Position numbers and translations under genes: made by a program. 64,000 nucleotides of DNA from Squalus acanthias (taxonomy: Eukaryota), in the NCBI GenBank assembly GCA_030390025.1, contig CM059429.1:145142001-145206000 (forward strand). The letters run 5' to 3'. A model generated the notes under the pieces. The model was not told where the DNA came from. It saw only the letters and a program-made list of their open reading frames with translations, and made no database searches. Shown here in pieces: positions 1 to 64,000 of this stretch (position 1 is the stretch's first letter; every line of letters starts with the position of its first letter).

Positions 1-2547
1 ACTGCTATGTCACTGTACTCTACCTCAAAAATGACCTTCAACCTTTCTACACAATAGCCTGCGGTTTGGTGCCACATATGCCTCATATTTATCCTTCTTC
101 CTATCTTGGATGCAAAGTAATTAAGTGTATTTCTGAGGCATGACACCACAGCTTCATACTTTCAGTCAGCTCCGAACCTGGAATGCTCAATTGTTTGTGA
201 AAATATAGATTTTTTTGTGTCCTTTACCAGCATCATGTGAGGACACTAAAATCGTCCACAATCTCTCCCCTTCCTACCTCTGTAACCTCCTCCAGCCCTG
301 CTGGCATCCACCACTCTTCTCACTCTATTCTCTTATGTGTTCTAATATTGTTTGGCTTAGTCATCACCCACCTCGCTCCCACACTCTGAAATTCTGCTCC
401 AAACCCCTCCACATTGCTGCATCCCTGCCAATCTTCAAAAGCCTCCTTAAAATCTATCGCCAGGAATTTCCTCTGGGGTTCTCTTGATCGGCTGCTGGAA
501 GATTGGTGGAAATCCCGGATACGCCATGTAAACAGGGTTCTGCTGATCTCCCGCCTAAGTTACGGCACCCAATCAGGAGAACCCTTGAGGAAATTTCCAG
601 CATATCTCCATGACCACCACGTTAACTCCTCCCCCTCTACAAACTGTGAAGCCCGTTAGCAAGTTTATGATACATTAATGGTACCGTGTAAATATAAGTT
701 ATTGTGAGGTCTTATGGTGCTACTTTAATGAAGACACCTAAAATAGAAAACAAACCACATCCTGTCAAGACACTTCATTAACTTTTAGTGAAATTCATCT
801 AATCAAGGAGTTCAGTGGAATTATTGTGCCATGCTGTATCCTCCATATTTCAGATCAGGCTTGTTCAGTTAGGCTATCTTGTTACTTAGAAACATTCTGG
901 AAAGTACTGTAATGTTTTGTAATAATTTAATGGCTTATGATCGTAATGGGAAGGAGTCGTACTCCTAAGATTAGTGGAAATGTTAATATTTGTGTAACTG
1001 TGTCTTTTAAATGTGAAATGTGATTTACGTACTTATTGTCTAAGAGTAATATTACTTTAGACTATTTCTCCTTTCAGGACTCAGTAGTTTGTCTATCTTT
1101 TTATCCGTAACCATGTTGGTTAACTCCAGAAATAGTTAAAAGAAATAATACAACCCTGGCTCAAATAAATTATCCTAGGGCCTGGCTTTGTAAAAATCTG
1201 AATAATAGGGACATGCAGAGATAAGATTTGGGGCGGGACTTAGTTATGCAAGGTTCCTGGCACTTTTTCTTCCTGCCAAAAATTCCACTGGAAGTGAGGG
1301 CAATTGTATAATATATCTGCCCACAACTAGGCGGTCATATTATGATGACGAGCAAATGAGGGAAATATGCAATATTTCTTGACATTTGCACCCCAGGAAT
1401 ACTGGAAGCAAGGGATGCCTGTGTGCCTCTGGCATCCAGCATTGAAAACAACCTTCGTGTGATTTAAAATACTGTCTTCAGCAATGCAATCAATCGCAGA
1501 GTGAACGACTGCATTACAGAAATCATCAGCAAAGTCAAATAGCCAGTTACATTTTTTTTTTCACTGTTTCCCCAGCACCACAGGGCCCATTTACACTGCA
1601 ACATGGTGCTGCAGCAAAATTGTTTCTCCACCCCTGCCCTGGGTGGGCAACCAGCTAGAAAATGTAAATGCTTCTGACTCTGGGATATGGGGTGGACAAA
1701 AAGTCCTGCCCTGCCCAAGATCCACCTCTAAAAGGTATCCTAAGGAATTTCTGGGCCTTTTTCTTTGCAAAACTTTTCTCATAAACAAATGTCAAATGAA
1801 TTGAAACTTTCCTTCAATAAGATAGCCTGCAAAGGACAGTAGAAATGGAGGATTTGCAGTGAGGAAACTCAAACGAAACATCCTGTCAAGATGTGACAAA
1901 GTCGGTGTGACAAAGTCAGTTGATTCATCAGGACTTCAGCATCAGTTCCAATTCACTTACTGCCCTGGCTGAATATCAAATGCCCACACTCTCCATCATG
2001 AAACAGATGTGAGAAGTGGCGGCCACAACTCCAGCCCTTCCACACTCAGTTTTTTCATCACGACTCCTCTCACCCTTTCCCAGGATCCTTATCAGTCTTT
2101 TCAGGTTTTGTATTTTGATGACTGCCCCATACATCAGCACAGCCATGGCCATGTCCTGAATTTTTGTACTTGTATTCAAATGCATTTATGGTATGCAATG
2201 CTGTGGGATGTTTTCAACCTAGTCAGTGTTGAGCTGAGCCACGACTCCCTATAAAATTTTATATCCGGAATATTTGTCCTCTTACTTACACAAGGGTATC
2301 AATGGGATATGGATCAAAGGCAGCTTAATAGAGTTCAGGTACAGATTACTAATTAAATGGCATTGACTGGCCTTCTCCTGTTCCTATCTTCCTATGTAAT
2401 ATTTTATTTTGAGGTTATATTATAGATTTGGTACTTTGAGTCTTTGATAAGCACTTACAATTAAATGCTTTCACGTTCTATTAGTTTCCAAATCACAATT
2501 CAATTCACAGAAAATTCATTTTCAATGGAAAATAACATATTTCTGAC

Positions 2548-2874
2548 CAGCCACTTGTAGCAAGATGTTCTTTTCTTGTTTTCCTTCTGACGTACTGATG
2601 TAACATTGGTACTCTCCTTCATCAGCCTTGTTAATTCCTGTAAGGTGAAGGGATGCATTTCCTTTCATTATCTCATTGATAAAAAGCTCTGTTCTTCCTT
2701 TGTAGTTTGGATATTGGTTGGATAGCTGATCTGTTTTTCGATAAAAGCTGTGAACAACAATGGTCTCCCTGGGCAGTTTGCGCATCCAGTGAAGCACTAT
2801 TCCAGCCAATTGGGTTGGTCGAAATGTACATGGCAAAACAACGTCCTTGGAAATGATAGCTGTGATGCTCCCAT
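2548..2874 (-). CDS. IgV exon of a B7-family gene (HHLA2/B7-H7-like; B7-H3/B7-H4 not excluded)
   Basis: Inside ORF 2522-2944. Acceptor ttttAG at 2876-2875, donor G|GTCAGA at 2547; 327 bp, phase 1-1. Protein DVVLPCTF..IVLHW..VVHSFY..DQLSNQYPNYKGRTELF.NEI.KGNASL....ADEGEYQCYIST carries the B7-type V-domain signature. No following C-domain exon was recognised in 1-2547. Confidence 0.88.
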
Positions 2875-3292
2875 CTAAAAGGCAACAGAGTGAAATTAGT
2901 TTTTTCTGGTGAAAAGTCTTCGACATTTGTGATCCAATTCCCAAGTTTCAAAAACCGACCAATACCTCTTCACGTTGAACTGAAGAATCACCAGCAATAA
3001 TTTCACAGAGTGGACCATTTCTTTGAGGGGTAATGGAACACAGTGGCATAATAGGGGGGCTGTGACTCTAAATGTAGAATTGAATTGATACAGAGACAGC
3101 TGTGAACTAGATGTGACTCAAATTATTTGTTGGTGATTGAAAAGTGCAAAAATATTGCTATGTGCCAACACCATTTTCACTTATTTTGAATGGTATTTCT
3201 GGTCATCCTAATGATCATAGAATCATAAAAATTATAGCACCAAAGGAAAGCACTCAGCCCATCGTCCCTCTTCAACTAGAGCTATCTACTCT

Positions 3293-3601
3293 GGGGCTGA
3301 TTTTAACTTGGCTAAATTGGCATGAACGAGACACTAACGGCCTAAAAATGTGGCCGGTAGACTTACTGTCCCGATACTGCCGACACTGCAGCTGCCGCTA
3401 CTTGTAAAGGGGGCTACAGCTGGGGAGCCGAAGGACTTATCTTGCTGCCGGTCGGGCAACTCCCATCCGCCCGATATGGCACTGGCCTGAATCCAGCAAG
3501 CTGCATCGGAACGCCCATTAGTTCTATTTCAATGCGGCACTAGCCCTTTGCTATTGGCACAGGTAGGCGGCTGGCATGCTCTGAAAGTTAAAATCTACCC
3601 C
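3293..3601. mobile_element. MITE (PIF/Harbinger-type), intronic
   Basis: TIRs GGGGCTGATTTTAACTT / AAGTTAAAATCTACCCC; 3-bp TSD TCT (3290-3292, 3602-3604). Confidence 0.7.
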
Positions 3602-4070
3602 TCTAATTCTATTTAGCCGCCCTTTCCCATACCCTTTATATCCTTTATGTTAAAACACTTATCTAATTCCCTTTTAAAGGATGTTATAGGAGTTGTTTTT
3701 CTAGCACACCACCAACTGTACGATAAATTAGAGGCAATAGGCCCAGGGTTTTGGAGTATGCACTGCCAATTGGCAAGATTTCCCACCATGAGTACATGCT
3801 GAATAGTCAGTTGTGGTAAAGCACTATTAATAATTGTTCTAATAACGCTCTGTGTGAAAATAATTCTTCAAACTTCCCCTTTATTTTGTTAACTTCCCCT
3901 TTATTTTAGTGAGTTTATACCCCCTTTTACCAATATGCCAATTTTTAACTATTTACCTTTTGATGACCTTCCATAATTTTTAAAACCTCGATTGATCCTA
4001 ATTTAAACTTCAATGTTCTTATAGTTAAAGTCAACATGCAAATATAAAACATCAATAAAATGGATGTCAC

Positions 4071-4128
4071 CTGTACTTAGTAGTTGAAAAATTCCGAAAA
4101 CACAAAAGCAGACTATTCGATGTAACAT
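4071..4128 (-). CDS. Signal-peptide exon of the B7-family gene
   Basis: ATG at 4128 gives MLHRIVCFCVFGIFQLLST+G|GTGACA (58 nt, phase 1). It joins the IgV exon in frame (T-D-GSIT). The exon starts at 4241 after a ttttttttttaattgtAG acceptor, implying a further upstream non-coding exon. Confidence 0.8.
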
Positions 4129-4489
4129 CTTTGTGCCTCATTCACTTCACAATAGGTTGCATCCAAACGTATCTTCGCAAATAAAGAATCTTCATCTAAT
4201 CTCAGTGGAAGAGTCCAGATTATCCCTTAAGAATCATCTTTCTACAATTAAAAAAAAAATTCTCACATCTAAGAACAGTCATAAATTATAGAAATTAAAA
4301 CAGATTATGCTGAAAGCACTCAGCAGGTCCAAATCTTGGTAATAAATGATAGACCTTGGCAGCCAATGTTCTAAATAACCTTGGCAGTCAAAGTTCTAAA
4401 TCGGTTTCATAGTACAAAGGTACAAACAACAATTATCAGCTTGTTATTGCTAGCATTGGCAAAAGAGCTTTTTGTGTGTAGGCCTCCTC

Positions 4490-4812
4490 CATCATCCTTA
4501 TAGTAGACCTCCTCCAGCCCTACAACCCTCCGAGATGACTGAGTTCCTCCAATTCTGGCCTCTTGTGCATCCCCGATTTCCATCGCCCCACCATTAGCTG
4601 CCGTGCTTTCAGCTGCCAAGGCTCTAAGCTCGGGAATTCCCTCCCTAAACCTCTCTGCCTCTCTCTCCCTCCTTTAATACACCCCTTAAAATCTACCTCT
4701 TTCACCTGTCCTGATATCTCCTTATGTGGCTGCGTGTCAAATTTTGTCTGATAACGCTCCTGTGAAGCGCCTTGGGATGTTTTAGGCGCTGTATAAATGC
4801 AAGTCGTTGTTG
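4490..4812 (+). mobile_element. L2 LINE 3' fragment
   Basis: Ends in gtgaagcgccttggga...ggcgctgtataaatgcaagtcgttgttgt, the same tail as the L2 at 50740-50803. Confidence 0.65.
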
Positions 4813-5849
4813 TCATTATTGCAGCACCACTGAAAGCAGGACATACTGAGGGCAATTTTCACATTCCACAAGTGGATCAGCCATCTCTTATAGAACCCAC
4901 CTGATTTTCATTTCTTTGATATCAGCGCAACAGAAATACCCTCACTGTTCCAATCAGGGTTGTTCGATTTGAGCGCACAAATGTGATCAAACCTGATCAT
5001 AAGATACCTCCTCAAAAGTTAGTTTAAAAAAAAAATGGAAGTCTGTGTTTGCCCCCATTTTCTTCTGTGTCTTATGACGTGGAGACATTTGTTATTAAGA
5101 TTCAGTGAAGCAAACATCAGAACTGAACTCTGCCCCACCCCGTTCTGCCCCTTGGTAAAATGTGACAACCCTATTAGTATCGTGGTAAAAGAACGTGAGA
5201 GTAGTTGTCAGATCAAACAATATATAAAATCACAGTTTGTGCAAAAGCAGACTTTTGTAACGTGTGCCACGACACTTCAGGTTGTAAAATACAAAGCACT
5301 GCAGACCAGCTCATTACCACTTTGCTCTCTCGGAAAACATTTTTCCCGAAAAAGGCAAAACAAGCAAACAAAGCCACAATAACTACAGGATATTTTAGTG
5401 ACAGTGACGTTTGGCTGAAATGGCTATACATTAGGTTAATGGAATATACATTTCGAATTCTCACCATACCGTATTATCAGTTGGCATTGCTGTAGTATCA
5501 AAGTTTGTGTGGACACAAAGATTGTGCAAACTCTGTGAAAGTTGTCCTATGGTTACTCCAGTGGGTTAGGCATTAACTAAATCACACCAATAGTAAACTT
5601 TGAAATTACCTTAAATCTTTCGAAATGCATGGCATAAAACTAGTGTGTCCTGAAGATAAAATGGAGCATGACGAGTAATGTCTCTGATTGCCAAGTCCAA
5701 AGCTGTCAGGTGAATAGCAGGATAGGACCGAGGCTTTAGTGATCATGAAAATTTATCAAAAATATTAATAATCATAATAATTATTGTCTCCATCTCACAG
5801 GGCATTGAAGTAAGCTGAAAATTGATTTTTAATTTTCTGTCCTCTCTGT

Positions 5850-6357
5850 TGTGGAAAGAAACCACTCGGAGTCACGGGTAGGCTGCGACACGAGAGAAAC
5901 TTTATTACAAGCTTGCAGGGGAGAGCCTTCAGTGTACCAAAGCCTCTCAAATTTATAATGGTCGTGGCAGTTTATACATAATCAAGCTACTACCGATAAT
6001 TGCTCAACTGTTAATTACCGGTTACTTAGGCATTGACAGATATTTCTTGTTATCTCAACTGTCCCAGTCTCAAGGCCCTTACATCTGCTTTCCTGTGATT
6101 CTTTTAACCACAGTATCTGGCCTTCAGTTCCCCACTTATCTTTTGCTCATTATCCTTGGTTTCAAAGACAAAAGCATATTTTCGTTCAAACTGCTGACGC
6201 CTACAGTTTTTAACATCTTAGCTTACATATGGCCAAGCTTCCCATCATGCCTTGCGATTACAATGACTTGTTACTAACATGGCTACTGACATTATTACAG
6301 CATACATTAAAAGGTACTGACTTACACGTGATAGAATAATCACAGGTTCTCACCACA
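5850..6357 (-). mobile_element. Possible solo LTR
   Basis: TGTGG...CCACA termini. Minus-strand TATA-like (~5975) followed by AATAAA (~5900), as in U3-R-U5. No TSD found. Confidence 0.35.
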
Positions 6358-6469
6358 TCAGCATATTGAGCAATGCTACTATCCTATTAGCCCCTCAAGC
6401 CAACCACTGGCCCCCCGGGTTGCCACTTCACTCCCCTAAAGTATGACAGGTTAACTGAACAACAAGTAT

Positions 6470-7477
6470 GGCGGGGATTTTCTCAAGGGAGGCGAGTTGG
6501 GGGCGGGGGCCTCCAAGACGGGCAGGAAATCCAGGAGGCCGGGTTTCCCGCAGGCCCTGCTGACTTTAAAGACAGGGCCTAATTTGAATGTGAGGCCTCG
6601 GATTTCCGCCCGCAGCCAGCCAGATTGAAAGGCTGGCTGGCTGCGGGCGGGTAGGCCTCAGATAAGAGGGGTCGGTCCAGGGGAGGGATCGCGGGGTCGG
6701 CATGGTCGGGGATTGGTGAGGGGGGAGGGGGTTGGCAGGGTGGGTAAGCTGGGGATCAGGGATCGGGAGGGGGTTGGAGGAGTGGCAGGAGAGCGGGAGG
6801 GGGTGTTCGGCTGGGGATCGGAGGGATCGTGGATCGGGAGGGGGTTGGAGGAGCGGCAGGGGATCGGGAGGGGGTGTTCGGCTGGGGATCGGCGCGGGGT
6901 GGGGGGTGTTTGGGAATTGGCATGGGCTAGGTCGGGGATCGGGATGGGGGGTCAGGGATCGCGGGGGAATGACGGAGGGGGGAGAGAGGATCGGGGCCGG
7001 CCACCGGAGGATTGTGGCCGGCCTCAGGATCATCAGTGTGGTTGGGGGGTGGGGGGGGGGTAGGGGGGAGGGAGGCCTCATGATGGGGATCGGAGGCCTC
7101 ATGGGGGGGGTCTACGATCGTGCGGGGTGAGTTAGGCAGGGACCCTGGATTCAGGAGGTAGGTATAAAGCCACTTACCTCCTGGATGCGGCAGTCCCCGC
7201 ATCGGTTTAACTGCCGGGTTTCATGAATTGTGTGAAACGCGTCCACATGCAGTTAAATTCAAAATGGAGGTGAAAAAAGAGGCTGTCAGCCTCATTACAA
7301 TATTTAAATTATGGTACCGCCTCCTGGGAGCAGGTTGGTCACCCGCCCCCCGTCCCGCCTCCGCTAAAACCGGAAGTGGACGGGTTGGAGGCGGGATCAG
7401 GTCAGGAATCCCAATTTTAACAATTTAACTGCCCCCACGCTCCAAACCCACCCCTGTTTTAGGGGAAAATTCTGGCC
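6470..7477. mobile_element. G-rich non-autonomous DNA transposon (Harbinger-type MITE)
   Basis: TIR-like GGCGGGGATTTT / AAAATTCTGGCC. Homologous to 17695-18323. Internal GGGGATCG-type repeats. Confidence 0.6.
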
Positions 7478-7552
7478 TGTGAAGCCGAAAATAATTCTGA
7501 TAAAATCATTAACTAAACAAATGATTCCATAAAAAAATGAAAGTTGCAAAAT

Positions 7553-9255
7553 GGGCTGGATTTTACGAACCTCGGTGGGTCCGGGGCGGGCGATGTTGGT
7601 GGCGGGTCCCGGCCTCGCTGCTGGCTCCAGCCCGCTGTGTAGAATGATTTTACGTTGATTGGGCTTGGGCCAATTGAAGGAAGCGGGTCTGATGATGTCA
7701 TTTGATGATGCGTCATCAGCCGGTTTCCTTAAAGGGACCATGTGCAAATTTATTTTGACATTTGTGCTGTCAGTGTTCCACAGCATTGAGGTGCTGCAAA
7801 CACTGACAAGCACTGCACAGAGGTGCAGGGCTGCACCCAGGCTCTCCCATGACTCCCTCCATATGCTTATGGAGCGAGTCACAGCACACAGGGAGGTTCT
7901 CTTCCATTCCAATGGGCGGAAGAGACCTCCCCAGGAGACCAACGCAGCCTGGTTGCTCATTGCACAGGAGGGCACAAGCAGGGATGTCGTCAGGAGGACC
8001 AGGCTGCAGTGGAGCAAACCTTTCAATGATCTCAATAGATCACGAAATGTTACTGCAAATCCAAACTCAACCTCATTCTGCTGTGCCACTCATCATATCC
8101 CCATCACTCTGCCTTCCCTACCCTACTCCTGCACAGCCTTACTCACACCAACTTACCTTGTACCTCCACCAATCCCTCTCTATCTACATTATCACTTCCC
8201 CATCTCACTAGCCACCACTCATACTCACCCTGATTCTAGTTCAATCATACCAACTAACAACACACAAGGGTAGTCACTTGGGTGTTTTAGCCAATGTTCT
8301 TGTGAAGCTTCTGTTAATGTGCTGTCAAACATTGAAACCTTTATTTTCAACACTTTGCGTTCTTGGACAGATTTATGTGTACCTTTGGAAGTGGCTTAGT
8401 GAGATGCAGTGAATGGTGAGACATAACGGTACCCCCCGCAATGCTGATGAGTGTGAAAGGAATGGCTTGGACATTGTAGGGATGCTTTATGGTGTTGGTG
8501 TGGGGTGGTGCCAACCTGGCGCATCATGTGGCAGCCAGGGTGCACAGCATCAAGTGAAGTAAATCTGGCCATGGTGAGGCCATCCCTGGTGTCCAGGCAG
8601 CAATGTGGTTGGGTGCTGATGCCCTCTGTCCTGTGCAGCATCAGTTGATTGCGGAGAAGGTTGGTGTGGTTGTTGGTGCTGCTGGTGTGCCTGGTGATGC
8701 TGGTGTTTGGGCTGATTGTGGTGGGATTCTGAGGACTAAGGTGAGAGAATATAAAGTGCACCAATGCTGATGGAATAGATGGCAGATGAAGTAGAGATGA
8801 CAGAAGCGATCTGTCAATGGTGGAAGAGGTAATGAGGTTAGACTGGATGGAGACTTGTGTAAAGACTTGCAGCATTCTGAATCTGTAGTGGAAATGCAGT
8901 TTAGAGAAGCTAGTGGCTAAGGGAACATTTCTCAATCAGCTGGGAGCTTTGACTTGACACTTGAAGCTGTCAACTCATGAGCTGAAACAATGGCCACTGA
9001 CCTCCCGCCTCAGCTTCACTAACGAGGTCTAGGCACAGCAGGAAAACGGTGGGCAACCTGTCAAATTCAAAAAGCTGGGAAAAAAGCATTGTTATGTGAC
9101 TGTAAACAAGCCACTAATGATTTCAATTGCCTCCCCTGCTGCAGCATGTCGGGTCTGCTCAGCGCTGGCAGACCCAACATTTGGGAAAGGTGCGCGGCTT
9201 TCTCATCCGACCCGCCACCGATCGCGCCCGCTGACCCACCGGAAAATTCCCCCCC
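7553..9255 (+). mobile_element. Decayed PIF/Harbinger element with Myb/SANT-like ORF remnant
   Basis: ORF 7659-8273 contains RAAPRLSHDSL..LMERV..HREVLF...RKRPP....AW..IA...TS....RRT..QWSKPFNDL, resembling the Harbinger Myb/SANT protein. TIR-like ends GGGCTGGATTTT / AAAATTCCCCCC. Confidence 0.65.
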
Positions 9256-9442
9256 GATATCCGATATTCAACAAGAACAATAGCATCCATTGATAGAGTG
9301 CCTTTAACATAGGTGCTTATTAGAGGAGAAAAATGGACAATGAGCTAAAGAAGAAAAGGTTAGGAGCAGTAAGCAGAAGCTTGTGGAAGCGGGGTTTTGA
9401 GGAGGAGAGGTGATGGAATTTAGGATGGAAATTCCAGTGTGT

Positions 9443-12400
9443 TTTTTTAATTCAATCATGGGATGTAGGTGTACCTGGCAAGGCTAGCATTTATTGCCAT
9501 TGAGAAGGTGGTGGTGAGCTGCCTTCTTGAACCGCTGCAGTCTATGTAATGAAAGTGTTGCCACAGTGCTGTTAGGGAGGGATTTTGACCCAGCGACGAT
9601 GAAGGAACGGCGATATATTTCTAAGTCAGGATGGTGTGTGACTTGGTGGGGAACTTGGAGGTGATGATGTTCCCATGTGCCTGCTGCCCATGTACTTCTA
9701 GGCATTTGAGGTCGCGGGTTTGATAGGTGCTGTCGAGGAAGCCTTGGCCAGTTGCTGCAGTGCATCTTGTAGATGGTACACACTGCAACCATGGTGCGCC
9801 GGTGGTGGAGGGAGTGAATGTTGTTTAAGGTGATGGATGGGGTGCCAATCAAACTGGCTGCTTTGTCCTGGATGGTGTTGAGCTTCTTGAGTGTTGTTGG
9901 AGCTACATTCATCCAGGCAAGTGGAGAGTATTCCATCACACTCCTTACTTGTGCCTTGTAGATGGTGGAAAGGCTTTGGGGAGTCAGGAGGTAAGTCACT
10001 CACCGCAGAATAGCCAGCCTCTGACTTGCTCTTGCAGCCACAGTATTTTTGTGGCTGGTCCAGTTAAATTCTGGTCAATGGTGACCCCCAGGATATTGAT
10101 GGTGGGGGATTCAACGATGGTAATGCCATTGAATGTCAGGGGGAGGTGGTTAGACTTTCTCTTGTTGGAGATGGTCATTGCCTGGCACTTGTGTGGCACA
10201 AATGTTAGTTGCCACTTATCAGCCCAAGCCTGAATGTTGTTCAGGTTTTGCTGCATGCGGGCATGGACTGCTTCATTATCTGAGGATTTGCAAATGGAAC
10301 TGAACACTGTGCAATCATCAGCGAACATCCCCACTTCTGACCTTATGACGGAGGGAATGGTCATTGATGAAGCAGCTGAAGATGTTTGGGCCTGGGACCC
10401 TGCCCTGAGGAACTCCTGCAGCAATATCCTGGGGCTGAGATGATTGGCCTCCAACAGCCACAACCATATTCCTTTGTGTTAGGTATGACTCCAGCCAGTG
10501 AAGAGTTTTCCCCCTGATTCCCATTGACTTCAATTTTACTAGGGCTCCTTGATGCCACACTCAGTCAAATGCTGCCTTGATGTCAAGGGCAGTCACTCTC
10601 ACCTCACTTCTAGAATTCAGCTCTTTTGTCCATGTTTGGACCAAGGCTGTAATGAGGTCTGGAACTGAGTGGCCCTGCAGAACCCAAACTGAGCATCAGT
10701 GAGCAGGTTATTGGTGAGTAAGTGCTGCTTGATAGCACTGTGGATGACACCTTCCATCACTTTGCTGATGATTGAGAGTAGACTGATGGGGCGGTAATTG
10801 GCTTTATCCTGCTTTTTGTGGACAGGACATATCTGGGCAATTTTCCACATTGTCGGGTAGATGCCAGTGTTGTAGCTGTACTGGAACAGCTTGGCTAGAG
10901 GCGCGGCTAGTTCTGGAGCACAAGTCTTCAGCACGACAGCCGGGATGTTGTCGGGGCCCACAGCCTTTGCTGTATCGAGTACGCTCAGCTGTTTCTTGAT
11001 ATCACGTGGAGAGAACTGAATAGGCTGAAGACTGGCTTCTGTGATGGTGGGGACCTCAGGAGGACGTCGAGATGAATCATCCACTCAGCACTTCTGGCTG
11101 AAGATGGTTGCATATGTTTCAGTCTTCTCTTTTGCACTCATGTGCTGGGCTCCGTCATCATTGAAGATGGTGATGTTCATGGAACCTCCTCCTCCCATTT
11201 GTTGTTTAATTGTCCACCACCATTCATGACTGAATGTGACAGGACTGCAGAGCTTTGATCTGATACGTTGTTTGTGGGATTGCTGAGCTCTGTCTATAAC
11301 GTGCTGCTTTCGCTGTTTAGCATGCATGTAGTCCTGTGTTGTAGCTTCATCAGGTTGGTACTTTCTTTTTAGGTATGCCTGGTGCTGCTCCTGGCATGCT
11401 CTTCTACACTCCTCATTGAACTAGAGTTGGTCTCCTAGCTTGATGGTAATGGTAAAGTGAGGGATATGCCGGGCCATGAGGTTACAGATTGTGGTGGAAT
11501 ACAATTCTGCTGCTGTTGATGGTCCCTGAATGCCCAGTTTTGAGCTGCTAGGTCTATTCTGAATCTATCCCATTTAGCACAGTTGTGGTGCCACACAGCA
11601 CAATGGAGGGTGTCCTCAGTGTGAAGATGGGACATAGTCTCCACAAGGACTGTGCGATGGTCACTTCTACCAATACTGTCATGGACAGATGCATCTGCGA
11701 CAGGCAGATTGGTGAGGACGAGGTCAAGTAGGTTTTTCCCTTGTGTTGGGTCTTTCACCACCTGTCGCAGGTCCCGTCTGGCAGCTATGTCCTTCAGGAC
11801 TCGGCCAGCTCGGTCAGTAGTGGTGCTATCGAGCCACTCTTGGCAATGGACATTGAAATCCCCCACCCAGAGTACATTCTGTACCCTTGCTGCCTTCAGT
11901 GCCTCTTCCAAGTGGTGTTCAACTTGGAGGAGTACTGATTCATCAGCTGAGGGAGGGCGGTAGGTGGTAATCAGCAGGAGGTTTCCTTGCCCATGTTTGA
12001 CCTAATGCCATGAGACGTCATGGGGTCTGGAGTCAATGTTGAGGACTCCCGGGACCACTCCCTCCCGATTGTATACCACTGAGCGGCCAGCTCTGGTGGA
12101 TCTGTCCTGCCGGTGGGATAGGACATACCCAGGATAGTGATGGAGGAGTCTGGAGGTTGGCTGAAAGGTATGATTCTGTGAGTATGACTATGTCAGACTG
12201 TTGCTTGACTAGTCTGTGGGACAGCTCTCCCAATTTTGGCACAAGTCCCCAGATGTTAGTGAGGAGGACTTTGCAGGTTCGACTGGGCTGGGTGCGCCGT
12301 TGTCGTGTCCGAAGCCGGTGCCTAGGTCGATGACGGGTGGTCCATCCGGTTTTATTCTTATTATAGTTTCTCGTACAACTGAGTGGCTTGTTAGGCCATT

Positions 12401-12560
12401 TCAGAGGGCAGTTAAGAATCAACCACATTGCTGTGGGTCTGGAGTCACATATAGGACAGACCGGGTAAGGACGGCAGATTTTCTTCCCTGAAGGACATTA
12501 GTGAACCAGATGGGCTTTTATGACAATCCAGTAGTTTCATTGTCCCCATTACTGCTACTA
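9443..12560 (-). mobile_element. Non-LTR retrotransposon (CR1/Jockey group, APE + RT), frameshifted
   Basis: Successive minus-strand ORFs: TNIWGL..DIVILTESYL and WVGDFNVH..LLDLVLTN..SDH (APE); NYRPISLLSIISKVME, GVPQG, FADD (RT). Confidence 0.9.
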
Positions 12561-12683
12561 GCTTTTTATTCCAGATTTATTGTGGCAGCAGATGGGCTGA
12601 AGTGTGGGGCCTGGGAGGCTGAAGGCACAGCCTCCAATGGTGAGGCGAAGGCAGCGGGGATGCACAAGAGTCAGAGGAACAGA

Positions 12684-13460
12684 CTGGGGGAAAAATTCAG
12701 CTGCTTGCGCCTCCCGTTAGCGCCTTAAATGGGCGCTAATGGGGCGTAAAGCAGCTAACGCCCGGGCGCAGCGCCGCCCACGCCTCCCGAAAAATTTAGT
12801 GGGAGGTTAGCGGCGGCGGCAGCCGGTAGCGCCCTGTGGCGCTGCGCCGCCGGCGATGACGTCATCGCCGTGCGCAGCGCCCTGCTCGCGCCCCGGCCGT
12901 GATCTTCAGTCGCGCCCCCTGATTTACCGCCAGACGCTATGTCCGACGGGTTCAGGGGGGCGTACGTGCGGCCGGGGCGGCGATATTTAAAGGGGAGGTG
13001 GCAGGCGGCCATTTTTGTTGCTGGCCGCCTGCCAGCACCTGCCCCCGTTGCTGTCCCCGGCCCCCGTGAAGCCCCCCCAGCGTGAAGTGCCGGCTGCGCT
13101 CCAAGAGCCCGGCACTTCTCTTGAGTGCCGGGCTCTTTTGCCGGCACTCCCGATCCCTGGGAGCCCAGCTGGGCCCCGGTTCGCGCTGCGCAAGGCCCCT
13201 CCCCTTTAAGAAGGGGAGGAAGGCCTGCAATACCGCGGCGCGACGTGCCGCAGCGCGTGGCGCTGCGGCACGTAGCGCCAGGATATTCACTCGCAGCGCC
13301 CCAAGAGGGATGCGGGGTGCTTCCAGTTGCGACCCGCTTCCCTCTTGGGGCGCAACCACTGAAGTTCCGGCGCGGGGCCGCTAATTTTTTCGGGGCGCTA
13401 AAAGTCGCGCCCCGGCGAGGTTAGCGCCCCAAATGGGGCGCGACTCAATTTTTACCCCAG
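12684..13460. mobile_element. GC-rich MITE
   Basis: TIRs CTGGGGGAAAAATT / AATTTTTACCCCAG, TSD AGA. Left end shared with 22719. Interrupts an L2 remnant. Confidence 0.7.
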
Positions 13461-13685
13461 AGAGTTTGAGTGGAGATTGTAAAGCTGGAGATTACAGAGA
13501 CAGGGTATGGAATGGAGGGATATAAACAAAATGATTAAAATTCAGGCACTGGGGAACAGGAGCCAATGCAGGTAAGGAGGACAGGGGTGATGTGTGGACA
13601 TGACTTGGATCGAGATAGGATATGGGCAGCCGAGTTTTAGAAGAGCTTACGTTTGAGGAGTTTGGAGTATGGGAGGATCGTTGGC

Positions 13686-14398
13686 AGATCGTGACGTCAG
13701 TCGAGTGCGCAACGCCCCGGAGTGGATGTTGAGTGGCGCCCCCTGCCTTACCGCCTGCCGCTAGCAACGACAGATTGAGGGGAGCATTTTGCAGTCAGGA
13801 AGGGACTGGGGGAGCGCTATTTAAAGGTGACCGCTTCCTGCCTTTTATTGTTGGTGACATTTTTGAACCATGCATTCTGAGAGAGAGAGAGACTTCTGGA
13901 GAGATTCAACGCTGTGTGAAGGAGTTTTGGGTACTGAGCAGCACTTTGCAGGTTCATTTTGATTTGCCCTTCCTTGTATTAATTTAGAAGAGACTGTGGG
14001 GGCTGCACTCTGAGCTCTTTCCCTGGTTCTCTCCATTGTTCTTTCCAGCAGATTTGATGTACAGGTCTCTCCAGGCCGAGATTCAAGGCTGCAATGAGCA
14101 GGATGTGGATGGAAAGCAAGATCAACCCTCCCCTTTAAGAACTGGCTGGCACCACTGTGTGTGTGTTCCACTGCTGACTGACATCACATGAGCTTCGCCA
14201 GCGCTCTGAGGTAGCGCCTCACTCCTCGGCCTTTGCGCCTTAAGGCAGTTGTGAAGCGCCTGATTTAGCGCTCCAGTCACCTCCAGGGGCGATAAAAGTC
14301 AAGTTTGCAGTCGGAGGCGATAATTAGCGCCAGGCGCTAATCTTTGCGCCCGGCCGATAATTGCGCCCCAAATGGGGCGATACTGAATTTCTCCCCCC
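13686..14398. mobile_element. MITE family copy, truncated on the left
   Basis: Homologous to 22719-23564 and (inverted) 59831-60679. Right TIR AATTTCTCCCCCC. Confidence 0.8.
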
Positions 14399-15177
14399 AT
14401 GACCCTAGCTTTCATATCTGTTGCGCCCCATAAGTTGGTGTCAAAGGACGTAACAGACCAACAAAATGGACAAAGACCTGTTACACTGTCTTTCTGCCCT
14501 GTTTGCACATTGCGCACAGGTTCACTGCTATTCCAAACAGGGATAGGAAACTCAAGCCTGAAACAAGGAGAAGCTTCAATAAAATATTAAAATGAGGGCA
14601 GAATGCCATTGTTTTATCCTGCATGCTATTTTCTGGCATTTTAGCACGCAGGGTGCTAGGTGCAAATCATATCTACATATTATGAGTGTCCGGGGTTGCT
14701 AGAGGATCTGCTGTAGATGGAGGTTCTTTCAACGTGTGTAGTAAGGAGATTCAGTTAGAAGTTTTAAGGCCATTTCAGGGCTGCTGTTTTTGTTATGTTT
14801 TCTGCTGCCATGAGTCTTTGTGGTAATTACTCTGCTGCTTCTATTGTTTCCCTACCAGCTTGCAGTATCCATTAGAACCACCAATGGGCATTCTGATGTG
14901 AATTTCCCCGTATATATGAGCTTTTTGGAGGGGGAACGAGGAAAAGCAATGGAGAGATGGCAGGTGAGTAAGGCTGTTCTGTGCCCAACCACTAACACCT
15001 CTACCCACATATACAGACAAAAGTGCACCTATCACTCTTTGGCAAAGGATCAGTACCTGCAGAGGCACCAGCTTTCAAGATAGGTTGTGGCAGCAGGCCC
15101 AGTGGTACAGATACGACATGTCACTGCCTTATTAACCGTAATGCTGGACAGTTCTTCGGAAGCACCCCAATCACAAT

Positions 15178-15941
15178 GGCCCAGAAATTAAACATCAATG
15201 GTTGCCGCGGGGGTAAGGATTCCCCGCGATATCGCACTCCGCGCCTACCTTTTTGTTTCGGGCCCACACGAACTTCAGTTTGAGGGCCTCTCCCTGTTGC
15301 CGGCGTGCAGTGCTTGCGTGTCCCAGAGGCGCAATTAGTTCGTGCGAGCTCTGGGATCACGTGGGACACTTAGAGCCAATGGCAGCACACCATCTTTCAT
15401 TCATAGTTTTGACAGCAAGGGCTGTCAAAGCTATGAATACTACAAGCCCCCAAAAGAACAGCTAAACCTCAATGAAATTTAAAAAAAAAGCCATCACATT
15501 AATAAAATAACTATAGTTAAATAAATTAACCAATTTAAACAAAAAATTAAATTTTTGAAAAAATTTAAATTCTTTTTAAAAGTTATAAAAATAAACTTAC
15601 CTTTCTTTAAAGTCTCTAAAAAAGATAAACCTGTTGAAAAAATTTAAAATAACACTTAATTAACTACTTACCTTGTTAAAAGGGGGTCCTATGCCTGCTT
15701 TCTTTATGTGTAAAATCTTCACCACTTACCTGCGCGTTCAAACCTGAAAAAAAAACTAAGTGCACTGCGTGCACACAACCTGTAGCGCGCACGCGGTTCA
15801 CTTAGGAACCGCCCCCTTTGCAATACATGAAGTGCCGGTTTCCCGCGCATGCGCAGTGCATGCAGGAAACCGGCAATTTGGGATCTAATACGCGAGAGTA
15901 CACAGTGCGTACTCTCGCGTATTAGGTCTAATTTTCGGGCC
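15178..15941. mobile_element. MITE with internal hairpins
   Basis: TIRs GGCCCAGAAATT / AATTTTCGGGCC. 17-bp perfect stem at 15885-15925. Confidence 0.55.
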
Positions 15942-17694
15942 ACTATGTCATGCACCTCAGTGGTACTGCGTAAAGAGTACTGCGTAAAGAAGGCACGTGA
16001 GGATGATCCAACAGCCAACAAAGCCTGGTTTGCTGTACCTGGGAAGATGCCCGCAACCATATCCGCAGGCATTGTCGCATCTACCTGGCAAATACAGTGG
16101 GGAACTATGCTCACGGAGTTTAGATCATCAAAACAGCCAGATGCAGAACCTTGCCATCTGCTGCAAGGACAATGACATAGAACATGCAGCATAGGGCTGT
16201 CACAGTCAGAGGCAGCTATGGGCAGCTGTGGACTCCAACCGGCCAGGCATGCTACAATGCTGACTTATGGAGTTGGTATCACGGAATAGCACTGCAGGTC
16301 ACCCTTCTCGCAACCACCTCATGCAGCACCACCTCCGCTTCAGAGGCCGTCAAACAGGGATGGGTACTGGGATACTTCATTACTTGTTTCTAAACTCATA
16401 GCTGAACGTTGGAATTCCTTTTTGCCATCGACGTCATATCTCTCTCCTTCAACTCTAGCAGTAGTTTGAGATGTCTTTTAAGCCAAAGGCTGCAAGAATT
16501 TTTCTCCTCCCTTTTTTGCAACTTCCATTTAATTATCTGCATCCTTTTCATTTTCATCTACATCACAATTTTCTGCTCCCATCGCTAGTGTGCTCCTACA
16601 TAAATCCAAATCTTTACCTAGAGCTGTGAATAATTAAGTAAATGGGCTGACCCAGGAAAATTGAGTGCTTTAGCACATTATAGACTAAAAATTGGAAGGT
16701 GCAGCGCTCGTTTTTTAGGCAAAATTGGGCGTTGAAGGGTCCAATATAGCGTGTGGCATGGGTGTGCTCATTCCGTGCCAGTTATGCACCACATGCCATA
16801 TTGGTTAGGGCACCTTGTAGTAGCCCAGGGCACCCACCTGAAACTGGCATTAGGCATACTGCGTATGCAAATTGGGGACCTAATGTCTATTTCAAACCCC
16901 TTTATAAAATTGGATCCCGACTGACCACATCATTCACTGTGCATGCTATGGTCAATTTCCTCTGACTGGAAGCAGCAAAACCAGTGGTCTTTAAAGGGAG
17001 CACTGGAGGCTGTCAGTGAAACGCAAGTTTTTACTTAACTGAACGTGGGGACAGGAGGGCTCTTCCTGGCTTCACGTTAAAACTGTGGGCTGCTGCCAGC
17101 CACTGCTCACCACCCCGCCCCCCGCCGGACTCAACGTAGGCCCAGTGCTAGTGTCCCCTCCGACAGACTTTCCTCCTCTCCAGCTCCACCATACTGCCTC
17201 TTTGGGGTGTGATTCACCCACCCAGCCCTCTGGTCATATCCAGATGACGTAAAACGACAAATTACACATGATCCTCTGGAGGGTTCGTACCCGAAGTCAG
17301 GCGCTAACCAACTTTTAGGCCAATCATTCTGACAATATTCACACCAGTTCTTAATCAGTAAGAACCGAATTGCACCAATACACGAAAATCGGAGCCAATC
17401 TTTTTTTCAGAGACGCCCCTTTTTTAAGGAATTTTTCTCCCTTAGCTCCTTTTGGTATGTGTGTATCGGGCACCTTCTGCATCCAGTAAACCAGGTGGGC
17501 AACATTGTCCAAAGGCATTGCCACTGCTATTCTAAATTTAGCTGCCAGGATGTGCCCAGGAGTCTAGGGATATTTCTCACTTTGATATTTCTTTCCATTC
17601 TCTGAAGAAGCATGTGGTATCTGCTTGGCACATTTTCATACTAACAAATCTGAGGTTGGTAATTCAGTTTGTGAGGAATAATGGGCGTTATCCC

Positions 17695-18323
17695 GGCCGG
17701 AATTTCCTGGAGGTAGGCGGGTTGGGGGCAGGGGGGCCTCCGAGGTGGGCGGGAAACCTGGGAGGCCGGGTTTCCTGCAGGCCCTGCTGACTTTAACGGC
17801 AGAGCCTGATTTGAATGTGAGGTCTTGGATTCCTGCCCGCAGCCAGCCAGCTTGAGAGGCTGGCTGGCTACGGGCGGGTAGGCCTCAGTTGCAGAGAAGG
17901 AGCGAGGGGCCAGTCCGGGGCAGGGATCGCGGTGGGGGGAGGGGGGGGGCGGGTGTCGGGGAACGACTGCCTCGGGGAACCACAGGAGGGGGGGTCGGGG
18001 CTTGACCGGTGGATTGGTGATCAGCGGGGTGGGGGGAGGAGGTGGGGTTAAGGGTCAACCAGAGCAGCGGTGATCAGTGGGGGGGGGGGCGAGTCAGAGA
18101 TTGACTGGAGGATCGGTGATTGGCACGGGGGGGGGGGGGGGTAGGGGAGCAGTTTGGAGGATGGGAGGGTCAGCCGGGGATCGGGGGGATTGGGCAAAAC
18201 CAGAAGTGGGCAGATTGGACGTGGGATCAGGTCAGGAATCCCATTTTTAACAATTTAACTGCCCCCCCCCCCCACCCCCACACACTCCAAACCCACCCAT
18301 TCTTTGGGGGGAAAATTCCGGCC
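17695..18323. mobile_element. G-rich MITE, second copy of the 6470-7477 family
   Basis: TIRs GGCCGGAATTT / AAATTCCGGCC. Shares gggaggccgggtttcc..caggccctgctgacttta with the copy at ~6535. Confidence 0.7.
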
Positions 18324-20187
18324 GGATGTTCCATCTCACAAATAGAAGGACCTGTTTAAATATATACCTGTTTCTAGCCTTAACAATTGGGAGAATTCCT
18401 GAGGTACTTCCTGGAGATTGTCACTAAACTATGTTGTGTTGTGAGTGCCCCGATGGCTCAGACAATGTATCTAGTGACTAGCCGAGCCATGGACATTAAG
18501 AAGATCCCAGGTTTGGAAGTTGCTGATCTCAACCAGGGTGATGGTAGGAATGCTACAATAGGTCTGTGTTTCTGGGCTCAGGAGGGGAAAATCGTTCCTT
18601 GCTCCTAATCACTCTGCAGGCTGAGGAAATGGTGTATGTGCACATCAGATGTGGACCCGATCAGGCTTGACACATGGTTAAATAGCTTGCTGTCAATAGG
18701 CACACATAAATTCTGGCCACTTTGACAAGATACTGGAGGGCACTCTGTGCCAGTGGAACCGTACGTGATCAAGGAGTCATGCTTTCGGAGATGAGAGGGG
18801 AAATTTGTCGAGGAAAGAGATTTAAATAAAATGTAATTTGTGCTGTATCACAAATCTGTTCAGTTTGGGGAGTAACATTTTAAATCACTGAATCAAACTA
18901 TATGCAGTGCCATTAGAAAGACTCTGTCATAATGAACCTGCACCTTAAATCAAAGTCCAGCACTAAAGATTAAATCACAGCACAACTTTAACATGCTTAC
19001 AGATTTAGTAACATTTAGAACTAGTTTACTTACATTTTCTAGTCTTCTCTCAGTGCTCTTTATCCTGTAGTTTCTTTTACTTTTTCAGTTACGTTTCCAC
19101 TGCCTGCTGAAGCCTGCGAAACTCATTGGGCAACTTTGCACCTTAACAATTTAAGGTGGAATTACAATATGTCATGGAACAAACTCCAGAAGCTGAGGAC
19201 ACACCTTACAGGGAAGTGGATGTCTAATTTCACGACATGGGTCACAATCAATAGGTTCTGATTTGAAATACAAGAATGAATACTTGACGTGTCTCTTCTA
19301 AACTTCTTGCTTATTTAAAGAAATGTGTTCACACACTTAAAATGTAGGGGTTGGCGAGTCTATTGATGTTGTGGAGAAAGGATATTTTGTTTACAAAAGC
19401 TGTTCACTGGTATTTTGAGGTCTAATTTTCAAGACATCAGAGTTTAAAGGAAGGAAGCTGGTGAAATGTGGATGTGGAAGGTTCTTGCTCTGCCGCCCCA
19501 ATTTTGCTGGAAGTGCGGGTAACATTAATGGCCATGGAGAAAAACATAGTAAAGATGGAACGAATGGACCAACATGCAACCATGCTGAGGCAAGCAATGT
19601 CACTTTAACCTGGCGGGATGGGTAGCTGATTAAAAACAATACTAGAGTTATTTTAACCAGTAGCGTTCTTCCAGTGTTTTTCTAAAAATTACTTCAGTAA
19701 TAAATTTATTTCAGTAATAAATTATTTTGATACTATAAAGAAAAGTATTTGGGGCTGACTTTCCTGAAGTCCGCACTGGCGGAATGCCTATTTCATGGGT
19801 GCAGAATTTAGGATAAAAGGGATCCATGATAATGCCAAGTCTTTATCCCTTTATGTTGCCTTGGGATTTCCAGGCCTCCACCAAAGGGACTGACGTAGGT
19901 CTGTGCCTGCAACAGAATGGAAATGAGCTGGGAGGGGCAATTCCCACCCGATGCAGGCTTTCTGGCTGCTGTTGCAACAGCGGTCGACGTTCCTACCCCA
20001 GTTCATGACACGAGGCCCTGCCAGGATGTGGGCTGGTGCTGAGGATGCGACCAGGCCATGATAATGATCCGGTTCACTAAATTTGGGCATTTCAAGACCT
20101 GGAAAGCACTACACGGTTCTAATGTGCCGTGTCTGTTCATTGACCTGGCACAGGGTGCCCAAAAAATCGTGCCAATTGGAGCCAAAT

Positions 20188-22243
20188 TTCTATAGGCATA
20201 TAAATAGTAAATGGGTAGTAAGAGGAGGGGTGGGGCCGATTAGGGACCAAAATGGAGACCTACGCATGGAGGCAGAGGGTATGGCTGAGGTACTAAATGA
20301 GTACTTTGCATCTGTCTTTACCAAGGAAGAAGATGCTGCCAAAGTCATAGTGAAAGAGAAGGTAGTTGAGATATTGGATGGGATAAAAATTGATAAAGAG
20401 GAGGTACTAGAAACGCTGGCTGTACTTAACGTAGATCAGTCACCAGGGCCGACAGGATGCATCCTAGGATGCTGAGGGAAGTAAAGGTGGAAATTGCGGA
20501 GGTACTGGCCATAATCTTCTAATCCTCTTTGGATACGGGGGTGGTGCCAGAGGACTGGAGAATTGCAAATAAGAACATAAGAACATAAGAAATAGGAGCA
20601 GGAGTAGGCCAATCGGCCCCTCGAGCCTGCTCCGCCATTCAATAAGATCATGGCTGATCTGATCCTAACCGCCAATCTACTATCTATCACAGAACCATCT
20701 CCTGCATCTAACAGAATTGCACACACGAAATAGGAGCAGAATCAGGCTACACAGTCCCTGGGCCCGCTCCACTACCCACAGGGCCATGACCGATCCGAAC
20801 CTAGACTCATGTCCAAATTCCTGCCCGCTCCCCGTAACCCTTAATGCCCTTTCCTTCTAGGAAACTGTCTATTTCTGTTTTAAATTTAATTAATGTTGTA
20901 GCTTCTACAGCTTTTTGTGGCAGCATATTCCATGGACCTACCACCCTCTGAGTGAAGTAGTTCCTCCTCATCTCAGTTTTGAAAGAGCAGCCCCTTATTC
21001 TAAGACTATGTCCCCTAGTTCTCGTCTCACCCGTCATCGGGAACATCCTCCCCGCATCCACCCGATCCAACCCCTTCACAATCTTATATGTTTCAATAAG
21101 ATCGCCTCTCATTCTTCTGAACTCCAATGAGTAGAGTCCCAATCTACCCAACCTCTCCTCATATGACCACCCCCTCATCCCCGGGATTAACCGAGTGAAC
21201 CTTTTTTGCACTGCCTCGAGAGCAAGGATGTCTTTCCTTAAGTAAGGACACCAAAACTGTATGCAGTATTCCAGGTGCGGTCTCACCAATACCTTGTACA
21301 ACTGAAGCAATACCTCCCTATTTTTATATTCTATCCCCCTAGCAATGAAAGCCAACATTCCATTTGCCTTCTTAATCACTTGCTGCACCTGCATACTAAC
21401 CTTTTGAGTTTCGTGCACCAGGACCCCCAGATCCCTTTGTTACACCCTTCTTCAAAAAAGGGTGTAAGGATAAACCCAGCAACTACAGGCCAGTCAGTTT
21501 AACCTCAGTAGTGGGGAAGCTTTTAGAAAAGATAATCAGGGACAAAATTAGCAGTCACTTGGACAAGTGTGGATTAATTAAGGAAAGCCAGCATGGTTTT
21601 GTTAAAGGCAAATCATGTTTAGCGAACTTGAGGTAACAGAGAGGGTTGATCGGGGCAATGCGGTTGATGTGGTGTACACAAACTTCCAAAAGGCATTTGA
21701 TAAAGTGCCACATAATAGGCTCACCAGCAAAGTTGAAGCCCATGGAATAAAAGGGACAGTGGCAGCATGGATACGGAATTGGCTAAGTGACAGGAAACAG
21801 AGAGTAGTGGTGAACGGTTGTTTTTTGGACTGAGGGAACATATACAGTGGTGTTCCCCAGGAGTCGGTACCAGGACCATTGCTTTTCTTGATATATATTA
21901 ATGACTTGGGTGTACAGGGCACAATTTCAAAATTTGCAGTTGACACAAAACTTGGAAGTATAGTGAACAGTGAGGAGGAGAGTGATAGACTTCAAGAAGA
22001 CATAGGCAGGCTGGTAGAATGGGCGGACATGTGGCAGATGAAATTTAACGCAGAAAAGTGTGAAGTGATACATTTTGGTAGGAAAAACTAGGAGAGGCAA
22101 TAGAAACTAACGGGTACAATTCTAAAGGGGGTGCATGAACAGAGAGATCTGGGGGTATATGTACACAAATCGTTGAAGGTGGCAGGGCAGGTTGAGAAAG
22201 CCGTTAAAAAAACATGCGGGATCCTGGGCTTCATGAATAGAGG
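20188..22243 (+). mobile_element. CR1 LINE ORF2 fragment, split by the insertion at 20571-21438
   Basis: MAEVLNEYFASVFT, DVVY.NFQKAFDKVPH, W.D.WQMKFN..KC. Host sequence gaattgcaaat|gttacaccc rejoins across the insert. Confidence 0.9.
20571..21438 (-). mobile_element. 5'-truncated CR1 (3' end) nested in CR1
   Basis: ORF 20807-21418 (LVRPHLEYC.QFW.P..YEERL..LGL.SLE.RR.RGDLIE) with (TTCTTATG)n tail. Confidence 0.9.
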
Positions 22244-22718
22244 TGGAAAAAACTAGCAGAAAACCTACCTGATTTTGAACAGGGTAATTTAAAAAGAATG
22301 AGATCACTGAAAGGTAAGTGGCAGCCAAGTTAAGCCTACCCAACAGTATAATTTACCAGGTATATTGTCCAGATATGCATGCCATAAAATGTTGCTAGAC
22401 AACCTTTTGTAGAATTATCTCTGGCCATGCTAAACCCTTACATAACTTTAAAGTTCATGTATATTGTATTCATGTAAATTGAAAGCTTCGACACACTCCC
22501 AACTTCAAAGTGCTGCACACGTAAAAGCACTCTAACACAGCCCAGCTGTATGATGCCTGGACACTTAATGACCCTGAGGGTGGGCTGCAGCTGAAGCACA
22601 TGTCTATCACTAAATGTGCTCCTTCATCTTACAACAGATAAAAATTACTTCACTGCTTGCATGGCAAGATGGTACCTGATACAGGGAACAGACCCAAACT
22701 GGAGAAGTCAGGAATTGT

Positions 22719-23564
22719 GGGGGAAAAATTTGGTTGCTTTGTGCCTCCCGTTAGCGCCCTAAGAGGGCGCTAACGGGGCGCAAAGCAACTAGCACCCGGG
22801 CGCGGCGATGTTTGTGCCGCTCGCGAAATTGACCAGATATTTTGCGGCGGCGCTAAACACTACCGCCACGATCTCCTGCGCCCGCAGATCGTGACGTCAA
22901 TCGAGCGTGCAACGCCCCAGTAGCACCCTGGACCGGATATTGTGTGGCGCCCCCTGCCTTTCCACCTGCCGCTAGCAACGACAAGTTGAGGGGAGCATTT
23001 TGCAGTCGGGAAGGGACTGGGGGAGCGCTATTTAAAGGCGACGCTTCCTGTCTTTTTTTGTCAACGACATTTTTGCACCACGCATTCTGAGAGAGAGAAA
23101 GAGACTTCTGGAGAGATTCAACGCTGTGTGAAGGAGTTTTGGGTACTGAGCAACACTTTGCAGGTTCATTTTGATTTGACCTTCCTTGCATCGATTTAGA
23201 AGAGACAATAGGGGCTGCACTCTGAGCTCTTTCCCTGGGCCTCTCCATTGTTCTTTCCAGCAAATTTGATGTACAGGTCTTTCCAGGCCGAGATTCAAGG
23301 CTGCAATGAGTAGGGTGTGGATGGAGAGCAAGATCGACCCTCCTCTTTAAGAACTGGCCGGTGCCAGTGTGTCTGTGTTCCATTGCTGACTGACATCACA
23401 TGAGCTTCGCCAGTGCTCTGAGGTAGCGCCTCGCTCCTCGGCGTTAGCGCCTTAAGAGAGGTGTGTAGAGCCTGATTTAGCGATCCAATCACCTCCAGAG
23501 GCAATAGAAGCCAAGTTTGCAGTCGGAGGCGATAATTAGCGGGGCGATACCGAATTTCTCCCCC
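22719..23564. mobile_element. Complete MITE
   Basis: TIRs GGGGGAAAAATT / AATTTCTCCCCC, TSD TGT (22716-22718, 23565-23567). Confidence 0.85.
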
Positions 23565-23859
23565 TGTAAGTCTTTGATTCCCTTTTAAAACACCACCCTG
23601 GGCAACCATGTTCATAAAAGCATCAAAAGACTAAGAAAAGGTGAAGCTGTAGTCTTCCCTAAACTAGCGTCCAATTTTAATCTTTTGCCCCCTTCTTACT
23701 CGCTCCCACAGAGGCATAAACATAACCTCACTCGCGCAGTTAGAATCCTGTACTCTGAGCTTTATTTGGCAGTATCTCTTGAAGAGACCATTGCAACAGT
23801 TGTCACTTTTGTCATTGCCGGTCTGGAACAGCACCTGCCAGTACTGCCAGGACAAGATG

Positions 23860-24778
23860 GTCATGGACAATTAAGCAACTCACGTGCTGGGCTCCACCAT
23901 CATTGAGGATGGGGACCTTCATGAAACCTCCTCCTCCCCATTGGTTGCTTAATTGTCCACCACCATTCCTGACAATCAAGCAACTAACAGGAGATGGAGG
24001 CTCCATGAACATCCCCAGTATCACTATGGCGGAGCTCAGCACCTGAGTGCAAAAGACAATTGTGTTTGCAACCAATTTCAGCCAGAAGTGCCGAATGGAT
24101 AATCCTTCTCGATCTCCTCCTGAGGTCCTCACTATCACAGATGCCAGGCTATGGGTCCTGACAATATCCCAGCAGTAGTGCTGAAGACCTGTGCTCTAGA
24201 GCTTGCTGCACCCCTAGCTAAGCTTTTCCAGTACAGCTACTTCTACCCGAGAATATGGTAAATTGTACAGGTATCTCCTGTCCACAATAAGCAGGACAGA
24301 TCTAACCTAAACAATTACCGACCTATCAGCCTACTTCCAATCATCAGCAAAATGATGGACGGGGTCATCAACAGAGCTATCAAGTGACACTTATTCACCA
24401 ATAACCTGCTCACCAATGCTCAGTTTGGGTTCCAGCAGGATCACTTGGCTCCAGGCCTCATTACAGTCTTGATCTAAACATAGACAAAAGAGCTGAATTC
24501 CAGAGGTGAAATGAGAGTGACTGCCCTTGTCATCAAGGCAGCATTCAAGCGATTGTGGCACCGAAGGAGCCGTAGTAAAACTGAAGTCAGTTCTTCATTG
24601 TCGCTGGGTCAAAATCTTGGAACTCCATACCTAGCAGCATTGTAGGAGCGCCTTCATCACCTGGACTGCAGTGATTCAATAAGAAGGCCCACCACCACCT
24701 TCTCAAGGACAACTAGGGATCAGCAATAAATGACGGCCTTGCCAGCGACGCCCATATCCCGAAGAATGAATAAAATAA
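23860..24778 (+). mobile_element. Decayed copy of the 9443-12560 LINE family, with internal deletion and short inversion
   Basis: ctgaagacctgtgct..gagcttgctgcacccctagctaagcttttccagtacagctac matches the reverse complement of ~10870-10930. Ends in gaatgaataaaa. Confidence 0.75.
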
Positions 24779-24797
24779 GATGGGATCTCACAGCGCC

Positions 24798-25639
24798 CTG
24801 CAGTACAAAGGGATCTGGGGTCCTAGTGCAAGAAAATCAAAAAGTTAGTATGCAGGTGCAGCAGGTGATCAAGAAGGCCAATGGAATGTTGGCTTTTATT
24901 GCTAGGGGGATAGATTATAAAAACAGGGAGGTATTGCTGCAGTTATATAAGGTATTGGTGAGACCGCACCTGGAATACTGCATACAGTTTTGGTGTCCAT
25001 ACTTAAGAAAAGACATACTTGCTCTCGAGGCAGTACAAAGAAGGTTCACTCGGCTAATCCCGGGGATGAGGGGGTGGACATATGAGGAGAGGTTGAGTAG
25101 ATTGGGACTCTACTCATTGGAGTTCAGAAGAATGAGAGGCGATCTTATTGAAACATATAAGATTGTGAAGGGGCTTGATCGGGTGGATGCGGTAAGGATG
25201 TTCCCAAGGATGGGTGAAACTAGAACTAGGGGGCATAATCTTAGAATAAGGGGCTGCTCTTTCAAAACTGAGATGAGGAGAAACTTCTTCACTCAGAGGG
25301 TAGTGGGTCTGTGGAATTTGCTGCCCCAGGAAGCTGTGGAAGCTACATCATTAAATAAATTTAAAACAGAAATAGATAGTTTCCTAGAGGTAAAGGGAAT
25401 TAGGGGTTACGGTGAGCGGGCAGGAAATTGGACATGAGGCTGAGTTCGGATCGGTCGAGGCCCTGTGGGTGGCGGAGCGGGCCCAGGGGCTGAGTGGCCG
25501 GGTCCTGCTCCTACTTCTTGTGTTCTTTAGATTTGAGGTTAGGATCAGATCAGCCATGATCTTATTGAATGGCAGGAGCAGGCTCGAGGGGCCGATTGGC
25601 CTACTCCTGCTCCTATTTCTTATGTTCTTATGTTCTTAT
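24798..25639 (+). mobile_element. 5'-truncated CR1 (3' end)
   Basis: ORF 24730-25437 is closely similar to 20807-21418. (TTCTTATG)n tail. Confidence 0.9.
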
Positions 25640-28447
25640 CCCTTTCACCAACCTCTGCCAGCTCTAATCTCAATGTCACAATTTAAAGGGGAAACATTGG
25701 CATGAAAAGCAGTTAAAAAGAATGGTCATTAAATTTAACACAATTTTTCTCTTTGCAGTGTTGAAAAAGATTCATAACTAATACATGTTTGATAAACAAT
25801 TTTCTTGTCAAGAGAAGGTAATACAAGGGTGTTAAGCATTCAGATGTGAACCATGTTGATTGGAAATTCTACCCTCTTTTCTCTTCATACAGTAAATAAG
25901 TATCTTGGTATTCTTATCAATAAAGCTGTGCCTGGCATAATGCGAGATATGATTGAGTAAAATAATATGTAAAGTAAAATAATTCATATTTAAGAAATGC
26001 CACAACTTGTGGAAAGCTGAACATTCTTTGTGCATCATTCACAGGAAATCAGCAATGACAGGGAATACTTATCAATAAGTAACAGTAATCTAATTGTTCA
26101 ATGGATGCAAAGTCTATAGACATAGAGATGAATGTAATGATATTATAAACTGATTTAAAGGCAATCAGTACATACCTATTGACAAGTGATGTGGTGAAGT
26201 TTTAAAACAAAGGAGATGCAAACCATTATGGCAAATCATATGTTCACATTTTGTTATTTCATTTTAATGTGAAACATTTTTAACATAGACCAGTCCTGTA
26301 CATTGAAATGTAAAGAGCACCAGATAGTGAGCAACAGGTTTGAACTTTGATTTATTGTTGAACCCTAAATGCATTTCCTGTGACACATATTCAACAGTGA
26401 GATAATAAAAAGCATATCCATAATGAACTCCAAGTTATGGAAGTCTCATTGTATTTGTTCCGCTACATTTCTAATTTAATGCCTTAAAAAGCCAACTTTC
26501 CTTCTTTAGACTTTTACCTCTTTAACGGGCACAGCTTTGACTTTGAGCGATAGTGTAAAATGGCTGATAGCAAATCGGCAGCCCGTTTTACATCTCTCCT
26601 GATTTTTATTTCCATTGACTTCAGGCAAACCAATCTTGCACTGGGGCCACAAACAGGCGTTAGGCCCCTTATTTGCATATGCAAAGTGCCTAACACCTAT
26701 TTCAGACGATTTTTTATCATTTCCCATATGACGGACTGCACATATATGTGTGCGCTTCCTGCCCACCATATTGGGGGCTTAGTAGACCCATTAGCACCCA
26801 AAGATTGGGCGCTATATGGCCAAATTTTTAGATCAATGTGTCTGGAGCACCTGAGGGAGGTCTATTTAAAAATTATAAATTTTACTTCTTTTCATCTGTA
26901 AGACTTTGGAGGAAACAGTCTTTCATAGTCCTTTCAATGTGATGCTTGCATGTGGGTGAGGTGATATTCCTGCCCATTGTACAGAGTCTGAAAGTCAAGT
27001 CCAGAAACTGGATCTAACTAAAAAACTGATTTCTGAAATTAATCACTGAACTGAAGATCTTGAATATAGTCTGCAGTATATATCCCAGCCCTAAGTAAAG
27101 AAATAAGCATAGCTAAACTAATCATCAAGGATAAAGTTTCCACATTCTGGCTTATCAACAGAACAAAGAACCTGCCTCCAGTTTCACAGATAGCTGTGGT
27201 CTGGCCCCCTTCTTGTAGCTTAATAGAGAAAGATCATTTCCATCTTAACTCTAGTTATTTCTCGAGCACATTTATCCCTGTATTTCATGTTGCATAAAGT
27301 AAGTATAGCACAGAACTTTTTCTTATTTCTTGTAGGACAAAAATTCTGCTTTTATCACACAGAGCAGTACCAAGAAAGAAAAAGAAAGACTTACATTTAT
27401 AAGGCGACTTTCACGACTACCGGACATCTCAAAGCGCTTTACAGCCAATGAAGTACTTTTGGAGTGTAGTAACCAAGGTGGAAAAGAGTAGAAGTAAAGG
27501 TAAATTGAGAATTTGTAAAGTGATACGAAGATTGGGTTTTAAGACTAAGGGAGCTAAGGCAAAGGTGTCCAAACTACAGACTGTGGCCACATGCGGTCCC
27601 CGAATCCCTTGTGATCTGGTGCTTGATGTATAATTCAGAAAAGGAGGCCACTATAACGCCCCTTTCCTCCATTTGGGTATTTACCGCCACTTCTCTGGGC
27701 CTACAGCCACCTCCATACGTCACCTCCTGGGAAGTGGCAGTAAGTGTGGCACAGAGCAGGGAAATCCATTGGAATGCTAGGCCACGCCCTCCCCCCCACG
27801 GTGGGCAGCAAGGAGCGGGCAGTGGCAGTTCCAGCGGGAGACGAAAAATCCCAGTCAGGCAGCGGGGGACCTCAATATTCTCCATCACAATCTCATTTGA
27901 ATTTGGACGGATTTGTAGAGAACATTGACCTCTTTCAAGTCATAATTGTGCAAAAGTAAATGTAATGCCACAGGATTTGAAGGTATATGGCATTCAATGA
28001 CAAGTATAGTATTATCAGGAGGAAGGGATGACAGCAGATTATCAGCAATCAAGTTCTATCATAATTCAGTTGTATGCATTTGAAAGACTGAAAGCACTTA
28101 TGCTTTTAATTTGGAGTCTTGCGAGAGCGTAGCTCAAATGGAGACCTGTGAGCTCTGTGCACCGTCTCTCCTATTTACTGTTGCTCTTACCGTCTCTCAA
28201 AATCATGGCCCATTAGAGGCTGCTTTTAATGCTTCGTGTGTGCCCATGTCTTGACACAAGTTGTAAATCCCATGTTAAAAGATTTTTTATAAAGTTTGTA
28301 CATTTCATCACTTGGATCTGGATGACTGGTTATTTTGTTTACTTGTTTAAAAGAGGTCATGATGTGAAGATGCCGGCGTTGGACTGGGGTGGACAAAAAT
28401 GAGAAGTCGCACAACACCAGGTTATAGTCCAACAGATTTATTTAATT

Positions 28448-28485
28448 TTACAAGCTTTCGGAGCTGTCGCTCCTTCGTCAGGTAA
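28448..28485 (-). ncRNA. Minimal hammerhead ribozyme motif
   Basis: Reverse complement of the 30808-30845 motif. Confidence 0.75.
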
Positions 28486-28777
28486 GTTAGCAATGAGAGA
28501 ATCTCCCAGAATTCACAATTTAAACCCAGACAAAATCTATTCACATTATTCGCTACAACAAAGAGCACAGCCAAGACAATGAGATGTGTCCCAGGGGGTC
28601 CAACGTGTCAAACCACCTGCTGGCTGCATATCCTGTCAATTTGTGTTCTTGTGTTAGCCTTTTTAAAAAAAAAAAAAAAACCCCCAAAAAAAACACCTGG
28701 AAAGACCGGCCATGATGTCAAGTCACGTTCTGTATCGTGACATGAACCCGATATCGCGATTGAGGCCATCCTCATGA

Positions 28778-30565
28778 GTGCGGAACCATCGTCATACAGA
28801 ACAGAACGGACTATTGCAAAGAAGCATACCGACAACTGGACAACCAGGAACACTACAGACAGCTACCCGCAGATCGACCAAAGAACACACCCGCCAACTC
28901 AATAGACTGATCAAGACCTTCGATCCAGACCTTCAAAACATCCTACGCGCTCTCATCCCACGTACTCCCCGCGTAGGAGACTTTTACTGCCTCCCAAAGA
29001 TACACAAAGCCAACACACCCGGACGTCCTATCGTATCAGGCAACGGAACCCTGTGTGAGAACCTCTCTGGGTACGTCGCGGGCATCCTGAAACCCATCGT
29101 ACAGGGAACCCCCAGCTTCTGTCGCGACACTACAGACTTCTTGCAGAAACTCAGCACCCATGGACCAGTTGAACCAGGAACACTCCTCGTCACAATGGAC
29201 GTATCGGCACTCTACACCAATATCCCCCACAATGACGGCATCGCTGCGACAGCCTCAGTACTCAACACCAACAACAGCCAATCTCCGGACGCCATCTTAC
29301 AACTCATCCGCTTCATCCTTGACCACAATGTCTTCACCTTCGACAACCATTTTTTCACCCAAACACACGGAACAGCCATGGGGACCAAATTCGCACCCCA
29401 ATACGCCAACATCTTCATGCACAAGTTCGAGCAAGACTTCTTCGCTGCACAGGACCTCCAACCAACGCTGTACACCAGATACATCGACGACATCTTCTTC
29501 CTTTGGACCCACGGCGAAGGATCACTGAAAGGACTACACGATAGCATCAACAGGTTCCATCCCACCATCAAACTCACCATGGACTACTCCTCAGAATCGG
29601 TTTCATTCTTGGACACACGAATCTCCATCAAAGACGGACGCCTCAGCACTTCACTCTACCGCAAGCCCACGGACAACCTCACGATGCTCCACTTCTCCAG
29701 CTTCCACCCTAACCACGTTAAAGAAGCCATCCCCTATGGACAAGCCCTGCGAATACACAGGATCTGCTCAGACGAGGAGGAACGCGATGGACACCTACGG
29801 ACACTGAAAGACGCTCTCGTAAGAACGGGATATGACGCTCGACTCGTCGATCGACAGTTCCGACGGGCCACAGCGAAAAACCGCATAGACCTCCTCAGAA
29901 GACGAACACAGGACACAACCAACAGAGTACCCTACGTCGTCCAGTACTTCCCCGGAGCGGAAAAACTACGCCATGTTCTTCGCAGCCTTCAACATGTCAT
30001 CGATGACGACGAACACCTTGCTAAGGCCATCCCCACGCCTCCACTACTCGCCTTCAAGCAGCCGCCTAACCTCAAAAGTACCATCGTTCGCAGCAGATTA
30101 CCCATCTTTCAGGAGAACAGCAACCAAGACACCACACAACCCTGCCACGGCAACCTCTGCAAGACATGCCAAATCATGGACACAGATACCATCATTACAC
30201 GTGAGGACACTACCCACCAGGTACACGGTACATACTCATGTGACTCGGCCAACGTTGTCTACCTGATACGTTGCAGTAAAGGATGCTCCAGAGCATGGTA
30301 CATCGGCGAGACCATGCAGACACTGAGACAACGTATGAACGGACACCGCGCAACAATCGCCAGGCAGGAGGGTTGCCTCCCAGTCGGGGAACAGTTCAGC
30401 AGCCAGGGGCATTCAGCCTCGGATCTGCGGGTAAGCGTTCTCCAAGGCGGCCTTCGAGATACACGACAGCGCAAAATCATAGAGCAGAAACTGATAGCCA
30501 AGTTCCGCACTCATGAGGATGGCCTCAATCGCGATATCGGGTTCATGTCACGATACAGAACGTGA
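28778..30565 (+). CDS. Penelope-like RT + GIY-YIG endonuclease ORF (N-terminally truncated)
   Basis: LPKIHK..PGRPIVS, TMDVSALYTNIP, GTAMG, RYIDD, CHGNLCKTC linker, NVVY.IRC...YIGET..LRQR...H. The first ~32 aa of the ORF-track protein are artefactual (inversion junction at 28786, 1-bp frameshift at ~28875). Confidence 0.9.
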   Translation: MRNHRHTEQNGLLQRSIPTTGQPGTLQTATRRSTKEHTRQLNRLIKTFDPDLQNILRALIPRTPRVGDFYCLPKIHKANTPGRPIVSGNGTLCENLSGYVAGILKPIVQGTPSFCRDTTDFLQKLSTHGPVEPGTLLVTMDVSALYTNIPHNDGIAATASVLNTNNSQSPDAILQLIRFILDHNVFTFDNHFFTQTHGTAMGTKFAPQYANIFMHKFEQDFFAAQDLQPTLYTRYIDDIFFLWTHGEGSLKGLHDSINRFHPTIKLTMDYSSESVSFLDTRISIKDGRLSTSLYRKPTDNLTMLHFSSFHPNHVKEAIPYGQALRIHRICSDEEERDGHLRTLKDALVRTGYDARLVDRQFRRATAKNRIDLLRRRTQDTTNRVPYVVQYFPGAEKLRHVLRSLQHVIDDDEHLAKAIPTPPLLAFKQPPNLKSTIVRSRLPIFQENSNQDTTQPCHGNLCKTCQIMDTDTIITREDTTHQVHGTYSCDSANVVYLIRCSKGCSRAWYIGETMQTLRQRMNGHRATIARQEGCLPVGEQFSSQGHSASDLRVSVLQGGLRDTRQRKIIEQKLIAKFRTHEDGLNRDIGFMSRYRT

Positions 30566-30807
30566 CTTGACATCATGGCCGGTCTTTCCAGGTGTTTTTT
30601 TTGGGTTTTTTTTTTTGGTTTTTTTTTTAAAAAGGCTAACACAAGAACACAAATTGACAGGATATGCAGCCAGCAGGTGGTTTGACACGTTGGACCCCCT
30701 GGGACACATCTCATTGTCTTGGCTGTGCTCTTTGTTGTAGCGAATAATGTGAATAGATTTTGTCTGGGTTTAAATTGTGAATTCTGGGAGATTCTCTCAT
30801 TGCTAAC

Positions 30808-30845
30808 TTACCTGACGAAGGAGCGACAGCTCCGAAAGCTTGTAA
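30808..30845 (+). ncRNA. Minimal type I hammerhead ribozyme motif
   Basis: TTAC-CTGACGA-A-GGAGC gaca GCTCC-GAAA-GCTT-GTAA: catalytic boxes CUGANGA and GAAA, stem II, stem I TTAC/GTAA, palindromic AAGCTT stem III. Confidence 0.8.
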
Positions 30846-31031
30846 AATTAAATAAATCTGTTGGACTATAACCTGGTGTTGTGCGACTTCTCATTTTTGT
30901 TTAAAAGAAGTATTTATTTAAACTTTTATGCCAGGAATTGGTGTAGAGCCATCTGTGTGTGTCTGCGCACTTTTATGATCACATGAATTAGCATTACAAT
31001 ACGAGGAGCTAACACCTAATTTGATGGTGGC

Positions 31032-31216
31032 CATGATGCGGAGATGCCGGTGTTGGACTGGGGTGGACAAAAGTGAGAAGTCGCACAACACCAGGTTATA
31101 GTCCAACAGCTTTATTTGACATCACAAGCTTTCGGAGCGCTGCTCCTTCGTCAGGTGCTCCTTCTTGTGATTTCAAATAAAGCTGTTGGACTATAACCTG
31201 GTGTTGTGCGACTTCT
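31032..31216. mobile_element. Minimal Penelope fold-back insertion
   Basis: Same CATGATG terminus as 28358, inverted arms, TSD CACCTAATTTGATGG (31013-31027, 31217-31231). Confidence 0.88.
31123..31157 (-). ncRNA. Minimal hammerhead ribozyme motif, sense to the receptor transcript
   Basis: Minus strand CAC-CTGACGA-A-GGAGC agc GCTCC-GAAA-GCTT-GTG, followed by AATAAA at 31116-31111. Confidence 0.75.
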
Positions 31217-31602
31217 CACCTAATTTGATGGCAGCTCAGGGTCTGTGCTGCCATTGGAACTCTGAGGGTCTCCTCTTTTACGATGACAGAACTGTTCATT
31301 TGCCATCAACAATATTCTTTCAAGGTAAAATTGCCTTAAGATGGCATTCCCACCAGGTGACTATTCATTCAGTGTCAAAGCATAAAACAGCTGTCTGATA
31401 ATAATTATTGAAGTAATAATTTGCTGACATCACCTGTAAGAATTTGTAAAACAGCACAAAATGTGTGAAGCGTTAAGCATTGGTTATGGTCCTACAAGGT
31501 GAGAAAGGTCAAATTTTCTCAAAGTGAAGTATAGGAGCTTTTGAACATTTCAAGTAATACGATAGACTGAGCAGACAGCCTTTAATTAAACAGATAGTCA
31601 GT

Positions 31603-31742
31603 TCATATATCATAAGGGTGCTGTTGGCCAAGCAGTGAGTATATGACATCATTATCATTGTTAGATTGCTCTCTCGCTGGGTCTCTCGCATTTTGTTCAC
31701 TTTCAGGCGTGGCTGTTCTCCTTGATAATAAAACCTTTTTTT
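31603..31742 (-). CDS. Terminal cytoplasmic exon (ITIM) of the VJ-C1 receptor
   Basis: Acceptor tttgttgcAG at 31744-31743. Phase-1 frame (not the ORF-track frame) reads KKKVLLSRRTATPESEQNARDPAREQSNNDNDVIYSLLGQQHPYDI*. VIYSLL fits (S/I/V/L)xYxx(I/V/L). Confidence 0.78.
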
Positions 31743-32061
31743 CTGCAACAAATCAAACAGGAAAATTCTTAGAGGAGTTCAGTAAACAAAACAACCCAAC
31801 CCATTGCTAACGACATGAAACTAGGTGGGGTTGTGAGTTGTGAGGAGGATGCAAAGAGGCTTCAAGGCAATTTAGACAAGTTGAGTGAATGGGCAAATAC
31901 ATGGCAGATGCAGTATAACGTGGATAAATGTGAAGTTATCCACTTTGGAAGGAAAAACAGAAATGGTGATAGATTGGGAAATCTTGATGTACAAAGGGAC
32001 CTGGGTGTCCATGTACACCAGGTCACTGAAAGCAAACATGCAGGTGCAGCAAGCAGTTAGG

Positions 32062-35000
32062 TTTAAACAGAGTGCTGCGAGTTGGGTGAGTCAGGGAGTT
32101 AGGTGAGGAGTGGAAGGAGGAGCTCCCTTGCTTCGCCTTTGTTTTTCCTAACTTTTCACCCTGTAGGAATTGGTTCTTACTTTACACCAAGGAAAGAGTC
32201 CGAGAGCGGGAGCAATCAAACAACAACAACTGCGAAACCGCTAAAGTGACGTCACAACCAGGGAAGGAGCTGATTGGTAAGTAGGACTTGGTGAGTATTT
32301 CTACAGTCCAGTCGTTAAAGTAAAAGTAAGGTCTCTAGTTTAGAGTAAGTAGTGTTTAAAGGGAAGTAAGGTCCCTAGTGTATTTAATATTCTTTAATTT
32401 AAAGGAAGTAAAGGGTGTAAATTAAGGGTAGGACATGGCAGGGCAGCTCAGCAGCATGGAGTGCTCCTCCTGTGCTATGTGGGGAATCAGGGACACTTTC
32501 GGTGTCCAGGGCGAACACATGTGCAAGAAGTGTCTCTAGCTACAGCTACTCGAAATCTGTGTTTCAGAGCTGGAGCTGCGGCTGGAGTCACTGTGGAGCA
32601 TCCGCAAAGCTGAGATCTTCGTGGATAGCACGTTTAACGAGGTGGTCACACCGCAGGTAAAGAGTGCACAGGCAGACAGAAAATGGGTGACCGCCAGACA
32701 GAGTAAAAGAACTAGGAAGGTAGTGCAGGAGTCCCCTGGGTCCATCTCCCTCTCCAACAGATTTTCCATTTTGGATACTGCTGGGGGAGATGGTTTCTCA
32801 GGGGAATGCAGCAAGAGCCAAGTCCGTGGCACAACGAGTGGCTTAGCTGCACAGGAGGGGAAGAAAAAGAGTGGGAGAGCAATAGTGATAGGGGGATTCT
32901 AACGTAAGGGGAACAGATAGACGTTTCTGTGGCCGCAGGCATGACTCCAGGATGGTATGTTGCCTCCCTGGTGCCAAGGTCAAGGATGTCACTGAACGGC
33001 TGCAGGGCATTCTGAAGGGGGAGGGCGAACAGTCAGAGGTCGTGGTTCACATTGGTACCAACGACATGGGTAGAAAGAGGGATGAGGTCCTGCAACAAGA
33101 ATTTAGGGAGCTAGGTAGCAGATTAAAAAGCAGGACCTCAAAGGTTGTAATCTCTGGATTACTGCCGGTGCCACATGCTAGTGAGTATAGGAATAGGAGG
33201 ATAGAACAGATGAATGCGTGGCTAAAGAGTTGGTGCAGGAGGGAGGGCTTTAGTTTCCTGGATCACTGGGTCTGCTTCTGGGGAAGGTGGGACCTGTACA
33301 AGTCGGACGGGTTGCACCTGAACTGGAACGGGACCAACATCCTTGTGGGGAGGTTTGCTAGTACTGTTGGGGGGGGGTTTAAACTAACTTGGCAGGGGGA
33401 TGGGATATGGAGTGGAGCTATAGTAGGGGGTGATGCACAGTCAAATATAGAGGAAAAAACAAGTCAGTCTGGAAGGCAGAGCAAATATGTAATGGCACAA
33501 GAGAGTATGGCAAGGCTGGATGGCATTTATTTTAATGCAAGGAGTCTTGCAAGTAAGGCAGATGAATTGAAGGTGTTGATGAACACATGGGAGTATGATA
33601 TTGTTGCTATCACAGAGACATGGTTGAGGGAGGGGCAGGACTGGCAGCTCAATATTCCGGGGTATAAAATCTTCAGGCGAGACAGAGGGGGGTGTAAAAG
33701 AGGAGGGGGTGTCGCAATATTAATCAAGGAGTCAATTACTGCTGTAAGGAGGGATGATATCTTTGCAGCTTCCTCTAATGAGGCCATATGGGTAGAACTT
33801 AAAAACAAAAAGGGGGCAAGCACTTTGCTGAGAGTGTACTATAGGCCCCCAAACAGTCAGGGGTTGATAGAGGAACAGATATGTAGGCAAATCTCAGAGA
33901 AGTGTAAAAATAATAGGGTAATAATAGTAGGGGATTTCAACTTCCCCAATATTAACTGGGATAGTCAGAATGTGAAAGGCTTAGAGGGTGCAGAATTCTT
34001 AAAGTGCATCCAGGAGAGCTTTTTGAGCCAGCATGTAGAAAGTCCTGCAAGAGAGGGGGTGGTACTGGACCTAATTCCAGGGAATGTAGCCGGGCAAGTG
34101 GTAGAAGTGTCAGTAGGAGAGCATTTTGGTGACAGTGACCATAATTCGGTGAGATTTAAGGTAGTCATGCAAAAGGACAAAGATGGACCGGAAATAAAGG
34201 TTTTAAATTGGGGGAAGGCCGATTTTAATATGATAAGGCAGGATCTTGCTAAAGTGGACTGGGATCAGCTACTTATAGGAAAATGCACATCAGAGCAGTG
34301 GGAGTCTTTCAGAAAGGAAATAAAGAGAGTACAACGCCAACATGTTCCCGTAAAGGTCAAGGGTGGGACCAACAAGCCCAGGGAACCCTGGATGTCAAGG
34401 GATATACAAGAATGGATTAGGAAAAAAAGGGAGGCTTTTGGCAGATACAAAGGACTAAAAACAATGGAAGCCCTAGAGGAGTATAGAAAGTGTGGGGGGG
34501 TACTTAAAAAAGAAATTAGGAGAGCGAAGAGGGGGCATGAAAAAACACTGGCGGGCAAAATAAAGGAAAATCCCAAGGTGTTTTATAAGTATATTAAGGG
34601 CAAGAGGATAACCAGGGAAAGAGTAGGGCCCATTCGGGACCAAAGTGGCAATCTGTGTGTAGAGCCGGAAGATGTGGGTGAGGTTTTAAATGAATATTTT
34701 GCATCTGTGTTCACTATGGAGAAGGACGATGTAGGCATAGAAATCAGGCAGGGGGATTGTGATATACTTGAACAAATTAGTATTGAGAGGGAGGAGGTAC
34801 TAACGGTTTTAGTGGGCTTAAAAGTGGATAAATCCCCAGGCCCAGACGAGATGTATCCCAGGCTGCTGTGTGAGGCAAGGGAGGAGATTGCAGGGGCTCT
34901 GACACAAATTTTCAGAACCTCTCTGGCCACAGGGGAGGTCATGATGCGGAGATGCCGGTGTTGGACTGGGGTGGACAAAATTGAGAGGTCGCACAGCACC

Positions 35001-36698
35001 AGGTTATAGTCCAACAGTTTTATTTGAAATCACAAGCTTTCAGAGCTTACTACTCCTTCGTCGGGTGAAGTAAAAAGATACAGAATCGCCAAAGCATATA
35101 TAGATAGAGAACAATGCATGTGTACCTTACAATTGCAGACAACTAAATTAAATCATCCTGACTACCTCGGCAGATAGTCAGGATGATTTAATTTAGTTGT
35201 CTGCAATTGTAAGGTACACATGCATTGTTCTCTATCTATATATGCTTTGGCGATTCTGTATCTTTTTACTTCACCCGACGAAGGAGTAGTAAGCTCTGAA
35301 AGCTTGTGATTTCAAATAAAACTGTTGGACTATAACCTGGTGTTGTGCGACCTCTCAATTTTGTCCACAGGGGAGGTGCCAGAGGACTGGAGAACAGCTA
35401 ACGTAGTACCATTATTCAAGAAGGGTAGTAGGGATAATCCAGGGAATTACAGGCCAGTGAGCCTAACATCAGTGGTTGGGAAATTATTGGAAAAAATTCT
35501 GAGGGACAGAATTAGTCTCCACTTGGAGAGGCAAGGATTAATCAAGGATAGTCAGCATGGCTTTGTCAGGGGGAGATCATGTCTAACCAATTTGATTGAA
35601 TTTTTCGGAAGTGGTGACTAGGTGTGTGGATGAGAGTAGTGCAGTTGATGTAGTCTACATGGACTTCAATAAGGCTTTTGACAAAGTCCCACATGGGAGA
35701 CTGGTCAAGAATATAAGAGCCCATGGGATCCAGGGCAATTTGGCACATTGGATCCAAAATTGGCTTAGTGGCAGGAGGCAGAGGGTGATGGTCGAAGGTT
35801 ATTTTTGTGACTGGAATCCTGTGTCCAGTGGTGTACTGCAGGGATCAGTGCTGGGTCCTTTGCTGTTTGTAGTGTACATTAATGATTTAGATATGAATGT
35901 AGGAGGTATGATCAGTAAGTTCGCAGATAACAAGGCAAGGGAATACAAAATGAATGGTAGGACCCTAGGAAGGACAGAGTATCAGTGGGACCTTGGTGTG
36001 CATGTACATAGATCCCTGAAGGCAGCAGGACAGGTAGATAAGGTGGTTAAAAAGGCATATGGGATACTTGCCTTCATTAGCCGAGGCATAGAATATAAGA
36101 GCAGGGAGGTTATGATGGAGCTGTACAGAACGCTAGTTAGGCCACAGCTGGAATACTGTGTGCAGTTCTGGTCACCACACTATAGGAAGATGTGATTGCA
36201 TTGGAGAGGGTGCAGAGGAGATTCACCAGGATGTTACCTGGGCTGGAGCGCTTCAGCTATGAAGAGAGACTGGACAGGCTGGGGTTGTTTTCCTTAGAGC
36301 AGAGAAGGCTGAGGGGGGACCTGATTGAGGTGTACAAAATTATGAGGGGCATAGATAAGGTAGATAGAAAGGAACTTTTCCCCTTAGTAGAGGGATCAGT
36401 AACCAGGGGGCATAGTTTCAAGGTAAGGGGCAGGAGGTTTAGAGGGGATTTGAGGGAAAACCTTTTCACCCAGAGGGTGGTTGGAATCTGGAATTCACTG
36501 CCTGAAAGGGTGGTAGAGGCAGGAACCCTCATAACATTCAAGAAGCATTTAGATGAGCACTTGAAATGCCATAGCATACAAGGCTATGGACCAAGTGCTG
36601 GAAAATGGGATTAGAATAGACAGGGCTTGATGGCTGGCACAGACACGATGGGCCGAAGGGCCTCTTTCTGTGCTGTATAATTCTATGACTCTGACTCT
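32062..36698 (+). mobile_element. Near-full-length CR1 LINE (ORF1 with Cys motifs + SGNH esterase; ORF2 APE + RT)
   Basis: ORF1 remnants CSSC..CKKC, VVVHIGTND, DGLHLN. ORF2 YFNARS, ITETW, GDFN.P, SDH, NYRPVSLTS, DF.KAFDKVPH, QGSVLGP. Internal deletion at ~35930, ttctatgactctgactct tail. Confidence 0.93.
34940..35364. mobile_element. Penelope fold-back insertion (near-perfect palindrome) with two hammerhead motifs
   Basis: Arms 34971-35164 / 35175-35368, 10-nt loop. TSD CCACAGGGGAGGT (34927-34939, 35365-35377). Motifs at ~35030-35068(-) and ~35271-35309(+) have the variant core CCGACGA. Confidence 0.9.
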
Positions 36699-39036
36699 AA
36701 GGCAAATGGTATGTTGGCCTTCATTGCAAGAGGATTTGAGTACAGGAGCAAGGATGTCTTACTACAGTTATACAGGGCCTTGGTGAGACCACACCTGGAG
36801 TACTGTGTGCAGTTTTGGTCTCCTTACCTAAGAAAGGATATAGTTGCTATAGAGGGAGTGCAACGAAGGTTCACCAGACTGATTCCTGGGATGGCAGGAC
36901 TGTCGTATGAGGAGAGATTGGGTCGACTAGGCCTGTATTCACTAGAGTTTAGAAGAATGAGAGCGGATCTCATTGAAACGTATAAAATTCTGACAGGGCT
37001 AGACAGACTGGATGCAGGGAGGATGTTTCCCCTGGCTGGGGGGTCTAGAACGAGGGGTCACAGTCTCAGGATACGGGAGAGGACATTTAGGACTGAGATG
37101 AGGAGAAATTTCTTCACTCAGAGGGTGGTGAACCTGTGGAATTCTCTACCACAGAAGGCTGTGGAGGCCAAGTCACTGAATATATTTAAGAAGGAGATAG
37201 ATACAGATTTCTCGACACAAAAGGCATCAAGGGATATGGGGAGAGAGCGGGAATATGGTATTGAGATAGAGGATCAGCCATGATCATATTGAATGGCGGA
37301 GCAGGCTCGAAGGGCTGAATGGCCTACTCCTGCTCCTATTATTCTATGTTTCTATGTTTCTAAAAGATGCAGCGGGCAAATAATGTCAACTGCAGTATGG
37401 AGAGTTTGTTTTAAAATGAAAGTTAGATCAATTCAATTGTGTAGTGTAGTGTAGTGTACAAACACAGCACTGAATAGCAAAAGAAGAAGAAAAACTGCAA
37501 TAACCAGAAATCTGAAACAAAAACATGAAATGCTGTAAATATGCAGTAAGACAATCAACATCTGTAAAGAGAAAAGACAGGTCATGATTTTTCTGGTGTG
37601 CACTCTTCACCAGAAGGGCAGACTGAAAGATAATGGGCATCTTAGTACGGTTAGAAAATTCAGAGGGAAAAAGAGAAAGAGGGAGAGAATCAATAAATCA
37701 CACAGGGGAAGTAAATAGGTTGAATGACCTGCAAACTGCTTAATAGAAAACTGTTAGAGGTGGTGACAAAACAGTCCAAGAAGGGAGTCAGAGATGGAGC
37801 ATGTAACAGTGAGGAATGAGGAATTGGAATCTTGGTAAATGAAATCCTTGAGAAAGAGAGAGAGAGAGCAGGAAGCAGCATCGTCAAAGTCATCAATGTA
37901 TTAGAGGAAGAGGTCAGGAAGGGTGCCTGAGTAGGAATGGGAACAAAGAATATATCCTACAAAAAGACAGGCCTAGCTGGGATTCATGTAGATTCCCATA
38001 ACAACACCTTTTATCTGGAGGAGGTGAGTGGTGTTAAAAGAAAAGAAAAAGCAAAAGTTGTAAATTCTGGAACTCTGAAAATGCTGGAACTCAGCAGGTG
38101 AGTCAGCATATATGGAGAGAAGAGACAAGTTAACAATTCAGGCGAAATCTGCTGAGTGTTTCCAGCACTTATTGGAATTAAAACAGAGGTTGCTCAAAGT
38201 GATAACAAGTTCAGCCAGGTACAGAGGGTGGTGGTGGACAGGGACTGGTTAGCCTATTTATCAAAGAGGAACTGGAGGGCTCAGAGACTATCTTAGTGAG
38301 GGATGTAGAGAGACTACATGTCTGTGGTGAAAAGTTGACCAAATAGAGATGCAAAGAACAGTGATCCCAGTTTGAATAATTGAGTATGCTGTCCATTAAT
38401 AAAAGGGTCTCCTACATATATCTGCCGCCTCACCCACCTCATTATGCACTGACTTAACTATGTCTGAGCCATATATCTGGGCCTTTTGGATAGTAGGAAC
38501 AATTAATGCCCTTTGAAGTGGCCTAGCAAGCCATTCAGTTGCCTTTAACATAGAAAAAATGCCCCAAGATGTTTCACAGAGACGTAAAGAAAAAATGAAT
38601 GCCGAGTCAAAGAAAGAGATATTAGGAGGGGTAATCAAAAACTTATTCAAAAAGGTGAGTTATAAGGAGGGTCTTAAAGGAGGAGACAAAGATGGAGAGG
38701 TGACGAGGGTTACAGAAGAGATTTCAAACTGTGGGACCTAGGCGGCTGAAGCCATGGCTGCCAATAGTGGGGCGAAGGGAGGGGAGATGCACAACAGGCC
38801 AGAATCAGAGGAAAGGAGAGTTCAGGGAGTGGAGGGGTTGTAGGGCTGGAGGAAGCTATAGAGATAGGGAAGAGCAATGCCATAAAGGGATTTAAGTGCA
38901 AGAGATGCTCTGGCTACGATCAGATAGATAAGAGTGGAACTAAGCGAGGGTAGTCCCACTGAGCTGGACAATGAAAGAGGATGGTGTGGTCGAAGACTTT
39001 GTCAAAGACTGCACAGAGATCGAAGAGGATAAGGAG

Positions 39037-39490
39037 AAAGAAAGACTTGCATTTGTATAGTGCTTTTCACGACCTCAGGATAGCCAAAAGCGCTTTACAG
39101 CCAATTAAATACTTTTCAAACGTTATAATGTGTGAAAAGCGGCAGCCAATTTGTACACAGCAAGCTCCCTCATACAGGAATGTGATAGTGACCAGATAAT
39201 CTGTGTTTTAGTAATATTGGTTGAGGGATAAATATTGGCCAGTACACTGGGGAGAACTCCTGTGCTCTTCTTCGAAAAAGTGCCGTGGGAGCTTTGATGT
39301 TCACCTGAGATGGCAGTCAGGGCCTCGGTTTAACGTCTCTTCCAAAAGACAGCACCTCCGACAGTGCCGCACTCTCTCAGTACTGCACTGTCATGTCAGC
39401 CTAGATTTTGTGCTCAAGTCTCTGGAGTGGGACTATGAACCCACAACCTTCAGACTCAGAAGCGAGAGTGTTAGCATTGAGCTACGACTG
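39037..39490 (-). mobile_element. Deu-domain tRNA SINE inserted in an L2 remnant
   Basis: Reverse complement of the 42127-42587 family. Confidence 0.8.
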
Positions 39491-40064
39491 ACACAGGAGG
39501 GACAATGCACCACAGTCACGGTCACAGAGAATATCATTTGTAGCTTTTGTTAGAGCCATTTCAATGCTATGTCAGGACGAAAATCTGATTGGAGAGATTC
39601 AAACTGGGTTGTGGGAAAGATGGTCACGGATTTGGGAGGCGACAACATGTTCAAGTACTTTGGCGAGGAAAGGGAAATTGGAGATGGGGTGATCATTTGC
39701 AAGGACAGAAGGGTAAATATTCAAATGTATATTCCAGTACTCCTTATCAGAGTCAGATATTTGAGTACCGACAATCCCAGAAAAATGCATTTGCAAATTA
39801 CAAATCAGTCCATAAATGGCTTATACAATCTTCAGTCTCTGCCAGCTCTGAAGAGCCAGTGAGTTCAGTTAGAAGAGTTCACAGCACTGGACTGTCTTAA
39901 TCAGACAACCTGTGCCATTAGACTTGTGTGTTCCACTTCATAGCATAAACCTTGGCTATACAACTCTGAGCGTAACATAAAACTCCAAATGTGCTTGCTA
40001 CAAGAGGTTTTCTTTTGGATTAAAAATAAAGTTACATTGAAATCTAGAAAACATGAGTACTTAC

Positions 40065-40169
40065 TTGAAATTGAACATGTACGAAGTACTGCAACTACCA
40101 GAAACACCATCAGCACAATTAGACTGCTAGCAGTTGATATTATCCACGATAGTTTATTACTGGCAGGAC
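40065..40169 (-). CDS. Transmembrane exon of the VJ-C1 receptor
   Basis: ttctcaacAG|...A|GTAAGT; 105 bp, phase 1-1. GPASNKLSWIISTASSLIVLMVFLVVAVLRTCSIS, no charged residue in the helix. Confidence 0.85.
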
Positions 40170-40334
40170 CTGTTGAGAATTATTGAGGCCATGCATTAAT
40201 AGCTGTGTGGGATTACATATCACAAAGCAGGACTTAAGACTTCAACCTTTTTTTTAAATTTAACTATTAAATAAGTTCACATGCCCACAACCATGAAGGT
40301 GATGTGATCAGTTTGACAAACATAATTTGTAAGG

Positions 40335-41970
40335 TTCCGATGCCCTCCGCCACTTTAACAGTTTCCAGTTTCCTGGCCCCAAACGTCTCCTTTTCACTAT
40401 GGACGCCCAATCCCTCTACACCTCCATCCCCCACCAGGACAGCCTGAGGGCCCTCCACTTCTTCCTTCAACAAAGGCCCAACCAGTCCCCATCCACCACC
40501 ACCCTCCTCCGCCTGGCTGAACTTGTTCTCACATTGAACAACTTCTACTTTGACTCCACTCACTTCCTCCAAATTAAAGGTGTTGCTCTGGGGACCCGCA
40601 TGGGCCCTAGCTATGCCGGCTTTTTTGTGGGATATGTGGAACAATCTTTGTTCCAGTCCTACTCAGTCCCCTCCCTCACCTCTTTTTCCAGTACATTGAT
40701 GACTGTATTGGTGCCGTTTCCTGCTCTTGCCCGGAACTAGAAAATTTCATACACTTTGCTTTCAATTTCCACCCTTCCCTCACCTTCACATAATCCATCT
40801 CCAACTCTTCCCTTCCTCAACTTCTCTGTCTCCATTTCTGGGGATAGGCTATCGACAAACTTCCACCAAAAGCCCACTGACTCCCACAGCTACCTGGACT
40901 GCACTTCCTCCCATACCGCTCCCTGTAAGGACTCTATTCCATTCTCCCAGTTTCTCCGTCTTCGCCACATCTGTTCTGACGATGCCACCTTCCATACCAG
41001 TACCTCCGATATGTCTTCCTTTCTCCTCAACTGAGGATTCCCCTCTACTGTGGTTGACATGACCCTCGACCGTGTCCGTTCTATTTCCCGCACTTCTACC
41101 CTCACCCCTTCCCCTCCCTCCCAGACCATGATAGGATTCCCTTGTCCTCACCTTTCACCCCACCAGCCTCCACATTCAATGGATCATCCACCGCCATTTC
41201 TGCCACGTCCAGCGTGATCCCACCACCAAACGCATCTTCCTTTTCCCCCCCCCCCCCTTCAGCATTCTGAAGGGACCGCTCCCTCCACGACACCCTGGTC
41301 CACTCCTCTATCACCACCAACACCCCCTCCCCTTCCCATGCAAGCGCAGGTGATGCAACACATGCCCTTTCACTTCCTCCTTTCCCACTGTCCAGGGCCC
41401 CAAACACTCCTTCCAGGTGAAACAGCGATTCACTTGTACTTCTTGCAATTTAGTATACTGTATTCACTGCTCACAATGCGGTCTCCTCTACACTGGGGAG
41501 ACTAAACGCAGATTGGGTGACCACTTTGCGGAACACCTCCGTTCAGTCCGATAGTGTGACCCCGGGCTTCCGGTTGCCTGTCACTTTAATTCTCAGTTCC
41601 ACTCCCACTCTGACCTCTCCATCCTCGGCCTCTTACACTTTTCCAATGAAGCTCAATGTAAGCTCAAGGAACAGCACCTCATCGTTCGATCAGGCACTTT
41701 ACAGCCTTCCGGACTCAACATCGAGTTCAACAATTTCAGACCATAACCTCGGCTCCCATGCTTTCTTTTCTCTCTCACATGGCAGCTGTTGATGATTCTG
41801 CCATTGCCATTTACAACTCATCTAGAGTCATCTTTTGTTTCTTAACTTGTCCCATTAACATCTCCTTTTGCCTTGCACCATCATCCCTTTTGTCTTTTAA
41901 TCTCTCCTGCCTTCCACCCTATCACAGACCTTTCCTTTTTGTTCTTTCCTCCTCTCCCCCCTTTCCCTGC
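40335..41970 (+). mobile_element. Decayed Penelope-like element (second family)
   Basis: MDAQSLYTSIPH...FLQIKGVALGTRMGPSYA, KPTDSHSYL, IPFSQFLRLR.IC; GIY-YIG remnant ~41445-41750. Confidence 0.85.
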
Positions 41971-42033
41971 CCGGTTTGGACGGTGCATGACCTTCTTTAT
42001 TGCTCTGCCGGTAGCGCCCCGCTCTCCGAGGTT

Positions 42034-42126
42034 AGCGCCCTAAGTTAGGAGTGTAGTGCTTGATTTAGCACTCCAGTTCTCTCTTGGAGCGCTAAATCAA
42101 GCGCTACACTCCTAACTTAGGGCGCT
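42034..42126. repeat. 42-bp-arm palindrome
   Basis: Arms 42034-42075 / 42085-42126, 2 mismatches, 9-nt loop. Confidence 0.9.
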
Positions 42127-42587
42127 GTGGCTCAGTTGGTAGCACACTCGCCTCTGAGTCAGGAGGTTCTGGGTTCATAGTCCCACTCCAGGGACTTGAG
42201 CGCATAAAGCTAGGATGACACTCCAGTGCAGTGCTGAGGGAGTGCTGCACTGTCGGAAATGCCGTCTTTTGGATGAGACATTAAACTGAGGCCCCGTCTG
42301 CCCTCTCAGGTAGACGTAAAAGATCCCATGGCACTATTTTGAAGAAGAGTAGGGGAGTTATCCCCGGTGTCCTGGGGCCAATATTTATCCCTCAACCAAC
42401 ATAACAAAAACAGATCATCTGGTCATTATCACATTGCTGTTTGTGGGAGCTTGCTGTGTGCAAATTGGTTGTCGTGTTTCCCACATTACAACAGTGACTC
42501 CACTTCAAAAAGTACTTAATTGACTGTAAAGCGCTTTGAGACGTCCGGTGGTCGTGAAAGGCGCTATATAAATGCAAGTCTTTCTTT
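42127..42587 (+). mobile_element. Full-length Deu-domain tRNA-derived SINE (SacSINE1-like)
   Basis: Pol III A box TGGCTCAGTTGG and B-box-like GGTTCA head, central gtaaaagatcccatggcactatt domain, L2-type tail ggcgctatataaatgcaagtctttc. Confidence 0.82.
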
Positions 42588-42589
42588 TT

Positions 42590-43060
42590 TCATCTCAGTC
42601 ATTAATATAGATTGTAAATAGCTGAGGCCCAAGCACTGATCCTTGCGGCACTCCACTAGTTACAGCCTGCCAATCGGAAAATGACCTGTTTATCCCTACT
42701 CTCTGTTTTCTGTCCGTTAACCAATCCTCTATCCATGCTAATATATTACCCCCAACCCATGAACCCTTATCTTGCGTAGAAACCTTTTACCTTATCGAAT
42801 GCCTTTTGGAAATCCAAATATACTACATCCACTGGTTCCCCTCTATCTACCTTGTTAGTTATATTCTCAAAAACTCTAATAAATTTGTTGAACACGGTTT
42901 GTTGACTCTGCCTAATCATATTATGATTTTCTAAGTGCCTTGTTACCACTTCCTTAATAATGGATTCCACCATTTTCCCAACGACTGACGTCAGGCTAAC
43001 TGGCCTGTTGTTTCCTGTTTTCTCTCCCCCTCCTTTCTTGAATAGCGGGGTTACATTTGC
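42590..43060 (-). mobile_element. CR1 RT fragment
   Basis: ORF 42767-42973 VDVVYLDFQKAFDKV. Confidence 0.75.
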
Positions 43061-43298
43061 AGGTCACAGGGAGCATGGGCTTTCCTATGCCAGCTGTGTA
43101 TTGTGGGAAGCATGAGCATGCCTGAATTGTAAAGTCTCAACTTTGCTTATGAAAATGTCTTCCAAACTAATCACGGCACCAGCGCAACATTCATACAGAT
43201 ATTTTATTCAAATCGTAAAAAGGCAATCATACAACTTAAACCACTTCAGGTCTGCAGAGTCCAAAGATTTGTATAACAAAAGGCACAGGCATTCTTAC

Positions 43299-43604
43299 CT
43301 TGGTTACGAACAGAAATCCGTTCAGTGATGGGTGCAGACAGTGTCGAGTGGTTCACCTGACAGGAATAATTTCCACTTTCATTCCACTCAAATCCAGAAA
43401 GATTCAGGAAACTTGTGATGGAGAATGAGCCGTCACTGTTGGAGTAAAGGGTCCCATTCTCAGTCCCATTGATGATTAACTGTCCATCTTTAAACCAGGA
43501 CACTTGAATGCTGCCAGGATAGAACTCCAGTGATGAGCAGACTAGCTGTACACCTTCATTAGGGTAAGGCAGAGTCTCTGCTCTTAACTGGACTGTTGGT
43601 TGAG
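43299..43604 (-). CDS. Ig C1-set exon of the VJ-C1 receptor
   Basis: ttttcAG|...G|GTAAGA; 306 bp, phase 1-1. AQPTVQL...VQLVCSSLEFYPGSIQVSWFKDG...NSDGSFSITSFL....W.....YSCQVNHSTL has the C1 motifs FYP, V.W, N.DG.F and CxVxH. Confidence 0.92.
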
Positions 43605-43699
43605 CTGAAAATCAATTGTAACATATTATTAGACCTCTACTGTTCAGGCTGCCTGTCATTTTGTATTGAATACTCCCAAGGGCTTGATCAGGACACACA

Positions 43700-44043
43700 G
43701 GGGACGATTTTCAACTGCCGACCATCTGTATCTCACCTAAAAAACAGGTGGCTAGCAATTGAAAATCAGGGAGGGGGGGCCTCTGAAGGGGCGAGCTGCC
43801 CACCTGTCTGAAACAGGCAAGAGGCACCTTAAACATGCAAATCGGGGTCCCTATGGCAGTTGTAGAACCCTGAGTGCAATTTTAAGGTACAATTGGACGG
43901 AGATTGCACTGTGAACACTCCTCCCAGTTATACCAGGCGTTGAGCAGCCTAATCAGTGGCACTTAAAGGGTGGGAGGTCAGGAAGAGCCGGAGTGCTCCG
44001 GCCTCACTTTGCACAGTTTGGGTGCTACTTGAAAATCGCCCCC
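43700..44043. mobile_element. MITE, intronic
   Basis: TIRs GGGGACGATTTTCAA / TTGAAAATCGCCCCC, TSD ACA. Confidence 0.75.
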
Positions 44044-44104
44044 ACACTCAACCTCCTGTACCAAATACATATACATTTTGTGACCGTAGTATTTTGCTTT
44101 TATA

Positions 44105-44687
44105 TTTTCTCTCTCCACAGATGCTGCCTGACCTGCTGAGTATTTCCAACATTTTCTGTTTTTATTTCAGATTTCCAGCATCCGCAGTATTTTGTTTTTG
44201 TGTTCACTGTTCCAATGAAGCTCAACGTAAACTCGAGGAACAGCACCTCACCTTTCGATTAGGCACTTCTGGACTCAACATCGAGTTCAACAATTTCAGC
44301 CCATAACCTCTACCCCAATCTTTTTTTTTCATTTTTTTTTCTCTCTCTCACATGGCAGCTGTTGATCATTCTACCAGTGCCATTTACACTTCATCTAGAG
44401 CCATCTTTTGTTTCTTAACTTGTTCCATTACCATCTCCTTTTGCCTTGCACCATCATCCCTTTTGTCTCTTAATCTCTCCTGCCTTCCATCCTATCACAG
44501 ACCTTCCCTTTTGTTCTTTCCTCCCCTCCTCCCTTTCCCTGCCCCTGCACTTGCTTAGAAACCTGTTCCATCTCCAGCTTTTTCCAGTTCTGATGAAGGG
44601 TCATCGACCTGAAACGTTAACTCTGTTTCTCTCTCTACAGATGCTGCCTGGCCTGCTGAGTATTTCCAGCATTTTCTGTTTTTATTT
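44105..44687 (+). mobile_element. Penelope-like 3' fragment with tandem terminal repeat
   Basis: EAQRKLEEQHL.FRLG...GLNIEFNNF C-terminus. ctctc..cagatgctgcctg unit occurs at both ends. Confidence 0.8.
44586..44622 (+). ncRNA. Minimal hammerhead ribozyme motif (second family)
   Basis: AGTT-CTGATGA-A-GGGTC atc GACCT-GAAA-CGTT-AACT. Confidence 0.78.
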
Positions 44688-45766
44688 AAGCTATTACTGT
44701 ATGGCTGTCCCTCAGTAGAGTGTGCTCGTTTACAACACCATGTCAAACACATTCTTTGTGAGTTGCTCCCAAAATGTTTCAGCTGTTTTCAACTTTTAAA
44801 AGATCAGCAAAAGTTCATGCAGTTGAGCAGTTAAATGGATTAATAATGCTAAAGAGAGCATTTTGCACATTGGGATGGAAATTTCTGTCTATTTGTCCCG
44901 GAAAAATACTGCAATCGAAGTGCAATACCCATTTCTGCTGTAAAAGATTGTTAAATTCAGACATAAGTAACTTACGCCCGTTCTTACACTACGGCCGAAC
45001 TTCCTCACTCTTTTATGCCCGTCTATTGATCCTTGCGCCCGAACGCATCTCAGCTCATTATAATGGCTCCACCCACAAGCTAAAGTGAGAGACGTGAATT
45101 TCTTGCAATTACACTGCTTCAAAATGGGTGTAGAATTAAGCCCAGAATTCTAAGTGCAGCAAGAAAGTCATTTTTCTCGTGCTTTATTGAGCAATTATTT
45201 TTATCCCCACTGAGACCAGCTCTGTATTTTTTGTTTCTTTGAATGCATTTTTATGGTATCTGTATAAGTCACATTAAGAATTGAACGCTTCTACGATTGC
45301 ATGTACTTAAACATGGCGTGTCTAATGTGAATGAATGATGGTTAGATGGCTTGAAACTTTAAACCTACTTAAAGAAGGAATATATGGTGTGAGTTTGACA
45401 CTTTTCTTGGATCCCGATTGTTTATGATGATTGACCCCCTTATCTCTGAAATTAACCTAGTGAATCGTCTCTGAACTGCCTCCAATGCAAGTATATCCTT
45501 CCTTAAATAAGGAGACCAAATCTGTACGCAGTACTTATGTGATCGGTGTCAAATTTTGTTTGAAAGAGCTCCTGTGAAGCGCCTTGGGACGTTTTACTAT
45601 GTTAAAGGCACTATATAAATGCAAGTTGTTGTTGTTATTATTATTTCCTAATTCTCTACTTTCTGTTCTGCAATATATTGAGAAATGCTGGTTGTGAAGT
45701 ATAAACTGTTCAAATCAGAGGAGTGATAAATACATGGTGCTTTTGAGTTGTAGATGTAAAACTCAC

Positions 45767-46129
45767 CTTCCACTGTTAGGTGCGTGCCTTTACCGACTGC
45801 TGTTTGTGTAGGGGGAGGTATTTCAATAGAAGCCTGACAGAAGTAAATGTCGGAGTCATTTACATGCAGATCGTAGAGTATTAAAGATGCGGAGTTTGTT
45901 GAGAGGTTCAGTGTAATGTTAGCACGTTCTGTACAACTCCCGATAGAAGTAAAATTAACTTTATTTTCCATATGTTGACACAACAGTAGTACATTGGTGT
46001 TTCTTGTCCATGTAATCCTCAACTGTTCTTCGTCTGTATAACTGTATGAACAGTTTATTTGTGCTTTGCCCCCCTTCAATACTCTGAGTTCTGATGGTGT
46101 CTGGGAGACAGTTAGATTTTTGCTTTTCC
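45767..46129 (-). CDS. Germline-joined VJ-type IgV exon, CD28/CD28H(TMIGD2)/NKp30-like
   Basis: ttttcttcAG|...G|GTGAGT; 363 bp, phase 1-1. LTVSQTP..INCSY..ITW..LC..SC..SLIL.DL.VNDSDIYFC..EIPPP...GKGTHLTVE. Confidence 0.92.
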
Positions 46130-46929
46130 CTGAAGAAAATATAGAAAGGATTAACAATATACAATCACCTATCAGCAATGAATATATTCTGTGCTGAATG
46201 TAAAGCTCCGTGAGGAGTTTGTAGTTCAGTGGGAATCAGGGGATTAATTGGGTCGGTAAAAAGACCAATCTGAATCTTTTCCTCTGAAAAGAAGTAAAAC
46301 TGTCCGGATACATTGATGGTTTAACACCTCGCAGCACCAATCTGTTAAATGAAATCTGTGCAAACCCATTTCTAAAATTGTAAAATTTAATAACCTCCTT
46401 TCTTCAAATCATTGCTTACTCCTGCGTAGTTTTTTTGATTTTTTTTTCTTGTTCTCAGCTCATTGTTTTGTGCCACATAATAGAGCCTGTCTTTCTTTGC
46501 GGTCTCTGCTGTCTTCCCTGTATCTGCTCTCTCCTTATCTATGTCTCCATACACTCGATATGATACGGAATAAAAATGGGCTTTGCTATAAGTGTCACTG
46601 GTAGACAATGTAAAAAAATACCTCCACATGTACAAAACTGGATGTAAAAGTGCAGATGGAGCAAAATATAGGATTTACCTTGACATATATTTGGTAAAAT
46701 TTTAACAATGCGTAGCTATATGATTCCATATATTTCACAAGTTCAAAAATCCCTCTCAGGAACAACTACTTGCACTTTTATACCATCGTTATAATGCAAT
46801 AAAACATCCCAAAGCACATCACAGAGACAAAAATAACCAGACGTTGAGCAGTGGTTGGAGGAGGATTAGGGCTGGTGACCAAGGCATGGCCAAAGAGGTC
46901 GGTTTTGAGGAGGCTACATGCACTAGACA

Positions 46930-46958
46930 AGAAATAAAGAAAGAGAGAAGGAAAGAGA

Positions 46959-46995
<37 letters not shown>

Positions 46996-47030
46996 GAAAG
47001 AATGAGTGAAAGAAAGAAAGAGAGAAAGAA
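46930..47030 (+). repeat. (GAAA)n / purine-rich microsatellite
   Basis: Direct reading of the tandem aaag run. Confidence 0.9.
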
Positions 47031-47260
47031 CTTGTAATTATATAGACATGAATACTATGGAAATTTTGGATACTTTTTTTAAGATTATTTGTGACTAATA
47101 CCTGTGGTAGAGCCCGTTTCTATGCAGTGATTTGTAAAGTTAAAGCACAGCATATTTCTGTTTGCCAGTAAGCCAAAACAACGCTTTTCTTTGTCTTCCT
47201 AATGCAATTAATAGTGACTGCAGTTACTCTGGTATGTTGTTAGACTTGAATTAGTCATAC

Positions 47261-47324
47261 CTGCAAATAGAAAGAAGTGAAGCAAAACACAAAGTCTGAT
47301 CACACGTGTTCCCAGAAGTATCAT
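47261..47324 (-). CDS. Signal-peptide exon of the VJ-C1 receptor
   Basis: ATG at 47324 gives MILLGTRVIRLCVLLHFFLFA+G|GTATGA (64 nt, phase 1). Exon acceptor ctatcttcAG at 47341-47340. Confidence 0.8.
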
Positions 47325-48029
47325 TTCATTTGTCTCATCCTGAAGATAGGAGAATAGAAATCAGTAACTTTGATAAAGGAGGAAATACTTTGTTAGTACG
47401 TTAGGACAGTATCATTTACAACAACTGCTTACACCCATAACGTAAAGAAATGTTCCAAGGCGTTTCAGAGGTACAGAGCTGTTCTGAGGCCAGGTGCTTC
47501 CAATCTGCAGCCCCAGGCCCCGAGTGTTAGCCATGCAGCCCTCTAAACTCATTTGAATGTTGTGGGATGGAGGTTTGAAAAGGGTTGTATTTGGCACTCT
47601 TCAGGGAATAAATCTTAAAAACACCAGGATTTGTTCATACCTGCAGCTTGAGGAACATGCAAATAAATGAGAATGGGTTCAAATTTTATGGAGCAGATTT
47701 ACTTTTCAGCACCTGGGCATAATAGTTTGGTGGGGCGGATATATTTATTTGACATATTTGCATTTCATTCTACCTTGACGCTGGCACACCCAAGGAAAAA
47801 TCAGGCTCACGAGAGTTCACTTTAGCTCAGCGGGTTGTATAACCTGGGTACGAGGAGGTTGCTACATGGTATAGTGTACAGGAATACAAATTCTGCTTCT
47901 GTAATTCCTGGTGTATACCAACAGCGCATATTAAAAATTTACATAACCCCAGCCCACGATTTTCTGTCCATCTGAAACGTTTACCCCACAGAAACGATAT
48001 TAAAACATTCCAGTTTCTCTGTACTTCTT

Positions 48030-48385
48030 TCGAATCTGACCTCGGGTGACTGTCTGTGTGGAGTTTGCACATTCTCCCCGTGTCTGCGTGGGTTTCCTCC
48101 GGGTGCTCCGGTTTCCTCCCACAGTCCAAAAATGTGTGGGTTAGGTTGATTTGGCTATGATAAATTGACCCTTAGTGTTAGGGGGGGGATTAAATATGTG
48201 GGGTTATTGGGATATGTTAGGGGGAATTAAATACGTGGGGTTACGGGGGTCGGGTGGGATATGTGTACTGTGGGGATTAAAGCAGGGACAGGGTACTGGA
48301 TTTGGATGATCAGCCATGATCGTATTGAATGGTGGAGCAGGCTCGACGGGCCGAATGGCCTACTCCTGCTCCTAGATTCTATGTT
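48030..48385 (+). mobile_element. V-domain SINE (HE1-like) with CR1-derived tail
   Basis: gtgtggagtttgcacattctccccgtgtctgcgtgggtttcctccgggtgctccggtttcctcccac V domain. 3' tail matches the CR1 ends in this window. Confidence 0.82.
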
Positions 48386-48404
48386 TTGACAGATAAGGAA
48401 TTCC

Positions 48405-48441
48405 AGTCCTGACGAAGGGTCATCGACCTGAAACGTTAACT
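48405..48441 (+). ncRNA. Minimal hammerhead motif in a Penelope terminal fragment
   Basis: AGTC-CTGACGA-A-GGGTC atc GACCT-GAAA-CGTT-AACT. Confidence 0.65.
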
Positions 48442-48774
48442 CTGTTTCTCTCTCCACAGGTGCTGCCTGACCTGCTGAGTATTTCCAGCATTTTCTGTTT
48501 TTATTTCAGATTTCCAGCATCCGCAGTATTTTGCTTTTGTATTAAGAAATTCCAGGTACATTTTACAGAAACCAGTTTTCCTGGTTCAACAGGATTTTTA
48601 ATTTGGGTTTCTGACTATCTACATTCCTGGATTTAAGGTGGAGATTTTTAAAAGTTTTGGTTTCTTCTGATCACACACACAAGCAACGTGAGTTAACACT
48701 GAAGTAGAATCTAAGTTAAATAATGTGGGGGTACAAGTTAACTGATAAACTGAAGTATCCTCAACTGTATCCTT

Positions 48775-50803
48775 GTATCGTTCTCCTCCCACATCCCCTT
48801 TCCCCCTCCCAACCCCACTTCCTTCTGTGTCCGCTACTGGAAAAAACTCTCCAAATTCACTTACAGCTGCACTTTCAAAATCCCAGCTGTCTATCCTTTG
48901 GCCCTCCGTTCACCACGACATTTCTGCAGCTACCGATCTGCTCAACCACACCCTCACCTCCAGCTTTGATGCCCTAGCCCCCATTAAAACCATTACTCTC
49001 TCTCACCCTGGCCGTTCCCCCTGGTACGGCCCTCATCTTCACTCTCTTAAGTCCAAGGGACGCAGACTCGAACGGATATGGCGGACAACTGCTTTAACCA
49101 TTCATCGCCAGATCTGGCTGGACCTCATAAAGCATTATCGGGTCCTGCTGTCCTCTGCCAAAACTGCTCACTATTCCAGGATCATCCTGGAATGCAAAGA
49201 TAACCCTGGCTTCTTTTTTCTACTACAAACCGTCTTCTTAAAACCTTCCCCCCGTTTCCGCCACTCTCACCTCCAACAACAAGTGCAAGGAGCTCATGGA
49301 CTTCTTTGTCGCTAAAATTGAGATCATCCGATCAGCTGTCTGCCGCTTCCCTCCTTCCCCCTAGACCATCGAGCCAAACTACCTCTAAGGATCCCCCCTG
49401 CCTCACATCTTTCTCTAGTTCCTCTCCAATCTCCCCTCATGCCCTCTCCGATCTCATCTTATCCATGAGACCCACCTCCTGCTCCCTCGAACTTATTCGC
49501 ACTAAACTGCTGACCATCAAATTTCCCTTCCTGGCTCCCATGTTAGCTGATATTATTAACGGTTCTCTCTCCTCAGGTACTGTCCCCCTCTCCTCAAAAT
49601 ACAAACACTTGACCCCTCCGTCCTTGCAAACTACCGCCCCATCTCCAACCTCCCTTTCCTCTCCAAAGTCCTTGACTGTGTTGTTGCCTCCCAAATCTGT
49701 GCCCATCTTTCCCGGAACTCCATGTTTGAATCCCTCCGATCAGGTTTCTGCCGCTTCCACAGTACAAAAACGGCACTTATCAAAGTCACAAATGACATCC
49801 TATGTGACTGTGACAAAGGTAAGCTATCCTTCCTCGTCCTTCTCGACCTGTCTGCAGCCTTTGACACGGTCGACCATTCCATCCTTCTCCAACGCCTCTC
49901 CACCGTTGTCCAGCTGGGTGGGATTGCACTCGCCTTGTTCCATTCTTATCTAGCCAGTCATAGCCAGAGAATCACCTGCAATGGCTTCTCTTCTCGCTCC
50001 TGCTCCATTACCTCTGGTGTCCCCCAAGGATCTATCCATGGCCCCCTCCTATTTCTCATCTACATGCTGCCCCTTGGCGACATCATCTGAAAACACGATG
50101 TCAGTTTCCACATGTATGCCGACGACACCCAGCTCTACCTCACCACCAACTCTCTCGACCCCTCCAATGTCTCTAAATTGTCAGACTACCTGTCCGACAT
50201 CCAGTACTGAATGAGCAGAAATATCCTCCAACTAAATATTGGGAAGACCGAAGCCATTGTCTTCAGTTCCTACTACAAACTCCATTCTCTAGCCACCGAC
50301 TCCATCTCTCTCCCTGGCAACTGTCTGAGGCTGAACCAGACTGTTTACAACCTTGGTGTCATATTTGACCCCGAAATAAGCTTCCGACCACATATCTGCA
50401 CCATCACTAAGACCGCCTATTTCCACTTCCGTAACATCGCCCAACTCCGTCCCGTCACAGCTCTTCCGCTGCTGATACCCTCATACATGCCTTTGTTACC
50501 TCTAGACTTGACAATTCCAACACATTCCGGGCCGGCCTCCCAGCTTCCCTCCATAATTCTAAGCTCATCCAAAACTGCCCGTGTCCTAACCTGCACCAAG
50601 TCCCGTTCACCCATCACCCCTGTGCTCGCTGACCTACATTGGCTCCCAGTTAAGCAACAACTTGATCTTAAAGCTACCTCTCATCTGCCCTAATATTTCC
50701 TTATGTGGCTCGGTGTCAAATTTCATTTGGTAACGCTCCTGTGAAGCAGTTTGGGACGTTTTACTATATTAAAGGCGCTATATAAATACAAGTTGTTGTT
50801 GTT
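48775..50803 (+). mobile_element. L2 LINE, 5'-truncated, frameshifted
   Basis: SGF..FHST.TAL.KV.NDI, LVLLDLSAAFDTVDH, GVPQGS, YADD, LN..KTE; (GTT)n tail. Confidence 0.9.
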
Positions 50804-52262
50804 ATTGGACCATGCATGATAATAAGCAAATATTTAAATGTGGTAAATGTGGCCTGATTTATCTCAGTTTGATGTTGGCACGTCCCTATATATATTTTTT
50901 TAAAAGCTGCACTTGTCATGCTTGTTGGCGTTTTCTCGGTTGTAATATGAGCCTCCCTGCTGCCATGACAAAGAAGCCACAATAAAAGTTGGATGAATTT
51001 TGCAAGGCTCTGCCGCTGGTGTGAAACCTCACTCAACAGGATCATTGATTCACAGTGCTCCCAATTTTCCAATGATTAGTTTTACATTACCTCCATGTCT
51101 GATTCTCCAATCCGCACTCTGGGAGTGCAGCCTTTTAAATTTTGACCCTGCAGTTTCTAGTGACCAACCTTCTTGGAGTGAGGTAAGTGGGTTTCATTCA
51201 GTCAAATTCACTCCAAGGTGACGCAGTAGGAGATCACAACCAAATCAACCACGTGGTAATCTGATATCTGATCTGTAGTAGACTAGGGCACTTGTCTTAA
51301 AATACTCCTGTGCAGCACCTTGGGACGTTTTACTACGTTAAAGGCGCTATATAAATACAAGTTGTTGTTGTTTTTATTGCATGCCAAGCCACCAGGACCT
51401 AGAGTGATTAGACCTATCACTAGGAGCTGGGACTCCTCCCACTCAGCTCCAGATAATCCTGGAAGGCAATACCCTAATGAGTAAGTGATCCCACTTTAAC
51501 AAGCAATGAAAAGCTTACCAGTGCCCTGTTCTGGTAACAGGACCCCCTAGTCGCACTAGGAGGGTCCCTCGCCTGTGGATCTTGCCAACCTGCACCTAGG
51601 CTCTCCAGATTTAGGTTTGTGAGGTGTCCCTACAGAGAGAGAGAGACTGCACTCCATAGCAGCCAAATGGAATCTCTGCTTACAGTATGGTGATGGGTTT
51701 CGTCACATCAGGCAGTTGGCTGACCAAAACATTTTCTAAAATTAATCTATTGTGATTTGAGGTGAAAGCTCTGATCCCTGTTGGTTTACTATGATTCTGC
51801 CATTGATCGATATAGTGGGAAGGGGATGCATCCATGTTCCTTGTTGGTCTGGGTGATTCATTTATCAACCAGTCAGACCACAGCCAGACCTGGCCAATAT
51901 TTATCCCTCAATCAACACCTAAAACAGATTATCTGGTCATTATCACATTGCTGTTTGTGGGAGCTTGCTGTACACAAATTGACTGCCGCGTTTCCTACGT
52001 TACAACAGTGACTATACATCAAAAGTACGTAATTGGCTGCAAAGCGCTTTGGGACATCCTGAGGTCATGAAAAGCGTTATATTAATGCCAGTCTTTCTTT
52101 CTTTTCTTCAAAATTGGACAAAACTGAGAAAACCACATTTGCTCATACTTCTAATGTGATTCTGCTCCTATAACAAAACTCATTGGCTGAAAGCATAAGC
52201 CTGTCACCTGGTGGCTGATAGTCAGTACTATAGCAATATTACCTTTGGTGTTAAAGAACATT

Positions 52263-55200
52263 GGGCTAGAAATTAATCTACTTACCGCCATTCCGTAGCG
52301 CCATGAAATGGCAATAAAATTGTGGCCGCCGCTCTTTCGTCAGCTGGTGGTGGGTCCCGTGGCAGCTGCCATATTCCTCTCCCCCTTTGCGCTGCCAGAA
52401 AAAATGGCGGCGTGATGATGTCAATCGGCGTGCAACGCCGACTTAACGTCACCAACGCAAACTTTGACCCTAGCGCTGAACTCAGCGCTGGGTCTTAAGC
52501 ACGCCAGGTTAACCTGGCATGCAAGCAGGCTGACAGTGGCGATGTCTGCACCTCTTAAAGGGACACATACATCGTTCGATAAGTTCAAATGTAAGGTTTT
52601 GGATTGTTTTTTTTTATTTTATTGAAGTGGTGCCTTACTGCAATAGATGTTAAAAGTTTTTAAAGTGTATAGGGAGTGCTGCTGGACGCTTGCAAGGGCT
52701 TGGATGGTAAATAAAGGCCTTTGAGAAGACAGAACGTGCTGTGAATACTCAGCAGGTCACGCAACATCTGTGGAGAGAAAAACTGAGTTCACGTCTTAGG
52801 TCAAGATGCTGCCTGACCAGCTGAGTATGTCCAGCATTTTATGCTGTCATTTCACATTTACAGCATTCGCTTGCAGAGGGAAGAGGAAGACACAGAAGAG
52901 GAGGAAGCCAAAGAGGAGGAAGCCGAAGAGGAGGAATCAGAGGGAAGGATGCATCCCAGACGGCCCCTTTGTGACTGAGATATCCGGAATGGAATCATCC
53001 GCCTCCGGTCCCAGTGACCATAATCCCAATTTCCCTTTCAACATTAGTCCCACACCTTACCTTCCATCTGTTACTGACCATCACAATGTCCTCTTAGCCA
53101 CGATGCTGTAATTAAAAGCCACCACAAAGCAAAGTTTCCAATCCACCTATATACGTCTATCCATCCAATGTGACATCAAGAAATCAACTCATCACCCATA
53201 TACATTCTCTTAGTGACTGTCTTGTGTGTGCCTTTGCCTATTCTACAGTGCTACCCCAGTGGCTGCAGCATGGCTGGTGGAAGGCTGCTGACTTTAAGTG
53301 GGGGACATTGCAAATTTCCTTGCTGGTTGACCTTGAGGAGCCGGTAGCTGGGAGTGTCAAATTAATCTTCTGTTCTTGTTCTTCTTCACTCTCCTCTCCC
53401 TCTTCTTGGTCACCCACTGGCTGGGTACATGAAATGAGGAAGGCACAAGGGTGGAGTTGTGGTGACGGGAGGTTAGGAAAGCATGAGGTGCATGCCAGAA
53501 GGAGGATAATGTATGAGGATACCTGCATCTTGTATCCTTTCAGCCCCGCTGCTGGCCAAGGGCTTAGCCATGCCCCTGCCAAGAATGGCCTGCACCGTCT
53601 CCTCCAAAGGGCTGAGGTGAGGCTAGGAATGGGAGATGTGCCTCGTGATTGGTGCAGATTGTTGGTAGGTGAGTGATTGGGGGTCGTGCATTGACCAGTG
53701 TGTGATGCTAGTTTTGCAGTTGGTAGGAGACGGCTTTTGAAGATGCATTCACTGACCTTGGCCAGTGGTCTGAGGTCATGAGGCTTTTATGGGCACTTGA
53801 GCTGGATGGTGGGGGTGACACTGCTGGCAGTGATGGCCTCGGTGATGTAAACCCACATCCTTCTTTCTGGAGGGCCTCCTGGCCCTTGTGGGTAGAGGGC
53901 CTTTCTTGCAGTGTTGACCCCCTGCACAAAGCTGGAGTGCTGCATGCGAGACCCTGGGTGCCCCTTCCCTGACTTGCTGAGCTGTTTGTGTTAGTGCTGA
54001 GGCATTTTTCCGTTTTTTTTTTATTCGTTCATGGGATGTGGGCGTCGCTGGCAAGGCCAGCATTTATTGCCCATCCCTAATTGCCCTTGAGAAGGTGGTG
54101 GTGAGCCGCCTTCTTGAACCGCTGCAGTTCGTGTGGTGGAGGTACTCCCACAGTGCTGTTAGGGAGGGAGTTCCAGGATTTTGACCCAGCGACGATGAAG
54201 GATCGGCGATATACTTCTAAGTCAGGATGGTGTGTGACTTGGAGGGGAACTTGGAGGTGGTGGTGTTCTCATGCGCCTGCTACCCTTGTCCTTCTAGGTG
54301 GAAGAGGTCGCGGGTTTGGGAGATGCTGCCGAAGAAGCCTTGGTGAGTTGCTGCAGTGCATCTTGTAGCTGGTACACACTGCAGCCACGGTACGTCGGTG
54401 GTGGAGGGAGTGAATGTTTAAGGTGGTGGATGGGGTGCCAATCAAGCGGGCTGCTTTGTCCTGGATGGTGTCAGTGTTGTTGGAGCTGCACTCATCCAGG
54501 CAAGTGGAGAGTATTCCATCACACTCCTTACTTGTGCCTTGTAGATGGTAGAAAGGCTTTGGGGAGTCAGGAGGTGAGACACTCGCCACAGAATACCTAG
54601 CCTCTGAACTGCTCTTGTTGGCACAGTATTTATGTGGCTAGTCCAGTTAAGTTTCTGGTCAATGGTGACTCCCAGGATGTTGATGGTGGAGGATTCAGCG
54701 ATGGTAATGCCATTGAATGTCAAGGGGAGGTGGTTAGACTCTCGCTTGTTGGAGATAGTCATTGCCTGGCACTTCTGTGGCGCGAATGGTACCTGCCACT
54801 TATCAGCCCAAGCCTGAACGTCATCCAGGTCTTGTTGCATGCGGGCATGGACTGCTTCATTATCTGAGGAGTTGTGAATGGCGCTGAACACTGTGCAGTC
54901 ATCAACGAACATCCCATTTCTGACCTTATGTTGGAGGGAAGGTCATTGATGAAGCAGCTGAAGATGGTTGGGCCTAGGACACTGCCCTGAGGAACTCCTG
55001 CAACGATATCCTGGGGCTGTGATGATTGACGTTCAACCACCACAACCATCTTCCTTTGTGCTAGGTATGACTCCAGCCAGTGGAGCGTTTTCCCCCCAAT
55101 TCCCATTGACTTCAGTTTTACTAGGGCTCCTTGATGCCACACTCGGTCAAATGCTGCCTTGATGTCAAGGGCAGTCACTACCACCTCACCTCTGAAATTC

Positions 55201-56114
55201 AGCTCCTTTGTCCATGTTTGGATCAAGGCTGTAATGAGGTCGGGTGCCAAGTGGTCTTGGCAGAAACCAAACTGGGCATCAGTGAGCAGGTTATTGGTGA
55301 GTAAGTGCCGCTTGATAGCACTGTTGATGACACCTTCCATCACTTTGCTGATGATTGAGAGTAGACTGATGGGATGGTAATTGGCCGGGTTGGATTTGTG
55401 CTGCTTTTTGTGGACAGGGACATACCTGGGCAGTTTTCCACATTGTTGGATAGATGCCAGTGTTGTAGCTGTACTGCAACAGCTTGGCTAGAGGCGCGGC
55501 TAGTTCTGGAGCACAAGTCTTCAGCACGATAGCCGGGATGTTGTCGGGGCTCATAGCCTTTGCTGTATCCAGTGTGCTCAGCCGTTTCTTGATATCACGT
55601 GGAGTGAATTGAATTGGCTGAAGACTGGCTTCTGTGATGGTGGGGACCTCAGGAGTAGGCTCAGGAGTAGATTTGTTAAGGTTAGGAAGGTAATTCAGCT
55701 TTAAGAGCTGAATATTCACTTTTGGGATTTTATTTTAATGTTAATTATTTTTTAAAAGGCAGAGAGGGCTTACAACTGCATTGTTTCACTTCATTTTAAT
55801 TTGTATTGCTTCAGTGTGCATGGCCCCTTTAATTCTCAGACCTCTTCATTACCCACAATTCCTTGTGAGCGCCACAGCCTCGATTCCAGAGGCTGTGCGA
55901 AGCTTGAATGCCGCACCTGGGCAGGAACTTTGCCTCGGATGCTTCCAGCAATGCCTCCAGGACGGCTTTGCATGGAAAGTAAGTGCTGCACCACCAATCT
56001 CCATGCCCCCCAGACCAATTTTGCCCCATTAGCGTTGCGGCCATTTTCTGCGGTCGTTAACTCTAGTTTCCGGTGACACCGGCATTTTTGCTGGCGAACA
56101 CAAATTTCTCCCTC
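52263..56114. mobile_element. Decayed Harbinger-type element carrying a nested LINE
   Basis: TIR-like GGGCTAGAAATT / AATTTCTCCCTC, TSD ATT. Minus-strand REGAPRVSHAAL Myb/SANT-like remnant (ORF 53776-54063). Confidence 0.55.
54013..55655 (-). mobile_element. 5'-truncated copy of the 9443-12560 LINE family
   Basis: [25 protein letters not shown]. Poly(A) tail seen as the T-run at 54013-54022. Confidence 0.9.
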
Positions 56115-56916
56115 ATTGATTTCCTGAGTACATCATAAGTCATTGGGGGTTAAGGGGATAGGAGCAAGAAAGAATGAAAACTCGTGGATTACAGGTCCTA
56201 ATAGCAATATGAGTTACCAACCAAAAAAAATAGATTTGCAGACAATGAAAATAGCTTGCGATGATCTTTCTCACTAGGTTATATCTCACCATTTGTCAAC
56301 TCAACATGTAACACTGGATTTGAGAGTGCCAAACATACCTGAGGCCTATTTTCGTCTGCCTAATGCTCTATGTGCTCTAGTTACTGGGAGAAAAGAGGAG
56401 CAAAGACCCACATCACTGGGTCTCTGCCCTGTTTATACTTGATGCACATTTCCCTGGACCTACAGGGTGGAGCTCTGAGTATTTAAATGGTAGGCAACTG
56501 CCCTACATAGACTCCAATTCACCTTGAACTCTGCCGCTTGCAATCTTTCTTCCACAAATTCCCATTCATTTATTACCCCTAAATTGCCAACTTCCATTGG
56601 CTCCCCATTCCTCAGCACACTGACTTCAAGATCCTCATCTTCATTTACAAATCCCTCCATAGTCTTGCTCCTCCCAACCTGTGCAACATCAACCACCCTA
56701 CATCCCTGCTCACACTCTCTGCCTTACTGTAGCCTACCACACATTGCCCCCCCCCCTCCCTCTACAATTGGTGGCAGCATTTTCCTGCCCTACAGTCTGG
56801 AACTCTCTTGCTAAATCCCTGTGCTTTGCTACATTGTTCCCCACTTTCAAAAGCCTGCTTAACACAAAAGCCTACCATTTGATAGCGCCTTTGGCCAACT
56901 CCCCTAATTCTCTAAT

Positions 56917-57893
56917 ACGATAGCAAAATACTGCAGATGCTGGAAATCCGAAATAACAACAGAAAACGCTGGAAAAACTCAGCAGGCGAGGCAGCATCCA
57001 TGGAGAGAGAAACAGAGTTAACGTTTCAGGTCGATGACCTTTCGTCAGAACTGGAAACAGTCGGAAATCAAATAGATTTAAGGCAAGGATAAAGCTGGGA
57101 AAAGGGGGAGGGGATGAAAGAACAAAAGGAGAGATTAAGAGACATTAAGAGATATTCAAGGCAAGAGGTGGTGTTAATGTGACAGGTTAAGGCTGAAAGA
57201 AGTGTGAAATCCACTGGCAGAATGAAGGACAGCTGCCAGCTTCTAGGAGGGAAAAAACATTGGGGAGACCAAACGCAGATTGGGTGACCGCTTTGCGGAA
57301 CACCTCCGTTCAGTCCGTAAGGGGGACCCCGAGCTCCCGGTCGCCTGTCACTTTAATTCACCGCTTCACTCCCACTCTGACCTCACCGTCCTCGGCCTAT
57401 TACACTGTTCCACGGAAGCGCAGTGTAAGCTCGAGGAACAGCACCTCATCTTTCGTTTAGGCATGCTACAGCCCTCTGGACTCAATATCGAGTTCAACAA
57501 TTTTAGATCATAACCTTAGCCCCAATCACATTTATATTTTATTTTTTCATCCACCCTTTTATTTGGCCCCCCCCTTTTTTTTCCCCTCCTAGAAGCTGGC
57601 AGCTGTCCTTCATTCTGCCAGTGCATTTCACACTTCTTTCAGCCTTAACCTGTCACATTAACACCACCTCTTGCCTTGAATATCTCTTAATGTCTCTTAA
57701 TGTCTCTTAATCTCTCCTTTTGTTCTTTCATCCCCTCCCCCTTTTCCCAGCTTTATCCTTGCCTTAAATCTATTTGATTTCCGGCTGTTTCCAGTTCTGA
57801 CGAAAGGTCATCGACCTGAAACGTTAACTCTGTTTCTCTCTCCACGGATGCTGCCTCGCCTGCTGAGTTTTTCCAGCGTTTTCTGTTGTTATT
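56917..57893 (+). mobile_element. Penelope-like 3' fragment with inverted 3' copy and two hammerhead motifs
   Basis: Arms ~56951-57258 / ~57575-57893 flank the GIY-YIG C-terminus (ORF 57280-57513). 17-bp TSD TCCCCTAATTCTCTAAT (56900-56916, 57894-57910). Motifs at 57016-57052(-) and 57793-57829(+). Confidence 0.9.
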
Positions 57894-58661
57894 TCCCCTA
57901 ATTCTCTAATTCTCTCCTACTCCTGCTCACCTCTGACCTACAACTGTGAAGTGTCTTGGGACACTTTTGCGATATTAAAGGCACTATATAAATGTAATCT
58001 GTTGTTATTGGGTCTCAAACCCTCCTGTTATGATTCAGCTGCTCTGCGAATATTTTATCTCATGTCCATTGAAAGTGATTGCTTTCACAGGCAAACCAAC
58101 ACTTCCGATGAACCAAAGTGTGACCCCATGCACAAAGTAATCTAGGATGTAGGGTGCGCGGGATGAAAAATAACCCCATTTACCATCAATATGTATGCTA
58201 GACACAGAAACTCCAGATCTATCCGACTGATGGACAAATAACACTCTGACTAACCAAATGTCACAGGCTAGAAATTATTGCTCTGATTTTCCATGGTTTT
58301 TTTTCCATCCATTTCTGGGTCGTATTTTGGTGGGCGGGTGTGGGAAATGCAGCTCCCTAACTTCCACCACCATCTCTGGGATTTCCCCACCAGATGTGAT
58401 GGTGGATGGTGAAAACCATATTTGGATGGGCATATTAATATTAAATGTCAATGATGGAAATACATCATCCTTTCATATTTTCTGTTATTAATACCTGGTG
58501 TCGAGTGTTTCTAAGGCAGGAGCATTTAAAATTGAAAGGGTAACAAAGGCCAATGCAATTGATTGCAGAGTGATCAATTGAAGTGTACCAATTAACTTCG
58601 TTGCCTCGGCATTGTTGGCACTGCCAGTCACACTACACTGCAGCAGGTGTCGCAGGGATTT

Positions 58662-58940
58662 CATAGAAACATAGAAACATAGAATCTAGGAGCAGGAGTA
58701 GGCCATTCGGCCCGTCGAGCCTGCTCCGCCATTCAATACGATCATGGCTGATCATCCAAATCCAGTACCCTGTCCCTGCTTTAATCCCCACAGTACACAT
58801 ATCCCACCCTACCCCCGTAACCCCACGTATTTAATTCCCCCTAACATATCCCATCCTATCCCCATAACCCCACATATTTAATCCCCCCTAACACTAAGGG
58901 TCAATTTATCATAGCCAAATCAACCTAACCCACACATTTC
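58662..58940 (-). mobile_element. 5'-truncated V-SINE copy
   Basis: Near reverse complement of 48131-48385. Confidence 0.8.
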
Positions 58941-59387
58941 CTTCCCCTCTATCCCATGGGACCTGAAGTACCATTGTAAGGGCACCGCAATTATTATAAT
59001 TAGAAGATTAGGTGGGGTCAGGGTAGAGTGAGACAGACGGTGCTAAGCCTGACCTGCAACTGATCCGACAGGATTCCCACTTGAATGGAAAATTCAGGCC
59101 TATGAACTAGGTTTATTAAGAAGATTAAACAGAAGCAAAAACACACATTCATTTAACTAGATTAAAGGATAAATTTTGTGAGCTTCCATGGAGATCGCAA
59201 TATTTCAGGGGCACTGCATTAAATCAATAGATTAGAGTTAGGCCATTAAGGAGTGAAATCAGGAAGCACTTTTTCACACTAAAAGCAAACTTTCAGGCAG
59301 AGCCTCCATGATTTTGCGATCCCTGCCAACTGTGTGCAAGGTCCCACTAGCAGCAAAGGATCTCAGAATTTACCTGTCAGCTAGGAA

Positions 59388-59790
59388 CAGTTGGTAGCCC
59401 TCTCGCCTCTGATTCAGAAGGTTGTCGGTTCAAACCCCACTCCAGAACTTGAGTACATAATCTCGGCTGACACTTCAGTGCAGTACTGAGGGTGCTCCAC
59501 TGTCAGAGATGCCGTCTTTCAGATGAAATGTTAAACCAAGGCCCCATCTGCCTGCTCAAGTTGACGTAAATTAACCCACAGAACTATTAGAAGAAGTGCA
59601 GGGAGTTCTCCCGGTGTTATGGCCAAATTTCTCCCTTAACCAATACCAACAAAACAGATGACCTGGTCCTTCATTCATTCATTTGCTGTTTGTGGGACCT
59701 TGCTGTGCATAAATTGGCTGCATAACAACAATGATTGCTGTTCTTAAAGCAATTTATTGGTTGTAAAGCACTTTGGGATATCATGAGTAT
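59388..59790 (+). mobile_element. Deu-domain SINE copy
   Basis: Colinear with 42127-42587. Confidence 0.78.
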
Positions 59791-59830
59791 AATATATGTG
59801 GGTAAAACAAATGAAGGACAGAGATACAAT

Positions 59831-60679
59831 GGGGGAGAAATTTGGTATCGCCCCGTTTGGGGTGCAATTATTGGCCGGGCGCAAATTTTAGCGCCTGCCG
59901 CTAATTATCGCCTCCGACTGCAAACTTGGCCTCTATCGCCCCTGGAGGTGATTTGAGCGCTAAATCAGGCGCTACATACCTCTCTGAAGGCGCTAACGCC
60001 GAGGAGCGAGGTGCTACCTCAGAGCGCTGGCGAAGCTCAGGTGATGTCAGTTAGCAATGGAACACAGACACACAAGTGCCAGTTCTTAAAGGGGAGGGTC
60101 GATCTTGCTCTCCAGCCACACCCTGCTCATTGCAGCCTTGAATCTCGGCCTGGAGAGACCTGTACATCAATTCTGCTGGAAAGAACAATGGAGAGGCCCA
60201 GGGAACGAGCTCAGAGTGCAGTCCCCACAGTCTCTTCTAAATCGATGCAAGGAAGGTCAAATCAAAATGAACCTGCAAAGTGCTGCTCAGTACCCAAAAC
60301 TCCTTCACACAGCATTGAATCTCTCCAGAAGTCTCTCTCTCTCTCTCAGAATGCGTGGTGCAAAAATTTCGCTGACAAAAAAAGGCAGGAAGCGACCGCC
60401 TTTAAATAGCGCTCCCCCAGTCCCTTCCCGATTGCAAAACGTTCCCCTCTACTTGTCGTTGCCAGTGGCAGGCAGAAAGGCAGGGGGCGCCACTCAATAT
60501 CCGGTCTGGGGCGCTACCGGGGTGTTGCACGCTCGACTGACGTCATGATCTGTGGGCGCAGGAGATCGTGGCGGTAGTGTTTAGCGCCGCCGCAAAATGT
60601 CTGGTCAATTTCGCGAGTGGCGCAAACATCGCCGTGCCCGGGCGCTAGTTGCTTTGCTAATCAACCAAATTTTTCCACC
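59831..60679. mobile_element. Complete MITE, inverted relative to 22719-23564
   Basis: TIRs GGGGGAGAAATTT / AAATTTTTCCACC, TSD AAT. Confidence 0.85.
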
Positions 60680-60682
60680 AAT

Positions 60683-63600
60683 GAGTTGCTAGTCCATGTG
60701 CTTGCTTTATTAGGCCAGAGCGAACTGAGCATGCTCATACTAAACCATGTGATAATACATTACACTGCTTTCCCTTAAAAAAAAGTATGTATTTCCCCTC
60801 TCAATAACAACAAAACTATGGTCCCGCCTTTCCCAGCATTACATGTACCACATAACAAAAACTCCTGGCTTTTTTTTTAAATGAACTACAAATCCTACAA
60901 TTGAACTACAAATCCAGTTTAATAACAGGTTTGCGGAGCCTTCCTGATCTCCTTAAAGAAGGTTTTGGTGTTGAACCAATTTACGGGCTGTTTTGCTTTG
61001 GTTCCGAACTCAAAGATGATCCTGTTTCTATCTCAGACTTGTTTGAACCTGATACTTCAGTTTCTGAAGTCTGAACTGAGTCAAACTCATGTATGTGTTC
61101 ATGATCAAGGGATTCAAGATTACACCTTGGCTCATTGATCTACATGAACACTTCGGATGTTGTCACCAATTTCAATCAAATATCTCTTGGTTCCACCAAC
61201 CTCTACTATGGTTCCTACATCCCAATTGTGTGAATTCGACTTGCCAGGGGGACTGAGAACACGAACACACTCGTTTTGTTTGAAACTGCGTTCTTTCTGA
61301 TTACTGTCATAATAACGTTTCTGACTCAACTGTTTCTGTTCAACTTTTGAGGCCAAATTTGGTTGAACAAGACTCAGTCGTGTTCTCAATCTCCTCTTCA
61401 TCAGGAGTTCTGCTGCGGTATATCCAGTTGTAGTGTACGGAGTAGTTCTGTACTTCAACAAGAAATTTGCCAAACGTTGCTTCATGCTGAGTCCCGAACA
61501 ACCCTGCAACACTTGCTTTTTGAGAGCTTCTTTCACTATTCTGACTGATCTTTCGGCTGCTCCATTTGAAGCTGGATGATATGGGGAACGAGAGTGTGTT
61601 TGATACCGTTCCACTTCATGAATTCTTGGAATAGAACTGAATGGAACTGAGGGCCATTGTCAGAAACAAGCTCGTCAGGTAAGCCATGACATGTGAAGAT
61701 AGACCTCAACTCATCTATGGTACATTCAGTTGTAGTATTTGAACCCATGTGTTTCACTTCAATCCACTTTGAGTGACTATCTACAAGTACCAGGAAATAA
61801 TTATTTGCTTTCTCACAGAAGTCTACATGTACTCTCTGAAAAGATCTATTTGGCCATGACCAGGGTTGTAGTGGAGTGTTCTGTGGTTTGTTTCTGCAAT
61901 TTTGGCAAACGCTGCATTTGCTGACAAGTGATTCAAGATCCAATCCAGGCCAATAAACAAAGCTTCTTGCGATTGATTTCATACTGACGATCCCTGGATG
62001 TTCAGTATGAAGTTCGGCCAAAATTCCATCTCTCAAAGAAGTAGGTACCACCACTCTGTTTCCCCAATTGATACAACCTTGCTCACAAGACAATTCAGTA
62101 CGACGGTTATGGAATGGTTTCAATTCTGTGTCCATACACTGATCAGTCCATCCATTCAAGGTGTTTTCATACACTCTTTTCAGTACAACCTCATCTGTAA
62201 TCTCAGTTGCATTCACGGGAAAGTCTTCGTCAACTGCACCTAGCGTGAAAATAGCACCTTCACTCCAAACACGTGAGTCTTCATGTGGCAACCAGGGCAA
62301 GGCATCTGCACTTGCGTTTTGTTTTGAAGTGCGATATTCAATCATGTAGTCATATTGTGACAACACTGCCCAGCGTTGCATTCTTGATGCGTCCATTGCG
62401 GAGATGGCAGATTGGGGCCCCAATATTGCTAGGAGCGGTTTGTGATCGGTTATCAGGGTAAACTTTCTGCCAATCAGGAACTGTTGGAATTTCTTGATTC
62501 CAAACACTATGGCGAGTGCTTCCTTTTCAATTTGCGCGTAGTTTCTTTCACTCTTTGTGAACGCAATTGGTTTCTCTTGGCTATCATCCATTACATGGCT
62601 TATGACATCTCCACACCATAGCTAGAAGCATCACACGCTAACTTAAGCTCACGCTCTGTGTCATAATGCACAAGTAGAGCATTGCTAGAGAGACTTCTCT
62701 TAGAAGCGTCATAAGCTTCCTGTTACACTTTTGTCCACTTCCACTGGACATCCTTCTTGAGGAGCTCGTGCAATGGAGCTCACATGCTCGCTAACTCAGG
62801 TAAGAAACATACGTAGTGCTGGCCTATTCAAAGGAAAGATCTTAATTCAGACATGTTCTGTGGCTTTGGAGCATTGATGACAGCATCAACCTTTTCCTTA
62901 ACTGGTTGCAAGCCATTTGCATCAACTTACAGACCAGGGTACACAACCCCAGGCTGCACAAAAGCACATTTGCTCCTTTTCAATTTGATATTCTGGGCAT
63001 TCAACCTTTGAAGCACTATATCTAACACTTCTAGATTTTCTTCCTCGCTGCTTGTTGCGATCAGCACATCGTCTTGATTGCATAAGCAATTTGGAACTCC
63101 TCGCAAAATCTTATCCATCGTAGCCTGGAAGATTTTGGGGGAGGACTTTACACCATATGGCAGCTTGGTGTATGAGTACAGTCCCATGTGTGTGTTGATA
63201 GTGAGATACTGTTGACTCTCTTTGTCAACATTCAGCTGAGCGTAAGCGTGCGACAGGTCAAGCTTGGAGAAAACCTTTGACCCAGAGAGTGCTGCATACA
63301 ATTCTTGCGATGTAGGTAATGGGTACTGCTCATCGTCAACTGCTTGGTTGATAGTAACTTTGTAGTCACCGCACAAGCGTACAGTTTTGTCTGCTTTGGG
63401 CACTACCACAATCGGGATAGCCCATTCACTTTTCCGTTTTTGCTAGCACTCCATTCTCTCTGAGCTTCGCTAGCTCTTCCTCCACCTGACTTTTCAACGC
63501 ACAGGGGACCAGCCTCGCCTTACAATAGACAGGCTTCGCATTGGACTTGATGCGGATATGCGCGTCATAGCCAGTGATGCCCTCATGAACATGCTTTCGT

Positions 63601-64000
63601 ATTTGTTCAGCATTGTGTCGAGTCATTTCTTTGAAGCATCTACACTGAAGATGTTTTTCCAGTCTAGTTTTAACTTTCTCAAGAGGGTTGACCTGTTGTT
63701 GTAGCTTGCTACAATAATAGGCCACTTTACTGACTGGCCATTGTGTTGAACTGTACATTCCATTTGTCCACATGTCTCTAGGATTTCTCTGGAGTAGGTT
63801 TTTAACTCTATGGTACTCTTTGTAAGTGGTACTTGATTAAACTTACTCTCATATGTGTCCTTGCTCATGATAGAGCAGTCTGCTGCCTTGTCGATACACA
63901 TATCAATATATTGGTCATTTTGTACGGAAGTCTTTCTCACGACTGCTAGCGTTGCCGCTCGTGGCATAGATAGTGTAGATGCCTAGTTCTTCAACATCAG
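60683..64000 (-). mobile_element. Decayed Ty3/Gypsy LTR retrotransposon (PR-RT-RH-IN), runs off the window
   Basis: VRLCGDYK, FSKLDLSHAY, LPYG, QDD (RT); YAQIEKEALA, TDHKPL (RNase H); H..HPG..C..C, VHVDF, VSDNGPQF, PYHPASNGAAER (IN). Polypurine tract AAGGGAAAGCAG then TG at 60764. Confidence 0.92.

Follow-up and report, generated by a model that had tools for sequence, protein, structure and literature searches.

A probable ITIM-bearing V–C1 receptor gene with a CD28H-related V domain and the 5′ end of a B7-type gene, head to tail in a repeat-rich shark locus

According to the 2024 survey by Quiniou et al. (PMC11599192), the CD28 family has nine published members, each with a single V ectodomain; the survey reports single-V receptors only, and no precursor of the family was found in it. 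The same source describes, for CD28H (TMIGD2) and CD28HL, an FG-loop signature E-I-P(-P-P) followed by GxG, and states that CD28HL3 carries an ITIM and was not found in Chondrichthyes (PMC11599192). On the ligand side, a review reports that human HHLA2 binds TMIGD2 and assigns B7x, B7-H3, and HHLA2 to B7 group III (PMC10173190). A further group of relevance here is that of the VJ–C1 genes, non-rearranging (UrIg/UrIg2) and rearranging (Ig light chains), as outlined in PMC12227049. Our literature search returned no paper describing a V–C1 CD28H-like receptor or an HHLA2 gene linked to one, and the supplementary sheets of PMC11599192 might list such forms.

The locus considered here is a 64 kb stretch of the Squalus acanthias genome (the window). 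It most likely contains two separate IgSF genes arranged head to tail in repeat-rich surroundings: an ITIM-bearing V–C1 receptor gene whose V domain is related to that of CD28H (gene A), and the 5′ end of a B7-type gene (gene B). As read from the sequence, both are on the minus strand, with gene A (ATG at 47324, stop at 31603) upstream of gene B (ATG at 4128). The preliminary description had placed two Ig genes on the same strand about 27 kb apart with no recognizable gene between them. The coordinates hold, the spacer (4129–31602) measuring 27,474 bases, and the absence of a recognizable intervening gene was borne out by a phmmer search with all stop-to-stop fragments that reach 40 aa or more (826 in number), a scan that genes built of small spliced exons could escape. 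In this search, Ig/receptor homology was confined to four exons of gene A and the V exon of gene B.

Gene A comprises five exons on the minus strand. Exon 1 (47261–47324, 64 nt) encodes the start codon and a hydrophobic leader and ends in phase 1 at a GT donor (47260–47259). It is followed by three exons of phase 1-1: exon 2 (45767–46129, 363 nt) for the V-set domain, with an IEIPPP FG loop and a J-like GKGTHLTV; exon 3 (43299–43604, 306 nt) for an Ig C1-set domain (Pfam C1-set, 2e-18); and exon 4 (40065–40169, 105 nt) for a stalk and, by hydropathy scan, an uncharged transmembrane segment. Exon 5 (31603–31742, 140 nt) encodes the cytoplasmic tail with the ITIM VIYSLL and ends with the stop codon at 31605–31603. 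All junctions are in phase 1, and the lengths (64 + 363 + 306 + 105 + 140) add up to 978 nt, or 326 codons. A two-codon upstream ORF (ATG at 47329) overlaps the start codon of gene A.

Contigs from public runs, which we guess to be derived from RNA, skip two of the introns at the predicted sites with 0–2 mismatches. A contig of run X3 stops exactly at 45767 and resumes at 43604, joining V to C1, and a contig of run X2 links 43297 to 40167, joining C1 to the transmembrane exon, and extends 52 letters beyond 40065. Gene A is predicted to encode a type I membrane protein, some 325 residues long, in which a CD28H-related V with a J-like G-x-G strand precedes a C1 domain of antigen-receptor type, and whose short tail has a single canonical ITIM. 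Because a C1-set exon and a transmembrane exon are present, its layout is V–C1–TM–ITIM and not that of a single-V CD28-type receptor: where the CD28 family as defined by Quiniou et al. (2024) has a single extracellular V, gene A has a C1-set exon between V and the membrane.

Homology searches for gene A were carried out exon by exon and not with a joined spliced protein. The V exon matches Pfam V-set (4e-14) and V-set_2 of ICOS (5e-10, 40 bits) and is 62% identical to a Pristis protein (P0001). The EIPPP of its FG loop falls position by position on the MYPPP of the solved chain 4n8p, a likeness to the proline-rich loop of CTLA-4, CD28, and ICOS; in the ranking of solved chains, JAML and TCR-alpha V score at least as high as these three. 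With IEIPPP followed by GKGTHLTV, the V exon has both the E-I-P of the CD28H FG loop and the GxG after it. The ICOS V-set model was rejected as a family marker, since it matches gene A V and P0001 and misses TMIGD2 (P0030) and a V-only ray protein (P0022). The C1 exon is 85% identical to Pristiophorus P0003, and among solved chains it comes closest to an Ig constant domain in 2rcj_C (41.5 bits), which we take to be a lambda light chain, the chain being titled IgA1 heavy chain, and to the C1 of UrIg2 (39.8 bits). The transmembrane exon matches residues 245–273 of P0001 (E 7e-4), and the tail exon finds counterparts in the tails of both P0001 (E 3.5e-9) and P0008. VIYSLL fits (S/I/V/L)xYxx(I/V/L) and, together with the uncharged transmembrane segment, would be in keeping with an ITIM inhibitory receptor. 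The tail exon also carries a terminal PYDI, and YxN, expected for the YxNx of CD28H, is absent from it. A tail motif ..(I/V)Yx(L/M)LGQ is common to gene A and proteins of Pristis, Amblyraja, Callorhinchus, and Chiloscyllium; the residue at −2 of its tyrosine is non-canonical for an ITIM in Pristis (A), Amblyraja (T), and Callorhinchus (G).

All four post-leader exons of gene A are matched in the same order by P0001. Of 132 representative matches, 11 combine a V with a downstream, strongly similar C1 (local E 2e-14 to 6e-57), the V–C1 proteins coming from Callorhinchus, Pristis, Amblyraja, Hemitrygon, Pristiophorus, Stegostoma, Carcharodon, Chiloscyllium, sturgeon, gar, and sea turtles. The architecture of gene A recurs in chimaera, rays, and sharks, and sturgeon, gar, and sea turtles have V–C1 relatives; the Callorhinchus cluster holds the GenBank protein record AFK11223.1 (NP_001279395). 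YxC..EIP is present in 36 of the 132 matches and EIPPP in 12, and all six mammalian matches to gene A V that were looked up (E 2e-7 to 7e-4) are named TMIGD2 by NCBI. For a V-domain tree, cluster-member duplicates P0133–P0141 were removed before the choice of rows, and 67 of the 132 matches (local domain E ≤1e-8, at least 95 aligned query positions) were taken with the window sequence to give 68 rows. TMIGD2 forms a clade with support 100/97, and gene A V stands apart from it, with the chondrichthyan V–C1 proteins; the deep nodes are weak. The “VC1” labels of four short tree rows, P0064, P0072, P0091, and P0128 proved false, the weak C1 match falling on the V domain. The same holds for the weak C1 match of P0114.

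As for function, the EIPPP loop of gene A, by its alignment with the ligand-binding MYPPP loop of CTLA-4-type proteins, would contact a ligand, probably a B7-family protein, and the phosphorylated ITIM may recruit SH2 phosphatases and thereby dampen activation. Gene B would be one candidate for this ligand. The adjacency of the two genes may nevertheless quite possibly, at close to an even chance, be incidental within an IgSF-rich region, the real partner of gene A lying elsewhere, for example in a ligand shared with a tandem paralogue, as for paired activating and inhibitory receptors. IgSF genes commonly cluster, and in Chiloscyllium punctatum an ITIM-tailed V–C1 protein (GCC24402, chiPu_0002802) and a YVNV-tailed V–C1 paralogue (GCC24401, chiPu_0002801) are encoded on one contig with consecutive locus tags. 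Against this, the phmmer fragment scan revealed no paralogue of gene A in the 16.7 kb upstream of it within the window, and an origin by clustering would be compatible with binding between A and B. The consecutive tags in Chiloscyllium punctatum concern the two V–C1 paralogues and are silent on any B7 neighbor.

That A and B form a cognate, co-evolving inhibitory receptor–ligand pair whose linkage is kept by selection appears unlikely. The two genes do share a strand at a distance of 27.5 kb with no other gene recognized between them, gene A V is related to CD28H, and gene B V falls among B7-H3/B7-H4 matches, members with HHLA2 of group III in the review cited above (PMC10173190). Yet the adjacency is known from one genome, the human partners are unlinked according to the same literature, gene A is not a CD28H orthologue, gene B V alone cannot fix the B7 subfamily, and a spacer filled with transposable elements is uninformative about a shared regulatory unit. 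Because it is adjacency alone that points to gene B as the ligand, the pairing is put forward as a hypothesis and not as a finding. A comparable arrangement is that of NKR-P1 and Clr, in which genetically linked receptor and ligand genes are neighbors; NKR-P1 and Clr are C-type lectins whose binding has been demonstrated, whereas A and B are IgSF genes and the candidate pair is known here from the genes alone.

Gene B opens with a 58-nt exon for the start codon and leader (4071–4128, minus strand), which ends in phase 1 at a GT donor (4070–4069), and continues with a B7-type IgV exon (2548–2874, minus strand; Pfam V-set 2e-12). The remaining gene lies beyond the window start: no Ig exon was found in 1–2547, and leader and V alone are visible. 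Among solved chains, CD276 and VTCN1 are the top matches; the V domain scores 69 bits with VTCN1/B7-H4 (4gos), 48–51 with MOG, 37–42 per domain with CD276 (B7-H3), and about 40 with BTN; identity to B7-H4, counted on the printed alignment, is about 40%. Judged on its sequence, the visible leader and IgV of gene B make up the 5′ end of a B7-type gene, with the V closest to solved B7-H4. The earlier assignment of the 2548–2874 exon to B7 rather than to butyrophilin/MOG is upheld by the 69 bits for B7-H4 against 51 for MOG, within the leader and V that can be seen. A butyrophilin- or MOG-type gene is accordingly a distinctly improbable reading: MOG and BTN do score above single CD276 domains, and ESM Atlas neighbors include BTN clusters (0.92–0.95), but B7-H4 leads the single-domain matches by 18 bits, and CD276 (0.91) and HHLA2 (0.90) clusters also occur in the ESM Atlas results, where all clusters lie within 0.90–0.96 and do not discriminate. 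A word-index search of 77–245 aa proteins, a range outside which full-length B7 proteins fall, with the 140-aa ORF of gene B (region 24–133) gave three candidates, none of which passed. HHLA2 has a V–C–V layout, of which the visible part of gene B could correspond to leader and V alone. The 60 top-scoring solved matches to gene B V include no HHLA2 chain, and elephant TMIGD2 (P0030) as a query found no solved TMIGD2 chain; since neither was returned, solved structures cannot settle an HHLA2 identity, the putative label of the preliminary description.

The receptor had been described beforehand as CD28/CD28H-like. This is sustained for the V domain, by the EIPPP loop and the TMIGD2 matches, and fails for the remainder, with a C1 spliced in and an ITIM in place of YxNx. 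The V domain of gene A appears to belong to the CD28H-related “E-I-P” group, as does that of CD28H/TMIGD2 and CD28HL1–3, with which it shares the YxC...E-I-P(-P-P) loop, the following G-x-G, and significant HMMER matches to TMIGD2; with CD28HL3 it also shares an ITIM (PMC11599192). Gene A differs from these proteins by the added C1, by the lack of YxNx (CD28H) and Y[E/D]SF (HL1), and by its separate tree group, and is on these features predicted not to be a CD28H orthologue. Because Pristiophorus (sawshark) carries both a V–C1 form (P0003) and a YVNV-tailed form with the V alone (P0129), gene A is regarded as a gene separate from CD28H. The EIPPP loop, the TMIGD2 matches, and the ICOS V-set match would suggest a plain shark orthologue of CD28H/TMIGD2, or else of CD28/CTLA-4; gene A can hardly be one, given the contigs with C1 spliced in, the ITIM tail, the two Pristiophorus forms, the position away from the TMIGD2 clade, and the single V by which the family is defined (PMC11599192). 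The CD28H synteny markers fsd1 and stap2 were not recognized in the 64 kb window, reference sequences forming no part of this reading.

Compared with CTLA-4, gene A would likewise be the inhibitory counterpart of an activating relative; in contrast to the CTLA-4/CD28/ICOS group, it has a C1, another signaling motif, and no visible stalk cysteine. SIRP-alpha, the name under which NCBI lists the relatives from sturgeon, gar, and turtles, resembles it in having a C1-set domain after a VJ-type V and in ITIM signaling. SIRP-alpha itself is V–C1–C1 with four tail tyrosines, and the 60 top-scoring solved matches to gene A V, like those to gene A C1, include no SIRP chain. UrIg/UrIg2 and Ig light chains provide the best solved matches to gene A C1, and gene A V has a germline-joined J-like strand; UrIg2 differs in being V–C1–C2–C3, whereas gene A has one C domain, a transmembrane segment, an ITIM, and a CD28H-type V.

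A conserved receptor combining a CD28H-type V, an Ig-type C1, and an ITIM would widen the CD28 family and give a concrete link between it and the VJ–C1 genes. If gene B proved to be the ligand of gene A, sharks would possess a genetically linked checkpoint pair, and a basal vertebrate would be available for testing how the HHLA2/CD28H axis, absent in mice, evolved; should the adjacency be incidental, the locus is an instance of ordinary IgSF clustering. A much broader proposal, which we regard as very doubtful, is that gene A is an ancient, Chondrichthyes-wide inhibitory counterpart of CD28H with an antigen-receptor-type C1, binding the adjoining B7 group III protein; the HHLA2 axis would then have an on/off pair of the CD28/CTLA-4 kind in CD28H (YxNx) and gene A (ITIM), the latter in a place held in primates by the unrelated KIR3DL3, and V–C1, as the ancestral layout, would connect the CD28 family with antigen-receptor-like VJ–C1 genes.

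The spacer (4129–31602) is rich in transposable elements, with reverse transcriptase (RT) and endonuclease ORFs, repeats, and no Ig exon. Its long ORFs are RT or endonuclease fragments or have no Pfam match, and 8,904 of its 27,474 bases (32%) recur elsewhere within the window. LINE fragments (GDSL-lipase-like, endonuclease, and RT; 32952–37283, plus strand) also lie antisense inside the last intron of gene A. Nowhere in the window did an Rfam match reach the gathering score; with E up to 1, region 28000–32000 gave only sub-threshold miRNA-like matches, at a hairpin (31093–31199), and no hammerhead. About 700 bases downstream of the gene A stop is a retroelement (28393–30900, plus strand), whose RT ORF (28778–30565, with an RVT_1 match) stands between inverted repeats at 28393–28786 and 30502–30900 that form a 399-base, 98% identical pair.

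The window (64 kb, 0 N, moderate GC) contains two Ig-superfamily genes, both on the minus strand: a V–C1–TM–ITIM receptor gene, called here gene A (ATG 47324 to stop 31603), and a B7-type gene, gene B (ATG 4128). This exon reading bears out the preliminary description, in which a receptor gene and a B7-like gene were placed side by side on the same strand. The architecture of the receptor is of main interest, and its side-by-side pairing with gene B adds less.

Gene A is composed of five minus-strand coding pieces: exon 1 with the ATG and leader (47324–47261, ending in phase 1 at a GT donor), the V exon (46129–45767; Pfam V-set, 4e-14), the C1-type exon (43604–43299; Pfam C1-set, 2e-18), the hydrophobic TM exon located by a hydropathy scan (40169–40065), and the last exon with the stop codon at its end (31742–31603). 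All junctions are in phase 1, the TM segment is uncharged, and the coding total of 978 nt, or 326 codons with the stop, predicts a protein of about 325 residues; the exons were searched singly. An upstream ORF of two codons (ATG AAA TGA; 47322–47329) overlaps the start codon.

Contigs from public runs skip both the V–C1 and the C1–TM introns precisely at the predicted sites. The V–C1 join is seen in record 19 of run X3 (45891–45767 followed by 43604–43407, with 0 and 1 mismatches), and the C1–TM join in record 9 of run X2 (43442–43297 followed by 40167–40065, plus 52 further letters), where the two-letter offset at the junction reflects an ambiguous “gt”. Both runs are guessed to be RNA. Such exact loss of introns is expected of spliced RNA, while a processed DNA copy may be an alternative source. 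Contig depth over the gene A exons is low, and very high depth in the introns is located on repeats. Summed over contigs, the depth at the intronic segments 42240–42639, 44040–44839, and 45440–45639 reaches tens of thousands and above; these segments are read as repeats transcribed from other loci of the genome and not from gene A.

With the V exon as the query, exhaustive searching by HMMER (E ≤ 1e-3) matched 132 proteins. In the top matches, 299–436 residues long, a V domain is followed by a C1 domain and, when their C-termini are complete, by a TM segment and then a short tail. One of them, P0001 from Pristis, is collinear with gene A according to tblastn and phmmer (V 22–147, C1 145–242, TM 245–273, tail 276–318).

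The C-terminal part of the V domain reads ...YFCQASIEIPPP...GKGTHLTV, and in the printed alignment its EIPPP falls onto MYPPP of chain 4n8p, a CTLA-4-type loop. According to Quiniou et al. 2024 (PMC11599192), the E-I-P motif of the CD28H loop is conserved from sharks to mammals and is also found in CD28HL1 and HL2, E-I-P-P-P is restricted to reptiles and chondrichthyans, and each of the nine CD28-family members has a single V domain. Among the 132 V-exon matches, YxC..EIP is present in 36 and EIPPP in 12, and all six mammalian matches looked up (P0030, P0041, P0050, P0066, P0099, and P0120) are named TMIGD2 by NCBI. Because of these motif counts and names, the label “CD28H-like” given earlier to gene A is valid for its V domain, but it does not hold for the whole gene, with its C1 domain and ITIM tail. 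Against equating the entire gene with CD28H are the extra C1 domain, the tail with the ITIM VIYSLL and not YxNx, and the presence in the sawshark Pristiophorus of two proteins, one V–C1 (P0003) and the other V-only, its tail carrying YVNV (P0129). Moreover, a V-domain tree of 68 rows sets the TMIGD2 clade (100/97 support) apart from the group of the window sequence. In this tree, whose deep nodes are weak and where long TCR-like branches join nearby, the gene A V domain groups with P0001–P0006.

The nearest solved relatives of the gene A C1 domain are an Ig constant domain and the C1 domain of UrIg2, which accounts for the “Ig light chain-like” names assigned by NCBI. Close to the C-terminus, the window, Pristis, Amblyraja, Callorhinchus, and Chiloscyllium have the motif (I/V)Yx(L/M)LGQ in common, with the ITIM-canonical residue at position −2 only in the window and Chiloscyllium.

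A V domain together with a strongly similar C1 domain was found in 11 of the 132 representatives. V–C1 proteins occur in Callorhinchus, Pristis, Amblyraja, Hemitrygon, Pristiophorus, Stegostoma, Carcharodon, and Chiloscyllium, and more distant members, annotated as SIRP-like, in sturgeon, gar, and sea turtles. Among the orthologues of gene A with an annotation are LOC103180135 (Callorhinchus), XP_051870431 (Pristis), LOC116980246 (Amblyraja), XP_072900657 (Hemitrygon), LOC125457037 (Stegostoma), and XP_041066805 (Carcharodon). Since the family is found on both sides of the split between cartilaginous and bony fishes, the V–C1 layout seems to be older than this split. The bony-vertebrate V–C1 forms group in the V-domain tree with a YVNV-tailed Chiloscyllium paralogue (91/87 support). 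In Chiloscyllium punctatum, the YVNV-tailed V–C1 protein P0141 (GCC24401, chiPu_0002801) and P0037 (GCC24402, chiPu_0002802), the ITIM-tailed orthologue of gene A, are both encoded on a 6.3 Mb contig under locus tags that follow one another, and their genes may represent a tandem activating/inhibitory pair.

Gene B is represented on the minus strand by exon 1 with the ATG and leader (4128–4071) and by an IgV exon (2874–2548). No further Ig exon is present in 1–2547, so the gene extends past the window start. Among the best 60 solved chains, the best single-domain match of its V domain is B7-H4 (4gos; 69 bits, about 40% identity by a hand count of the printed alignment), followed by MOG (48–51 bits), CD276 (37–42 per domain), and butyrophilins (about 40). 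B7-H4, B7-H3, and HHLA2 together form B7 group III, according to a review (PMC10173190). As for the putative HHLA2-like identity given earlier to gene B, no HHLA2 chain is among these 60 matches, and no TMIGD2 chain turned up among solved structures even with elephant TMIGD2 as the query; both therefore seem to be missing from the set of solved structures. A word-index search, which covered proteins up to 245 residues, returned no homologue of gene B, and an atlas search with its V domain did not tell the candidates apart.

CD28 and CTLA-4 bind their ligands through the FG loop, and by analogy with this loop and with human CD28H–HHLA2, the idea that the products of genes A and B might pair is reasonable. 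Human CD28H binds HHLA2, as stated in PMC10173190. That the two genes would encode a cognate receptor and ligand is nevertheless unlikely; its support is adjacency in one genome. A literature search turned up neither an account of a V–C1 CD28H-like ITIM receptor nor one of such a receptor with a linked B7 gene; relevant sequences could be contained in the supplements of PMC11599192, outside the search.

The spacer between the two genes (4129–31602; 27,474 bases) carries LINE and other reverse-transcriptase (RT) ORFs, and 32% of its bases recur within the window. No other Ig-like fragment was found among 826 six-frame pieces, and at this resolution the earlier statement that the spacer holds no recognisable gene stands. 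About 700 bases past the gene A stop lies a retroelement (28393–30900), in which an RT ORF (28778–30565) is enclosed by 399-base inverted repeats, 98% identical; Pfam recognises only RVT_1 in this ORF, and its C-terminal part is presumably GIY-YIG-like (Penelope-type). A long hairpin (31093–31199) is located in the gene A 3′ flank between two mirrored ORFs; its matches to miRNA precursor models, on either strand, score less than the gathering cut-offs (MIR396, 34 bits vs. 80). Within 28000–32000, no hammerhead family gave a match at E ≤ 1, and no RNA family model reached its gathering score in the window.

The last intron of gene A harbours an antisense LINE (32952–37283, plus strand) with GDSL-lipase-like, endonuclease, and RT parts, whose C-terminal ORF type is seen again at 20807–21418 (minus) and 24730–25437 (plus). 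An unclassified repeat is present in three copies, 88–92% identical (13684–14397, 22780–23542, and 59831–60657); its ORF has no Pfam match, and GC-rich flanks lie beside it at 12700–13400. Finally, 61132–63967 (minus) contains LTR-retrotransposon pol fragments with RT, RNase H, and the zinc and core domains of integrase.

Follow-up and report, generated by a model that had tools for sequence, protein, structure and literature searches.

An apparently unnamed V-C1 receptor family of cartilaginous fish and its probable ITIM-bearing member in Squalus acanthias

The locus considered here lies in a 64,000-nt stretch of Squalus acanthias DNA (GCA_030390025.1 CM059429.1:145142001-145206000; hereafter the window, with positions counted from its first letter). 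It raises the question of whether a receptor that joins a CD28-type V domain to a C1 domain and an inhibitory tail belongs to one of the described classes of immune receptors or represents a kind of its own. A sequence-only reading of the window claimed a five-exon gene on the minus strand, and this gene is present exactly as claimed. Verification of the frame exon by exon on that strand yielded a single open reading frame of 325 codons, the five exons adding up to 978 nt and all four junctions being GT-AG and phase 1. The exons and the motifs read from them are listed below, with a slash at the splice sites.

47324-47261, minus strand: exon 1, ATG, 21 leader codons and 1 base of a split codon; donor G/GTATGA
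46129-45767, minus strand: exon 2, 363 nt, V domain and J-like G strand; acceptor ttcttcAG/, donor G/GTGAGT
45810-45824, minus strand: FG-loop motif E-I-P-P-P, with Y-F-C-Q-A-S-I before it
45771-45794, minus strand: J-like strand G-K-G-T-H-L-T-V, with the GxG bulge motif
43604-43299, minus strand: exon 3, 306 nt, C1-set domain; acceptor ttttcAG/, donor G/GTAAGA
40169-40065, minus strand: exon 4, 105 nt, short stalk and transmembrane (TM) segment; acceptor caacAG/, donor A/GTAAGT
31742-31603, minus strand: exon 5, 140 nt, cytoplasmic tail; acceptor gttgcAG/; stop codon TGA at 31605-31603
31647-31630, minus strand: ITIM-type motif V-I-Y-S-L-L in exon 5, then G-Q

The V domain and the J-like strand share exon 2, as had been noted, and the gene is non-rearranging; the uncharged TM segment of exon 4 and the VIYSLL of exon 5 were likewise found. 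Exon 3 has the sequence LVCSSLEFYPGSIQVSW ... YSCQVNHSTLSAPI, and exon 4 encodes the uncharged, hydrophobic helix WIISTASSLIVLMVFLVVAVL, followed by RTCSIS. The stalk encoded by exon 4 lacks a membrane-proximal cysteine of the CD28/CTLA-4 type, so that covalent dimerization is not indicated. The remainder of the window contains only retroelements and one B7-like exon, and a tblastn search with the family proteins revealed no second C1 domain in the window.

Contigs of public runs from two studies were compared with a 6000-base stretch of the locus. A contig of run X3 (record 19) joins 45767 to 43604, and a contig of run X2 (record 9) joins 43299 to 40169, which are the exon 2-3 and exon 3-4 junctions, respectively, at the predicted bases. 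The latter contig covers positions 40167 to 40065, stops matching the genome right at 40065, and continues for another 52 letters, which fall outside the stretch compared, as do the junctions 47261/46129 and 40065/31742. Of the four proposed junctions, therefore, exons 2-3 and 3-4 are seen spliced in contigs, while 1-2 and 4-5 are supplied by colinear orthologues. In runs X1 to X3, which were taken to be RNA by guess and give their tissue as a code, coverage of the unique intron bins at 43650-44049 was 0 to 0.9; the DNA-like run X4 covers these bins at about 88 and contains exon-intron borders. The shark gene is real and spliced and specifies a cell-surface receptor, the function of which we infer.

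A phmmer search of 1.84 billion representatives with the V exon gave 132 matches at E<=1e-3, headed by V-C1-TM proteins from Pristis, Amblyraja, Pristiophorus, Stegostoma, Carcharodon, Hemitrygon, and Callorhinchus. With the protein P0001 as the query, 22 family members from 16 chondrichthyan species were recovered. The idea of a one-off gene thus has to be abandoned, as orthologues of about 320 residues span the cartilaginous fish (sharks, rays, and chimaera), with many automatic gene models and a cDNA record for the elephant shark. In an exon-wise BLASTP comparison with 156 proteins, the V exon showed 76% identity to P0144 and P0145 (7.6e-65), the C1 exon 85% identity to an orthologue (1.4e-59), the TM exon 76% identity to residues 245-278 of P0144 (2.6e-12), and the tail exon 73% identity to residues 280-324 of P0144 and 78% to P0145 (about 2.5e-17). 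The leader is 81% identical to residues 1-21 of Carcharodon P0147 (5.4e-07) and 76% identical to Pristiophorus P0144. P0144, P0145, and P0147 show all five exons in colinear order, and, judged by sequence comparison, this exon-by-exon match is far beyond chance. In the tree of V domains, the window gene falls within the elasmobranch type-A clade (SH-aLRT 94). More distant V-C1-TM proteins with the IPPP loop and the YSLL tail come from sturgeon, turtles, tuatara, and alligator; among the relatives recovered by the sequence searches, no mammalian V-C1 proteins were found.

The sequences of this family are already public, though misnamed. Automatic names of the orthologues include Ig light chain-like (kappa and lambda), SIRP-like, and tapasin-related, and such conflicting names for the orthologues of one gene can only be best-hit labels. 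The Ig light chain name was rejected: the V domain and the J-like strand are in one exon, and the gene goes on to encode a TM segment and a cytoplasmic tail in further exons. A full-text literature search, whose reach did not extend to the 2019 PRARP paper by Fu, returned no published description of a V-C1 ITIM family, and this conserved family is apparently unnamed.

The V domain is of the CD28 type, in agreement with the sequence-only reading. Pfam recognizes exon 2 as V-set (4.3e-14) and ICOS V-set_2 (5.1e-10), its PDB matches include CTLA-4, ICOS, and CD28 (E-values of 2e-05 to 1e-04), and its named single-V relatives in phmmer are TMIGD2 from three mammals (2.2e-07 to 2.9e-06), among the nearest, and a paddlefish CD28-like protein. 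The top solved-structure match is JAML, and TCR alpha scores equally with CTLA-4, ICOS, and CD28; since TMIGD2 is missing from the PDB set searched, this ranking is silent on kinship with CD28H. In the PDB matches, the J-like strand lines up with TCR alpha J and with GNGT in a CTLA-4-like chain. The Y-F-C-Q-A-S-I-E-I-P-P-P of exon 2 fits the motif YxC[E/K/Q/N]xxxEIP(PP), which Quiniou et al. in 2024 (PMC11599192) gave for CD28H, CD28HL1, and CD28HL2; the same paper also reports GxG in the G strand of CTLA-4 and chondrichthyan CD28-family members. Every one of the 16 family sequences in alignment A1 retains I-P-P-P but not all have the full E-I-P-P-P, which is replaced by Q-I-P-P-P in Callorhinchus and Hemitrygon B.

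Thus, three marks of the CD28 family are all present, namely, the FG-loop motif, the G-strand GxG, and a tyrosine motif in the tail. The fourth, a single extracellular Ig domain, is not: the run X3 contig has the V exon joined to the C1 exon, and the C1 domain is present in all full-length orthologues aligned. That classical CD28-family members have a single V domain, as had been assumed, is what PMC11599192 says, with the CD28H group included. The C1 domain itself proved genuine, with a Pfam C1-set match of 2e-18 (66.9 bits versus a cutoff of 21), and is of the antigen-receptor type by its structure matches, the best single-domain ones in the PDB being an Ig lambda-type constant domain (41.9 bits) and the C1 domain of UrIg2 (40.1 bits). 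Among solved structures, the family profile likewise matches UrIg2 (9dmx_A) best (1.9e-58), with one 95-bit stretch running across V and C1. We infer that the shark gene resembles the pre-RAG VJ-C1 ancestor of antigen receptors.

The consensus of ITIMs is (S/I/V/L)-x-Y-x-x-(I/V/L), and the V-I-Y-S-L-L of the window gene conforms to it. All 13 type-A sequences (the window gene and those from 12 species) retain Y-x-x-L with a G after it. At position -2, six of them have V, five have A, and T and G occur once each, so that only 6 fit the consensus there; the residue is A or T in rays and G in chimaera. Reptile relatives have T-x-Y-x-L-L. The claim of an ITIM therefore stands for the window gene, and its Y-x-x-L core for type A at large, but the strict ITIM is not a conserved feature. 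Given the off-consensus residue in rays and chimaera, recruitment of SHP phosphatases may not be the conserved function of these tails. An inhibitory role is suggested by their motifs.

The best explanation, which we regard as probable when taken as a whole, is that this region is an expressed, non-rearranging gene for a type I membrane receptor of the IgSF, and that this gene is type A, the member with an ITIM, of a small, conserved tandem family that is found in all cartilaginous-fish lineages sampled. A compatible but less likely reading makes the ITIM chain one half of a paired system, in which it would either form a C1 dimer with type B or share one ligand with it as an inhibitory/non-inhibitory pair of the sort known from other families of paired receptors. 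Type-B proteins have a V-C1 ectodomain of the same kind with another TM segment and another tail, from which the YSLL motif is absent, and are encoded on the same chromosomes as type A in Carcharodon, Scyliorhinus, Mustelus, Hemitrygon, and Pristiophorus; several of their gene models (P0003, P0004, P0005, and P0151) seem to be wrong, having long additional segments at the N or C terminus. V domains cluster by type and C1 domains by species, which implies that each genome keeps its C1 exons similar to one another; gene conversion could have this effect even if the chains do not pair. A C1 tree with type B held together was rejected (p-AU of 1.35e-05, log-likelihood lower by 271) in a test weakened by the naming of the A and B groups after the first C1 tree had been seen, and the case for pairing is drawn from genes throughout.

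PRARP are reportedly paired, non-rearranging VJ-C TM receptors of non-mammalian bony vertebrates, said to have been defined in chicken by Fu et al. in 2019 (J Immunol 202:1992) and to consist of VJ, one C domain, a TM segment, and a signaling tail, encoded by a tandem gene pair that is absent from mammals. The shark gene could be their cartilaginous-fish counterpart, in which case receptors of this kind would already be known and the novelty would be limited to their occurrence in sharks; we consider this rather unlikely. As so described, PRARP1/2 do resemble the shark gene as non-rearranging V(J)-C TM receptors with tandem genes and no mammalian members, and at the shark locus A and B paralogues lie in tandem on the same chromosomes, with relatives in sturgeon and reptiles but no mammalian ones among those recovered. 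PMC10751288 refers to PRARP as a VJ gene, and PMC11599192 groups it with VJ-type IgSF members, but the latter lists it apart from the CD28 family, all of whose members have one V domain, and its authors, being aware of PRARP, would probably have flagged a PRARP with an EIPPP loop as CD28 related. Further, PRARP is described as VJ-type, whereas the bony-vertebrate relatives P0076 and P0137 lack the GxG J motif, and the turtle protein P0076 as a query returned no bird protein in a search limited to proteins sharing 5-residue words.

It is very improbable that the gene is a shark SIRP orthologue, as several automatic names have it: P0147, P0142, P0151, P0017, and the reptile proteins are all [quoted passage not shown] at NCBI. 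SIRP-alpha does share with the shark receptor the combination of V and C1-set domains, a TM segment, and an inhibitory tyrosine-containing tail. However, it has two C1-set domains and four tail tyrosines, with ITIMs, versus a single C1 and one conserved tail tyrosine motif in the window gene and its orthologues, whose V domain bears the CD28H-group motif and which elsewhere carry the automatic names Ig kappa-like, Ig lambda-like, or tapasin-related. Although the PDB includes SIRP structures, no SIRP chain was among the best 60 of 1615 (V exon), 7944 (C1 exon), and 12056 (family profile) PDB matches. Least credible of all is a chance assembly of open reading frames or a dead gene copy. In its favor are introns crowded with retroelements and an intron 4 of 8.3 kb that no RNA bridged. 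Against it, the frame is intact, all four junctions have consensus splice sites at both ends, two studies supplied spliced contigs, and the order of all five exons is conserved across about 13 species.

A type A receptor of the preferred kind could be expected to work as follows. In CD28 and CTLA-4, the MYPPPY loop contacts the B7-type ligand, and the proline FG loop of the shark V domain may be presented to such a ligand in the same way. The C1 domain would hold V away from the membrane and would probably associate with a second C1 domain, of the same chain or of the type-B paralogue, as in antigen receptors. Phosphorylation of the single conserved tail tyrosine (V-I-Y-S-L-L-G-Q) would then recruit SH2 phosphatases and damp the cell. 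About 29 kb downstream of the receptor gene lies a B7-family gene, represented by the following feature.

2522-2944, same strand as the receptor gene: V-set exon of a B7-family gene, closest to CD276 (4.6e-21) and VTCN1 (1.5e-18)

The neighboring gene may be HHLA2 or B7-H3/H4-like, and its product would be the obvious candidate ligand of the receptor.

The V-C1 family may bear on the origin of the CD28 checkpoint receptors. With UrIg and UrIg2, described by Flajnik et al. in 2025 (PMC12227049), the shark receptor shares a non-rearranging VJ in a single exon followed by a C1-type domain, the profile match to 9dmx_A extending over both; a stretch H-x-T-L-S-x-P-I after the C1 F strand is common to the receptor and UrIg2. 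UrIg/UrIg2 membership calls for at least three C domains, with UrIg V and C as the closest kin, and the shark receptor has one C1 only. According to the same source, UrIg2 carries between nine and eleven C domains, shows expression mostly in gill and liver, and is confined to elasmobranchs, whereas the shark receptor has an ITIM-type tail, its family extends to chimaera and some bony vertebrates, and its CD28H-type FG loop is absent from the aligned UrIg2 V domain.

CD28H (TMIGD2), CD28HL1, and CD28HL2 resemble the shark receptor in being type I membrane proteins with a V-set domain that carries the EIPPP FG loop and the G-strand GxG and with a tyrosine motif in the tail. As described in PMC11599192, they differ from it in having a single V and no C1, which the shark gene adds as an exon after V, and the CD28H tail has Y-x-N-x in place of Y-S-L-L. 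The synteny blocks given there for the CD28 family are fsd1/stap2, man2b/kiaa0232/tbc1d14, slbp/tacc3/tmem129, and pudp/sts; CD28H adjoins the first of these and CD28HL1 and CD28HL2 other blocks, whereas the only neighbor seen for the shark gene is the B7-family gene. CTLA-4, CD28, and ICOS share with the shark receptor the proline-rich FG loop, and CTLA-4 also the G-strand GxG; the shark receptor differs from all three in having neither the stalk cysteine nor the YxxM tail and in carrying a C1 domain.

The minus-strand gene that spans 47324 to 31603 encodes a receptor in which a CD28H-signature V domain and an antigen-receptor-type C1 domain are joined; its family is conserved across chimaera, sharks, and rays and has relatives in sturgeon and reptiles. 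When the receptor model was checked and searched one exon at a time, the five minus-strand exons proposed by the sequence-only reading were upheld, with consensus borders, phase 1 at every junction, and an exon sum of 978 nt.

Exons of the receptor gene, as read from the sequence
47324-47261, minus strand: exon 1, ATG and leader, with the donor G/GTATGA
46129-45767, minus strand: exon 2, V domain, 363 nt
43604-43299, minus strand: exon 3, C1 domain, 306 nt
40169-40065, minus strand: exon 4, transmembrane (TM) segment, 105 nt
31742-31603, minus strand: exon 5, tail, 140 nt, with TGA at 31605-31603

A candidate poly(A) signal of the ATTAAA type lies at 31575-31600 on the minus strand, ∼25 bases past the stop codon, which would mean a very short 3' UTR.

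In a sequence search, the V exon was partly present in 9 of the 12 listed public sequencing runs, which come from 4 studies. Four runs (X1 to X4) were aligned over positions 40050-46049 only (6000 nt), a stretch that leaves the exon 1-2 and 4-5 junctions outside, so that these two rest on colinear orthologues. Spliced sequence was found at both of the inner junctions. A 323-nt contig from run X3 matches 45891-45767 with its letters 1-125 and 43604-43407 with its letters 126-323, exactly as expected for the predicted exon 2-3 junction 45767/43604. A 301-nt contig from run X2 consists of 43442-43297, then 40167-40065, and then 52 letters off the aligned stretch; given that the GT at its cut fits both sides, the junction is the predicted 43299/40169 between exons 3 and 4, and the contig stops matching the genome at 40065, precisely the donor predicted for exon 4. 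Coverage of the unique intron bins at 43650-44049 was 0 to 0.9 in X1-X3, compared to ∼88 in X4. Runs X1-X3 are presumed to be RNA, for which the spliced contigs are the evidence, whereas X4 is taken to be DNA of a related species because its contigs span exon-intron borders with ∼4-5% differences. A pseudogene is ruled out by the intact frame and the spliced contigs.

The receptor is a type I membrane protein that consists of a V domain, a C1 domain, an uncharged TM segment, and a 46-residue tail. This layout, claimed initially from the sequence, was borne out by the exon reading and by Pfam, which recognized V-set (4.3e-14) and ICOS-type V-set_2 (5.1e-10, over its cutoff) in exon 2 and C1-set (2e-18; 66.9 bits against a cutoff of 21) in exon 3; the TM and tail exons matched no Pfam family.

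The 3' part of the V exon reads Y-F-C-Q-A-S-I-E-I-P-P-P-T-Q-T-A-V-G-K-G-T-H-L-T-V. According to the survey by Quiniou et al. 2024 (PMC11599192), YxC[E/K/Q/N]xxxEIP, with PP added in chondrichthyans, is the signature of CD28H, CD28HL1, and CD28HL2, and GxG is a noted link to VJ-type domains. Among the 30 V-exon matches whose names were checked, the single-V relatives were TMIGD2 of three mammals, a CD28-like protein of paddlefish, amphibian and ray proteins carrying EIPPP or EVPPP, Xenopus NCR3, and caecilian CD7. The best matches of the V exon in PDB were JAML (2.6e-08), TCR alpha chain (1.8e-06), and the CTLA-4-like chain 4n8p (2.3e-06), followed by ICOS, CTLA-4, and CD28 at 2e-05 to 1e-04; the PDB set lacks TMIGD2, and therefore this ranking cannot place CD28H. 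Identity with CD28HL2, which the same survey describes as known in two sharks only and absent in rays and chimaera, is ruled out by the presence of the receptor family in sharks, rays, and chimaera.

For the C1 exon, the best single-domain matches in PDB were an Ig lambda-type constant domain (41.9 bits) and the UrIg2 C1 domain (40.1 bits). The family profile gave as its best PDB match the UrIg2 V-C1-C2-C3 structure (1.9e-58, with one 95-bit stretch over V and C1), with a lambda-type V-C protein as the runner-up (66 bits). Of the 16 candidates from a region-limited search with the C1 domain of the Heptranchias orthologue P0145, 8 were family members, and none represented another C1 family. In the Atlas model of the same protein (pTM 0.61), the nearest clusters were unnamed V-C1, tapasin-related, SIRP, and B7-like proteins. 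SIRPs have two C1 domains. Orthology to a SIRP, which the initial reading had named as an outcome that would overturn it, is very unlikely given the single C1 domain, the single tyrosine motif, and the lack of any SIRP among the best 60 PDB matches. An Ig light chain is ruled out, as the J part belongs to the V exon and the gene includes TM exons.

The relatives of this receptor are found under a variety of names. When the V exon was compared by phmmer with 1.84 billion representative sequences, 132 matches had E<=1e-3, 14 had <=1e-10, and 5 had <=1e-30; the top ones are proteins that are ∼300-430 residues long and contain V, C1, TM, and tail. Those from Pristis, Carcharodon, and Hemitrygon are named “immunoglobulin kappa light chain-like,” those from Amblyraja and Stegostoma “uncharacterized,” and that from Acipenser “SIRP-like,” while the Callorhinchus relative is “uncharacterized protein LOC103180135” in its RefSeq NP_ record and “Ig lambda-like chain, V-C region-nurse shark” in GenBank. 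With the family member P0001 as query, 22 members from 16 chondrichthyan species were listed, including those from Heptranchias (“tapasin-related protein-like”), Pristiophorus, Scyliorhinus, Mustelus, Heterodontus, Rhincodon, Leucoraja, Mobula, and Rhinoraja. Dozens of gene models in public records that go by “Ig light chain-like,” “SIRP-like,” or “tapasin-related” belong to this one family and are misnamed. The closest proteins to the window gene are P0144 from Pristiophorus and P0145 (V, 76%; C1, 84% and 76%, respectively; TM, 76% and 70%; tail, 73% and 78%), both colinear with its exons and with no extra residues between them. No Squalus acanthias protein was among the matches of these searches, and tblastn with family proteins detected a single copy within the 64-kb window.

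Chondrichthyan proteins fall into two types by their tails. Type A tails, including that of the window gene, end in (V/A/T/G)-I/V-Y-x-L/M-L-G-Q/P, whereas type B proteins have a different TM and tail without this motif; in several species, both types are encoded on one chromosome. The Chiloscyllium protein P0023, with Y-V-N-V in its tail, represents a third, more distant shark lineage. Proteins of ∼280-330 residues from bony vertebrates combine a V domain (with an I-P-P-P loop but no GxG), a C1 domain (with C-Q-V-N-H-S-T-L), and a TM segment, and appear to be distantly related to the shark family. They come from turtles, tuatara, and alligator (P0076 and P0168-P0177, with T-x-Y-x-L-L tails) and from the sturgeon Acipenser (P0017/P0137, whose models end differently), along with P0086, which ends in L-Y-S-K-L; every one with a name has been auto-named SIRP-like. 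Word-limited searches found no V-C1 member in mammals or birds.

The first V tree (44 rows with distant outgroups) was unresolved, with long branches, and was replaced by a family-only tree of 20 rows. There, the window sequence falls inside the elasmobranch type A clade (SH-aLRT 94), beside Pristiophorus A (85), with the type B rows on the opposite side. The C1 tree instead groups the A with the B copy of each species: Pristiophorus (97), Scyliorhinus (98), Mustelus (99), Carcharodon (91), and skates (100), with P0144/P0003, P0147/P0005, P0148/P0151, and P0150/P0153 among the A/B pairs concerned; the corresponding exon in the window is 43299-43604. The AU test on C1 rejected type B monophyly (p-AU, 1.35e-05), a result weakened by the fact that the A and B groups were named after the first C1 tree had been seen. 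Because C1 clusters by species and V by type, the simplest reading is that the C1 exon has probably undergone concerted evolution between the tandem paralogues.

The tail tyrosine and its +3 leucine are invariant in all 13 type A sequences. The residue at -2 is Val in 6 of them, Ala in 5, and Thr and Gly in one each, and only Val fits the ITIM consensus. The ITIM claimed for the window gene (V-I-Y-S-L-L) therefore stands for it and for most sharks, but the strict motif is not kept in rays and chimaera. CD28 and CTLA-4 bind their ligands through a proline FG loop. By analogy, the receptor might bind a putative B7-type ligand through its own proline loop, possibly pair through C1, and, as predicted from the motif, transmit an inhibitory signal via the tail tyrosine once phosphorylated. 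A B7-family exon is encoded on the same strand, ∼29 kb downstream of the last receptor exon.

Other features of the window
2522-2944, minus strand: B7-family IgV exon (Pfam V-set, 3.3e-12; best solved-structure matches CD276, 4.6e-21, and VTCN1, 1.5e-18)
28778-30565, plus strand: reverse-transcriptase ORF, downstream of the receptor gene
32952-36614, plus strand: LINE-type ORF with GDSL-esterase, endonuclease, and reverse-transcriptase parts, inside intron 4
61132-63967, minus strand: LTR-type RNase H and integrase, near the window's end

If this B7 gene encodes the ligand, the two would form a testable receptor-ligand pair. The receptor introns hold LINE-type and other retroelement ORFs. No Rfam family reached its gathering score in the whole window; at 30800-31800, Rfam detected no hammerhead with E<=1, and there were only subthreshold hairpin-type matches (∼31075-31217), where an inverted repeat produces mirror-image ORFs on both strands.

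Full-text literature searches, one of them with six accession or locus names, turned up no paper that describes a CD28H-type V fused to a C1. We consider it rather unlikely that the receptor family is the shark branch of a family already in the literature. PRARP (Fu et al. 2019) appears by name in PMC11599192 and by name and reference in PMC10751288. According to the former, each of the nine CD28-family members has only one V domain, and the origin of this family is unknown. The receptor family offers a concrete candidate for what connects co-receptors with the precursors of antigen receptors. Although we hold this doubtful, it may even have survived as an intermediate form that connects VJ-C1 genes of the antigen-receptor type (the UrIg/Ig/TCR stock) with the CD28 family. 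A VJ-C1-TM receptor that lost its C1 exon would then have given rise to the CD28H group, and perhaps to every CD28-type co-receptor. Sharks would still encode the ancestral form in a cluster of tandem genes next to one for a B7-family ligand; one chain would be inhibitory, its partner would have a different tail, and gene conversion would keep the C1 exons of the two similar.

Among published kinds, the CD28H group, UrIg/UrIg2, SIRP, and PRARP come closest. The receptor V domain shares the CD28H-group signature, but proteins of that group consist of a single V domain, to which the receptor adds C1. With UrIg2, the receptor family has in common the H-x-T-L-S-x-P-I motif after the F strand and, if the proposal made here for its C1 is correct, the concerted evolution reported for UrIg2 C domains. 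However, UrIg2 has at least nine C domains and a different expression pattern (PMC12227049, section 7), so that the likeness is one of resemblance, and the single C domain of the receptor rules out membership in UrIg/UrIg2.
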